From contig NC_009007.1 of NCBI RefSeq assembly GCF_000012905.2, forward strand, positions 1 to 32,000: a stretch of DNA of 32,000 nucleotides, in the 5' to 3' direction. Both the position numbers and the translations under genes were made by a program. Source of the stretch: Cereibacter sphaeroides 2.4.1 (GTDB taxonomy: Bacteria; Pseudomonadota; Alphaproteobacteria; Rhodobacterales; Rhodobacteraceae). This document shows, one piece after another, positions 1-32,000 of this stretch. Below the pieces are notes generated by a model that made no database searches, had not been told where the DNA came from, and was given only the letters and a program-made list of their open reading frames with translations. Positions within the stretch are counted from its first letter, which is position 1. Each line of letters starts with the position of its first letter.

Positions 1-699
1 GCTGTGCTCTCGTGCCCCTGTCATCGGGCCCGAGAGAGCGAGAGCCAACCGCAACGGTTGTGCGAGCTGTGCCAGTACCCTGTCCTTGCTGTGTCGCACC
101 GGGGTGCCGTCCATTCTGCCCCGTTAGCTTCTCTGGTGTCGCGCTCCGTGCCCTTGACTTTCCGGCTGGTCGCCACTCTGTCAACCGTTCTTCCGATTCC
201 GGCCCTGACCTTCGCTCGGCCGATTCCGGGCACCGCCCGTTCGCCGACCCCATCTGGTCGCCCGGTCCCGCCGGGTGCCCCGCCGCGATTCCGCCGCCGG
301 ACGGCCCCTGCCCTCCCCCCCCGCCCCGTCGCGGCCCCCGAAGTCGCCCCGAAACCCGGCCCCGGCGCGGCGCTCGGCCCGAGCGGCCTGCGGAGCGGCG
401 AACGTCCCGCCGCGGAGAGCCCGAGCGCCGAAGAGACGCGCGGCCCGGGTCGTGCAGGAGACGCGCGGGCCGCAGACGCGCGGGCCGGAGAACTCCGCCC
501 CGGCAGGCCTGCCGATGCGGGCCGGGCGGGCGGCGGCCAAGGCTCAGGACAGGGCGACGGTTCCGGACCGGCGCGCGGCGCCGGGGGCTCAGGTCCGGCC
601 GGCAAGGCGGGCGGCAGGGGCCAGCCCGGCGGCGGCGGCAAGGCAGGCGAGGGCAAGACCGGCGAGGGCAAGGGCCGCATCCTGCCCTCCTCCTTCAAG

Positions 700-1839
700 G
701 TGCCGGCCGCCGCCCCCCGCGCCGCGGCGCGGCTGCGCCACCACGGCCTGCTCGCGAGCTTCCTCGGCCTCGTGCTGGCCCCGATCCTCGCGTCCGGCCT
801 CTATCTCTTCGCCATCGCCGAGGATCAATATACCTCGACCGTGGGCTTCTCGGTCCGCACCGAGGAGATGGGCTCGGCGCTCGATCTTCTGGGCGGGCTG
901 AGCAGCTTCGGCCTCACCGGCGGCGGCTCGGCCTCGGATTCCGACATCCTCTACCAGTTCATCCAGAGCCAGGAGCTGGTGCAGCGGATCAACGAGCGGA
1001 TCGACCTGCGCGCAATCTATTCGAAGCCCGGCTTCGATCCGGTCTTCAGCTTCGACCCCGACGGCGGGATCGAGGATCTGGTGGATTACTGGAAGGACAT
1101 GGTGCGGATCAGCTACGACAGCACCACCGGGCTGATCGAGCTGCGCGTCCATGCCTTCACGCCCGAGGACGCACAGGCGGTGGCGCAGGGGATCCTCGAC
1201 GAATCGAACCGGATGATCAACGACCTGTCGGCCATCGCCCGGGCCGATGCCACGCGCTATGCGCGCGAGGAGCTCGACAATGCGGTCGAACGGCTGCGCG
1301 TGCAGCGTGTCGCCATGACCGAATTCCGCTCGCGCACCCAGATCGTCGATCCCTCGGCCGACATCCAGGCCCAGATGGGCCTCCTGAACACGCTCCAGCA
1401 GCAGCTCGCGTCGGCCAGCATCGATCTCAACCTGCTGCGCCAGACCACCCAGCCGAGCGACCCGCGCATCGCCCAGAACGAACGGCGCATCGGGGTGATC
1501 GAGGAGCTGATCCAGCGCGAACGCGAGAAGTTCGGCCTGGGCGGCGGCACCGGCACCGGGGCCAGCACCTATTCCACCATGATCGCCGAGTTCGAGCGGC
1601 TGACCGTCGATCTCGACTTCGCCGAGAAGGCCTATATCGCCGCGCTCACGAACCACGACGCGGCCATCGCCGAGGCGCAGCGGATGAGCCGCTATCTCGC
1701 GACCTATGTCCGGCCCACCCTCGCCCAGCAGTCGCTCTATCCGCAGCGCGGCCTGCTCACGCTGATGATCGGCGGGTTCGCTCTCATGCTCTGGGCGATC
1801 GGGATGCTGATCTATTACAGCGTGCGCGACCGGCGCTGA
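700..1839 (+). CDS. kpsE: Capsule polysaccharide export inner-membrane protein, KpsE/RkpR-like (PCP-3 type); start uncertain
   Basis: The frame is open from 4 to the TGA at 1837-1839. The last ~380 aa have KpsE/CtrB architecture: an N-proximal TM helix (LLASFLGLVLAPILASGLYLFAIA) followed by AEDQYTSTVGFSVR, a long helical periplasmic region, and a C-terminal TM (LLTLMIGGFALMLWAIGMLIYY). No in-frame ATG precedes the first TM. GTG at 700 gives a KpsE-sized product. Region ~250-700 is Pro/Gly/Ala-rich but keeps high GC3 in this frame, so a longer N-terminal extension (e.g. GTG 136 or 148) cannot be excluded. Confidence 0.7.
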   Translation: MPAAAPRAAARLRHHGLLASFLGLVLAPILASGLYLFAIAEDQYTSTVGFSVRTEEMGSALDLLGGLSSFGLTGGGSASDSDILYQFIQSQELVQRINERIDLRAIYSKPGFDPVFSFDPDGGIEDLVDYWKDMVRISYDSTTGLIELRVHAFTPEDAQAVAQGILDESNRMINDLSAIARADATRYAREELDNAVERLRVQRVAMTEFRSRTQIVDPSADIQAQMGLLNTLQQQLASASIDLNLLRQTTQPSDPRIAQNERRIGVIEELIQREREKFGLGGGTGTGASTYSTMIAEFERLTVDLDFAEKAYIAALTNHDAAIAEAQRMSRYLATYVRPTLAQQSLYPQRGLLTLMIGGFALMLWAIGMLIYYSVRDRR

Positions 1840-1855
1840 GCGCGAAGGGCTGCCC

Positions 1856-2677
1856 ATGATCGAGCTGCGCAACGTCTCGAAGAGCTACGTCCTGAACGGG
1901 ACGCGCAAGGTGGTGGCGCGCGACCTGAACTTCACCTTCCCCTCGGGCGAGAGCGTGGGGCTTCTGGGGCGCAACGGGGCGGGCAAGTCGAGCCTTCTGC
2001 GGATGCTCGCGGGCACCATGCTGCCCGACACGGGCGAGATCCTTTCCAGCGGCACGATCTCCTGGCCGGTGGGCTTCTCGGGCAGCTTCCACCCCGAGCT
2101 CACCGGGGCGCAGAACGTGCGCTTCGTGGCCCGCCTCTACGGCGTCGATACCGAGGCGATGATCGCCTTCGTGCGCGACTTCGCCGAGATCGGCCAGCAT
2201 TTCCACCTGCCGGTGCGCAGCTATTCCTCGGGGATGCGCTCGCGGCTGGCCTTCGGCATCTCGATGGCGGTGCCCTTCGACACCTATCTCATCGACGAGG
2301 TGACGGCGGTGGGAGACGCAGCCTTCAGCGCCAAGAGCAACGCGATCCTGCGCGCGCGGCTGGAGGAGAGCGGAGCGGTGATCGTCTCGCACTCCATGCC
2401 GCTCTTGAAGAAGCTCTGCCGCTCGGGGGCGGTGCTCCACGACGGGCAGCTCTTCTATTACGAGCGCATCGAACAGGCGATCCGCCACCACGAGAGCATG
2501 ATGCGCGGCGCCCTGCCGCGCTGGATGCGGGGCGACCTCGACGAGGGCGAGGGCGAAGAGGCGGGTGCCGCCGCCCCCGGCCCCCGGGCCCGCGCCCGGG
2601 CCGGTGCGGCGCGGGCCGGGGGCGGGCGGGCCGCAAGGCCCGGCCCGGCTTCCGGGACGAGCGAGCCCCGAGGCTGA
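1856..2677 (+). CDS. kpsT: Capsule polysaccharide export ABC transporter ATP-binding protein KpsT
   Basis: ATG at 1856 lies 17 nt after the kpsE stop, with AAGGG upstream. Walker A is GRNGAGKSSLLR, the signature-like motif is YSSGMRSRLAF, and Walker B is TYLIDEV. The KpsT-typical N-terminus is MIELRNVSKSY. A ~50-aa Gly/Ala/Arg/Pro low-complexity C-terminal tail is atypical. Confidence 0.9.
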   Translation: MIELRNVSKSYVLNGTRKVVARDLNFTFPSGESVGLLGRNGAGKSSLLRMLAGTMLPDTGEILSSGTISWPVGFSGSFHPELTGAQNVRFVARLYGVDTEAMIAFVRDFAEIGQHFHLPVRSYSSGMRSRLAFGISMAVPFDTYLIDEVTAVGDAAFSAKSNAILRARLEESGAVIVSHSMPLLKKLCRSGAVLHDGQLFYYERIEQAIRHHESMMRGALPRWMRGDLDEGEGEEAGAAAPGPRARARAGAARAGGGRAARPGPASGTSEPRG

Positions 2678-2975
2678 CAGCCCGCCGCGCGGAGAGGATC
2701 GCCGGTCCCGGAGCCTCGCCTCTCCGGGGTCCACGGCCCGCAGCGAACCCCTGCCCTCCCAAAGCCTCGACCGTTCCGCGCCGCTTCGGCTGTCGCCCCC
2801 GGCTCTTCCCGCTCGCTCTCAGCGACCACCGATGCGCGGCTCCGGTCGAACGTGCGGTACTCCGTCGTTTCGCAACGAACTTCTACGCTGCGGGTGCCAT
2901 GGAAATGGCCGATAGTCCCCCGGAGGATCTCCGGGCCGCAGCGATCTCCGCAGCCCGCCTGCCCCGACAGCCGGC

Positions 2976-4091
2976 TTACCCTTCGCTCGCGAGCCAATCG
3001 CGCAGTCGCGCGCGGAAGGTCTCGTCGACCGCCGGGCCGTAGAGGTGGAGTGACCCGGCGCCCTCGGCCTTCAGGAAGAGACCGGGGCGCAGTTCGGCCG
3101 CCGGGGCCGGCGGTCGCGTCGAACGCGGCTGCGCCGGAGCGGGGTCAGGAGCGGGAGCGGGGGCAGGGGCGTCCGGCGCCGGGTCGGGCGCGGACGGACG
3201 GGCCGGCTCCTGCTCCGGCGCCGCCTCCGCCGCGGGGGCCAGAAGGTCCGCGATCAGCGCAAGCTCGGCCTCGGCGCTGTCCGGCGCGGCGGCCGCGAGC
3301 GCCGCCGTGATCTTGGCTGCGACGCCGGGTTCCTCCTCGAGCCGCCGGGCGAGCGCCAGCCCCAGCCGTTCGGGCAGCGCCGAGGGGTAGCGCAGCGCCC
3401 CTTCCAGCGCGCGGTAGATCCCGAGGAACGAGCCGATCTTCGACCGTTTGGCCCGGCTCGCCGAGCCATAGAGCTGCTGGAGCGCGAGCTTGTCGGTGGC
3501 AAAGACCCCCGCCTCCACCGCCTTGGCCGCGATGCGCGCGCGCTCGAAATAGGACAGGCCGGCCCGGATCTCGTTCTCCTCGACCATGGCCACATAGGCC
3601 GCGGCCGCCGTGTCCGGCCGGCGCAGGAGCGCCAGCACCGTCGCGAACCGCTCCTCGCCGGTCTCGGCATGGAGACGGCGCAGCGCGGTGACCCGCCGCC
3701 AGCCCGAGATCAGGCCGAAGCGGCCCTCGCCCATGTCGGTGACCTCGATCGGGCTGCGCTGGCCATGGGCCGAAAGGCTGGTCATCAGGCTCGCCAGCTC
3801 CTCGGCCTCGAGGCCGATCCGGTCGCGGACGAGCCAGCCCTCCTCGATCCGGTCGAGCTCGAGCCGCAGCACGAGCCGCCCCTCGCTGCGGGCGGCGCCG
3901 AGCTCCTCGGCCACCTCGCGCAGCGCCGCCGTGGCCGCCGCCTCGCCCGTCACCCGGCTGATCGGCGCGGGCGCAAGCCCGGGCCCCAGAGCCGGGGGCG
4001 AAGCCGGGGCAGGGGAGGCCTCCGAAGCCGAGGCCGGGCCGGGGGCGAAGCCGCCGAGGGGGGGCAGTGTCAGTCGCTTGCGCTTGGCCAT
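2976..4091 (-). CDS. parB: ParB-family partition protein (plasmid/chromid type)
   Basis: ATG at 4091 (MAKRKRLTLPP) is in frame with the 2976..4358 ORF. ParB-box motifs are present (RSPIEV, GRFGLISGWRRVTALRRL, AYVAMVEENEIRAGLSYFERA). It sits immediately downstream of parA. It has a PAPAPAP-type linker before a small C-terminal domain. Confidence 0.85.
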   Translation of the reverse strand: MAKRKRLTLPPLGGFAPGPASASEASPAPASPPALGPGLAPAPISRVTGEAAATAALREVAEELGAARSEGRLVLRLELDRIEEGWLVRDRIGLEAEELASLMTSLSAHGQRSPIEVTDMGEGRFGLISGWRRVTALRRLHAETGEERFATVLALLRRPDTAAAAYVAMVEENEIRAGLSYFERARIAAKAVEAGVFATDKLALQQLYGSASRAKRSKIGSFLGIYRALEGALRYPSALPERLGLALARRLEEEPGVAAKITAALAAAAPDSAEAELALIADLLAPAAEAAPEQEPARPSAPDPAPDAPAPAPAPDPAPAQPRSTRPPAPAAELRPGLFLKAEGAGSLHLYGPAVDETFRARLRDWLASEG

Positions 4092-4124
4092 GGGCCCGTC
4101 TCTCCTGTCGTTCGGGCGGAGGAT

Positions 4125-4144
4125 TTGTTTCGCGCGCGAAACAA
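4125..4144. promoter_or_regulatory. Candidate parS centromere site, copy 1 (perfect 20-bp palindrome TTGTTTCGCGCGCGAAACAA)
   Basis: Perfect self-complementary 20-mer read directly from the sequence. It is part of a 23-bp direct repeat, GATTTGTTTCGCGCGCGAAACAA (4122-4144 and 4178-4200), in the 124-bp parA-parB spacer. The core GTTTCGCGCGCGAAAC resembles, but does not exactly match, the 16-bp GTT...AAC parS palindromes of alphaproteobacterial repABC-type partition systems. Confidence 0.6.
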
Positions 4145-4180
4145 TTTGCCCCCGCCGTGCCGCCCTGCCGACCCCCCGAT

Positions 4181-4200
4181 TTGTTTCGCGCGCGAAACAA
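4181..4200. promoter_or_regulatory. Candidate parS centromere site, copy 2 (identical 20-bp palindrome)
   Basis: Identical 20-bp palindrome, 56 bp from copy 1. It ends 15 bp before the parA stop codon (4216-4218). Confidence 0.6.
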
Positions 4201-4215
4201 CCGGGGCCCGGGCGC

Positions 4216-5670
4216 TCACTCCGCGGCGTCGGCCGCCGCCAGCTCCTCGCGCCGCCAGATGCCCACCAGAAGCCGCTTGAAGGCGGCATAGGTCGCATCG
4301 AAAGTCTCGCGGCCGCGGATGTAGGTGTCGCGATTGAAGTCGCGGTAATCGGCCTCATAGATCCCGTTCACCTGCTCGCCGGCCTGCCCGATCAGCGCGG
4401 TGAAATCCTGCCGCTCGGGCGCCATGGTGCGGCCCATGTAGGCCTGCATCAGGGCCGCCATCTCGGCCTGCTGCGCCCCGTCGTAGCGGGTGAGCACGGC
4501 GCGCACCGCATCCCATTCGAAGGCCAGCTCCTCGCGCCCGAGCGCGCGGGCGGCGATGTTCTCGCCCTCCTCGATCGAGCGGAAGGTCGAATGCAGCATG
4601 TCGAAGAAGCGGCCCGTCGAATCGAACTCGAGGAAGGAGGCGCCGAGCGGCACCAGCAGGATGTCGGCCGCCGCGAGCCCGTTGATCGTGAGATAGCCGA
4701 GCGCCGGCGGCGTATCGAGGAAGATCACGTCGTAGCGGTCGAGCACCCCGTCCTCGGCCAGCACGTCGGTCAGCGCATCCCAGAGCTTCCAGCTGCGCCC
4801 CTGCATCCGCCAGACCGGGATCTGGAACTCGGCCCAGTAGAGGTTCAGCTGCGCGCCGATCAGGTCGATGTTGGGCCAGTGGGTCTTCGCGATCAGGTCG
4901 CCCGCGCGGATCTTCTGCGCCTCGGTCAGCGTCTCGTCCATCGGCACCGGCGGGTCGCCGCGGGCCACGCGGGCCCGGTTCTCGGCCTGCAGATGCGCCG
5001 CATAATGGCGGGCGAGGAGCGGGAAGACCGTGCCCCATTCGTCGGCCACCCGGCCGCCGAAGATCGAGGTCATCGAGCCCTGACTGTCCAGATCGATCAC
5101 CAGCACCCGGTAGCCGTCGAGCGCCGCCGACATGGCCAGATGGGCGGCGGTCGAGGTCTTGCCCACCCCGCCCTTGAAGTTCGCCACCGCCACCAGCTTG
5201 GCAGGCAGCCCCGCGGGGCGGTAGGGGCGGTATTCCTTGGCCTTCGACCCTTCGGCCGCGAAATGGGCGCGCAGCCGCAGCACCTCGTCGAGCGTGAACC
5301 ATTTGGCCCCGCCCTCGGTCTCGGAGATGCCCTGCGGCAGGTCGGGGTTGGCCTTCAGCACCCGGCGGAAATGGGCGGTCGCGACCGGGATCAGATAGCG
5401 GGTGATCTCCCAGGTCGAGAACAGCCGGAGGCTGCGACGGCCCTCGGCATCGAGCCCGCGCGCCGCCAGATCGTCCCGGCCCTGCGCGCAGGAGCGGGCG
5501 ATCTCGGCGAAGCCCGCGGTGGTCAGCGGCGCCTCGAGCTCGGCCAGCGCCGCGTCGGGAGAGATGTTGAAATAGGGCGGCAGGGGCACCTGCGGCTCGC
5601 GCGCGGGCGGGCTCTTCCGCATCTCCACGCGGCCGCGCCCGGCCGTCTTCCGTCCCCTGGTCTCGGCCAT
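4216..5670 (-). CDS. parA: ParA-family partition ATPase (type Ia, RepA-of-repABC-like, long N-terminal domain)
   Basis: ATG at 5670 (MAETRGRK) is in frame; an alternative ATG lies 16 codons downstream. Deviant Walker A is VANFKGGVGKTSTAAHLA, followed by VLVIDLDSQGS and VIFLDTPPALG. The ~170-aa N-terminal extension is typical of plasmid type Ia ParA. Confidence 0.85.
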   Translation of the reverse strand: MAETRGRKTAGRGRVEMRKSPPAREPQVPLPPYFNISPDAALAELEAPLTTAGFAEIARSCAQGRDDLAARGLDAEGRRSLRLFSTWEITRYLIPVATAHFRRVLKANPDLPQGISETEGGAKWFTLDEVLRLRAHFAAEGSKAKEYRPYRPAGLPAKLVAVANFKGGVGKTSTAAHLAMSAALDGYRVLVIDLDSQGSMTSIFGGRVADEWGTVFPLLARHYAAHLQAENRARVARGDPPVPMDETLTEAQKIRAGDLIAKTHWPNIDLIGAQLNLYWAEFQIPVWRMQGRSWKLWDALTDVLAEDGVLDRYDVIFLDTPPALGYLTINGLAAADILLVPLGASFLEFDSTGRFFDMLHSTFRSIEEGENIAARALGREELAFEWDAVRAVLTRYDGAQQAEMAALMQAYMGRTMAPERQDFTALIGQAGEQVNGIYEADYRDFNRDTYIRGRETFDATYAAFKRLLVGIWRREELAAADAAE

Positions 5671-5843
5671 GCCTGTTCCCTTTTCCGGGTTCGTCTGCTC
5701 GCTTTCGGCAGAAGTATCACCTTTTTGCGGATATGGCAATTTTCTGCGCACATCGCCCGGCAACTTTCTGGTTTTTCTAAGCGATTCCCGCGCTTGGCAT
5801 CGCACGGGGGGCGGGGGCCGCTCAAGCGCCGTGGCCTGCCTGC

Positions 5844-5874
5844 ATCAGTTAGTTTTGGGTTATATATAGTTACA
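5844..5874. other. AT-rich patch (candidate DNA-unwinding element of oriV)
   Basis: ATCAGTTAGTTTTGGGTTATATATAGTTACA is the most AT-rich stretch I see in an otherwise very GC-rich window. It lies in the divergent parA/repA control region next to the phased direct repeats. Confidence 0.45.
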
Positions 5875-5936
5875 GGCTCCGGCGGATTCGGCCAAGTGCT
5901 TGAGGAGACGCGGGAAAGGGGAGGTTCCGGGAAGCC

Positions 5937-6001
5937 TCTCCGACTCCGGAACCCCGAAGATCCGACTCCGAAGCCACGCTTCTCCGACTCCGGAACCCCG
6001 A
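5937..6001. repeat. Candidate iterons: TCCGACTCCG(G/A)A x3 at exact 22-bp phasing; the outer two copies extend to a 21-bp direct repeat
   Basis: TCCGACTCCG starts at 5939, 5961 and 5983, a spacing of 22 and 22 bp. TCTCCGACTCCGGAACCCCGA is repeated exactly at 5937-5957 and 5981-6001. The repeats sit ~360 bp upstream of the replication initiator gene. Confidence 0.5.
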
Positions 6002-6360
6002 TCTTTCGCCCCGGCGCGCGCGCCCCGTGCTGGACGGACGGGGCCGCTTGCGCATAGGCTCGGTGTCATCGAAACCACGAAGGCGCGCGCACATCCCGGG
6101 GACACATCGGGGGGCCGCACCGTCGAGCAGGCACAGGCAGCGCGATGCAGGAAACAGGCGGACGGCGGACAGCCGCCCCGCGAACGGGTGCGCGGAAGCG
6201 CGCCGCGGGACCGGACCCTTCGGTGAACCCGGCCGGGCAGGATACGGCAGCAGAGACCCTTGCCGACGGGGCAGGCCCCGTGGCCCGCGGGCGGAGCCGG
6301 TCGCGCGGGGCAGGGGCCCCCGAGCCGTCCCTTCCCGAGACGGCGGACCGCACGCCCGAA

Positions 6361-7323
6361 ATGGCGGACTTCTTCATCTGCGACATCCTCGATGCCCTGC
6401 CCAAGGACGACATGGCCTCGATGGAGCATCCGGTCTTCTCGCTCGCGACCCGCCCCGACCTGCGCGTGCTCGACTATGCCCACAACGGGGTCAGGATCAC
6501 CGTGACCCCTTCCGTGCGGGGGCTCGCCACCCTCTTCGACAAGGACATCCTGATCTACTGCGTGAGCCAGCTCATGGCCGCGCTGAACGCCGGGCGCGCC
6601 ATCAGCCGGACGCTGCATCTGACCGCGCACGACCTGATGACGGCCACCCACCGCGAGACCAGCGGCGACGGCTACCAGCGGCTGCGCGAGGCCTTCGAGC
6701 GGCTGGCGGGCACGCGCATCACCACCAACATGGAGGTGGGCGGGCGCGAGATCACCACGGGCTTCGGCCTGATCGAGAGCTGGCAGATCGTGCGCCGCAG
6801 CCGGGGCGGGCGCATGGTGCAGGTGATGGTGACGCTGTCGGAATGGCTGTTCCAGGCGGTGCTCACGAAATCGGTGCTCACGCTCAGCCGCGACTATTTC
6901 CGGCTCAGAAAGCCGCTCGAGCGGCGGATCTACGAACTCGCCCGCAAGCACTGCGGCCAGCAGCCCGAATGGCGGGTCTCGATCGCCACGCTCGCCAAGA
7001 AGTCGGGCTCGGCCTCGCCGCTGCGGGTCTTCCGCAAGATGATCCGCGACATGATCGCGGCCGACAGCCTGCCGGGCTACAGCCTCGCCGAGGAGCCGGG
7101 CGACCTGCTCTGCGTCACCCGCCGCGCGGCGGTGCTGGCGCCGGGCCTCGCGCCCGCGCTGCGCGACACCACGCTCGAGCGGGTGCGGGCGCGGATGCCG
7201 GGCTGGGATGTCCATGCGCTGGTGGCCGAATGGCACGCCTTCTGGCACTCGAGCGGCCAGCCCCGGCTGAGATCCGCCGATGCGGCCTTCCTCGGCTGGA
7301 TCGAGCGTCGGGTGCCGGGCTGA
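6361..7323 (+). CDS. repA: Replication initiator protein A (RPA family, PF10134-like; RepA-type replicon of Rhodobacterales)
   Basis: ATG at 6361. The N-terminus MADFFICDILDALPKDDMASMEHPVFSLATRPD, plus GLATLFDKDILIYCVSQLMAA, FGLIESW, YFRLRKPLERRIYELARKHCG, are the hallmark motifs of the RPA replication-initiator family as I recall them. It is divergent from parAB. The upstream part of the 6145 ORF is Arg/Gly/Pro low-complexity and not needed. Confidence 0.85.
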   Translation: MADFFICDILDALPKDDMASMEHPVFSLATRPDLRVLDYAHNGVRITVTPSVRGLATLFDKDILIYCVSQLMAALNAGRAISRTLHLTAHDLMTATHRETSGDGYQRLREAFERLAGTRITTNMEVGGREITTGFGLIESWQIVRRSRGGRMVQVMVTLSEWLFQAVLTKSVLTLSRDYFRLRKPLERRIYELARKHCGQQPEWRVSIATLAKKSGSASPLRVFRKMIRDMIAADSLPGYSLAEEPGDLLCVTRRAAVLAPGLAPALRDTTLERVRARMPGWDVHALVAEWHAFWHSSGQPRLRSADAAFLGWIERRVPG

Positions 7324-7373
7324 CCCCGCCATTTCCCCCTGCCCATGCCGCGCCGCGGCGTTATAGGTACGTC

Positions 7374-8312
7374 ATGACCGACGCCCCGCCTCCCCGGATC
7401 GCGCTCCTTCTGGCCACCTACAACGGAGCGGCCAATCTCGAGGCGCAGCTCGAGAGCTTCGCGGCCCAGACCCTGCGCCCGACCTGGCTCGTGGTGAGCG
7501 ACGACGGCTCGACCGATGCCACCCGGGCGCTCCTCGCAGCCTTCGCCGCCCGTCACCCCTGGCTCGCGCTGCGGCTCGTCGAGGGGCCCTGCCGGGGGTC
7601 GGCGCAGAACTTCCTCCATCTCCTGGGCCAGGTGCCGCCCGAGGCCGACATGGCCGCCCTCTCGGATCAGGACGATGTCTGGCTGCCCGAGAAGCTCGCC
7701 CGCGGCGCGGCGGCGATGGCCGATCTGCCCGCGGACCTGCCCGTCCTCTACGGCGGCTCGAGCTGGATCTGCGACGCGGAGCTCGGCAACCGCCGGCCCT
7801 ATCCGCTGCCCGTCCGCCCGCCGGGCTTCCGCCATGCGCTGGTCCAGAACATCGCCGGCGGCAACACGATGATGCTGAACCGCGGTGCGATCGCGCTGCT
7901 CGCCGCCGCCAGCCGCGAGCCCGAGCGGATCGTCGTCCATGACTGGTGGATCTACCAGATCGTCTCGGGCGCGGGCGGGCGGGTGATCTTCGATCCGGTG
8001 CCGCTCCTGCTCTATCGCCAGCACGGCGGCAACCTGATCGGGGCGAACGACGGGTTCCGCGCCAAATACCGGCGGCTGAGGATGCTGCTGAGCGGCGGCT
8101 TCCGGCAGTGGAACGCGATCAACATCCGCGCGCTCTCCGCCTCGGCGCACCGTTTCACCCCCGAGAACCGCCGGCTTCTGGCCGAGTTCGAGGCGCTGCG
8201 CCGCGCCGGCCCCTGGGGGCGGCTCCGGCAGCTGAAGCGGATCGGCCTCTACCGGCAGGGGCTGCCGGGGCGGCTCTCGCTCTGGCTGGCCGCGGTGCTG
8301 GGGCGGATCTGA
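7374..8312 (+). CDS. Family 2 glycosyltransferase (rhamnosyltransferase-like)
   Basis: ATG at 7374 (MTDAPPPRIALLLATYNGAANLEAQLESFAAQT). GT-A motifs are VVSDDGSTD and LSDQDDVWLPEKL. It is first in the same-strand series with rmlCBDA. The 5' part of the 6027..8312 ORF overlaps repA out of frame and is discarded. Confidence 0.85.
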   Translation: MTDAPPPRIALLLATYNGAANLEAQLESFAAQTLRPTWLVVSDDGSTDATRALLAAFAARHPWLALRLVEGPCRGSAQNFLHLLGQVPPEADMAALSDQDDVWLPEKLARGAAAMADLPADLPVLYGGSSWICDAELGNRRPYPLPVRPPGFRHALVQNIAGGNTMMLNRGAIALLAAASREPERIVVHDWWIYQIVSGAGGRVIFDPVPLLLYRQHGGNLIGANDGFRAKYRRLRMLLSGGFRQWNAINIRALSASAHRFTPENRRLLAEFEALRRAGPWGRLRQLKRIGLYRQGLPGRLSLWLAAVLGRI

Positions 8313-8375
8313 GGTGCGTGGACAACCTGCGGATGAGACCTTATTCCAGACAGCATAAAGACAGGGGAATTTCGG

Positions 8376-8939
8376 GTGCAGATTGAAGAAACGGAACTGC
8401 CGGGTGTCCTGATCCTGACGCCGCGGGTCTTCGGCGATGCGCGGGGCAGCTTCTGCGAGGCCTGGAACCGGGCCACGCTCCAGGGGCTTGGGATCGATCT
8501 CGATTTCGTGCAGGACAACCAGTCGATCAGCGCTCCCGTGGGCACGGTGCGCGGGCTGCATTATCAGGCGCCGCCCCACGCTCAGGACAAGCTCGTCCGC
8601 GTGGGCCATGGCGCGATCCTCGATGTGGCGGTCGATGTGCGGGTGGGCTCGCCCACCTACGGCCGGTGGGTGGGGGTGGAGTTGACAGCCGGCAACGCCC
8701 GCCAGCTTCTGGTGCCGAAGGGCTTCCTGCACGGTTTCGTCACGAGAGAGCCCGACACGGTCGTCCTCTACAAGACCACCGATGTCTATGCGCCCGACTG
8801 CGACGGGGCGGTGCATTTCGCCGATCCCGACCTCGGCATCGACTGGGGCATCGATCCGGCCTCGGCCGTGCTCTCCGACAAGGATGCGCGCGCGCCGCGC
8901 TTCGCCGACTGGACCAGCCCCTTCAGCATCGAGGTCTGA
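8376..8939 (+). CDS. rmlC: dTDP-4-dehydrorhamnose 3,5-epimerase
   Basis: GTG at 8376 is preceded by AGGGGAA. RmlC motifs are DARGSFCEAWN, VRGLHYQ, DKLVRV, GAILDVAVDVR and GFLHGF. Confidence 0.92.
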   Translation: MQIEETELPGVLILTPRVFGDARGSFCEAWNRATLQGLGIDLDFVQDNQSISAPVGTVRGLHYQAPPHAQDKLVRVGHGAILDVAVDVRVGSPTYGRWVGVELTAGNARQLLVPKGFLHGFVTREPDTVVLYKTTDVYAPDCDGAVHFADPDLGIDWGIDPASAVLSDKDARAPRFADWTSPFSIEV

Positions 8940-8942
8940 CCC

Positions 8943-9983
8943 ATGAAACTGATCGTGACCGGAGGAGCGGGCTTCATCGGCTCGGCCGTGGTGCGCAAGG
9001 CGGTGGCCGACGGCCACCATGTCGTCAATCTCGACTGCCTGACCTATGCCGCCTGCCTCGACAATCTCGCAAGCGTCGCGGGCGCGCCGAACTATGTCTT
9101 CGAGAAGGCCGACATCCGCGATGCGGAGGCCATGGCGCGGATCTTCGCCACCCACCGGCCCGATGCGGTGATGCATCTGGCGGCGGAAAGCCATGTCGAC
9201 CGTTCGATCGACGGGCCGGGCGCCTTCATCGACACCAATGTCCGCGGCACCTATGTGCTCCTCGAGGCCGCCCGCGCCTACTGGGTGGGGCAGGGCAAGC
9301 CGCAGGGCTTCCGCTTCCACCATATCTCGACCGACGAGGTCTTCGGCACGCTGGGCGAGACCGGGCAGTTCACCGAAGAGACGCCTTACGCGCCGAACTC
9401 GCCCTATTCGGCCTCGAAGGCCGCCTCCGACCATCTGGTGCGCGCCTGGGGCGAGACCTATGGGCTGCCCTATGTGCTGACCAACTGCTCGAACAATTAC
9501 GGGCCGTTCCATTTCCCGGAAAAGCTCATTCCGGTGGTGATCCTGAAGGCGCTCGCGGGCGCCCCGATCCCGGTCTACGGCAAGGGCGAGAATGTCCGCG
9601 ACTGGCTCTATGTCGAGGACCATGCCGACGCGCTGCTGACGGTGCTGGCCAGAGGTGAGAACCACCGCAGCTACAATATCGGCGGCGAGAACGAGGCGAA
9701 GAACATCGACATCGTCCGCAAGATCTGCGCGATCCTCGATGCGCGGCGCCCCAAAGCCACGCCCTATGCCGATCAGATCGCCTTCGTGACCGACCGTCCG
9801 GGCCACGACCTGCGCTATGCGATCGACCCCACGCGCATTCGCACCGAACTGGGCTGGCGCCCCTCGGTCACGCTCGACGAGGGGCTCGAGCGCACCGTCG
9901 ACTGGTATCTGGCCAACGAGCCCTGGTGGCGCGCGCTGCAGGACCGCGCCGGGGTGGGCGAGCGGCTGGGAGTGAAGGCATGA
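8943..9983 (+). CDS. rmlB: dTDP-glucose 4,6-dehydratase
   Basis: [18 protein letters not shown] is the Rossmann GxxGxxG motif. [11 protein letters not shown], the [12 protein letters not shown] catalytic YxxxK, and a length of 346 aa all fit RmlB. Confidence 0.95.
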
Positions 9984-10831
9984 TCCTCGTCTTCGGCCGC
10001 ACCGGGCAGGTGGCGCGCGAACTGGCGCGGCAGGCTCCGGACGCCCGCTTCCTCGGCCGCGACGAGGCGGATCTCGCCGATCCCGAGGCCTGTGCCCGCG
10101 CGATCCGCGAGGCAAAGCCTGACGCGGTGATCAATGCCGCCGCCTGGACCGCCGTCGACCGGGCCGAGGAGGAGGAGGCCCCGGCCACAGTGGTGAACGG
10201 GGAGGCCCCCGGCGCCATGGCGCGGGCCTGCGCCGAGCTCGGCATCCCCTTCGTGCAGATCTCGACCGACTATGTCTTCGACGGCTCGGGCACCCGCCCC
10301 TGGCAGCCCGGCGATCCGGTGGGGCCGCTCGGCGCCTACGGCCGCTCGAAGCTCGCGGGCGAAGAGGCGGTGCGCGCGGCCGGCGGACCCCATGCGATCC
10401 TGCGCACCTCCTGGGTCTTCTCGGCCCATGGCGCGAATTTCGTGAAGACCATGCTGCGCCTCGGGGCCACGCGCGACCGGCTCACCGTCGTCTGCGATCA
10501 GGTGGGCGGGCCCACGCCCGCGGCCGACATCGCCGCGGCCTGCCTCGCGATGGCGCGCGGCCTTGCGGCCCGGCCCGATCTGTCGGGCACCTACCATCTC
10601 TCGGGCGGCCCGGACGTGAGCTGGGCCGACTTCGCCCGCGAGATCTTCCGTCAGGCGGAGCTCGACTGCCTCGTGGCCGACATCGCGTCCGCGGACTATC
10701 CGCAGAAGGCCCACCGGCCGGCCAATTCCCGGATGGACTGTTCCGACCTCGCCCGCTTCGGCCTCTCCCGCCCCGACTGGCGGCAGGGTCTCGCCCGTGT
10801 TCTCGCCGATCTCCAGGAGGTTTCCGAATGA
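9980..10831 (+). CDS. rmlD: dTDP-4-dehydrorhamnose reductase
   Basis: The ATG at 9980 overlaps the rmlB stop (ATGA). [32 protein letters not shown] and the 283-aa length are RmlD-like. Confidence 0.9.
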
Positions 10832-11718
10832 GTGTTCGTAAGGGTATCATTCTCGCCGGCGGCTCGGGCACGCGGCTCTATCCGCTGACCATCGGCGTCT
10901 CCAAGCAGCTGATGCCGGTCTATGACAAGCCGATGATCTACTATCCGCTCTCGGTGCTGATGCTGGCCGGGATCCGCGAGATCGCCATCATCACCACGCC
11001 GCAGGATCAGGAGCAGTTCCGCCGGGCGCTCGGCACGGGCGCGCAATGGGGGATCTCGCTCACCTATCTGGTCCAGCCCCGGCCCGAGGGGCTCGCCCAG
11101 GCCTATACGATCGCCGAGGAGTTCCTTGCGGGCAGCCCCTCCTGCATGGTGCTGGGCGACAACATCTTCTTCGGCCACGGCCTGCCCGACCTTCTGGCTC
11201 TGGCCGATGCCAAGACGGAGGGCGGCACGGTCTTCGGCTATCATGTGGCCGATCCCGAACGCTACGGCGTGGTGGCGATGGACGAGCGCGGCCGCGTGAC
11301 CCAGATCGTCGAGAAGCCGAAGGTCGCGCCCTCGAACTATGCGGTGACGGGGATCTATTTCCTCGATGCCCGCGCCCCCGATCTGGTGCATGGCATCCGG
11401 CCCTCCGAGCGGGGCGAGCTCGAGATCGTCTCGCTTCTCGAGATCTATCTCGAGGAGGGGCTGCTCGACGTCCAGCGCATGGGCCGCGGCTTCGCCTGGC
11501 TCGACACGGGCACCCATGCGAGCCTGCTCGATGCGGGCAATTTCGTGCGCACGCTGCAGCTGCGTCAGGGGATGCAGACGGGCTGCCCTGAGGAGATCGC
11601 CTTCGCCAGGGGCTGGGTCGATGCCGAGGCCCTGACCGGCATGGCGGCGCAGCTTTCCAAGAACGATTACGGCCGCTACCTGCAGGGGCTGCTCACCGAC
11701 CGGATGATGGAGGGCTGA
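10828..11718 (+). CDS. rmlA: Glucose-1-phosphate thymidylyltransferase
   Basis: The ATG at 10828 overlaps the rmlD stop (ATGA). KGIILAGGSGTRLYPLT, SKQLMPVYDKPMIYYPL and GRGFAWLDTGT are RmlA hallmarks. Confidence 0.95.
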   Translation: MSVRKGIILAGGSGTRLYPLTIGVSKQLMPVYDKPMIYYPLSVLMLAGIREIAIITTPQDQEQFRRALGTGAQWGISLTYLVQPRPEGLAQAYTIAEEFLAGSPSCMVLGDNIFFGHGLPDLLALADAKTEGGTVFGYHVADPERYGVVAMDERGRVTQIVEKPKVAPSNYAVTGIYFLDARAPDLVHGIRPSERGELEIVSLLEIYLEEGLLDVQRMGRGFAWLDTGTHASLLDAGNFVRTLQLRQGMQTGCPEEIAFARGWVDAEALTGMAAQLSKNDYGRYLQGLLTDRMMEG

Positions 11719-12475
11719 GCGCGCCCTCCCGCCAGAGGCTCAGGTCGCGCCCGGTCAGCGCCTCGGTGAGGGCGATGTCCGGGGCATAGAGGCTGCGCAG
11801 ATAGCGCGCATCCTCCTCCGCGAGCGGCGCGAGCCCGGGGGCGGGGTCGAGCGGCCGGATCTCGGCAGGCGGCGGGGGCACAGGCGGGGCCGCGCAGCCG
11901 AGGAAGCGCCAGATCCGCGCGAGCGTGCCTGCATGGTCGCGCTGCATCTCGTCGGTCCAGAGCACGAGCCGCTGCTCGCGCGGGAAGAGCCTCTCGAGCT
12001 CCGTGAGCTGGGCGCCGTAGAAGCCGCGCTCCACATAGCTGAAGGTGCGCCAGTCCTCGGCCACCCGGGCGCGCCCCGCCCGGATGGCTTCCGGGAAGGG
12101 CAGCGTCTCGGCCCCGCGCGTCCTCTCCATCCGCCAGTGCGAATAGGCCCGCAGGACCGGATCGCGCAGGAGCAGGATCAGCCGCATCGCCGGATTGTAG
12201 GCCCGGATCCGCTGCAGCGAGGGGGTGTGGAAGAGATAGACCGGCGTGGCCTCGCCGCAGAGCTGGTCGGGGCGGGCCTGGGCGAAGGCCGTCTCGTAGA
12301 GCGGCCCCTCGGGGCCCGACCAGTCGTCCGGCAGGGGGCGGTCGAAGAAATGCAGCTCCTTTCCGGCCGGCAGGAACAGGCCCGGATGGGCCGACAGGAA
12401 GCGGTGGAGCGCGGTGGTGCCGCATTTCTGCGCCCCGGCCACGAGGAATCGCACCCGGGGAGAGGCGGCCCTCAT
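11693..12475 (-). CDS. Sulfotransferase (Sulfotransfer_1-like, carbohydrate sulfotransferase type)
   Basis: ATG at 12475 (MRAASPRVRFLVAGAQKCGTTALHRF). The 5'-PSB loop is AQKCGTTAL and the 3'-PB motif is LLLRDPVLRAYSHW, as in PAPS-dependent carbohydrate sulfotransferases. The 3' end overlaps the rmlA 3' end by 26 bp (convergent). An alternative ATG lies 10 codons upstream (12505). Confidence 0.8.
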   Translation of the reverse strand: MRAASPRVRFLVAGAQKCGTTALHRFLSAHPGLFLPAGKELHFFDRPLPDDWSGPEGPLYETAFAQARPDQLCGEATPVYLFHTPSLQRIRAYNPAMRLILLLRDPVLRAYSHWRMERTRGAETLPFPEAIRAGRARVAEDWRTFSYVERGFYGAQLTELERLFPREQRLVLWTDEMQRDHAGTLARIWRFLGCAAPPVPPPPAEIRPLDPAPGLAPLAEEDARYLRSLYAPDIALTEALTGRDLSLWREGALSPPSSGR

Positions 12476-12841
12476 GCGGCTGCTCCGATCCTGTGAGATC
12501 CGCATCCCGAGAAAGGCGCGCGCGACCGTGCGCGCAGAAGGCTCCGGACGCCGCGGGCAGGCCCCTTGGACCGGTTGAGCTTTCCCGCGGCGGCGCCCGG
12601 CAGGACCGGGGCCCGGCTGCGCCTTCCGTCTCTCGTTTCGATCCTTTGCAGAGGACAGGCCATGCTCTTCCCTCACCGGCGAGACCGCCGCGCCCGCCCC
12701 GACTGTCCCGAAATCTGCGAACGGAATCAACAGGCTCGATCTGCGAGCTTCCGGGCGCGCCGGAAAGCCCGGGCGCCGGGAGCCCCGGATCCGCGGGATG
12801 GGCCCGCCGCCCGGTCCTCGATGCGGCTCACCCCGGGGTCC

Positions 12842-13567
12842 TCAGTAGCCGAAGGCCTCCATCGCGGGGGCGGCGGCGGCCTCGACCGCCGCGCGGTCGG
12901 CGGCGGGCAGGGCGCGGTGCCGACCGACCCCGTCCGGCGGGCGCACCTCGATCCCGGTCCCGGCCGGCTCGAGCCGCAGCCCGAACTGCCGCCCGAGCCG
13001 GGCCATGCAGCCCTCGGGATCCCGGCAGAGATCCTCGAACCGCAGGATCGCATAGCGGTCGCCGAGCACCGCCTCGGCATGGCGCTTCACCCGGAGATTG
13101 CTCTCGGCCCAGAAGCGCGCCCGGTCGGCGGGCGTGCCCGGGCCCTCGGGCACATGGCGCTCATACTGCCGGCGGTTGCCCGAGAGCGCCATGTCGCGCC
13201 CGTCGCGCACCATATGGATGAAGCGCAGCCCGGGCACGAGCGCCACCGAGAAGGGCAGCAGGAACATGCTGCGGGGGTTCTTCCAGCCCCAGAAGGGCTC
13301 GCCCGCATGGAGGGCCAGATGCTCCGTCAACGCCGCGCGCCAGAGGGCCAGATCGGCCTCCTCGGGCCGGCCGCCCTCGAGAAGCCGCGCGCCGCGCGCC
13401 GCCAGCGCCTCGATCGCCGCGACCAGCGCGAGCGAATCCCCGGCCTCGTTCCGCGCGCCCCCGAGATAGCCGCCCGCCGCCCGCAGGAGCTGGCCCGCCA
13501 CCCGCGTGCCCGAGCCGCCGCTCGCGCCGAGAACGAGGGCCGGGGTCTCGGGAAGGTCCCTGTCCAT
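12842..13567 (-). CDS. Sulfotransferase family protein (second, divergent type)
   Basis: ATG at 13567 ([23 protein letters not shown]). It has a P-loop-like 5'-[24 protein letters not shown] and [14 protein letters not shown] (3'-PB-like) are typical of bacterial sulfotransferases. The rest of the 12842..14701 ORF is antisense to kdsA and is discarded. Confidence 0.7.
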
Positions 13568-13768
13568 CCGATCGTCCTTCTGCCGAAAGGCCGCAGCTTT
13601 CCCGCAGGCCCCGGGGAACTCAAGGCTCATTCGGGCCTTGCCGCCGCAGGCGACCCTCCGGCGCGCGCGCGGGGCCGGCGGGAGGCGGGACCGATGGCGG
13701 CCCCTCCGGCGGATTTGAACCCCGCGCGCGCTTGGCATAAGGGTGGGACAGAAGCGCGGGAGACGGCC

Positions 13769-14605
13769 ATGACAGAGACGCCCACCATCGTGACCATCGG
13801 CGACATCGCCATCGGGGGCGGCCATCCGATCGCGCTCATCACCGGGCCCTGCCAGCTCGAGAGCCTCGATCATGCCCGCATGATGGCCGAGCGCATCGCC
13901 GAGGCCTGCGCGCCCACCGGAACGAAGTTCATCTTCAAGGCGAGCTACGACAAGGCCAACCGCTCGTCGCTCTCGACGGCGCGGGGCCTCGGGATGGAGA
14001 AGGGGCTCGAGATCCTCGGCCGGATCCGCGAGGAGTTCGGCGTGCCGGTCCTGACCGACGTCCATGAGCCCGGCCATTGCGCGACGGCCGCCGAGGTCTG
14101 CGACGTGCTGCAGATCCCGGCCTTCCTCTGCCGGCAGACCGACCTTCTGCTCGCGGCGGGCGAGACCGGCCGCGCCGTCAACGTCAAGAAGGGCCAGTTC
14201 CTCGCGCCCTGGGACATGAAGAACGTGGCCGACAAGGTGGCCTCGACCGGCAACCGGCGGATCCTGCTCTGCGAGCGGGGCACCTCCTTCGGCTACAACA
14301 CCCTCGTGACCGATTTCCGCGGCCTGCCGACCATGGCCGCGACCGGCTGGCCCGTGGTGTTCGACGCCACCCATTCGGTGCAGCAGCCGGGGGGCCTCGG
14401 CGGCTCCTCGGGCGGGCAGCGCGAATTCGCCCCGGTGCTCGCGCGGGCGGCCTGCGCGGTGGGGGTCTCGGCGCTCTTCATCGAGACGCACGAGGATCCC
14501 GACCGCGCGCCCTCGGACGGGCCGAACATGATCCCGGTGGACCGGATGGGCCGGCTCATCGCCGATCTCTGCGCCTTCGACGCGCTGGCCAAGTCGCTCG
14601 CCTGA
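13769..14605 (+). CDS. kdsA: 3-deoxy-8-phosphooctulonate (KDO-8-P) synthase
   Basis: ATG at 13769. [51 protein letters not shown] and [11 protein letters not shown] are canonical KdsA motifs. Length is 278 aa. Confidence 0.93.
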
Positions 14606-14737
14606 GACGGCGGGGAGCCGGGGGGCATCCCTCGAAGCCCGGGAGCTTTCGCGCCCATGGACCTCGGGCTCGGCGCGCGTCCCGGCTGCCCGCTCGGGCA
14701 AGTTCGGGCCGGTCGGCCGGAGCTCCGGGACACCCGT

Positions 14738-15331
14738 TCAGGCCGGCCGCACGGCCCGCGCCCAGAGCGCGAAGCGTCCGTCGGTCTGCACCGTGATCTC
14801 GGCGAAACCCGCGGCGCCCAGATGGCGGGCGAGCGAGGCCGCGGTGAAGCCCGTGCGGTGGGCCATGAAATCGTTGCCTTCGGCAATGGCGGGGCGGAAG
14901 CCGTAGAGGATGTCGAGCGGCGCGATCGGTCCCAGCGCCGAGACATAGGCCGGCTCCTCGAGCAGGCCCTGCGCCACGAGGAGCGCCACCGCCTGCAGGT
15001 CGGGCAGGGTCGCGAGCAGGAAGCCGCCCGGGCGGAGCACGCGGTGGAATTCGGCCAGCGCCAGCGGCACCTCGTGCGGGCGCAGATGTTCGAGATTGTG
15101 CGAGGACCAGACCGCATCCACCGACCCGTCCGCGACCATGGGCATCCCGGTGATGCTGGCCAGGATGTCGGGCGCGACGCCCGGATCGATGTCGAGCCGG
15201 AGCTCGCGCCAGTCACCGGCGGGAAAGACATCGCCGGGCAGCTTGGCGGGATTGGCCGCGCCGCAGCCGACATGGAGGACGGTGCGCGTCTCGGCGCGGG
15301 CCTCCGGGGTCTCGAGGGTCAGGGTCTCCAT
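14738..15331 (-). CDS. Class I SAM-dependent methyltransferase
   Basis: ATG at 15331 with GGAG 8 nt upstream, 22 bp after the HlyD-family gene stop. Motif I is VLHVGCG, the post-I/II region is VDAVWSSHNLEHL, and RVLRPGGFL is a Methyltransf_11-like fold signature. Confidence 0.8.
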   Translation of the reverse strand: METLTLETPEARAETRTVLHVGCGAANPAKLPGDVFPAGDWRELRLDIDPGVAPDILASITGMPMVADGSVDAVWSSHNLEHLRPHEVPLALAEFHRVLRPGGFLLATLPDLQAVALLVAQGLLEEPAYVSALGPIAPLDILYGFRPAIAEGNDFMAHRTGFTAASLARHLGAAGFAEITVQTDGRFALWARAVRPA

Positions 15332-15353
15332 GGGGCACTCCGGATGGGTTGGA

Positions 15354-16652
15354 TCAGGGACGGGGCTCGCGCAGGCTTTCGCTCAGCCCCTCGAGCAGCG
15401 GGTCGAGGAAATAGGACAGGAGGGTGCGGCGGCCGGCAAGGATGTCGGCCGTGAGCGTCATGCCGGGCATCAGCCCCTCGGGCAGGGGGGGACCGGGCGG
15501 AAAGACCACCCGCGCCGCATGCTGGGCGGGGCCGCCGCCGGGCGGGACGGCCGAACTCGGCGCCACGTCGGCCAGCCGGCCCTCGACCATGCCGTGATGG
15601 CGCCAGGGGAAGGCATCGACCTTGACCCGCACCGGCGCCCCCGCCCGCACGAGGCCCGCATCGCGCGACAGAAGCCCCAGTTCGGCGTGAAGCCCGCCGC
15701 CTGTGGGCGCGATCACCGCCACCGGATCGGCGGGCGTCATCAGCGAGCCGGGCCCGCCCGCCGCCACCGACAGGACCACCCCGGCCCCGGGCGCCCGCAG
15801 CTCGTGCAGCCGCGCGAGATCGGCGGTCTCGGCGATCTGCTCGGCCAGAACCGCGCGCCGCGGCCGGAGGTCGGCCAGCTCCTCGAGCAGCTTCTGCCGC
15901 CGGTCGCTCTCGAAGGCGGCAAGCCGTGCCGCGGCGCCCGCGCGTTCCTGCAGGAGGCCGTCGAGCGTGGCCTCGTTCCGGCGCTGGCGGGCCTCGGCCT
16001 CGAGCCGCGCGAGCCGCGTCTCGACGAAGGCCGCCCGGGTGCCGTTCTGCCTTGTCATCAGCCGCTCGCGCATCGCCTCGAGCTCGCGCGCGGTGGCGAG
16101 CGTCTCGGCCAGTGCCGGCCGCTCGGCGCGCGCGGCCTCGATGCCGCGGTCGATCCGGGCGAGATCGGCCTCGAGCCCGCGGCGCAGCGCGGTCTCGGTC
16201 GCGGCGCGGCCGGACTGGATGCGGCCCTCGAGCGCGCGGTCGGGGCCCGTGCCCGCGAGCGGCCGACCCACCAGCTCGGCCTCGATCCGCGCGATCCGCG
16301 CCGAGAGGGCGGCGGCCTGCGCCTTCAGCTGCGCGGCATCGGCGTCGGAGGTCCGGCTGTCCAGCCGCGCGAGCAGCTGGCCCGGCGCCACCAGATCCCC
16401 CGGCCGCACAAGGAGGCTGCGCAGCACCGCGGCCGTCACCGGACGCAGGACCGCGGCCGGATCGTCGGCCGCGATCCGGCCCGCGGCGCTCACCACCACA
16501 TCGATGGGCAGGAGGGCCGCAAGCCCCACCAGCGCCGCCAGCAGCGCCCCCGCCCCGAAGGGCCAGAGCCGGAGCAGCCAGGGCAGCGGCTCGTGCCGGA
16601 TCCGTTCGAGCGGCGACTGATAGGCCAGGGCCTCGGGCGCGAGCCTCCTCAT
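15354..16652 (-). CDS. Type I secretion periplasmic adaptor (HlyD-family membrane fusion protein)
   Basis: The ATG at 16652 overlaps the ABC gene stop (ATGA). It has an N-terminal TM (LWPFGAGALLAALVGLAALLPI), a lipoyl-like segment (VLRSLLVRPGDLVAPGQLLARLD), a long coiled-coil, VRVKVDAFP and MPGMTLTADI, matching HlyD organisation. The upstream 929 codons of the 1,361-aa track ORF are an out-of-frame overlap and are discarded. Confidence 0.88.
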   Translation of the reverse strand: MRRLAPEALAYQSPLERIRHEPLPWLLRLWPFGAGALLAALVGLAALLPIDVVVSAAGRIAADDPAAVLRPVTAAVLRSLLVRPGDLVAPGQLLARLDSRTSDADAAQLKAQAAALSARIARIEAELVGRPLAGTGPDRALEGRIQSGRAATETALRRGLEADLARIDRGIEAARAERPALAETLATARELEAMRERLMTRQNGTRAAFVETRLARLEAEARQRRNEATLDGLLQERAGAAARLAAFESDRRQKLLEELADLRPRRAVLAEQIAETADLARLHELRAPGAGVVLSVAAGGPGSLMTPADPVAVIAPTGGGLHAELGLLSRDAGLVRAGAPVRVKVDAFPWRHHGMVEGRLADVAPSSAVPPGGGPAQHAARVVFPPGPPLPEGLMPGMTLTADILAGRRTLLSYFLDPLLEGLSESLREPRP

Positions 16653-18823
16653 GACAGATGCTCGGTCTGCTGGCGCCAGAGATGGGCATAGATCTCGCAG
16701 CCCGCGAGCAGCGCCTCGTGCGGGGCGAAGGCCACGAGCCGGCCCTGGTCGAGCACCGCGATCCGGTCGGCGCGCACGAGGGACGAGAGCCGGTGCGAGA
16801 CCACGATCATGGTCCGGCCGCGGGCGATGGCGGCGAGGTTGCGGTTGACCACCGCCTCGGACTCGGGGTCGAGCGCGCTCGTGGCCTCGTCGAGGATCAG
16901 GATGCGCGGATCGGTGAGCAGCGCGCGGGCGATCGCCACCCGCTGGCGCTGGCCGCCCGAGAGGTTCGCGCCCCCCTCCTCGACGGGCGTGTCGAAGCCC
17001 CGCGGCAGGCGGCGGATGAATTCGTCGGCCCCCGCAAGGGCGGCCGCGCGCACCACCGCCTCGAGCCCGGCCTCGGGGCGGGCGAGGGCGATATTCTCGC
17101 GCAGCGTGCCGCGGAAGAGCAGATTGTCCTGCAGCACGATCCCCACCTGCCGCCGCAGAGGGCCGAGCGCGATGCTGCGGATGTCGATCCCGTCGAACAG
17201 GATCAGCCCGGCCTGCGGGGTCTCGATGCCCTGGATGAGCCGGGTGAGCGTGGTCTTGCCCGAGCCCGAGCGCCCGACGATGCCGATCACCTGCCCGGGC
17301 TCGATGGCGAGGCTCACCTGATCGAGCGCGGGCGTGGCGGCGCCGGGATAGGCGAAGCTCACCCCCCGGATCTCGAGCGCGCCGGTGAGGGCGGGGCGGG
17401 CGAGGGCGGCGGTGTCGGGCCGTTCGGGCGGATGATCCATGATCCGGCGCAGCATCCCGATCGACAGGGCGGCCTCCTGCCATTCGTTGACGAGCCCCAC
17501 GATCTGGACGAGCGGCCCGCTGACCCGCCCGGCCAGCATCAGCACCGCCACGAGCGTGCCCACCGTGATCGCGCCCTCGAGCGCCAGCGCCACGCCGAAG
17601 GCCACCACGCTCACCTGCATCAGCCGCTCGAGCAGGCTGGTGAGCGTGCTCGTGACGGCCGAGACGCGGCCCAGATCCCACTGCCGGCGCACCGAGAGGG
17701 CGAGGCTCTCCTCCCAGAGCGCGCCGCGGGCGGGCTCGACCGCGAGCGATTTCACCGCGCGCATGTTGTGCAGCGTCTCGACCAGAAGCGCCTGCCGCTC
17801 GGCCTCGACCGCATAGACCGCGTTCAGCCGCCGCTGGAGGAGCGGCAGCATGAGGGCGATGCAGCCCGCGATGGCGATCCCGTAGGCCGCGATCACCAGC
17901 GCGAGCCGGCCCGACAGGAAGGCCAGCGTGGCGAAGAGCACGGGCAGGAGGGCCGCGTCGAGCAGGGTCTGCAGCAGCCGCCCGGTCAGGAACTGGCGGA
18001 TCCTGTCGGTCTGCTGGATGTTGCGCGCGAGCACGCCCGCGGGCGTGGTCTCGAACAGCGTCATGGGCAGCGAGAGCAGATGGGCCACGCTCTCGGCCCC
18101 CAGATGGGCGTCGATCCGGCCGCCCGCGATCTGGCTCAGCCGCTGGCGGACATAGCCGAAGCCCGCGTCGAACAGCGCCAGCAGCACGAAGACCGCGGCG
18201 ACCGCGGCGAGCGTGTTCCAGGCCCGGTAGGCGATCACCCGGTCGATCATCGCCTGCATGAGGAGGGGCAGCGCGTAGGAGATCAGGTTGCCGATCACCA
18301 CCGCCACCGCGACGCCGAGAAAGAGCCCCTTCTCGCGCGCGAGCGCGGGCAGGAACCAGCGCAGCCCGAAGGCGGTCTCGGCGGCCCTCGGCCGGTCGGG
18401 GCGCCCGATCAGGATCAGCCGGCCGGTCCAGTCCCGGGCGAAGTCCTCCCAGGGCAGGGGCTGCACCCCCTGGGCCTCGTTCCGCGGATCGAGGAGGGCC
18501 ACGGTCCGCGCGCCCTCGGCCCCGCCCGCATGGACCAGCACCGCCCAGTGCCCGCCCCGCAGCTCCGCCAGCGCGGGATAGGCCTGCCCGAGCCGCGAGG
18601 CGGTGCGCCAGCCCGCATCGGCCAGCAGCCGGCAGCGCAGCCCCTTGCCGCCCAGAAGCCGCAGCAGATCGGGCGCGAAATCGCCGGTCTCGAGCGGGGG
18701 CAGCTCGTCGGGGCCGAGCAGCACCCCGTGATGGGCCGCCACCAGAAACACCGCGCGCAGCGTCGACAGCACGGGCGTGTCGAGCGCGATGGACCCGGGA
18801 AGCTGGGAATCGAAGGCTGCCAT
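16649..18823 (-). CDS. Type I secretion ABC exporter (HlyB-type) with N-terminal C39-like domain
   Basis: 724 aa: a ~140-aa N-terminal peptidase-C39-like domain, a 6-TM exporter domain and an NBD. Walker A is [10 protein letters not shown], the signature is [15 protein letters not shown], Walker B is ILILDEATSALD, and the H-loop is VSHRL. At the position of the C39 catalytic Cys (D-C-G) this protein reads D-T-P. Confidence 0.92.
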   Translation of the reverse strand: MAAFDSQLPGSIALDTPVLSTLRAVFLVAAHHGVLLGPDELPPLETGDFAPDLLRLLGGKGLRCRLLADAGWRTASRLGQAYPALAELRGGHWAVLVHAGGAEGARTVALLDPRNEAQGVQPLPWEDFARDWTGRLILIGRPDRPRAAETAFGLRWFLPALAREKGLFLGVAVAVVIGNLISYALPLLMQAMIDRVIAYRAWNTLAAVAAVFVLLALFDAGFGYVRQRLSQIAGGRIDAHLGAESVAHLLSLPMTLFETTPAGVLARNIQQTDRIRQFLTGRLLQTLLDAALLPVLFATLAFLSGRLALVIAAYGIAIAGCIALMLPLLQRRLNAVYAVEAERQALLVETLHNMRAVKSLAVEPARGALWEESLALSVRRQWDLGRVSAVTSTLTSLLERLMQVSVVAFGVALALEGAITVGTLVAVLMLAGRVSGPLVQIVGLVNEWQEAALSIGMLRRIMDHPPERPDTAALARPALTGALEIRGVSFAYPGAATPALDQVSLAIEPGQVIGIVGRSGSGKTTLTRLIQGIETPQAGLILFDGIDIRSIALGPLRRQVGIVLQDNLLFRGTLRENIALARPEAGLEAVVRAAALAGADEFIRRLPRGFDTPVEEGGANLSGGQRQRVAIARALLTDPRILILDEATSALDPESEAVVNRNLAAIARGRTMIVVSHRLSSLVRADRIAVLDQGRLVAFAPHEALLAGCEIYAHLWRQQTEHLS

Positions 18824-18937
18824 ATCGTCCTGTGTAGGCGGCGGGCCTTAAGGCTCCGTTTCCCTCATCCCCGGGCGGGCGCGAGATCCCTCCCGGGTCC
18901 GGCGCCTGTCGCGCGGAGGAGGCCGGACGTCCGGGCC

Positions 18938-20710
18938 TCAGGCGCGGCGGGCGACCGAGAGCAGGGCCGCCTCGAAACGGCGGGTGAAATCGCGGCAGTC
19001 GCCCAAGGTGAGGCTCCAGCGCTCGGCGAGGGCGGGCCCCGTCAGGGCGGGGGCCGCCGCCGGGTCGGTGGCGATCGCCACAGCGCGGGCGACATAGGCC
19101 TCGAGGTCGGGGGCGATGCAATCTTCCAGCCCCACCGCCGTGAGGAGGCTCGCCGCCATCCGGCCCGAGAAGGTCCGCCCCGCGAGCGTGAGCAGGGGCA
19201 GCCCCATCCGGAGCGCGTCCGAGGCGATGGTCCCGGCATTGTAGGGCATCGTGTCGAGAAAGAGGTCGGCCAGCGCCAGCCGCGCCCGGTAGCGGGCGGG
19301 ATCGACGCGGGGGGCAAAGATCAGCCGGTGGGGGTCTAGGCCCGCCGCCTGCCAGCGGCCGGCCAGCGCCGCCTGCCCCTCGGGCGTATCCGCGACGAGC
19401 CACAGGACCGACCCCGGCACGGCCGCGACGATCCGGCACCAGGCGGCGAAGAGGGGCTCGGTGATTTTGTAGAAATGCGAGGCGCAGGCGAAGACGAAGG
19501 CGGCCTCCGGCAGGCCCTCGCCCGGGCGGTCGACGGCGGGCAGCAGGGGCCGTTGCCCGTCGTTGGCCTGATAGCAGCCCTCGAGCCGGAGCGGGGCCGG
19601 GCGGTAATGGGCGGCCTCGGCCTCGGGCACGGTCACTCGGTCGCAGATCAGCCAGTCGAGCTCGGGCAGCGGGACCGGCCCGATATAGCCCAGATAGGTC
19701 GCCTGCACCGGGGCGGGCTTCCAGCGCAGGATGCCCGGCCGGGCGCCGCGGGTCAGCCCGTTGAGATCGATCAGCAGGTCGATCTCGTCGGCGCGGATGC
19801 GCCGGGCCGCGGCCTCGTCGGAGAGGGGGCCGATCGGCACATGCCGGTCGAGGGCGGCGAGCACCCGCGCGCGCTCGGGGCTGCCGTCCTCGGGCGAGGC
19901 GCAGTAGCCCACCACCTCGAACCGGCTGCGGTCGTGGCGCTCGAGCAGTTCGGCGATGAGGAAGCTCATGGCGTGGCGGCAGAAGTCCGACGAGAGATAG
20001 CCGAGCCGCAGCCGGTCGTGGCGGTAGCCCCCGGCCGGGGCGAGCCGAATGCCCGGATCGGGCACATGCCGGGCGATCCAGGCCGCGGCCACCTCGCCCT
20101 GCCGAAGGGGATCGTCATGCAGCGCGAGGGTGGCGAGCGGGCCGCACTGCAGCTCGGCCTCGGCCTCGGTCAGGCCGGGGACGGCGAGCCGGGCCGGGGG
20201 CCAGGCCGCCATCTTCTGGCGGGCATGGACGAGATGCTGCACCACCTCGGGCTGGCGGGGATCGAGGAGAAGCGAGGCCCGCAGCTCCTCGGCGGCCTCC
20301 GCGAGCCGGCCCTCGGCCTCGAGCATCCGGCCGAGCTGGCGGTGGAGCTGGCGCCGCCCCTCGGCCGGGGGCAGCACCTGGCGCAGGAAGGCCAGCGCCT
20401 GCGTCCGGTCGCCCTGCGCCTCGGCCGCCTGACCGGCCGCGAGGGCCGCCTGCCACAGATCCGGCTTCTGGCGGAGCGCGGTGGCGGCCGCGCCGAGCGC
20501 CCCCTGCGGCTCGCCCGCAGCCTCGAGCAGCACCGCGAGATTGAACCAGGCGATCCAGGCGTCGGGCCGCTCGGGATGGAGCGCGAGCCAGCGGCGGTAG
20601 ATCTCGATCGCCGCGGCGGGGGCGGCCTCGGCCAGACCCACCAGCTGCTCGGCCGTGAGCGGGGGAGAGACGGAGCCGATGGGCAGGATCGGGGCGGGCT
20701 GCACCGTCAT
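18938..20710 (-). CDS. TPR-containing GT41-family glycosyltransferase (O-GlcNAc transferase / SPINDLY-like)
   Basis: ATG at 20710 with GAGGAG ~7 nt upstream (the track ORF starts at GTG 20734). The N-terminal ~190 aa are TPR-like. The C-terminal catalytic region aligns by eye with eukaryotic OGT motifs as I recall them: LRLGYLSSDFCRHAMSFL vs VGYVSSDFGNHPTSHL (catalytic His), PVQATYLGYIGP vs PIQAMWLGYPGT, FYKITEP vs LYKIDP (UDP-binding Lys), and LFLDTMPYNAGTIASDALRMGLPLLTLAG vs [29 protein letters not shown]. Confidence 0.85.
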   Translation of the reverse strand: MTVQPAPILPIGSVSPPLTAEQLVGLAEAAPAAAIEIYRRWLALHPERPDAWIAWFNLAVLLEAAGEPQGALGAAATALRQKPDLWQAALAAGQAAEAQGDRTQALAFLRQVLPPAEGRRQLHRQLGRMLEAEGRLAEAAEELRASLLLDPRQPEVVQHLVHARQKMAAWPPARLAVPGLTEAEAELQCGPLATLALHDDPLRQGEVAAAWIARHVPDPGIRLAPAGGYRHDRLRLGYLSSDFCRHAMSFLIAELLERHDRSRFEVVGYCASPEDGSPERARVLAALDRHVPIGPLSDEAAARRIRADEIDLLIDLNGLTRGARPGILRWKPAPVQATYLGYIGPVPLPELDWLICDRVTVPEAEAAHYRPAPLRLEGCYQANDGQRPLLPAVDRPGEGLPEAAFVFACASHFYKITEPLFAAWCRIVAAVPGSVLWLVADTPEGQAALAGRWQAAGLDPHRLIFAPRVDPARYRARLALADLFLDTMPYNAGTIASDALRMGLPLLTLAGRTFSGRMAASLLTAVGLEDCIAPDLEAYVARAVAIATDPAAAPALTGPALAERWSLTLGDCRDFTRRFEAALLSVARRA

Positions 20711-20962
20711 GGGGATCTCCTCGGTTTGCGGCACCTTCGCCGCTTCCGGTTAAGGGAGTCCTCATGCCGGGCCTGACCTCTTCCGTGTGCGCCGCGAGCC
20801 CGCTTCAATTTTAGGAGGAAACGCGCGGTCGCGGCGGGCGGCGTTAGGACTTTCCTTACCGCCGCTCGGAAGAATGCCGGAAATCACGGAGGCCAGCATG
20901 GCTCCGCATGCTGGTGGATGCGCCCAGGAAATGCGTGCGCCCCGCCCCATAGGGTGAGTGTG

Positions 20963-23900
20963 ATGACCGACTTCAGCAGCAAGACCACAGCAGAGATCGC
21001 GGCCCTGACGAGCGCCGAGGTCGCCAGCATGTCGAGCCAGGATCTGGCCGCCCTCTCCACCGCCCAGATCGCGGCGCTCACCGCCCAGCAGATCGGCTGG
21101 GTCAAGGCGGCGTCGCTGAAGGGGTTGGGGGATGCGCAGGTGGTGGCGCTGACGACGGCGCAGGCGGCGGCGCTCGGCTCGGCGCAGCTGGCCGCGCTGA
21201 CGACGGCGCAGGTGGCGGCGATGGAGACGGCCGATCTCGCGGCGCTCTCGGCCACGGGGGTGGCGGGGCTGACTTCGGCGCAGCTCGGGGGGCTCTCGAC
21301 CGGTCAGGTGGCGGCCCTCACCACGGCGCAGGTCGCGGCCCTGTCCAGCGTGGCGGTCAAGGGTCTGGGCTCGGTCCAGGCCTCGGGTCTCACGACGGCC
21401 CAGGTGGCCGCCCTGTCGACCGCCCAGCTCAAAGCCTTCTCGACCGCGGGCATGACGGGGCTCGGCACGGCGCAGATCGTGGCGCTCTCGAGCGCGCAGG
21501 CGGCGGTGCTCGGCTCGGCACAGGTCGCGGCGCTCACGACGGCGCAGGCGGCGGCGATGGAGACGGCCGATCTCGCGGCCCTCACCAGCGTGGCGGTGAA
21601 GGGGCTGAGCTCGACCCAGGTGGGCGCGCTGACCACGGCGCAGGTGGCGGCGCTGACCACGGGACAGCTCGGCGCGCTCTCGACCGGGGCGCTGAAGGGC
21701 CTGACCACGGCGCAGGTGGTTGCCCTGACCACGGCGCAGGCGGCCGGGCTCGGCTCGGCGCAGGTGGCGGGCCTCTCGAGCACGCAGATCGCGGCGCTGG
21801 AGACGGCGGATCTGGCCGCCCTCTCCTCGGCGGGGCTGAAGGGGCTCGGATCGGCGCAGGCCGCGGGCTTGACGACGGCGCAGGTGGCGGCGCTCACGAC
21901 GGCTCAGGTGGGCCAGCTTTCGAGTGCCGCGCTGAAAGGGCTCGGCACGGCGCAGGTGGTGGCACTGACGACCGCGCAGGCGGCGGCGCTCGGCACGGCG
22001 CAGGTGGGCGCGCTCTCGACCGCACAGGTGGCGGCGCTCGAGACCGTCGATCTCGCGGCGCTCTCGACGGCGGCAGCGAATGCCCTGACCTCGGCTCAGG
22101 CCGCGAGCCTCACGACGGCGCAGGTGGCCGCGCTGACGACGGCGCAGGTTGCGGCGCTCTCGACGGGGGCGGTGAAGGGGCTGAGCTCGACCCAGGCGGG
22201 CGCGCTGACCACGGCACAGGTGGCGGCGCTGACCACAGGACAACTGGGCGCACTCACGACGGCGGCGCTGAAGGGCCTGACCACGGCGCAGGTGGTGGCA
22301 CTGACCACGGCGCAGGCGGCGGGGCTCGGCTCGGCGCAGGTGGCGGGGCTCTCGAGCACGCAGATCGCGGCGCTGGAGACGGCGGATCTGGCCGCGCTTT
22401 CCACGACGGGGCTGAAGGGTCTGGGCTCGGCGCAGGCCGCGGGCCTGACCACGGCGCAGGTGGCGGCGCTCACCACGGCTCAGGTGGGCCAGCTCTCGAG
22501 TGCCGCGCTGAAAGGGCTCGGGACGGCGCAGATCGTGGCGCTGACGACGGCGCAGGCGGCGGCGCTGGGGTCGACGCAGGTGGCCGGGCTCTCGACCGCG
22601 CAGGTGGCGGCGCTGGAGACGGCCGATCTCGCGATGCTCTCGACCGCGGGGGTGAAGGCGCTGAGCTCGACGCAGGTGGGCGCGCTGACGACGGGGCAGG
22701 TGGCGGCCCTGACCACGGCGCAGGCCGCCCAGCTCTCGACGGCGGCGCTGAAGGGCCTGAGTTCGACGCAGGTGGCGGCCCTGACGACGGGGCAGGTGGC
22801 GGCCCTGACCACGGCCCAGCTCGGCGCGCTGACGACGGCGGCGCTGAAGGGCGTGACCACGGCGCAGGTGGTGGCGCTGACCACGGCGCAGGCGGCGGGG
22901 CTCGGCTCGGCGCTGCTGGCGGGCCTGTCGAGCACGCAGATCGCAGCGATCGAGACGGCGGATCTGGCCGCGCTCTCCACCACCGGGCTGAAGGGTCTGG
23001 GCTCGGCGCAGGCGGCGGGCCTGACCACGGCGCAGGTGGCCGCCTTCACCACGGCGCAGGTGGGGCAGCTTTCGACGGCGGCGCTGAAGGGGCTCGGCAC
23101 GGCGCAGGTGGTGGCGCTGACCACGGGCCAGGCGGGGGCGCTCGGCTCGGCGCAGGTGGCGGGTCTCTCGACCGCGCAGGTGGCGGCGCTCGAGACGGCC
23201 GATGTCGCGGCGCTCTCGACGGCGGGGGTGAAGGGCGTGGGCTCGGCGCAGGCGGCGGCCCTCGGCTCGGCGCAGGTGGCAGCGCTGACGACGGCGCAGG
23301 TGGGCCAGCTTTCGACCACGGCCCTGAAGGGCTTCGGCTCGGTGCAGGCTTCGGGTCTCACCACGGCGCAGGTGGCGGCGCTGACCACGGCGCAGCTCTC
23401 GCAGCTCTCGACGGCGGCGGTGAAGGGGCTCGGCACCGCGCAGATCGTGGCGCTGACCACGGGCCAGACGGCAGCGCTCGGCTCGGCGCAACTGGGCGCC
23501 CTCTCGACGGCGCAGGTGGCGGCCTTCGAGACGGCGGATGCCGCGGCGCTGACCACGACGGCGCTGAAGGGGCTGACCACGGCGCAGGTGGTGGCGCTGA
23601 CGACGGGTCAGGCGGCGGCGCTCGGCTCGGCGCAGGTCGCGGGCCTGTCGAGCACGCAGATCGCGGCGCTCGAGACGGCGGATCTCGCGGCCCTGACCAC
23701 CACGGCGGTGAAGGGCCTGGGCTCGACGCAGGTTTCGAGCCTGACGACGGGGCAGGTGGCGGCGCTCACCACCGTGCAGGTGGCGGCGCTGAGCACGGCG
23801 GCCGTGAAGGGCGTGGGCTCGGTGCAGGCCTCGGGGCTGACGACGGCGCAGGTGGCGGCGCTGACCACGGCCCAGGTGGCCCAGCTCTCGACGGCGGCGC

Positions 23901-25648
23901 TGAAGGGGCTCGGCACGGCGCAGATCGTGGCGCTGACCACGGCCCAGGCGGCCAAGCTCGGCTCCGATCAGGTCGCCGCCCTCTCGACGGCGCAGGTGGC
24001 GGCGCTGGAGACGGCGGATCTGGCGACCCTCTCGGCCACGGGCGTGAAGGGCTTCGGATCGGCACAGGCGGCGGCCCTCGGCTCGGCACAGGTGGCGGCG
24101 TTCACCACGGCGCAGGTGGCGGCGCTGACCACGGCGGCGGTGAAGGGCTTCGGCTCGGTGCAGGCCTCGGGCCTCACCACCGCGCAGGTGGCCGCGCTGA
24201 CCACGGCGCAGCTCTCGCAGCTCTCGACGGCGGCGGTGAAGGGGCTCGGCACGGCGCAGATCGTGGCGCTGACCACGGGCCAGACGGCGGCGCTCGGCTC
24301 GGCGCAGCTGGGTGCCCTCTCGACGGCGCAGGTGGCGGCCTTCGAGACGGCGGATGCCGCGGCGCTGACCACGACGGCGCTGAAGGGGCTGACCACGGCG
24401 CAGGTCGTGGCGCTGACCACGGGTCAGGCGGCCGCCCTCGGCTCGGTGCAGGTGGCGGGTCTCACGACCGCGCAGATGGCGGCGCTCGAGACGGCGGATC
24501 TCGCGGCCCTCACCACCACGGCGGTGAAGGGGATCACCACCGCCCAGATGGGGGCGCTGACGACGGGACAGGTGGCAGCCCTCACCACGGCGCAGGTGGC
24601 CGCGCTTGCGGGCACGGCGGTGAAGGGACTGTCCTCGACCCAGGCGGGGGCGCTGACGACGGCACAGGTGGCGGCGCTGACCACGGCCCAGGTGCCCCAG
24701 CTCTCGACGGCGGCGCTGAAAGGGCTCGGCTCGGCCCAGATCGTGGCGCTGACCACGGCCCAGGCGGCCGTCCTCGGCTCGGCGCAGCTGGGCGCCCTCT
24801 CGACGGTGCAGGTGGCGGCGCTCGAGACGGTCGATCTCGCGGCCCTGACCACCGCGGCCGTGAAGGGCCTCGGCTCGGCCCAGGTCGCGGGCCTGACCAC
24901 GGGCCAGGTGGCGGCCCTCACCACGGCGCAGATGGCCCAGCTCTCGACGGCGGCGATCGCGGGTCTGGGATCGGTGCAGGCCTCCGGCCTGACCACGGGC
25001 CAGGTGGCGGCCCTCACCACCGATCAGCTCGCCCGGATCACCACCGCGGCGGTGAAGGGGCTCGGCACGGCGCAGATCGTGGCTCTGACCACGGCGCAGG
25101 CGGCGACGCTCGGCTCGGCGCAACTGGCCGCGCTTTCGACGGCGCAGGTGGCGGCCTTCGAGACGGCGGATGTGGCGGCGCTGACCACCGCAGCGGTGAA
25201 GGGCTTCGGGACAGCGCAGGTGGCGGCGCTGACCACCGGGCAGGCGGCCGCCCTTGGCTCGCGTCAGGTGGGCGCGCTTTCCACGGCGCAGGTGGCGGCG
25301 CTCGAGACGGCGGATCTCGCAGCCCTCACCACCGCGGCCGTGAAGGGTCTGGGATCGGCGCAGGCGAAAGTCCTGACGGCGGCGCAGATGGCCGCGCTCA
25401 CCTCGGCTCAGGTGGCGGCCCTCACCACGACCGCCGTGGCAGGCTTCGGCTCGGTGCAGGCGGCGGCGCTCACCACGGCGCAGATGACGGCGCTCACCAC
25501 CGCGCAGATCCCCACCCTGACCACGGCCGCCATCAAGGGTCTCGAAACCGCCGATATCGCGGCGCTCACCACGACGCAGGCGTCGGCCTTCACGGCCACG
25601 CAACTGGGGGCCATGTCGAGCGCCCAGATCGCGGCTCTCTTCCTCTGA
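20963..25648 (+). CDS. Giant octapeptide-repeat protein (194 x L-T-T-A-Q-V-A-A-type repeats); function unknown, candidate T1SS cargo or O-glycosylation substrate
   Basis: ATG at 20963 (MTDFSSK) is in an ORF open from 20918 to the TGA at 25646-25648. Third codon positions are almost uniformly G/C in this frame. The in-register antisense ORF has its third positions on this frame's first positions (many A of Thr codons), so the + strand is the coding one. A strong hairpin plus T-rich tract lies just downstream. There is no Sec/Tat-like N-terminus and no recognised domain. Confidence 0.8.
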   Translation: MTDFSSKTTAEIAALTSAEVASMSSQDLAALSTAQIAALTAQQIGWVKAASLKGLGDAQVVALTTAQAAALGSAQLAALTTAQVAAMETADLAALSATGVAGLTSAQLGGLSTGQVAALTTAQVAALSSVAVKGLGSVQASGLTTAQVAALSTAQLKAFSTAGMTGLGTAQIVALSSAQAAVLGSAQVAALTTAQAAAMETADLAALTSVAVKGLSSTQVGALTTAQVAALTTGQLGALSTGALKGLTTAQVVALTTAQAAGLGSAQVAGLSSTQIAALETADLAALSSAGLKGLGSAQAAGLTTAQVAALTTAQVGQLSSAALKGLGTAQVVALTTAQAAALGTAQVGALSTAQVAALETVDLAALSTAAANALTSAQAASLTTAQVAALTTAQVAALSTGAVKGLSSTQAGALTTAQVAALTTGQLGALTTAALKGLTTAQVVALTTAQAAGLGSAQVAGLSSTQIAALETADLAALSTTGLKGLGSAQAAGLTTAQVAALTTAQVGQLSSAALKGLGTAQIVALTTAQAAALGSTQVAGLSTAQVAALETADLAMLSTAGVKALSSTQVGALTTGQVAALTTAQAAQLSTAALKGLSSTQVAALTTGQVAALTTAQLGALTTAALKGVTTAQVVALTTAQAAGLGSALLAGLSSTQIAAIETADLAALSTTGLKGLGSAQAAGLTTAQVAAFTTAQVGQLSTAALKGLGTAQVVALTTGQAGALGSAQVAGLSTAQVAALETADVAALSTAGVKGVGSAQAAALGSAQVAALTTAQVGQLSTTALKGFGSVQASGLTTAQVAALTTAQLSQLSTAAVKGLGTAQIVALTTGQTAALGSAQLGALSTAQVAAFETADAAALTTTALKGLTTAQVVALTTGQAAALGSAQVAGLSSTQIAALETADLAALTTTAVKGLGSTQVSSLTTGQVAALTTVQVAALSTAAVKGVGSVQASGLTTAQVAALTTAQVAQLSTAALKGLGTAQIVALTTAQAAKLGSDQVAALSTAQVAALETADLATLSATGVKGFGSAQAAALGSAQVAAFTTAQVAALTTAAVKGFGSVQASGLTTAQVAALTTAQLSQLSTAAVKGLGTAQIVALTTGQTAALGSAQLGALSTAQVAAFETADAAALTTTALKGLTTAQVVALTTGQAAALGSVQVAGLTTAQMAALETADLAALTTTAVKGITTAQMGALTTGQVAALTTAQVAALAGTAVKGLSSTQAGALTTAQVAALTTAQVPQLSTAALKGLGSAQIVALTTAQAAVLGSAQLGALSTVQVAALETVDLAALTTAAVKGLGSAQVAGLTTGQVAALTTAQMAQLSTAAIAGLGSVQASGLTTGQVAALTTDQLARITTAAVKGLGTAQIVALTTAQAATLGSAQLAALSTAQVAAFETADVAALTTAAVKGFGTAQVAALTTGQAAALGSRQVGALSTAQVAALETADLAALTTAAVKGLGSAQAKVLTAAQMAALTSAQVAALTTTAVAGFGSVQAAALTTAQMTALTTAQIPTLTTAAIKGLETADIAALTTTQASAFTATQLGAMSSAQIAALFL
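20981..25636 (+). repeat. 24-bp periodic coding tandem array (194 units, 4,656 bp) with 120/240-bp super-repeats
   Basis: The unit is approximately GCG CTG ACC ACG GCG CAG GTG GCG. 6 codons + 194x8 codons + 3 codons equals the ORF length exactly, consistent with no net register shift. The register was checked by eye at both ends and through several internal stretches. Confidence 0.85.
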
Positions 25649-25661
25649 CATAGAGGGAGCA

Positions 25662-25696
25662 CCTCCGGCCCTTCGGGGCCGGAGGATCTTCTTTCC
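25662..25696 (+). terminator. Rho-independent terminator candidate
   Basis: CCTCCGGCCC-TTCG-GGGCCGGAGG (10-bp perfect GC-rich stem, tetraloop) at 25662-25685, followed by ATCTTCTTTCC. It lies 14 nt after the giant gene stop, between convergent genes. Confidence 0.65.
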
Positions 25697-25732
25697 CCGC
25701 CCCCGGACCCTGCCCGGCGGCGGCCCCCACCC

Positions 25733-28700
25733 TCAGATCACGAAGAAATCCGCGGCCGTCAGGCCGAGCCCCGCCGAGAGGGTCGCGATCTGCACCCGCG
25801 CGCCCCCTCCGGTGCCGTCGGCATCGAACCAGAGCGCCCCGGTGTCGCGCTCATAGAGGATCCGGTCGGCCGCATCGGTGGCCTGTCCCGAGAGGTTGGA
25901 GGCAAAGGCCGCCCCGCGCAGCGCCCCCGCCGGAAGGCCGCGGAACACCGCATTTTCCAGATGGATCACGTCGTCGGCCACGTTGAAATCCGCGATCCGG
26001 TCGATCGCGCCGGGCCCGGGGCGGGTGTTGAAGACAAAGCTGTCGCGCCCGGCGCCGCCGATCAGCAGATCCGCCCCGCCGCCGCCGCTCAGCGTGTCGT
26101 TGCCGGCGCCGCCGCTCAGCCGGTTCGCGCCGCCATTGCCGATCAGCAGGTTCGAAAGCCCGTTGCCGGTCCCCGAAAGGTTCGCCGTGCCCGTCAGCAC
26201 CAGCGTCTCGAGCTGGGCGCCCAGCGTGTAGCTGACCGAGGCGCGCACCACATCCACCCCCTGGCCCGCGCGCTCCACGATCGTGTCGCCGCCATCGGTG
26301 ATGTAGGTGTCGTTGCCCGTCCCGCCGATCATGACGTCGCGCCCGCCGCCGCCGTTCAGCGTGTCGTTGCCGGCAAGCCCCTGCAGCCGGTTCGCCCCGC
26401 CATTGCCGGTGAGCAGGTTCGCAAGCCCGTTGCCGGTGCCCGACAGGGCAGCCCCGCCGGTCAGCACCAGCCGCTCGACATTGGCGGCCAGGGTCCAGGA
26501 GAGGCTGCTCTGCACCGTGTCGATACCGCCCCCGGCCAGCTCGATCGTGCTGTCCCCGGCATGGTTGACGATATAGCGGTCGTTGCCCGTGCCCCCCACC
26601 ATCCGGTCGCGTCCGCCGCCGCCGTCGAGCAGGTCGTTGCCCGCGCCGCCCGACAGAAGGTCATTGCCGCCCCGGCCCTCGATCCGGTCGTTGCCGCCGA
26701 ACCCCTCGATCCGCTCGGCATTGGCCGTGCCGATCAGCCGGTCGTTGCCGCCCGAGCCGCGGAGCGTGCCGTCGAGGAGGGTGGCCACCCCCACCGGCAC
26801 CGGCGTGGCCGAGGAGATGGCGCTGGGGAAGGGCGGCACGAGGCGTAGGCTGAAGCTCTCGGTATTCTCGAGCACGAGATCGTCGAGGATGGGGATGAGA
26901 ATTTCGGCCCGGGTCTGGCCGGGCAGGAAGACCACCTCGCCCGACCGGGCGGCGAAGTCGCTGCCCGGGCGGGCCGTCCCGGCGAGGGTCTGGAAGCCGA
27001 TGGCGATCCGCTCGGCCGAGGCGGCCGAAAGCTCGACCACGAAGACCGCGACCCGGCCGCCGGGCCCTTCCTGCAGCGTGGCATGGCCGACCGAGACCGA
27101 GCGGTTCAGCCCCACCCCGTCATTGTCGAGCACCCAGCCGCCGGTGGACAGGGCGCGGTTGCCGCCGCCGAACTGCGCGCCGCGGGGATCGCTCAGATCG
27201 AGAAAGAAGCTCTCGTCGATCTCGTCGAGACTGTCGTTGTAGGAACGGATGCGGAGGGTCTGCACCGTCTCGCCGGGGGCGAAGGTGAGGGTGCCCGAGG
27301 GGGCCGTGGAATAGAAATCCTCGTCGAGCAGCGCGGTGCCGGAGCGGAACTGGTAATCCACGCTCACCGCGTCGGTCGCGGGCTCGGAGAGCCGGATCGT
27401 ATAGGTGAGGTAGCTGCCCTCGACCACCCGGTCGCCTTCGACCGAGATCACTGGCACCGGCCCGTCGTCGTTCAGGATCTCGGCCGTGCCGGTGGCGGCG
27501 GGCACGCCATGGGCGCCGGTGACGGCCAGACCGAAGGTCTCGCCCGCCTCGACCGCGCCATCGTTGATCAGATTGACCGCGACCGTGGCCTCGGTCTGGC
27601 CGGCGAGGAAGGTGACGGTGCCGGTGCGGGCAACATAATCCGCGCCTGCCCGGGCCGAGCCGTCATGGGTCGTGTAGGTGAAGCTGCGGTCGGTGGTGAA
27701 GGCCTCCGACAGCGTGAGGGTGAAGAGCGCCTGCCCGCCTGCGGCCTCGGTCACCACCGGGTTCGAGACGGCCAGTGCCCGGTTCACCCCCACGCCGTCA
27801 TTGTCGATCACCCAGCCCGTCGTGACGAGGGTCGAGATGTTGGCGCCGAACCGCGCGCCCTGCGGTTCGCTCAGCTCGAGAAAGAAGCTCTCGTCGATTT
27901 CGTCGAGACTGTCGTTGTAGGAGCGGATGCGGAGGGTCTGCACCGTCTCGCCCGGGGCGAAGGTGAGCGTGCCCGAGGGGGCGGTGGAATAGAAATCCTC
28001 GTCGAGCAGCGCGGTGCCCGAGCGGAACAGGTAATCCACGCTCACCGCGTCGGTCGCGGGCTCGGAGAGCCGGATCGTATAGGTGAGGTAGCTGCCCTCG
28101 ACCACCCGGTCGCCCTCGACCGAGATCACCGGCACCGGCCCGTCGTCGTTCAGGATCTCGGCCGTGCCGGTCGCGGCGGGCACGCCATGGGCGCCGGTGA
28201 CCGCGAGGCCGAAGGTCTCGCCCGCCTCGACGGCGCCATCGTTGATCAGATTGACCGCGACCGTGGCCTCGGTCTGGCCGGCGAGGAAGGTGACTGTGCC
28301 GGTGCGGGCCACGTAATCCGCGCCCGCCCGGGCCGACCCATCGTAGGTCGTGTAGGTGAAGCTGCGGTCGGTGGTGAAGGCCTCCGACAGCGTGAGGGTG
28401 AAGAGCGCCTGCCCGCCCGCGGCCTCGGTCACCACGGGGTTCGAGACGGCCAGCGCCCGGTTCACCCCCACGCCATCGTCGTCGATCACCCAGCCCGCGG
28501 TGACGAGGGTCGAGATGTTGGCGCCGAACTGCGCGCCCTGCGGATCGCTCAGTTCGAGAAAGAAGCTCTCGTCGATCTCGTCGAGCCTGTCGTTGTAGGA
28601 CCGGATCTGGAGGGTCAGCACCGTCTCGCCGGGGGCGAAGACGAGCGTGCCCGAGGGGGCGGTGGAATAGAAATCCTCGTCGAGCAGCGCGGTGCCGGAG

Positions 28701-28822
28701 CGGAACAGGTAATCCACGCTCACCGCATCGGGGGCGGGCTCGGAGAGCCGGATGGTGTAGGTGAGGTAATTGCCCTCGACGACGGGGGTGCTGGTGACGC
28801 TGAAGGTCGGAAGAATGGCCAT
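25733..28822 (-). CDS. Calx-beta repeat / RTX (hemolysin-type calcium-binding) secreted protein, T1SS substrate
   Basis: ATG at 28822 (MAILPTFSV); the track ORF begins at an upstream TTG. It has six Calx-beta-like modules (VVEGxYLTYTIRLSEP..VSVDY..SGTA..DEDF, DESFFLELS). The C-terminal ~330 aa carry many GGxGxD nonapeptides (GGNDRIEGRGGNDLLSGGAGNDLLDGGGGRD). The protein ends in ...LTAADFFVI, typical of alphaproteobacterial T1SS C-terminal signals. Confidence 0.88.
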   Translation of the reverse strand: MAILPTFSVTSTPVVEGNYLTYTIRLSEPAPDAVSVDYLFRSGTALLDEDFYSTAPSGTLVFAPGETVLTLQIRSYNDRLDEIDESFFLELSDPQGAQFGANISTLVTAGWVIDDDGVGVNRALAVSNPVVTEAAGGQALFTLTLSEAFTTDRSFTYTTYDGSARAGADYVARTGTVTFLAGQTEATVAVNLINDGAVEAGETFGLAVTGAHGVPAATGTAEILNDDGPVPVISVEGDRVVEGSYLTYTIRLSEPATDAVSVDYLFRSGTALLDEDFYSTAPSGTLTFAPGETVQTLRIRSYNDSLDEIDESFFLELSEPQGARFGANISTLVTTGWVIDNDGVGVNRALAVSNPVVTEAAGGQALFTLTLSEAFTTDRSFTYTTHDGSARAGADYVARTGTVTFLAGQTEATVAVNLINDGAVEAGETFGLAVTGAHGVPAATGTAEILNDDGPVPVISVEGDRVVEGSYLTYTIRLSEPATDAVSVDYQFRSGTALLDEDFYSTAPSGTLTFAPGETVQTLRIRSYNDSLDEIDESFFLDLSDPRGAQFGGGNRALSTGGWVLDNDGVGLNRSVSVGHATLQEGPGGRVAVFVVELSAASAERIAIGFQTLAGTARPGSDFAARSGEVVFLPGQTRAEILIPILDDLVLENTESFSLRLVPPFPSAISSATPVPVGVATLLDGTLRGSGGNDRLIGTANAERIEGFGGNDRIEGRGGNDLLSGGAGNDLLDGGGGRDRMVGGTGNDRYIVNHAGDSTIELAGGGIDTVQSSLSWTLAANVERLVLTGGAALSGTGNGLANLLTGNGGANRLQGLAGNDTLNGGGGRDVMIGGTGNDTYITDGGDTIVERAGQGVDVVRASVSYTLGAQLETLVLTGTANLSGTGNGLSNLLIGNGGANRLSGGAGNDTLSGGGGADLLIGGAGRDSFVFNTRPGPGAIDRIADFNVADDVIHLENAVFRGLPAGALRGAAFASNLSGQATDAADRILYERDTGALWFDADGTGGGARVQIATLSAGLGLTAADFFVI
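27200..28822 (-). repeat. 678-bp (226-aa, two Calx-beta modules) tandem repeat, ~2.4 copies, near-identical
   Basis: The antisense track ORFs 27678..27920 and 28356..28598 encode nearly identical peptides at an offset of exactly 678 bp. The protein repeats PVPVISVEGDRVVEGSYLTYTIRLSEPATDAVSVDY... almost verbatim. The lower boundary is approximate. Confidence 0.8.
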
Positions 28823-29133
28823 GAAACGGATCCGATCGAGAAATGTCAGGGGAAAGGGATTCGACGGAAAGTCTGCCCGACAGAGGCATGTTTTCAAAGC
28901 CGAACAGGCCGGGCCTCGGCATTTTTCCCTTATAAGGAAAGGGGCATAGCCCTTTCGGCGCAGGTCTTCCGACCCATTGGGAGGCCTGTCGCACCCTCTT
29001 TCGGACCCGACCTTTCCGCCCCTCCGCCCGATCGGCCCCGGGCGGGCGCATCCGGGGGAGGGCGGCCCTCCCTGCGCTTGAGTTCCCGCGGCCCTCCGGC
29101 CAAAAGGAACGGACCCGCGCGGAGGAGGCCCGG

Positions 29134-29772
29134 ATGTTTCAGACCGTCACGATCCTGCTCGACTGGTTCGGCCTGTGCATCTTCACCGTGACGGGCGCCC
29201 TCGTCGCCTCGCGCAAGGAGATGGACATCGCGGGCTTCGTGCTGCTCGGGGCGGTGACCGGCGTGGGCGGCGGCACGATCCGCGATCTCGTGCTCGGCCG
29301 CACCCCGGTCTTCTGGGTCGAGGAGCCGGCCTATGTGCTGGCCTGCCTCGGCGTCGCGGTCTTCACCTTCTTCTTCGCCCACATCCCCCAGTCGCGCTAC
29401 CGCTTCCTGCTCTGGCTCGATGCGGTGGGCCTGTCCCTCTTTGCGGTGACGGGGGCCGAGCGGGCGCTGCAGACCGGGGCGGGGCCGGTGATCGCGATCG
29501 CCATGGGGGTGGCCACGGCGACCTTCGGCGGCATCCTGCGCGATCTTCTGGGCGGCGAGAGCCCGGTGATCCTGCGGCGCGAGATCTATATCACCGCGGC
29601 GCTTCTGGGGGCGGCCGCCTTCGTGGCGCTCGACGCATTCGGCGCCCCGCGCGAGCTGGCGCTGGGGGCGGGGTTCGCCGCGGCCTTCCTGTCGCGGGCG
29701 GCGGGCCTCGTCTGGGGCCTGTCGCTGCCGCGCTACCGCGCGCGGCCGGGCCGGCCCGAGGGGCGGGGCTGA
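29134..29772 (+). CDS. TRIC-family cation channel (UPF0126/YadS-type, two glycine-kinked repeats)
   Basis: ATG at 29134 with GGAGGAGG 5 nt upstream. It has two internal repeats, each with the conserved glycine motif (VTGVGGGTIRDLVLG and ATATFGGILRDLLGG), and about 7 TM segments. Confidence 0.88.
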   Translation: MFQTVTILLDWFGLCIFTVTGALVASRKEMDIAGFVLLGAVTGVGGGTIRDLVLGRTPVFWVEEPAYVLACLGVAVFTFFFAHIPQSRYRFLLWLDAVGLSLFAVTGAERALQTGAGPVIAIAMGVATATFGGILRDLLGGESPVILRREIYITAALLGAAAFVALDAFGAPRELALGAGFAAAFLSRAAGLVWGLSLPRYRARPGRPEGRG

Positions 29773-29776
29773 GCCC

Positions 29777-30286
29777 TCAGGGATCGGTCGTATTGACCGG
29801 ATAGACCGTCGTGTCGCGGATCCGCTCCATGGCGAATTTCGAGGTCACGTTCTTCGGGCCGGTGGTCTCGGTCAGGCGCAGGTAGAAGGCGTCGAAGGCG
29901 GGCATGTCGGCGGTCACGACCTTGAGCAGATAGTCGACCTCGCCCGCCATGCGCCAGACCTCGACCACCTCAGGCAGGGCCGCCACCGCCTCGGCAAAGC
30001 GCGCGCGCCAGCCGGGGCCATGGTCGGGCGCCTCGATCTCGACGAAGACGGTGAGGCCGAGCCCGATCCGGGCGGGATCCACCAGCGCCACGCGGCCGGT
30101 GATCACGCCCGATTGTTCGAGCCGCCGGATCCGCTTCCAGCAGGGGGTCTGGGACAGGCCCACCCGGTCGGCGAGCCGGGCGAGCGAGAGCGAGCAGTCG
30201 CGCTGCAGCTCGTGGAGGATCTTGCGGTCGATCCGGTCGAGCGCGGGCGCGCGGGCGTCGGTCTCGGGGATCTCGGCATAGGCCAT
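29777..30286 (-). CDS. Lrp/AsnC-family transcriptional regulator
   Basis: ATG at 30286 (MAYAEIPE...LDRIDRKILHELQRDCSLSLARLADRVGLSQTPCWKRIRRLEQSGVI). It has an HTH_AsnC domain plus a RAM/AsnC_trans_reg C-terminal domain and is 169 aa. The upstream part of the 449-aa track ORF overlaps cysA out of frame and is discarded. Confidence 0.9.
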   Translation of the reverse strand: MAYAEIPETDARAPALDRIDRKILHELQRDCSLSLARLADRVGLSQTPCWKRIRRLEQSGVITGRVALVDPARIGLGLTVFVEIEAPDHGPGWRARFAEAVAALPEVVEVWRMAGEVDYLLKVVTADMPAFDAFYLRLTETTGPKNVTSKFAMERIRDTTVYPVNTTDP

Positions 30287-30360
30287 GGGGCGGCTCTCGG
30301 AGAGGGGGGTGGTCCGCCCGCCGGGTCCGGCGGGAGGACCGGGCCGGGAGGGGGCCCGGC

Positions 30361-31080
30361 TCATGCGGTGAGGAACTGGCGCACGAAGTCCGTCCGGGGG
30401 CGGGCGCGGATCTCGGCGGGCTTGCCGATCTGCTCGATGCGCCCCATCGACATGACCACCACGAGGTCTGCAAGCTCCATCGCCTCGTCCTGATCGTGGG
30501 TGACGAAGACGGTGGTCAGGCCGGTCTCGTCGTGGATGTCGCGCAGGCCCTGACGCAGCTCCTTCCTCACGCGGGCGTCGAGCGCGCCGAAGGGCTCGTC
30601 GAGGAGCAGCATCCGCGGTTCGATGGCCAGCGCCCGGGCGAGGGCGACCCTTTGGCGCTGGCCGCCCGACAGCTGCGCCGGATAGCGGCGGGCGATGTCG
30701 GGCAACTGGATGAGCCCGAGCAGCCGGTGGACCCGGCGGTCGATCTCGGCTCCGGTGGGCCGGCTGCGGCGCGGGCGGGCGCGCAGCCCGTAGGCCACGT
30801 TCTCGAAGACGGTCATGTGGCGGAAGAGCGCGTAGCTCTGGAAGACGAAGCCCGCGCGGCGCTCCTGCACGGTGAGGCCCGTTGCATCCTGCCCGTCGAA
30901 GAGCACCCGGCCCGAGGTGGGAAATTCGAGCCCGCCGAGGATCCTGAGGAGCGTGGTCTTGCCCGACCCCGAAGGCCCGAGCAGCGCGATCAGCGCCCCC
31001 GAGGGGATCGAGAGGCTCACGGGATGAAGCGCGGTGGTGGGGCCGAAGGACTTGGCGATCTCGTCGATCTCGATATGCAC
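30361..31080 (-). CDS. cysA: Sulfate/thiosulfate ABC transporter ATP-binding protein (short form, no C-terminal regulatory domain)
   Basis: GTG at 31080 with GAGGAG upstream, 11 nt after the cysW stop. Motifs are [64 protein letters not shown] and [10 protein letters not shown]. It ends right after FVRQFLTA (239 aa). Confidence 0.85.
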
Positions 31081-31091
31081 GAAGTCTCTCC

Positions 31092-31967
31092 TCAATGGCG
31101 GTGGGTGGCGGCGAGCTGGTCGGCATAGCGCCATTCCAGCGCCGATTTCAGCGTGAGCGTGACGAGGGCGAGGGCTGCGAGCAAAGCCGCCATCGCGAAG
31201 GCCGCGACCGAGAGATATTCGTTGTAGAACATCTCGATCATGATCGGCATCGTGGTGGTCTTGCCGCGGATCTTGCCCGAGACCACCGCCACCGCGCCGA
31301 ATTCGCCCATGGCGCGGGCGTTGCACAGAAGCACGCCGTAAAGAAGCGCCCAGCGGATGTTGGGCAGCGTCACGGTGAGGAAGGTCCGCCAGCCGGAGGC
31401 GCCGAGCGTCAGCGCGGCCTCCTCTTCGGCGCGGCCCTGCTCGGTCATGATCGGGATCAGCTCGCGCGCGACGAAGGGGAAGGTGATGAAGAGCGTGGCC
31501 AGCACGATCCCCGGCACCGCGAAGACGATCGGATGGCCATGGGCCACGAGCCAGGCGCCGAGCGCGGAATTGGCCCCGAAGAGCAGCACGAAGGCGAGCC
31601 CCGCCACCACCGGCGAGACCGAGAAGGGCAGGTCGATTAGCGTGATGAGCACGGCCTTGCCGCGCCAGTCGAACTTGGTGACGGCCCAGGCGGCGGCGAG
31701 GCCCGCGGCGGCGTTCAGCGGCACCGCCACCGCGGCCACGGTGAGGGTGAGGCGGATCGCGGCCAGCGCGTCGCGGTTGCCGAGGGCGGTCACGGCGGCG
31801 GCGAGGCCGTCGCGCAGCGCCTCGGCGAAGACCGCGGCCAGCGGCGCCAGCACGAGGAGCCCGAGAAGCCCGAGCGTGCCCGCGATCAGCAGGCGGCGCA
31901 TCCAGGCGGGCTCGGCCGTGGCGGCGCGGGGCAGGCGGCGGGCGGGGGAGAGGGGGAGATGGGTCAT
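31092..31967 (-). CDS. cysW: Sulfate ABC transporter permease CysW
   Basis: 291 aa with a BPD-transport inner-membrane fold. [29 protein letters not shown] is the EAA loop, and [12 protein letters not shown] is the CysT/CysW signature. It is adjacent to cysA. Confidence 0.9.
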
Positions 31968-31970
31968 GGC

Positions 31971-32000
31971 TCAGACCGCGCCCATGCGGCGCCGGCTCCA
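31971..32000 (-). CDS. cysT: 3' end of an upstream gene, probably sulfate permease CysT (partial, runs off the window)
   Basis: A stop codon (TCA on +) at 31971-31973 lies 3 nt upstream of the cysW start. Only 9 sense codons are visible, so the identity is inferred purely from cysT-cysW-cysA operon convention. Confidence 0.35.

Follow-up and report, generated by a model that had tools for sequence, protein, structure and literature searches.

In hlyCABD operons, the acyltransferase HlyC is encoded together with the transport proteins HlyB and HlyD and the cargo HlyA, with TolC being unlinked. The serine-rich repeat glycoproteins GspB and Fap1 of Gram-positive bacteria are O-glycosylated in the cytoplasm by GtfA/B and exported by SecA2/Y2, all encoded at the same locus. 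Production of the Synechococcus protein SwmA depends on an ABC transporter and on glycosyltransferases. SwmA itself is a glycoprotein (PMC2943079). In the HMW1A/B/C system of Haemophilus influenzae, the gene of a cytoplasmic GT41 enzyme adjoins that of a giant secreted protein, which is modified prior to export (PMC3012730, PMC10507012).

In this study, we analysed a 32,000-nucleotide stretch (the window) of a 124-kb plasmid of the photosynthetic bacterium Cereibacter sphaeroides 2.4.1. It harbors a GT41 glycosyltransferase gene, ABC and HlyD exporter genes, a methyltransferase gene and a giant repeat gene. All genes, gaps and overlaps listed in a previous sequence-only reading of this DNA were confirmed. 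The features of the region are as follows:

7374-8312: GT2 gene, about 10 kb from the module
8376-11718: rfbCBDA (dTDP-rhamnose operon), about 10 kb from the module
14738..15331, minus strand: class I SAM-dependent methyltransferase, 197 aa (Pfam Methyltransf_11, 44 bits)
15354..16652, minus strand: HlyD-family type I secretion periplasmic adaptor, 432 aa (TIGR01843 and Pfam HlyD_3)
16649..18823, minus strand: HlyB-type ABC permease/ATPase, 724 aa (ABC_membrane, ABC_tran and TIGR01846)
18938..20710, minus strand: TPR and GT41 glycosyltransferase, 590 aa from ATG (PF13844 and TPR matches)
20711..20962, no strand: divergent intergenic region between the GT41 and ALTTAQ genes, 252 bp (coordinates from NCBI start codons)
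20963..25648, plus strand: ALTTAQ-repeat giant protein, 1561 aa (PF20080, 1192 bits)
25662..25685, plus strand: terminator-like hairpin with a GC-rich 10-bp stem and a T-rich tail, between the convergent giant and Calx/RTX genes
25733..28822, minus strand: Calx-beta (six domains) and RTX protein (Calx-beta 260 bits, HemolysinCabind 97.8 bits)

The minus-strand genes are separated by a 22-bp gap (methyltransferase/HlyD), an ATGA overlap (HlyD/ABC) and a 114-bp gap (ABC/GT41). The 252-bp spacing between the GT41 and giant genes was computed with the NCBI start codons; the GT41 gene has an alternative GTG start at 20734. A simple scan of this divergent region found no sigma-70-like consensus. As the earlier reading had stated, the window yielded no TolC-family gene. 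A 1629-aa minus-strand ORF opposite the repeat gene was rejected as an antisense artefact, as coding-type GC3 (0.93) and the Pfam match are found only in the plus frame.

Conservation was assessed in 35 GT41-orthologue loci from other species with 9 kb or more of sequence on either side. The ALTTAQ giant gene adjoins the GT41 gene in 34 of the 35 loci, the tightest conserved pairing and above that of any other gene, and divergent transcription is its commonest arrangement. An ABC/HlyD pair lies within 10 kb of the GT41 gene in 25 of these loci, the methyltransferase is present in 17 and all four partners are found in 16, while in 10/35 no T1SS genes were found within 10 kb. By these counts, the arrangement is well beyond chance. 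The module spans Rhodobacterales and Acetobacteraceae, and a diverged form occurs on Betaproteobacteria-type contigs. Thus, the proposal that GT41, ABC, HlyD, methyltransferase and octad-repeat genes form a conserved module holds across Rhodobacterales and beyond. However, the co-directional GT41-ABC-HlyD-methyltransferase operon of the sequence-only reading is Cereibacter-specific; elsewhere two units with varying relative orientation are conserved, ALTTAQ with GT41 and ABC-HlyD-methyltransferase. Two methyltransferase homologues looked up independently both lie in an ABC-HlyD-methyltransferase block beside ALTTAQ genes, with a GT41 gene in view at one of the two. Order and orientation differ among Cereibacter, Rhodovulum, R. 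capsulatus and Acetobacteraceae, so the genes have stayed linked through rearrangements; this favours a functional linkage over an inherited one. All alphaproteobacterial loci share descent and their counts are not independent events, as would suit an inherited or hitch-hiking gene order in which adjacency is functionally meaningless. Nevertheless, such an explanation is very unlikely, since the linkage is kept through several orders and orientations, on plasmids and chromosomes and in two orders of bacteria, and recurs in another class with proteins only 34-45% identical.

Several neighbouring genes are less widely linked. The Calx-beta/RTX gene, previously regarded as a module partner, adjoins the module in every Cereibacter sphaeroides plasmid and is absent from orthologous loci outside Cereibacter, where only a few unrelated RTX neighbours were seen, including RTX genes beside the module in two R. 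capsulatus loci. Judged from this distribution, its product probably lies outside the conserved module and is a possible additional cargo in Cereibacter. The suggested link to the dTDP-rhamnose operon and the GT2 gene did not hold up, as neither is linked to the module in other loci. An FkbM methyltransferase (13 loci) and an NAD epimerase/dehydratase (8 loci) are recurring sugar-pathway accessories near the module, which speaks for the module reading.

The ABC protein matches ABC_membrane (127.7 bits) and ABC_tran (121.3 bits), and scores 574.5 bits against TIGR01846, under the curated cut-off of 725.55. Likewise, the HlyD adaptor scores 205.8 bits against TIGR01843 (curated cut-off 208.65); its orthologues are 36-66% identical and present in 49/80 loci. 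These scores under the NCBIfam type I cut-offs, together with a cargo that lacks RTX repeats, count against the module reading. The ABC protein is 34% identical to E. coli HlyB and 43-45% identical to the ABC proteins of three distant loci (L083, L084 and L089). Its N-terminal 160 aa match Peptidase_C39 weakly (E 0.14), and relatives reach E 0.0067 to 3e-11. In an alignment with the C39-like domain of HlyB, the catalytic Cys is absent. Judged by this alignment, the domain is degenerate and non-catalytic, as in HlyB-class exporters of unprocessed cargo with a C-terminal signal.

RTX proteins are the usual load of HlyB-class transporters with a C39-like domain. Together with the RTX genes next to the module in Cereibacter and two R. 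capsulatus loci, and with the ten loci lacking a nearby T1SS, this might suggest that the true cargo of the exporter is another protein (in Cereibacter the Calx-beta/RTX protein) and that the ALTTAQ protein stays intracellular or exits by another route. We regard this as improbable, because very few orthologous loci carry an RTX gene, while almost all of them have the ALTTAQ gene. Moreover, the ABC-HlyD pair lies directly before the ALTTAQ gene in Acetobacteraceae; in the three distant loci it follows that gene, immediately in L084 and L089 and with one short ORF in between in L083. These three loci were reached by searches from distant ALTTAQ proteins of betaproteobacterial type, and the genes around the ALTTAQ gene encode TPR-GT41, ABC and HlyD in L083, ABC, HlyD and GT4 in L084, and GT41, a TolC-family OEP, ABC, HlyD and GT4 in L089. 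By inspection of the N-terminus, no Sec/Tat-type leader was seen in the ALTTAQ protein, and its betaproteobacterial relatives carry an extracellular-type, Ca2+-dependent FrpC-type self-processing module (SPM). FrpC-type self-processing domains are known from RTX proteins secreted via type I systems.

The giant protein is a candidate cargo as well as a candidate glycosylation substrate. PF20080 (ALTTAQ_rpt) matches it in 57 stretches. It consists of 195 octads in unbroken, perfect register with the pattern [T/S/G][T/S]A[Q]hxx[L]; at the DNA level, the 24-bp period matches at just 59%. Ser/Thr account for 365 of the 1561 residues and occupy octad position 2 in 95% of the octads, whereas there is exactly one Asn and no N-x-S/T sequon in the whole protein. 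Both termini of ALTTAQ proteins are conserved across orders, with the C-terminal end ...Q.NALF[LAT]*, and this lineage-wide conservation would fit a type I signal at the C-terminus. A domain search detected no Ig-like/BIg, RTX or retention module. An AF2 model (pLDDT 93), whose alignment was built from the protein's own repeats, predicts a solenoid with one short helix per octad, for which no close PDB fold was found. In this model, octad position 1 and Gln4 can be interpreted as a helix N-capping box. The Thr/Ser and Gln pattern is thus structurally explicable, and Ser/Thr richness alone is no proof of glycosylation.

The GT41 enzyme scores 201.7 bits against PF13844, aligns end-to-end with XcOGT (2jlb, E 5.9e-63) and also matches the catalytic lobes of human OGT. 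Its PDB matches are OGT, XcOGT and SPINDLY structures, with no HMW1C/NGT chain in the hit list. By sequence comparison, it is OGT/XcOGT-like without intervening domain and not HMW1C-like. Since the cargo in addition lacks sequons, the modification is more readily expected to be O-linked than N-linked as with HMW1C, as already anticipated in the earlier reading. The enzyme retains the nucleotide-sugar contacts of XcOGT/hOGT, namely Tyr-Lys (HFYKI), Thr494 and Asp498, as well as the His of SSDFCRH. However, Gly493 occupies the position of XcOGT His466/hOGT H920, as throughout the subfamily, which also has Ile at the position aligned here with hOGT Thr922. With Gly in place of the phosphate-contacting OGT His, the sugar donor is uncertain. 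This exchange and the ten loci without a nearby T1SS also count against the module reading. Given the missing His and a second GT41 paralogue with the canonical His in Acetobacteraceae, the enzyme might have little or no catalytic activity and serve mainly as a TPR chaperone or adaptor, holding the repeat protein in an unfolded state for delivery to the exporter. That role seems improbable: an alignment of 19 orthologues shows no variation at the catalytic Lys (equivalent to hOGT K842), the Tyr, the Thr or the Asp, and SPINDLY is active with Thr at the position aligned here with the His466/H920 site (PMC9715652).

The methyltransferase is the last gene of the ABC-HlyD-methyltransferase block, in which orthologues 62-78% identical occur in other genomes. 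Its AF2 model has a class I fold of generic type and offers no hint of the substrate. The lack of a substrate signal and the helix-capping explanation of the Ser/Thr pattern leave room for a role of both enzymes elsewhere: the ALTTAQ protein would be a type I cargo, and GT41 and methyltransferase would act on some other component that the fibre needs, such as a glycan or lipid anchor, a different envelope protein or the secretion apparatus. Polysaccharide genes flanking the module in Cereibacter, and GT4 and GT2 enzymes able to build glycans in betaproteobacterial loci, would fit such a role. We nevertheless consider it unlikely, as the GT41-ALTTAQ pairing is the tightest of all and the characterised TPR-bearing GT41 enzymes (OGT, SPINDLY) are all protein glycosyltransferases (PMC2556091, PMC9715652).

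On balance, we lean towards the view that the five genes work together as one functional module, which produces a repeat fibre protein, modifies it and exports it. Its product is most likely a sugar-decorated secreted fibre. By the most likely mechanism, the repeat protein would be O-glycosylated (and methylated) in the cytoplasm before it leaves by the type I route. We infer the following steps. The ALTTAQ protein would be synthesised in the cytoplasm without a Sec/Tat-type leader, as judged from its N-terminus by eye. The TPR superhelix of the soluble OGT/XcOGT-type GT41 enzyme would then bind the unfolded octad repeats and the enzyme would move a sugar onto a Thr/Ser hydroxyl, most plausibly at the near-invariant octad position 2. 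Potentially, the small SAM methyltransferase, implicated by its linkage only, methylates the sugar or the protein. The HlyB-type ABC protein with its non-catalytic C39-like domain would recognise the still-unfolded modified chain via the conserved C-terminal octads, and a single export step would take the chain through the ABC/HlyD complex and a TolC-family channel encoded elsewhere. Folding outside the cell would yield a long solenoid of short helices, which may serve as surface fibre, coat or adhesin. No paper on this five-gene system or its members was found; the set, which is kept together in dozens of further bacterial species, appears not to have been studied before.

Among known systems, hlyCABD shares with this locus an HlyB-class ABC protein with a non-catalytic C39-like domain, HlyD, an unlinked TolC, a cytoplasmic enzyme modifying the cargo before export (here putative) and a large repeat cargo whose C-terminal signal is not cleaved off (here proposed). 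It differs by lysine acylation instead of the proposed glycosylation and methylation; moreover, the cargo in the window lacks Gly/Asp nonapeptide RTX repeats and its ABC and HlyD proteins are under the NCBIfam HlyB/HlyD cut-offs. As in HMW1/NGT, a GT41 gene lies beside the gene of a giant protein, for which the substrate role is proposed here. However, HMW1C/NGT lacks TPRs and N-glycosylates N-x-S/T, whereas the window enzyme has TPRs and its cargo no sequon, and the HMW1 exporter is type Vb (two-partner secretion) instead of type I. The GspB/Fap1 loci likewise combine a Ser/Thr-rich repeat protein, dedicated enzymes and a dedicated transporter, as proposed for the window, but belong to another phylum and use an accessory Sec transporter, GT4/GT8 families and a different repeat type; no homology of the module to components of the GspB/Fap1 accessory-Sec system was detected. 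LapA, SiiE, MpIBP, RsaA and SwmA, which represent giant repeat adhesins secreted by type I systems and S-layer proteins, are also very large, repeat-built non-Sec proteins encoded beside ABC/MFP genes. Unlike in these systems, the repeat is the ALTTAQ octad, no Ig-like/BIg, RTX or retention module was detected, and the GT41 enzyme and the methyltransferase are core members of the module. Finally, XcOGT (XCC0866) and Thermobaculum terrenum OGT (5djs) share about 3-4 TPRs and two GT-B lobes without intervening domain with the window enzyme. In contrast to XcOGT, the window subfamily has the invariant Gly at the His466 position and Ile at the aligned hOGT Thr922. Both are bacterial OGT homologues; unlike XcOGT, the window GT41 enzyme has an obvious conserved candidate substrate encoded next door.

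Sequence comparison places the window, at 100% identity, on the 124-kb plasmid of Cereibacter (Rhodobacter) sphaeroides 2.4.1 (e.g. NZ_CP015290.1, whose record coordinates plus 298 give the window coordinates); plasmids from other C. sphaeroides strains share 97-99% identity with it. The GC content is ~72% and the six-frame ORF list is crowded with artefacts; genes were fixed by GC3, Pfam and NCBIfam matches and RefSeq annotation. A 1629-aa Arg-rich minus-strand ORF (20762-25651), antisense through the whole repeat gene, was discarded as an artefact of repeat DNA that is rich in GC and poor in stops. Antisense ORFs of this kind cluster in 66 loci. The resulting gene map contains:

7374-8312: GT2 glycosyltransferase gene
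8376-11718: rfbCBDA
14738-15331, minus strand: small SAM methyltransferase (MT)
15354-16652, minus strand: HlyD adaptor
16649-18823, minus strand: ABC transporter
18938-20710, minus strand: TPR-GT41 glycosyltransferase
20963-25648, plus strand: giant ALTTAQ-repeat gene
25733-28822, minus strand: gene for an RTX protein with six Calx-beta domains, convergent with the giant gene

The sequence-only reading had described this arrangement, and all its elements are present: the minus-strand genes are joined by a 22-bp gap, an ATGA overlap of HlyD with ABC and a 114-bp gap, the GT41 and giant genes diverge across 252 bp, and the RTX gene is convergent. A promoter scan, uninformative at such GC content, returned no sigma-70-like site in the divergent region. 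Fourteen bp past the stop codon of the giant gene, within the 84-bp gap to the convergent gene, a 10-bp GC-rich hairpin with a T-rich tail (25662-25685) is a candidate terminator, possibly bidirectional.

A functional module was tested above all through its conservation. GT41 orthologues sharing 60-73% identity with the query were aligned, and a scan of one genome per species with this alignment gave 162 stretches encoding relatives; the best 80 of these 162 loci were kept and searched by tblastn with the proteins of the window. They derive from Rhodobacterales (Rhodovulum, Rhodobacter capsulatus, R. maris, Stagnihabitans, Amaricoccus, Xinfangfangia) and Acetobacteraceae (Roseomonas, Falsiroseomonas, Neoroseomonas, Roseicella, Paracraurococcus). 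Where at least 9 kb of sequence was available on both flanks (35 loci), an ALTTAQ gene was adjacent in 34, an ABC or HlyD gene lay within 10 kb in 25, MT was found in 17 and all four occurred together in 16. The grouping proposed from the sequence alone is thus borne out by synteny. For all of the best 80 of 162 loci the corresponding numbers are 72, 49, 36 and 26. Eight loci lack an ALTTAQ gene, and in six of them the sequence upstream of GT41 is shorter than 1.5 kb. When all coding-like ORFs in the loci were clustered without supervision, the module families likewise emerged as the widely shared ones; next in frequency came an FkbM-type methyltransferase, seen in 13 loci, and an NAD-dependent epimerase/dehydratase, seen in 8. 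Gene order varies, and the stable units are the ALTTAQ<->GT41 pair and the ABC>HlyD>MT series. Both units are co-directional in Cereibacter; ABC>HlyD>MT and GT41 are convergent in Rhodovulum, as in many others, and in R. capsulatus ABC>HlyD>MT lies beyond the ALTTAQ gene. Acetobacteraceae show the order ABC>HlyD>ALTTAQ>GT41a>GT41b<MT, in which the second paralogue has the canonical His. A linkage that outlasts such rearrangement argues for a shared function. Starting from the methyltransferase gave the same picture: two MT homologues on long contigs both lie in ABC>HlyD>MT beside ALTTAQ genes, the first on the Rhodovulum sulfidophilum chromosome with a GT41 gene adjacent, the second adjoining an ALTTAQ gene whose product exceeds 3,278 residues and shares the C-terminus. 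In two Acetobacteraceae loci a PAS-GGDEF-EAL gene is inserted between the methyltransferase and HlyD genes (L046:13268-16045), which hints at c-di-GMP control of the module.

The giant protein matches Pfam ALTTAQ_rpt (PF20080) over 57 stretches with 1192.3 bits (gathering score 26.4), and its RefSeq names, 'ICE nucleation protein' or 'heme utilization protein', look like misnomers driven by the repeats. The whole 1561-residue chain consists of 195 octads with zero insertions or deletions. Position 1 of the octad is T/S/G/E, position 2 T or S (95%), position 3 A, position 4 Q (or D in ETAD octads), position 5 V/L/I/A and position 8 L (88%). At the DNA level, the 24-bp period matches at only 59%, which indicates that the repeats are old and that their register is held by selection on the protein. 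An AlphaFold2 model of residues 89-352, for which the alignment was self-derived from 14 staggered segments of the same protein, reached pLDDT 93 and pTM 0.85, with four of five models agreeing. Because its alignment is self-derived, the model calls for caution. Each octad is modelled as one helix of 5-6 residues (positions 2-7) and a turn. Foldseek searches with this model gave mesothelin as best match (TM 0.36), with armadillo and LRV weaker, and no fold was assigned. In the model, Ser/Thr at position 1 and Gln4 look like a helix N-capping box, which would leave the near-invariant Thr/Ser of position 2 at the exposed start of the helix.

The termini of the protein are also conserved. The last ~5 octads are shared across both orders (...ET.DIAAL[TS]D.Q.AGF[TS]T.Q[IL]G.M[ST]..Q.NALF[LAT]*), as are the first three (M.VIS.L.T.QI..L), and the same N- and C-terminal octads bound proteins of 353 to more than 3,200 residues in different species (L014:5-9670, L088:10775-20609, L010, L016). 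By inspection, the ALTTAQ protein has no N-terminal signal peptide or hydrophobic leader, and its conserved N-terminus contains no double-Gly leader. We know of no consensus model against which type I secretion signals could be scored; judged by its sequence, the conserved extreme C-terminus is what such a signal would resemble. HemolysinCabind did not match the ALTTAQ protein and was seen only in the neighbouring Calx-beta protein.

The adjacent glycosyltransferase (590 aa) is OGT-like. PF13844 matches with 201.7 bits in two stretches (cut-off 25), and TPR_14, TPR_2, TPR_19 and TPR_16 match at residues ~34-169. In the PDB, human OGT (hOGT; E 7e-66), Xanthomonas OGT (XcOGT; E 5.9e-63) and SPINDLY (E 3e-36) were retrieved, as was the Thermobaculum OGT; no HMW1C/NGT chain was among the PDB matches listed. 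Residues 46-589 align end to end with XcOGT 17-562, and both catalytic lobes of hOGT align while its intervening domain is absent. N-glycosylation of the HMW1C type was weighed as an alternative and rejected: TPRs are present, the enzyme is OGT/XcOGT-like rather than NGT-like, and the giant protein, with a single Asn and 365 Ser/Thr, has zero N-x-S/T sequons in its 1561 residues. ALTTAQ orthologues have a median of ~3 sequons per 1000 aa. O-linked modification, expected in the sequence-only reading in place of the N-linked HMW1C style, is therefore the likelier, and O-glycosylation is the reading followed here. Of the residues mutated or discussed for OGT and XcOGT (PMC2556091), the enzyme retains Tyr414-Lys415 (hOGT Y841/K842), Thr494, Asp498 and the SSDFCRH His, none of which varies among 19 orthologues. 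The nucleotide-sugar binding and catalytic positions compared were hOGT Y841/K842, H920/T921/T922 and D925 and XcOGT His466. The position of the phosphate-contacting His (XcOGT His466, hOGT H920) is occupied by Gly493 and that of hOGT T922, by alignment, by Ile495, both invariant in the subfamily. SPINDLY, which has Thr at the His466/H920 position in our alignment, is an active O-fucosyltransferase (PMC9715652), and an enzyme with Gly493 need not be inactive since SPINDLY also lacks that His. In Acetobacteraceae, two tandem GT41 paralogues adjoin the ALTTAQ gene (L046:7677-11659 and other loci, L055-L074). The orthologue of the window enzyme reads 'PYNSGTVASD' and is of the Gly type. The extra copy shares 38% identity and reads 'AHTTASD', the canonical form with the phosphate-binding His of OGT. 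Two such paralogues suggest two donor specificities or two sequential steps.

The ABC protein consists of ABC_membrane, ABC_tran and a degenerate C39-like N-domain. Its best NCBIfam match is type_I_sec_HlyB (TIGR01846) with 574.5 bits, below the curated 725.55, and the adaptor matches type_I_hlyD (TIGR01843) over positions 13-421 of 422 with 205.8 bits, just under 208.65; through the ATGA overlap its gene is translationally coupled to that of the ABC protein. In the N-terminal ~150 residues of the ABC protein, Peptidase_C39 matches only at profile positions 75-129 (E 0.14), compared with E 0.0067 to 3e-11 in its relatives, and a PDB sequence search with this domain found nothing meaningful. 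Aligned with the C39-like domain of what we take to be the E. coli HlyB sequence, to which the ABC protein is 34% identical, the N-domain has no catalytic Cys at the corresponding position. A bacteriocin-type C39 exporter was rejected on the basis of the missing Cys and of a cargo without a GG leader. By sequence, then, the ABC protein is probably of the HlyB class, which exports unprocessed cargo with a C-terminal signal. No TolC-family gene was found in the window or the alphaproteobacterial loci; an unlinked tolC is normal for HlyB/HlyD-class systems and its absence does not exclude membership. As for MT, a PDB sequence search gave one marginal match (RebM, E 0.004) and a fold search only generic class I methyltransferases (TM 0.4-0.6), with no clue to the substrate.

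More distant relatives of the candidate cargo were found with its first 440 residues, which retrieved mostly proteins of a betaproteobacterial type (Rhodoferax, Methylibium, Janthinobacterium and others). Behind their ALTTAQ repeats these proteins carry PF26745 'SPM', which is the Ca2+-dependent self-processing module known from RTX proteins of the FrpC type that leave the cell by type I secretion; NCBIfam assigned no family to them. Six such loci were inspected. L083 encodes a divergent 1208-aa TPR-GT41, a GT1-family glycosyltransferase, an FkbM MT, one short ORF, a C39-ABC and HlyD, and L089 a TPR-GT41, a TolC-family OEP, a Sel1 protein, the cargo, ABC, HlyD and a GT4. L084, whose upstream side is cut, has the order cargo>ABC>HlyD>GT4, and L082 is filled by giant ALTTAQ ORFs with nothing else in view. 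With the ABC protein of the window, those of L083, L084 and L089 share 43-45% identity, versus 34% for the presumed E. coli HlyB. In L090 and L091 the ALTTAQ-SPM gene lies beside flagellin genes with GT2 and MT genes: flagellin, flaG and fliD are directly adjacent in both (L090:1-11532, L091:6000-15224), fliS occurs in L091, and L091 additionally carries two GT2 genes and a methyltransferase. Potentially, the ALTTAQ-SPM gene may be linked here to a flagellin glycosylation island. The SPM of P0139, P0125, P0132 and P0161, proteins from these six loci (L082-L084, L089-L091), has Ser/Thr before its first Pro (..ISPIALDLNGDG, ..GTPIVLDLNGDG), whereas the scissile bond of FrpC is Asp-Pro. Judging from this residue, the betaproteobacterial proteins may undergo no self-cleavage or a different one. 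Weak ALTTAQ matches in L085 and L086 (calpain-fused or standalone) occur without the module and were left out of its members.

Taken together, we lean towards the following picture, albeit narrowly. The ALTTAQ protein would be synthesised in the cytoplasm, where its unfolded octads would be bound by the TPR-GT41 enzyme and O-glycosylated on Thr/Ser; MT would then methylate the sugar or the protein. Recognition of the C-terminal octads by the ABC transporter would lead to one-step export via ABC/HlyD and an unlinked TolC, and outside the cell the chain would fold into a helical-solenoid fibre. Several points count against this mechanism. Ten of the 35 full-flank loci have no exporter nearby, the modelled capping role would offer an alternative, structural rationale for the Ser/Thr pattern, and the His-to-Gly change affects what, by alignment, would be the donor site of GT41. 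Moreover, a densely glycosylated chain would have to pass through a type I conduit.

Two further elements of the sequence-only reading are not conserved with the module. The Calx-beta/RTX protein, regarded there as a candidate second cargo, accompanies the module in all C. sphaeroides plasmids and is not found in the orthologous loci, apart from weak RTX-region matches in three of them: one RTX gene, next to GT41, is common to two R. capsulatus strains, and that of R. maris lies further off. From its adjacency, it may be an opportunistic second cargo in Cereibacter. Its three near-identical units of ~245 residues, each with two Calx-beta domains, suggest that a segment of the protein was recently triplicated, and a plasmid of Rhodobacter sp. 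CZR27 has a diverged copy. The rhamnose operon and GT2 gene, suggested as a sugar supply, are not conserved with the module either. By tblastn on the orthologous loci, rfbCBDA, GT2, the sulfotransferases and kdsA are local context only, and what recurs near the module are distant epimerase/dehydratase paralogues, 23-28% identical to RfbB. The flanks of the window (1-14605 and 29134-32000, around RepA and ParA/ParB) carry a kps-like exporter, an ABC ATPase, GT2, rfbCBDA, two sulfotransferases, kdsA and a sulfate ABC importer (cysTWA), and together resemble a locus for a sulfated surface polysaccharide that contains rhamnose and Kdo; a TRIC-type channel and an Lrp regulator complete the gene map. 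The plasmid of this well-studied phototroph is rich in surface-polysaccharide genes, and the module therefore likely matters for surface properties, attachment or phage/predator interactions.

It is tempting to speculate, although we consider it somewhat doubtful in this full form, that the module represents a widely distributed and previously unrecognised system in which GT41 O-glycosylates every octad, MT modifies it further and an HlyB-class type I system exports the glycoprotein. If true, a bacterial TPR-OGT would for the first time have a native substrate and a type I cargo a dedicated glycosyltransferase, and the octad would represent a new 8-residue helical repeat fold. Bacterial OGT homologues such as XcOGT have been crystallised and used as models, and to our knowledge neither XcOGT nor the Thermobaculum terrenum enzyme (TtOGT) has an agreed native substrate. 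In the conserved neighbour there is a concrete candidate for such a substrate; its acceptor motifs are near-identical and number in the hundreds, and the host is genetically tractable. To type I secretion, the system would contribute a cargo class that is not RTX and is modified before export. The repeat itself is unusual, as its DNA has diverged while the strict protein register persists over all copies, and the predicted solenoid has no close solved analogue. Searches of open-access papers and bioRxiv found nothing on the ALTTAQ repeat, on a GT41 in a type I secretion locus, on these Rhodobacter/Cereibacter genes, on OGT with Rhodobacter and HlyD, or on 'ice nucleation protein' with sphaeroides, and a paper on the biofilm plasmid makes no mention of type I secretion, O-linked modification or adhesins. 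The general logic, in which a repeat surface protein has its own modifying enzyme and its own exporter, is already known. HlyC acylates pro-HlyA before export by HlyB/D, and further precedents are the HMW1C/HMW1 pair and, for serine-rich repeat proteins, the GtfA/B-accessory Sec systems. The system is thus not categorically new; new is the combination of an OGT-type enzyme with a conserved candidate substrate, a putative non-RTX cargo for an HlyB-class exporter and an 8-residue repeat whose predicted fold lacks a close solved counterpart.

Follow-up and report, generated by a model that had tools for sequence, protein, structure and literature searches.

A conserved gene pair of a TPR-containing GT41 glycosyltransferase and an octad-repeat protein, linked to a type I exporter, in Cereibacter sphaeroides: a candidate system for glycosylation and export of a repeat protein

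A TPR-containing GT41 glycosyltransferase encoded on plasmid b (124 kb) of Cereibacter (Rhodobacter) sphaeroides 2.4.1 is paired, by conserved gene order, with a long protein built from ALTTAQ octad repeats. We propose that five genes in the window (the whole 32,000-nucleotide stretch of this plasmid that was analysed) act as one module for the production and export of an extracellular repeat protein in modified form: those for the GT41/TPR enzyme, the ALTTAQ protein, a HlyB-type ABC transporter, a HlyD protein and a methyltransferase. The best explanation, to which we assign a probability of roughly two in three from the sequence comparisons described below, is that Thr and Ser residues of the repeat protein would be O-glycosylated in the cytoplasm before the chain leaves the cell by type I export.

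The GT41 gene encodes a 590-aa protein (WP_011836188; RefSeq CDS at 18938..20710, minus strand), and its longest open reading frame begins upstream of the RefSeq start, at a GTG at position 20734. The gene for the repeat protein (1,561 aa) lies at 20963..25648 on the plus strand. By the RefSeq coordinates, the divergent intergenic region between the two genes (20711..20962) measures exactly 252 bp, as the first-pass annotation had reported when it pointed to a periodic Ser/Thr-rich protein on the opposite strand. This region presumably holds the promoters of both genes; a scan of it for promoter and terminator consensus sequences returned nothing useful and no sigma-70-like consensus.

WP_011836188 is a true, intact GT41 (OGT/SPINDLY-family) TPR glycosyltransferase. 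It matches Glyco_transf_41 (PF13844) with E = 2e-59 and a score of 201.7 bits (cutoff 25), and several Pfam TPR matches (about 4-5 TPRs) cover residues 34-169 at its N-terminus. In a phmmer search of the PDB the enzyme matched human OGT (hOGT; 7e-66) and XcOGT (6e-63), the latter in a single stretch over residues 46-589 with about 30% identity. An AF2 model of moderate confidence (pLDDT 76) comprises nine helices at the N-terminus and then lobes of alternating beta/alpha structure, and its top Foldseek matches were XcOGT (TM 0.64-0.82), hOGT, SPY and TtOGT. No signal peptide is visible. Profile, sequence and fold searches thus agree with the first-pass annotation, which had called the protein an OGT/SPINDLY homolog with N-terminal TPRs ahead of its catalytic region and had suggested alignment to OGT and XcOGT and a structure model as checks.

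The alignment showed that both residues proposed there, a His and a Lys, are retained. H246 (in GYLSSDFCRH) aligns with XcOGT H218 and hOGT H558, and K415 (in FYKITEP), the diphosphate-binding Lys, aligns with XcOGT K388 and hOGT K842; the third motif is present as LDTMPYNAGT...GLPLLT. Neither H246 nor K415 varies among 13 orthologues, across both types of ALTTAQ-linked GT41 or in the XcOGT homologue P0121 (95% identical). The equivalents of hOGT H558, K842 and D925 and of the LDT...N.GT motif show no variation over deep divergence, and a non-catalytic scaffold is therefore unlikely. What did not stand from the earlier annotation is the role of "catalytic His" that it gave to the histidine of GYxSSDFxxH. 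This residue is the equivalent of hOGT H558, not of H498, and the assignment is outdated: H498 and H558 were later judged to lie too far from the acceptor (PMC9715652). The H498 position is occupied by H198 in the window enzyme, by H, F, Y, I, V or W in its orthologues, and by T, A or S in other ALTTAQ-linked enzymes and in P0121. SPY has Leu here, and H498 has ceased to be viewed as the base (PMC9715652). A histidine at this position therefore does not define GT41.

The active site also bears on the donor. The position of hOGT C917 is occupied by Y490 (in PYNAGT), and the Tyr is invariant in the clade. The same residue is found in SPY (Y744), XcOGT (Y463) and TtOGT (Y419), and the SPY structure paper ties it to non-GlcNAc donors, the Tyr in SPY excluding GlcNAc (PMC9715652). 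The small residue expected of a strict UDP-GlcNAc transferase, a Cys that leaves room for an N-acetyl sugar, is absent from this position. By this alignment Y490 therefore disfavors UDP-GlcNAc as the donor, and the transferred sugar is probably not GlcNAc but a hexose or deoxyhexose.

The repeat protein is an unbroken run of 194 octads that keeps to a strict 8-residue period, with zero register shifts. The consensus is (T/S)-A-Q-h-A-(A/G)-L-(T/S/G), with Thr or Ser in 96% of octads at position 1 and in 67% at position 8; overall the protein is 23% Ser+Thr, 0.1% Asn and 1.4% Asp. Pfam PF20080 (ALTTAQ_rpt) matches 57 stretches of it (1191.6 bits, E = 0). Chain lengths in the family run from roughly 900 to over 4,000 residues, with hundreds to more than 400 octads. 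About 35 orthologues have a repeat-like N-terminus in which inspection revealed no hydrophobic leader or signal peptide. Their C-termini read ...ETxDIxALTDxQVAGFTTTQIGAMTxxQxNALF(A/L/T/V), with the stop codon immediately after; in the window this conserved cap corresponds to the last four octads (...LETADIAALTTTQASAFTATQLGAMSSAQIAALFL; 25550..25645, plus strand). The conserved ...NALF-x end is a candidate uncleaved type I secretion signal.

It could be argued that the repeat protein is an artefactual reading frame in repetitive DNA of high GC content (about 75%) and that its position beside the GT41 gene is a coincidence; indeed, a 1,629-aa open reading frame runs along the opposite strand of the same DNA. 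However, the plus-strand frame has a GC3 of 0.93 in addition to its Pfam match, orthologues share conserved N- and C-terminal caps, and the synteny counts given below exclude chance. We consider this explanation refuted, with practically no probability left to it.

RefSeq names the repeat protein "ICE nucleation protein". This is a misannotation. The protein has no Ice_nucleation match in Pfam or NCBIfam and is predicted to be helical rather than a beta-solenoid. Its likeness to ice nucleation proteins lies only in an 8-residue period rich in Thr, Ser, Ala and Gly, and the ALTTAQ consensus (TAQVAALT) differs from theirs. A Pfam search likewise gave no HemolysinCabind match that would indicate RTX nonapeptides (GGxGxDxUx) in the ALTTAQ protein.

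An AF2 model of a 224-aa fragment (pLDDT 93) folds each octad into one short helix. The best match to this octad rod among solved structures was mesothelin, at an uninformative TM of 0.3-0.4. In the model, position 8 directly precedes each helix and Gln occupies helix position 3, a capping-box pattern. The conservation of Thr/Ser at positions 8 and 1 and of Gln at position 3 can thus be explained without glycosylation, because an N-cap or capping-box role fits these residues. One possibility is therefore that the Thr/Ser period is purely structural, providing helix caps in a solenoid of short helices, and that the GT41 homologue is a TPR chaperone or secretion adaptor that transfers no sugar. 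The little or no O-GlcNAc activity of XcOGT and TtOGT in vitro could be read in the same way, although the authors of that work put it down to the choice of donor (PMC9715652). The invariant active site described above speaks against a purely structural role, as does the methyltransferase, a putative sugar- or protein-modifying enzyme, that travels with the pair. We regard this possibility as improbable.

The enzyme is linked to the repeat protein by the conserved pairing of their genes. Among 80 genome loci encoding relatives of the enzyme, an ALTTAQ gene adjoins the GT41 gene in 72, and five of the eight loci without one have an upstream flank of less than about 1.1 kb. When only loci flanked by 8 kb or more on each side are counted (full-flank loci), the ALTTAQ gene is present in 36 of 37. 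The association also holds in the reverse direction: all plasmid records with an ALTTAQ tblastn match (19/19) also contain a GT41 gene no more than about 12 kb away. Some hundred further stretches of bacterial genomes carry the pair, usually together with a dedicated export pump. The pairing persists in Paracoccaceae, Acetobacteraceae, Rhizobium, Pseudomonas and some Betaproteobacteria, down to an enzyme identity of about 35% (35-37% in Rhizobium). The Pseudomonas pair, with an enzyme of 46% identity, is accompanied by TolC-HlyD-ABC and methyltransferase genes. At least two gene orders occur. In Paracoccaceae the two genes point away from each other; in Acetobacteraceae they run in one direction, in the order ABC-HlyD-ALTTAQ-GT41a-GT41b. 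Closely spaced divergent pairs were seen in 47 loci, and their median distance, measured stop to stop, is about 110 bp. Because this synteny is conserved across loci, the adjacency of the two genes is not due to chance. The earlier proposal that the repeat protein is a candidate substrate is therefore better supported than it was from the window alone, and glycosylation of the protein is predicted from this pairing.

The pairing has exceptions. No ALTTAQ gene was found within 10 kb of the GT41 gene in loci L037 and L083, nor in the approximately 3.7 kb upstream and 10 kb downstream available for L080. A Ralstonia GT41 (37% identity) has no ALTTAQ open reading frame within 12 kb. Of the betaproteobacterial ALTTAQ loci, L093 showed no GT41 and L096 encodes a GT4 enzyme in its place. 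We also considered whether XcOGT itself sits beside an ALTTAQ gene and rejected this: XcOGT and its Stenotrophomonas orthologue lie in a hemA-prfA-XcOGT arrangement.

Each of two distinct GT41 subfamilies is linked to ALTTAQ genes, and the window enzyme belongs to "type b" (motif PYNAGTIASD). In loci with two GT41 genes, a third Thr is present in 77-93% of octads, with one exception at 62% (L076); elsewhere it is present in 5-34%. This correlation between a third Thr and a second enzyme amounts effectively to one evolutionary event, since it is confined to one clade.

Three further genes belong to the same conserved module as the GT41/ALTTAQ pair, a membership that the first-pass annotation overlooked. 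Downstream of the GT41 gene and adjacent to each other, the window carries genes for a HlyB-type type I secretion ABC transporter (724 aa; 16649..18823, minus strand; Pfam ABC_membrane and ABC_tran) and a HlyD-family membrane fusion protein (432 aa; 15354..16652, minus strand; TIGR01843 at 1e-60 and Pfam HlyD_3). The transporter matches TIGR01846 (type_I_sec_HlyB) at 3e-172 and has an extra N-terminal domain that matched neither Pfam C39 nor, informatively, any sequence in the PDB. The third gene encodes a small class I SAM-dependent methyltransferase (197 aa; 14738..15331, minus strand; Pfam Methyltransf_11 at 3e-11), for which the best PDB sequence match was an uninformative one (3BUS, "Methyltransferase", E = 0.004). 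An ABC gene is co-located with the pair in 22 of the 37 full-flank loci, about 40% having none within 10 kb, and a HlyD gene is present in 26. In Acetobacteraceae both genes share the strand of the ALTTAQ gene and immediately precede it. Orthologues of the methyltransferase occur in 18 of the 37, and in the Pseudomonas and Accumulibacter loci as well.

Other neighbors in the window do not belong to the module. Convergent with the ALTTAQ gene is one for a Calx-beta and RTX protein (1,029 aa; 25733..28822, minus strand; Pfam Calx-beta 2.5e-78, HemolysinCabind 3e-28). We rejected this protein as a conserved partner, as it is not conserved beyond Cereibacter; it is probably a further substrate of the same exporter on this plasmid only. 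A dTDP-rhamnose operon, a GT2 gene, two sulfotransferase genes, kdsA and sulfate ABC genes also lie nearby and were likewise not conserved elsewhere (the rfbB open reading frame was matched in only 9 loci and the sulfotransferases in fewer than 8). These sugar and sulfate genes may supply the donor in this strain.

An alternative is that the enzyme, though tied to the module, modifies something else: part of the exporter, the RTX/Calx-beta protein or, in the manner of eukaryotic OGT and Yersinia HmwC, a wider set of cytoplasmic proteins. Bacterial GT41 enzymes with multiple targets have been reported (PMC11329713), the Calx-beta/RTX gene is close at hand, the Accumulibacter pair adjoins flagellar genes, and GT41-like TPR enzymes annotated as OGT are found in flagellar regulons (BCAL0111). 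On the other hand, the ALTTAQ gene is the sole near-constant companion of the enzyme (36/37 full-flank loci), while the RTX/Calx-beta protein is not conserved and ABC or HlyD genes are missing from 30-40% of loci. The pair even persists with no exporter gene within 10 kb, as in Rhodovulum (L002). Targets other than the repeat protein are thus unlikely, if less so than a purely structural role for the Thr/Ser period.

If the repeat protein is indeed the substrate, the following sequence of events can be envisaged. In the cytoplasm, the TPR domain would grip the still-extended repeat chain while the GT-B domain adds a monosaccharide, a hexose or deoxyhexose and probably not GlcNAc, to the Thr/Ser hydroxyl at each octad boundary. 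Up to about 190-320 potential sites would be available per ALTTAQ molecule. The methyltransferase would methylate either the sugar or the protein. HlyB and HlyD, together with a TolC encoded elsewhere, would export the modified chain C-terminus first, with ...NALF-x as the signal. Outside the cell the chain would fold into a long rod with one short helix per octad and form a surface or matrix fibre. Against glycosylation before export stands the load that it implies: type I secretion works on unfolded chains, and its passage of one that carries hundreds of sugars is unproven. Our literature search found no publication on the GT41/ALTTAQ system, and none with biochemical evidence of glycosylation or secretion of the repeat protein. 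A broader and more tentative reading, which we hold to be possible but somewhat doubtful, is that ALTTAQ proteins are an unrecognized class of mucin-like bacterial exoproteins. These would be octad rods with a sugar, perhaps methylated, every 8 residues, which dedicated OGT-like enzymes would attach in the cytoplasm, one subfamily for each Thr position.

Bacterial TPR-containing GT41 enzymes are widespread, and the structures of XcOGT and TtOGT have been solved; few native substrates and donors have been described for these enzymes. The conserved and specific link of one GT41 clade (two subfamilies) to one repeat-protein family proposes a specific substrate and makes the question testable, the more readily as the pair occurs in two genetically tractable model organisms, C. 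sphaeroides 2.4.1 and Rhodobacter capsulatus. Should the proposal prove correct, it would give the large XcOGT-like branch of bacterial GT41 its first class of native substrates, with an 8-residue sequon on a repetitive chain as the recognition rule, a likely non-GlcNAc donor and a role for the co-conserved methyltransferase. It would also mean that densely glycosylated chains can pass through a type I exporter, that glycosylation might hold the chain unfolded until export, and that the product is a new type I-secreted glycoprotein fibre. Two misleading names in the databases, "ICE nucleation protein" and "heme utilization protein", are corrected here.

Among characterized enzymes, XcOGT (Xanthomonas campestris XCC0866; PDB 2JLB/2VSY) matches best over the full length. 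Its short-TPR and GT-B layout is the same, and both enzymes lack the metazoan intervening domain. Within the PYNA motif, XcOGT has PYNAHTT where the window clade has PYNAGTI (H to G, T to I). Unlike the window enzyme, XcOGT has no ALTTAQ gene or type I exporter adjoining it. Human OGT and SPINDLY share family and fold with the window enzyme, including TPRs before the catalytic lobes and the His and Lys equivalents. In contrast to them, the window enzyme has no intervening domain, only about 4-5 TPRs and, within its clade, no conservation at the H498 position; it further differs from human OGT by a Tyr in place of C917. The genetic tie to a single substrate suggests a dedicated enzyme, unlike OGT with its thousands of nucleocytoplasmic targets.

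On the side of the substrate, glycosylated RTX-type exoproteins of cyanobacteria, SwmA and oscillin, are described in a review passage as large repetitive surface proteins of the type I class, and that passage describes no dedicated GT41 partner for them (PMC3034196). They contain Ca-binding GGxGxD nonapeptides, whereas the window ALTTAQ protein has none. The betaproteobacterial ALTTAQ proteins, encoded beside ABC/MFP genes, do resemble RTX exoproteins in one respect, a C-terminal domain ("SPM", PF26745) that is putatively Ca-binding.

The pairing of a cytoplasmic GT41 enzyme with one exported surface protein has precedents in HMW1C/HMW1, NGT, and the Synechococcus Ogt with its pilin; the enzyme is encoded together with the surface protein or required for it, and many sites of that protein are modified before export (PMC3012730, PMC10507012, PMC9306852). 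HMW1C and NGT have no TPRs and modify Asn in N-X-S/T, and their substrate exits via Sec and two-partner secretion. In contrast, the window system combines an enzyme of the TPR-containing, O-linking type with a substrate of 0.1% Asn and a linked type I exporter.

The proteins of the window are 100% identical to those of the 124-kb plasmid b from Cereibacter (Rhodobacter) sphaeroides 2.4.1, and RepA and ParA genes are present in the window. ORF 18938-20710 (-) is RefSeq CDS WP_011836188; the longest ORF starts with GTG at 20734. As the first-pass annotation had proposed, its product is an OGT/SPINDLY homologue in which N-terminal TPRs precede the catalytic part. It matched Pfam Glyco_transf_41 (2e-59), with TPR matches spanning residues 34-169. 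Among PDB sequences the best match was human OGT (hOGT; 7e-66), split around the hOGT intervening domain, and Xanthomonas campestris XcOGT matched as a single stretch (6e-63, residues 46-589). An AF2 model built from an alignment of 13 orthologues (pLDDT 76) had XcOGT as its top match in Foldseek, followed by hOGT, plant SPINDLY (SPY) and the bacterial TtOGT (TM 0.6-0.8). The enzyme is a sound member of GT41. All 12 orthologues aligned with it carry an N-terminal extension of about 30 residues (M.MPF.LPFP.P.D...) that the C. sphaeroides enzyme lacks.

Alignment to hOGT and XcOGT upheld the presence of the two residues previously singled out as catalytic or UDP-binding. H246 (GYLSSDFCRH) and K415 (FYKITEP) correspond to H558 and K842 of hOGT and to H218 and K388 of XcOGT, and both stay unchanged across the 13 orthologues, the two ALTTAQ-linked subfamilies and P0121, an XcOGT homologue (95% identical). 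This His is equivalent to H558 and not to H498; according to the SPY structure paper, neither residue is now held to be the catalytic base (PMC9715652). The H498 position is occupied by H198 in the window enzyme, by H, F, Y, I, V or W in the orthologues, by Ser in P0121 (standing in for XcOGT here) and by Leu in SPY (PMC9715652). XcOGT has PYNAHTTASD, in contrast to the invariant PYNAGTIASD of the window-enzyme clade.

At the position of hOGT C917 the window enzyme has an invariant Tyr, Y490, as do XcOGT (Y463), SPY and TtOGT. The SPY structure paper argues that Tyr here sets the size of the pocket and disfavours GlcNAc (PMC9715652). At the level of sequence, Tyr490 thus argues against GlcNAc as the donor, and the “O-linked GlcNAc transferase” of the databases is probably named after the wrong sugar. 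The neighboring sugar and sulfate genes hint at a sulfated or rhamnose-containing glycan: positions 7374-14605 encode a GT2 glycosyltransferase, RfbCBDA (dTDP-rhamnose), two sulfotransferases and KdsA, the dTDP-rhamnose operon lying 7 kb away on the same plasmid, and a sulfate ABC transporter lies on the other side of the module (in 29777-32000). None of these genes, including the dTDP-rhamnose operon, was conserved beside the module in the other loci compared.

A periodic Ser/Thr-rich protein had been reported to start 252 bp away on the other strand, and the CDS coordinates give exactly this distance between the enzyme start codon and the ALTTAQ gene (20963-25648, +). The 1,561-residue product (Ala 27.5%, Thr 16%, Leu 14%, Gln 9%, Ser 7%) is built of 194 octads that run from residue 9 to the C-terminal residue without any shift of register, and Pfam ALTTAQ_rpt (PF20080) matched 57 stretches (E=0). 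Octad positions 1 to 8 are, in order, T/S (96%), A (70%), Q (69%, otherwise A/D), V/L/A/I, A/K/G, A/G, L (88%) and T/S (67%), with G (22%) or E (9%) also at position 8. The other ALTTAQ proteins examined likewise keep one register over hundreds of repeats, except that of R. capsulatus (L004 6941-9712), where three registers imply two indels.

An AF2 model of a 224-residue fragment, aligned with other segments of the same protein (pLDDT 93, pTM 0.85), predicts for each octad a helix of 5-6 residues (positions 1 to 5 or 6) and a turn of 2-3 residues. Among solved structures, the closest folds show only weak similarity (mesothelin, TM 0.3-0.4). Position 8 directly precedes each modeled helix and Gln is its third residue, a capping-box pattern that offers a structural reason for conservation of Thr, Ser and Gln independent of glycosylation. 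The RefSeq name “ICE nucleation protein” is unsupported, as no such profile matched and the predicted fold is helical; “heme utilization protein” and “large exoprotein involved in heme utilization or adhesion” (RefSeq/GenBank) are equally unsupported by profile matches or fold. The antisense Arg/Gly-rich ORF 20762-25651 (-; 1,629 residues) is no gene but a shadow that arises from periodic, high-GC DNA (GC3 of the + frame, 0.93).

The pairing of enzyme and repeat gene recurs in other genomes. The enzymes of Rhodovulum, R. capsulatus and Amaricoccus (62-76% identical) all have a large divergent neighbor identified by Pfam as ALTTAQ. Scanning the enzyme alignment over one genome per GTDB species gave 80 loci in Paracoccaceae and Acetobacteraceae (53-98% identity), and gene content was assessed by phmmer with the window proteins against six-frame ORFs. 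An ALTTAQ ORF was found in 72 of the 80; in five of the other eight, the upstream sequence is shorter than about 1.1 kb. Among the 37 loci flanked on each side by 8 kb or more, ALTTAQ was present in 36, the ABC gene in 22, HlyD in 26 and the methyltransferase in 18; no further gene family was broadly conserved around the pair in the 80 loci. Contigs often end inside the repeat gene, and several ALTTAQ ORFs exceed 3,200 residues. In the reverse direction, a tblastn search of 72,556 plasmids with a fragment of the repeat protein yielded 19 records, all with a GT41 match within about 12 kb.

Gene order differs between lineages. Paracoccaceae have the two genes in divergent orientation, and methyltransferase, HlyD and ABC genes often come next; in Acetobacteraceae ABC-HlyD-ALTTAQ-GT41a-GT41b lie on one strand and the methyltransferase on the opposite one. 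A Pseudomonas asturiensis plasmid carries the methyltransferase, three ALTTAQ ORFs, GT41 (46% identity) and TolC-HlyD-ABC, and Rhizobium replicons carry ALTTAQ followed by GT41 (35-37%). The pair is absent from the Ralstonia (37%) and XcOGT loci. XcOGT and its Stenotrophomonas orthologue (L090 8919-11707; L091 8914-11701) are the third gene of hemA-prfA-XcOGT, and the XcOGT start overlaps the stop codon of prfA. The corresponding place in the operon of E. coli is taken by prmC, encoding the release-factor methyltransferase. This order may be a lead to the native substrate of XcOGT.

The linked enzymes are of two types. The window enzyme belongs to type b (PYNAGT[IV]ASD), as do those of Paracoccaceae; Pseudomonas has a variant of it, PFNAGTTAND. 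Type a, with PYGAH[TS]TA and an extended C-terminus, is found by itself in Rhizobium and accompanies type b in Acetobacteraceae. In L060, tandem paralogues (8037-10001, 10004-11767; PYGAHTTASD and PYNAGTVASD types) follow the ALTTAQ gene, as in 22 other Acetobacteraceae loci. Thr occupies octad position 2 in 5-34% of octads in one-enzyme loci (LTTAQ) and in 77-93% in two-type loci (LTTTQ; exception L076, 62%). The loci with third-Thr octads are exactly those with tandem paralogues. Within this one clade, the sequences show the covariation that would be expected if each enzyme serves one Thr position.

The window ABC protein is HlyB-type (TIGR01846, 3e-172) and the adaptor HlyD-type (TIGR01843, 1e-60). 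By eye, without a predictor, we saw no signal peptide in ALTTAQ proteins. They share an N-cap, M(S/T)TIS(S/T)LTTAQIAALST..., and a C-cap lying directly before the stop codon, ...ETxDIAALTDxQVAGFTTTQIGAMTxxQxNALF(A/L/T/V). A Calx-beta protein (25733-28822, -), convergent with the ALTTAQ gene, has near-identical internal repeats of ~230 residues and C-terminal RTX nonapeptides; a classical type I substrate, it may use the same exporter in this strain. SwmA and oscillin, reported as glycosylated RTX-type exoproteins (PMC3034196), offer a precedent.

A wider search gave about 657 ALTTAQ clusters (50% identity; E 1e-10 or better), with members of up to 4,335 residues. In the proteins of a betaproteobacterial branch (400-700 residues) the octads are followed by a C-terminal, Ca-binding-like domain labeled PF26745 “SPM”. 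FrpC-type modules have a cleavable D-P where these proteins have S/T-P (L097, P0307, P0430). Both L096 and L097 carry ABC/MFP genes, L096 with a GT4 enzyme in place of GT41 and L097 with an FkbM methyltransferase and a 1,208-residue fusion (5298-8924, -) of a C39-peptidase-like domain, TPRs and GT41. In L094 (Accumulibacter) the partners are GT41 and a methyltransferase, and no glycosyltransferase was seen in L093.

Gene content, residue conservation and synteny are observed directly; the best-supported reading of the module, we infer, is a four-step pathway. The cytoplasmic TPR-GT41 enzyme would O-glycosylate Thr/Ser at octad boundaries on the nascent or unfolded chain, and either the protein or its sugar would then receive a methyl group from the methyltransferase. 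Export would run through HlyB/HlyD and a TolC from another locus, with the C-terminal cap serving as secretion signal, and the chain would fold extracellularly into a long rod of short helices. Experimental access is good, with two model organisms available.

In full-text literature searches, neither ALTTAQ/PF20080 proteins nor a link between GT41 and type I secretion turned up. HMW1C/HMW1 and the Synechococcus Ogt-pilin pair each join one surface protein destined for export to its own cytoplasmic glycosyltransferase, which is either encoded alongside it or required for it (PMC3012730, PMC10507012, PMC9306852). The proposed GT41/ALTTAQ system has this general logic in common with them; its novelty lies in an O-linking TPR-GT41 clade, an octad substrate and a type I route.

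Follow-up and report, generated by a model that had tools for sequence, protein, structure and literature searches.

The locus and its genes

The stretch of DNA analysed here (the window) comprises the 32,000 nucleotides at positions 1 to 32,000 of contig NC_009007.1 of Cereibacter sphaeroides 2.4.1. It carries a gene, annotated by RefSeq on plasmid b, for a long repeat protein that we call the ALTTAQ protein after its Pfam family. The genes and features considered are the following.

14738..15331, minus strand: class I SAM-dependent methyltransferase, 197 aa (Methyltransf_11, E=3e-11)
15354..16652, minus strand: HlyD-family membrane-fusion protein of a type I secretion system (T1SS), 432 aa (HlyD_3, E=2.6e-13)
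16649..18823, minus strand: HlyB-type T1SS ABC transporter, 724 aa, extended at the N-terminus by a C39-like region (TIGR01846, E=3e-172; ABC_membrane and ABC_tran); RefSeq name 'peptidase domain-containing ABC transporter'
18938..20710, minus strand: OGT-type GT41 glycosyltransferase with N-terminal TPRs (PF13844, E=2e-59); the proposed modifying enzyme
20711..20962, no strand: intergenic spacer separating the divergent GT41 and ALTTAQ genes; presumed promoter region
20963..25648, plus strand: ALTTAQ-repeat protein gene, 1,561 aa plus stop, 146.6 kDa, pI 6.5 (WP_011836189.1)
20981..25636, plus strand: array of 194 in-phase octads, residues 7-1558, L-[TSG]-[TS]-A-Q-[VLI]-[AK]-[AG], in 4-/6-octad units
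25421..25645, plus strand: last 9 octads plus LFL, a candidate uncleaved C-terminal T1SS signal; conserved tail in alphaproteobacterial orthologs
25662..25685, plus strand: intrinsic-terminator-like hairpin with a 10-bp stem (9 G-C pairs) and a T-rich tail
25733-28822, minus strand: Calx-beta/RTX protein gene, convergent with the ALTTAQ gene, whose product has canonical RTX repeats and is serralysin-type in its C-terminal region

The start is placed at the ATG at 20963 rather than at the ATG at 20918 because of a family-wide N-terminal motif, M-[ST]-x-[IF]-x-x-[LK]-T-T-A-[QE]-I-A-A-L. The sequence GGGTGAG sits 5-11 nt 5' of this codon, and the terminator-like hairpin begins 14 nt past the stop codon. 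No sigma-70 consensus or sigma-70-like promoter was found in the intergenic region.

A coding gene under purifying selection

DNA of 73-76% GC gives long open reading frames in several frames, and the antisense strand here also carries one of 1,629 aa (20762-25651); both facts speak for a non-functional ORF or an assembly artefact of GC-rich repetitive DNA. However, GC by codon position is 0.71/0.61/0.93 in 20963-25648 on the plus strand, against a GC3 of 0.70 in the antisense ORF, which marks the former as the coding frame and the latter as a shadow ORF. The gene sequence is identical across seven 2.4.1 assemblies, and the gene is exactly 4,686 nt long in strains KD131, HJ and ATCC 17029 as well (four C. 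sphaeroides strains in all), which show 72-255 substitutions and zero indels. Among these strains dN/dS is 0.14-0.18, with dS up to 0.14, and octad positions 5, 3 and 2 have taken the fewest substitutions. No exact DNA repeat of at least 100 nt was found within the gene, which together with the identical assemblies and the constant length across strains rules out an assembly artefact. With hundreds of homologs besides, the comparative data have already refuted this alternative, whose probability is next to nil, and the ALTTAQ gene is a real protein-coding gene under purifying selection.

An indel-free array of 194 octads

The protein consists of MTDFSS, 194 octads and LFL without a single indel, and our re-parse of the translation reproduces the count of 6 + 194 x 8 + 3 residues made in an earlier note on this DNA. 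By column, the octad reads L (170/194), T/S/G/E, T/S (186/194), A, Q (134), V/L/A/I, A/K/G and A/G. The most frequent residues are A429, T250, L217, G147, Q146, V123 and S115, and these seven make up 91% of the protein; S+T amount to 365. The remainder is K39, D22, I22, E19, F14, M12, P2, R2, W1 and N1, and Cys, His and Tyr are absent, so that every statement on composition in the earlier note (no Cys, His or Tyr; one Trp, one Asn; two each of Pro and Arg) is borne out by residue count. The grand average of hydropathy (GRAVY) is +0.72.

Self-identity reaches 0.44 at a lag of 8 aa and is 0.05-0.15 wherever the lag is no multiple of 8, and the octads are ~60% identical at the DNA level. Two earlier claims about longer periods did not survive. 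Super-repeats of 5 and 10 octads had been proposed, but self-identity at a lag of 5 octads equals the baseline of 0.436, so a 5-octad period is absent; and the ETAD octad, said to recur mostly every 80 aa, is spaced by 14 octads (n=8), 10 (n=5) or 6 (n=3). The true super-units are 4 octads (GttK or tttK) and 6 octads (GtGtEK or ttGtEK), each closing with a ..KG octad, and their combination yields lags of 10, 14, 24 and 34 octads, of which 34 is the strongest (0.71).

A catalogued but unstudied family

The earlier note did not recognise the protein as belonging to a described family. It is annotated as WP_011836189.1 and matches PF20080, "ALTTAQ repeat" (ALTTAQ_rpt), at E=0 and 1,192.4 bits over 57 stretches, far above the curated gathering threshold of 26.4 bits. 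No NCBIfam model matches it. The family is thus already catalogued but unstudied, and here the note was right in one respect: our literature searches returned no functional or structural publication on ALTTAQ proteins in the library searched. Weak further Pfam matches to LRR_EndoS, Phage_TAC_7, HTH_25, Poly_export and Sigma70_r4_2 were set aside as repeat or composition noise, no stretch passing alone.

Relatives number 2,551, 1,099 and 289 cluster representatives at E<=1e-3, 1e-10 and 1e-30, respectively. They agree with the C. sphaeroides protein in octad motif and N-terminus and likewise lack a signal peptide, and a single octad phase is held over up to 4,816 residues. Many are 2,000-6,400 aa long; the C. 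sphaeroides protein is of middling size and consists of the repeat alone. Relatives join the repeat to RTX, TPS, calpain-protease or Ig-like domains; PF26745 is recorded among their domains, and PF05860 in some. Beta- and gammaproteobacterial relatives end in a C-terminal Ca-binding-like (DxNGDG) module, for which no Pfam or NCBIfam match was found, and a conserved tail. For P0029, the closest metagenomic homolog, the contig stops right past the gene and gives no view of what lies downstream.

Gene neighbourhoods of ALTTAQ genes

The earlier note suspected a link to a T1SS and a GT41 enzyme and suggested checking whether homologs are always next to both. The linkage is real, conserved and recurrent. 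GT41 adjoins the ALTTAQ gene in 37/75 loci, usually <700 bp away, and HlyB-type genes lie near it in 19/75, within the flanks available. Where at least 6 kb is available on both sides, GT41 is present in 17 of 21 loci. The methyltransferase occurs in 13/75 loci, at 40-73% identity. HlyB orthologs with 55-61% identity adjoin the ALTTAQ genes of Amaricoccus, Rhodobacter, Rhodovulum, Neoroseomonas and one Rhodospirillales MAG. The Calx-beta/RTX gene is absent from these T1SS, GT41 and ALTTAQ clusters of other genera and was found only in C. johrii.

A predicted rod of short helices

Structure prediction on 10-30 octads had been suggested earlier, and we ran AF2 on 40. With an alignment made only of the protein's own shifted segments, which may inflate confidence, the best model reached a pLDDT of 94.0 and a pTM of 0.85 (five models, 88.7-94.0). 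The model has one helix of 5-6 residues per octad; by DSSP, positions 1-2 are coil and positions 3-7 helix in 40/40 modelled octads. Single-sequence AF2 gave the same HHHHH--- pattern at a pLDDT of 58.7, and in both models DSSP assigns helices only and no strands. The array is not a coiled coil, in line with the earlier note.

The only significant sequence match in the PDB is HeliScrew4 (9ZEM), at E=5.5e-14 for the single sequence and 9.3e-19 for a profile. The similarity is register-specific: the mean BLOSUM62 score is +1.18 in phase, and the seven other cyclic shifts score -0.22 to -0.94. HeliScrew4 is a crystallised, designed 8-mer alpha-helical screw, and the fold was put forward in 2025 on the strength of random-repeat predictions and of this one designed crystal structure; its authors call the 8-mer alpha-helical screw "dark matter", with one natural PDB example, and give a design pattern of S/T N-caps and an apolar core (bioRxiv 10.64898/2025.12.04.691947). 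ALTTAQ octads match that pattern. In the definition of the fold the N-cap may be S, T, D or N, and the helices wrap a central axis at 2.5-4 units per superhelical turn with a set handedness. Besides the 8-residue period (consensus LTPEQIAA in HeliScrew4, LTTAQVAA here), the two proteins agree in residue or residue class at positions 1, 2, 5, 6, 7 and 8 and, as predicted for the ALTTAQ protein, in the S/T N-cap, the apolar core and a single short helix for each repeat. They differ in that HeliScrew4 has 120 residues, Pro at N1 and charged surface residues, whereas in the ALTTAQ protein N1 is Thr/Ser and the surface is rich in Ala and only weakly charged, and its 194 repeats form 4-/6-octad super-units that end in KG-LG junctions. 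Because HeliScrew4 is designed, the likeness is one of shared sequence rules, a convergence without homology. Its authors cite one natural helical screw, 7QLR, which has no sequence match to the ALTTAQ protein. When the AF2 model was compared with the PDB by Foldseek, no match was convincing and 9ZEM did not come up; loose alpha-solenoid matches to mesothelin (the best, TM 0.24-0.30) and importin-alpha, all with TM <=0.30, were not taken as relatives.

Read against the screw pattern, L1 of each octad would be the N' residue, T/S/G2 the N-cap, T/S3 the N1 residue, Q5 the N3 residue of a capping box and V/L6 the N4 residue, forming a hydrophobic staple with L1, and A7 and A8 would be small core residues. 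The 194 short helices would wind about a shared axis as an 8-mer alpha-helical screw, so that the protein probably folds into a long, thin and stiff rod of tiny helices, with a Leu/Val/Ala core and an exterior on which Thr/Ser hydroxyls and Gln amides, several hundred of them, form a helical array.

The adjoining glycosyltransferase and probable O-glycosylation

The GT41 neighbour matches the Xanthomonas campestris enzyme XcOGT (XCC0866; 2JLB) over its full length, residues 54-597 against 17-562 (E=6e-63), so that TPRs and GT-B catalytic domain align end to end, and it matches human OGT at E=8e-66; these two are its best matches, and no NGT match was found. The alignment retains the equivalents of two XcOGT residues that we take to be His218 and Lys388, a numbering that comes from counting along the alignment. 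It differs from XcOGT at His466, which is replaced by Gly (YNAHTT to YNAGTI), as it is in most ALTTAQ-linked GT41s. In XcOGT, His466 contacts the UDP phosphates (PMC2556091), and its replacement makes the activity and the donor sugar of the GT41 enzyme uncertain.

A GT41 gene beside the gene of a large repeat protein is also the arrangement of the HMW1 adhesin and HMW1C in Haemophilus influenzae and of NGT systems. There, the cytoplasmic GT41 enzyme modifies the large secreted repeat protein encoded next to it before export; the N-glycosylation by HMW1C-type enzymes falls on the Asn of N-X-S/T, and the protein leaves the cell by two-partner secretion (PMC3012730, PMC10507012). The ALTTAQ locus differs in having an OGT-type enzyme, a T1SS as the neighbouring exporter and, in the repeat protein, one Asn and 0 N-X-S/T sequons, the target of HMW1C-type enzymes. 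From the GT41 linkage, the OGT-type residues kept and the combination of 365 Ser/Thr with 0 sequons, we infer that the ALTTAQ protein is probably sugar-coated by the enzyme of the adjoining gene. If folding requires the N-cap Thr, a sugar on that residue would conflict with the fold, and the sugar would have to go on position 3 instead.

Probable export by the adjoining T1SS

No signal peptide or TM segment was found in the ALTTAQ protein: its N-terminus leads directly into the repeats with no Sec/Tat signal seen by hydropathy, 0 Cys are present, and the highest Kyte-Doolittle 19-residue window is 1.45. For RTX, it has 0 GGxGxD motifs and no PF00353 match. The earlier note had described it in just these terms, as free of signal peptide, TM segment and RTX motif. 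Of the marks of a two-partner-secretion exoprotein, the TPS domain PF05860 is absent along with the signal peptide. Its C-terminus carries a tail, ...LETxDIxA LxxxQxxA FTxxQxxA MxxxQxxA LF[LMIA], that is conserved position by position in an alignment of the window protein with L011, L063, L045, L037, L071, L072, L025, L051 and L055, and that may act as a T1SS signal. The adjacent HlyB/HlyD genes, the orthologous T1SS elsewhere, the missing signal peptide, the conserved tail and the exoprotein-domain fusions of relatives together suggest that the protein is probably exported by the type I system. Most T1SS substrates are acidic, and the near-neutral pI of 6.5 counts against this route.

A giant low-complexity repeat protein beside T1SS genes recalls BapA and the LapA-type RTX adhesins. 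BapA, from the related alphaproteobacterium Paracoccus denitrificans, has 891 Asp-Ala repeats, is T1SS-secreted and is required for biofilm formation (PMC5588039). Unlike these adhesins, the ALTTAQ protein has neither Asp-Ala nor RTX repeats, is not of acidic, Ca-binding character (pI 6.5) and has no N-terminal retention module, and its locus includes a glycosyltransferase, a partner that has not been described for them.

Discussion

Our preferred reading, to which we give a probability of about 0.55, is that the ALTTAQ protein is a T1SS-exported, O-glycosylated helical-screw rod and a minimal, repeat-only member of PF20080. A mucin-like or disordered spacer, an extended and heavily O-glycosylated low-complexity tether or coat with no fixed octad fold, would suit a protein in which seven residues make up 91% of the sequence, with a conserved glycosyltransferase neighbour and a single-sequence AF2 pLDDT of just 58.7. 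However, zero single-codon indels have accumulated over 1,552 residues though the octads are only ~60% identical in DNA, and relatives keep one phase across thousands of residues, which together argue for a structural register. Apolar residues are fixed at positions 1 and 6, the GRAVY value is atypical of disordered proteins, AF2 with an alignment reaches a pLDDT of 94, and a crystallised design matching at 6/8 consensus positions folds as predicted, all of which makes the spacer improbable. Much less probable still is an ice-nucleation or ice-binding protein, with hydroxyls at regular intervals that would order water. In its favour are the name given by RefSeq, 'ICE nucleation protein', the octad period with nested longer periods and the several hundred Thr/Ser, and the InaZ family has the same kind of 8-residue-based repeat hierarchy and likewise many Thr/Ser; the earlier note drew this analogy. 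The ice-nucleation repeat has a conserved Tyr, 16-residue coils, a beta-solenoid fold and distinct N- and C-terminal domains. The ALTTAQ protein, in contrast, has no Tyr or His and no N-terminal membrane-anchor domain, is predicted to consist of short helices, not a beta-solenoid, and matches no Pfam ice-nucleation repeat at E<=0.01 and no such NCBIfam model; its hydroxyls at positions 2 and 3 probably serve as helix N-caps or glycosylation sites. We therefore reject both the analogy and membership in that family. Elsewhere the gene is recorded as 'heme utilization protein' or 'hypothetical', and such conflicting product names carry no evidential weight; judged by sequence and by the predicted fold, 'ICE nucleation protein' is a misnomer, a misleading label that should not spread further.

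Export is challenged by a reading in which the adjoining T1SS serves the Calx-beta/RTX protein, and the ALTTAQ protein either stays inside the cell as a GT41 substrate or scaffold or takes some other way out. The Calx-beta protein has the canonical RTX repeats and serralysin-type C-terminal region that the ALTTAQ protein lacks, OGT-type enzymes are cytoplasmic, and HlyB is within reach at only 19/75 loci. Yet the combination of T1SS, GT41 and ALTTAQ persists in other genera where there is no Calx-beta/RTX gene, relatives bear exoprotein modules (RTX, TPS, Ig-like) or, in beta- and gammaproteobacteria, end in the DxNGDG module and conserved tail, and a cytoplasmic role leaves the conserved extreme C-terminus unexplained. 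We regard this alternative as about as improbable as the disordered spacer.

In the exported, glycosylated rod that we favour, the ALTTAQ protein, having no Sec signal, would be made in the cytoplasm, where the divergent OGT-type GT41 would most likely O-glycosylate its Thr/Ser before export, and the clustered SAM methyltransferase may modify it further. Export would then follow through the adjacent HlyB/HlyD type I system, by way of the conserved C-terminal tail, and outside the cell the protein would serve as a fibre of the surface or matrix. The stalk that bears the RTX, TPS, calpain-protease or Ig-like domains of larger relatives would be built of the repeat.

A broader and more doubtful proposal is that ALTTAQ proteins are widespread natural giant alpha-helical-screw nanorods and dedicated substrates of an OGT-like GT41 subfamily with Gly for His466, their Thr/Ser array being decorated before type I secretion. 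Were this possible but tentative reading true, the pair would be the first defined enzyme and substrate for these bacterial OGT homologs, and the rods would be a new type of extracellular glyco-fibre. To our knowledge, the substrates of bacterial OGT-like GT41 enzymes have stayed mostly undefined since the XcOGT structures of 2008, and the conserved GT41/ALTTAQ gene pair nominates one. The locus also raises the question of how a non-RTX, near-neutral and strongly folding-prone repeat protein could traverse a type I system. With ~1,100 matching clusters and arrays of up to several thousand residues, large-scale natural use of the 8-mer alpha-helical screw becomes testable, and C. sphaeroides 2.4.1 is a tractable model organism in which to test these questions.

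An octad array of fixed length

The gene at 20963-25648 (+) encodes 1,561 residues, which a scripted check of the translation resolves, as the earlier note had read them, into six N-terminal residues, 194 octads and a final LFL, with zero insertions or deletions. The restricted composition it described also stands (Cys, His and Tyr absent, Trp and Asn once each, Pro and Arg twice each), as does the lack of a Sec signal, transmembrane segment or RTX motif on sequence analysis. Numbered from Leu, the octad columns are L (170/194), T/S/G/E, T/S (186/194), A, Q (134), V/L/A/I, A/K/G and A/G, and self-identity is 0.44 at an 8-residue lag versus 0.05-0.15 when the lag is not divisible by 8. The super-repeat hierarchy proposed before needs revision: longer nested periods are present, but a 5-octad period is at baseline (lag 5, 0.436) and 10 octads is not the main ETAD spacing, since ETAD octads recur at 14 octads (eight times), 10 (five times) and 6 (three times). 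The super-units comprise 4 octads (GttK, tttK) or 6 octads (GtGtEK, ttGtEK), with a '..KG' octad at the end of each, and in combination they give identity peaks at lags of 10, 14, 20, 24, 34 and 48 octads, the strongest at 34 (0.71). Octads 98-110 (23333-23644) and 132-144 (24149-24460) encode the same 104 residues in DNA that is 95% identical (15 differences in 312 nt), and this pair, separated by 34 octads (816 nt), is the most recent internal duplication.

So regular an array could be an assembly artefact or an artefactual open reading frame, and both explanations are excluded. The array is identical across seven assemblies of the 2.4.1 lineage, the coding sequence is also exactly 4,686 nt in strains KD131, HJ and ATCC 17029, exact repeats within the gene are all shorter than 100 nt, with tandem copies just 59-82% identical, and pairwise comparison of strain coding sequences gives 72-255 substitutions, no indels, dS of at most 0.14 and dN/dS of 0.14-0.18. 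Because of these observations we regard the array as real and, judging from the sequence comparisons, as under purifying selection, its length included. Between strains, octad positions 5, 3 and 2 show the fewest amino-acid changes. The GC content at codon positions 1/2/3 (0.71/0.61/0.93) matches that of neighbouring real genes, and a strong terminator-like hairpin lies 3' of the stop codon. An antisense frame of 1,629 aa (20762-25651, -) covers the entire gene, but its GC3 is 0.70 versus 0.93 for the sense strand, and we therefore rejected it as a shadow ORF produced by the periodic, GC-rich sequence. In strain IL106 the annotated coding sequence covers the 3' part only and the type I secretion system (T1SS) genes are unannotated, and in the short-read assembly of C. 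johrii JA192 a 96%-identical gene is broken between two contigs, one of 2.3 kb and one of 5.6 kb. Sequencing errors, frameshifts or pseudogenes could account for these cases.

A catalogued family with unsupported names

The protein matches Pfam PF20080, 'ALTTAQ repeat', in 57 stretches (E=0, 1,192 bits), while no NCBIfam model matched. The earlier note did not recognise the protein as part of a described family, but Pfam has an entry and RefSeq an annotation for it; the family is already catalogued and the system uncharacterised, our literature search having found no paper mentioning ALTTAQ or treating PF20080. The gene (WP_011836189.1) is variously recorded as 'ICE nucleation protein' (RefSeq), 'heme utilization protein', 'large exoprotein involved in heme utilization or adhesion' and 'hypothetical protein'. 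No profile match lies behind the first of these names and the next two are equally unsupported, so we reject all three; they look like legacy labels passed on by low-complexity similarity.

A word-indexed search returned 219 relatives (top identities 36-54%), some joining the octad repeat with RTX repeats, two-partner secretion domains, calpain-type proteases or Ig-like domains, and when 1.84 billion cluster representatives were searched exhaustively with a profile, 2,551, 1,099 and 289 proteins matched at E<=1e-3, 1e-10 and 1e-30. Scanning a single genome from each species gave 75 loci in Alpha-, Beta- and Gammaproteobacteria and in a few Verrucomicrobiota and Acidobacteriota MAGs. Many relatives hold a single octad phase over thousands of residues (maximum 4,816), and the largest reach 6,425 aa, so the window protein is a mid-sized, repeat-only and ordinary member of its family rather than an extreme. 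Across classes the N-terminus, M-S-x-I-x-x-L-T-T-A-Q-I-A-A-L-S-T..., is kept and leads directly into the repeats. The final nine octads are shared position for position among alphaproteobacterial orthologs, which terminate in LF[LMIA] or LS[ML]; beta- and gammaproteobacterial relatives instead carry a non-repeat C-terminal module rich in DxNGDG-type motifs, followed by a conserved tail. The last ~300 aa at seven loci (L003, L007, L012, L014, L016, L021 and L030) share the module PLVLDLNGDGV...DxNGDGxIxDGxELFG...GNxIGLxSSYxTxDG, after which the tails are class-specific (..YNVYNDGDIQLLVA.. or ..DDExxxNxxPLI). The module looks Ca-binding, but it matched no family in the Pfam and NCBIfam copies that we scanned.

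A predicted helical-screw rod

In the helix-start reading of the octad, L1 is N', T/S/G2 the N-cap, Q5 is N3 in a capping box, and V/L6 is N4, forming a hydrophobic staple with L1. Structure prediction, proposed earlier as a check of the fold, gives one short helix per octad. AlphaFold2 on the single sequence of residues 1-406 had low confidence (pLDDT 58.7), yet was strictly periodic (HHHHH---). For octads 30-69 it reached pLDDT 94.0 and pTM 0.85 (five models, 88.7-94.0) when the input alignment comprised 29 shifted 40-octad segments, all taken from the ALTTAQ protein itself, which may have inflated the confidence. In this model all 40 octads are non-helical at positions 1-2 and helical at 3-7, with position 8 helical in 19, a pattern that, as modelled, fits a textbook helix start.

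A Foldseek search of the PDB with the model gave no convincing match (best mesothelin, TM 0.24-0.30). The sole significant match in a PDB sequence search was 9ZEM, 'HeliScrew4' (E=5.5e-14; 9.3e-19 with a profile), a designed protein of LTPEQIAA-type octads with a 2.2 A crystal structure, described as an '8-mer alpha-helical screw' in which short helices, N-capped by S/T/D/N, wind tightly around a central axis and form an apolar core; its authors describe this fold as protein structure space's 'dark matter' and note just one natural example in the PDB, 7QLR (bioRxiv 10.64898/2025.12.04.691947). The likeness is register-specific, with a mean BLOSUM62 score of +1.18 in phase (33% identity), whereas the seven other cyclic shifts score -0.22 to -0.94, and we ascribe it to common folding rules, not shared ancestry. 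The ALTTAQ protein is thus predicted to be an alpha-helical-screw rod, by a rough estimate from reasoning some tens of nanometres long if there are 2.5-4 octads per turn and a pitch of ~1 nm. A disordered, mucin-like spacer is disfavoured, given a register free of indels, fixed apolar positions and a crystallised analogue in HeliScrew4. We also reject the likeness to ice-nucleation proteins drawn in the earlier note, as every available test was negative.

Linkage to an OGT-type glycosyltransferase

Four genes lie upstream of the ALTTAQ gene and diverge from it; the Calx-beta/RTX gene lies downstream and converges on it.

Neighbours of the ALTTAQ gene
14738-15331, -, class I SAM methyltransferase (Methyltransf_11)
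15354-16652, -, HlyD-family membrane-fusion protein (HlyD_3)
16649-18823, -, HlyB-type T1SS ABC transporter (TIGR01846, E=3e-172)
18938-20710, -, GT41 glycosyltransferase with TPRs (PF13844, E=2e-59)
25733-28822, -, Calx-beta/RTX protein, 1,029 aa with the start codon used by RefSeq (Calx-beta domains, six; RTX nonapeptide repeats; serralysin-type C-terminal region)

We compared these neighbours with the 75 loci by tblastn, requiring at least 60% coverage. GT41 was found at 37 loci (mostly within 700 bp), including 17 of the 21 with at least 6 kb on each side, HlyB at 19, HlyD at 12, the methyltransferase at 13, and the Calx-beta protein in C. johrii only. A T1SS and a GT41 beside every homolog, a possibility raised in the earlier note, is therefore recurrent but not constant; the linkage to an OGT-type GT41 is conserved, and that to the T1SS and the methyltransferase is less constant. 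The divergent GT41-ALTTAQ pair and the T1SS are kept in Amaricoccus, Rhodobacter sp. Har01, Rhodovulum, Neoroseomonas and a Rhodospirillales MAG, and Pseudomonas-type loci have the methyltransferase before the giant gene and GT41 after it, on the same strand.

By alignment the glycosyltransferase is an OGT-type enzyme, matching Xanthomonas XcOGT end to end (E=6e-63; human OGT, 8e-66), with no HMW1C/NGT structure among its structure matches. Equivalents of XcOGT His218 and Lys388 are kept (residues numbered by counting in the alignment). XcOGT His466, which contacts the UDP phosphates (PMC2556091), is replaced by Gly in the window enzyme and most ALTTAQ-linked GT41s, with YNAGT or NGGT in place of YNAHTT (loci L003-L072), and a minority of ~34% identity retain the His. 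An SSDFC.HA[VM]S motif is likewise common to these Gly-bearing enzymes. These features suggest that the Gly-type enzymes form a distinct subfamily, possibly using a different donor sugar.

The ~150 N-terminal residues of the HlyB-type transporter are labelled a peptidase domain by RefSeq; Pfam Peptidase_C39 gave no match there at E<=0.01, and on visual inspection another residue stands where the catalytic Cys is usually found, although the 'GHWAVLV' His motif is retained. The extension looks like an inactive C39-like domain as in HlyB. Just upstream of the cluster, 7374-14605 holds a cell-surface glycan block (a glycosyltransferase, rfbC-rfbB-rfbD-rfbA for dTDP-rhamnose synthesis, two sulfotransferases and kdsA), which could be a source of sugars or make a rod-related surface polysaccharide. 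Plasmid maintenance genes at 2976-7323 (ParB-like, ParA-like AAA ATPase, replication initiator protein A) show that the whole locus is plasmid-borne. The replicon is plasmid b of strain 2.4.1 of Cereibacter (Rhodobacter) sphaeroides (rep_cluster_252; NZ_CP015290.1 coordinate + 298 = window coordinate), and further C. sphaeroides strains keep the locus on their homologous plasmids.

A proposed glycosylated, exported fibre

We propose that GT41 O-glycosylates Thr/Ser of the ALTTAQ protein in the cytoplasm, that HlyB/HlyD would export it via its conserved C-terminal tail, and that the rod would then serve as a surface or matrix fibre outside the cell; in larger relatives the repeat may be a stalk carrying catalytic or adhesive domains. 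With 365 Ser/Thr and no N-X-S/T sequon, any GT41 modification would be O-linked, and position 3 (the N1 residue) is the likelier target because it is the most conserved hydroxyl position. One precedent is HMW1/HMW1C, in which the secreted adhesin is modified by a GT41 from the adjoining gene (PMC3012730), but there the modification is N-linked and export is by two-partner secretion. Another is BapA of Paracoccus denitrificans, a T1SS substrate of simple repeats needed for biofilm formation (PMC5588039). The Calx-beta/RTX protein is a second candidate substrate of the neighbouring T1SS, and the transporter might serve it alone, leaving the ALTTAQ protein non-secreted; this is disfavoured, since the cluster persists in other genera without the Calx-beta/RTX gene.

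By analogy, we rate the ALTTAQ system as probably belonging with glycosylated, secreted repeat fibre or adhesin systems. In our literature search we did not find stated the family's link to the helical-screw fold, its conserved pairing with an OGT-type GT41 bearing Gly for His466, or its T1SS context. The locus makes two questions directly testable: whether nature uses the helical-screw fold, and what bacterial OGT homologs modify.
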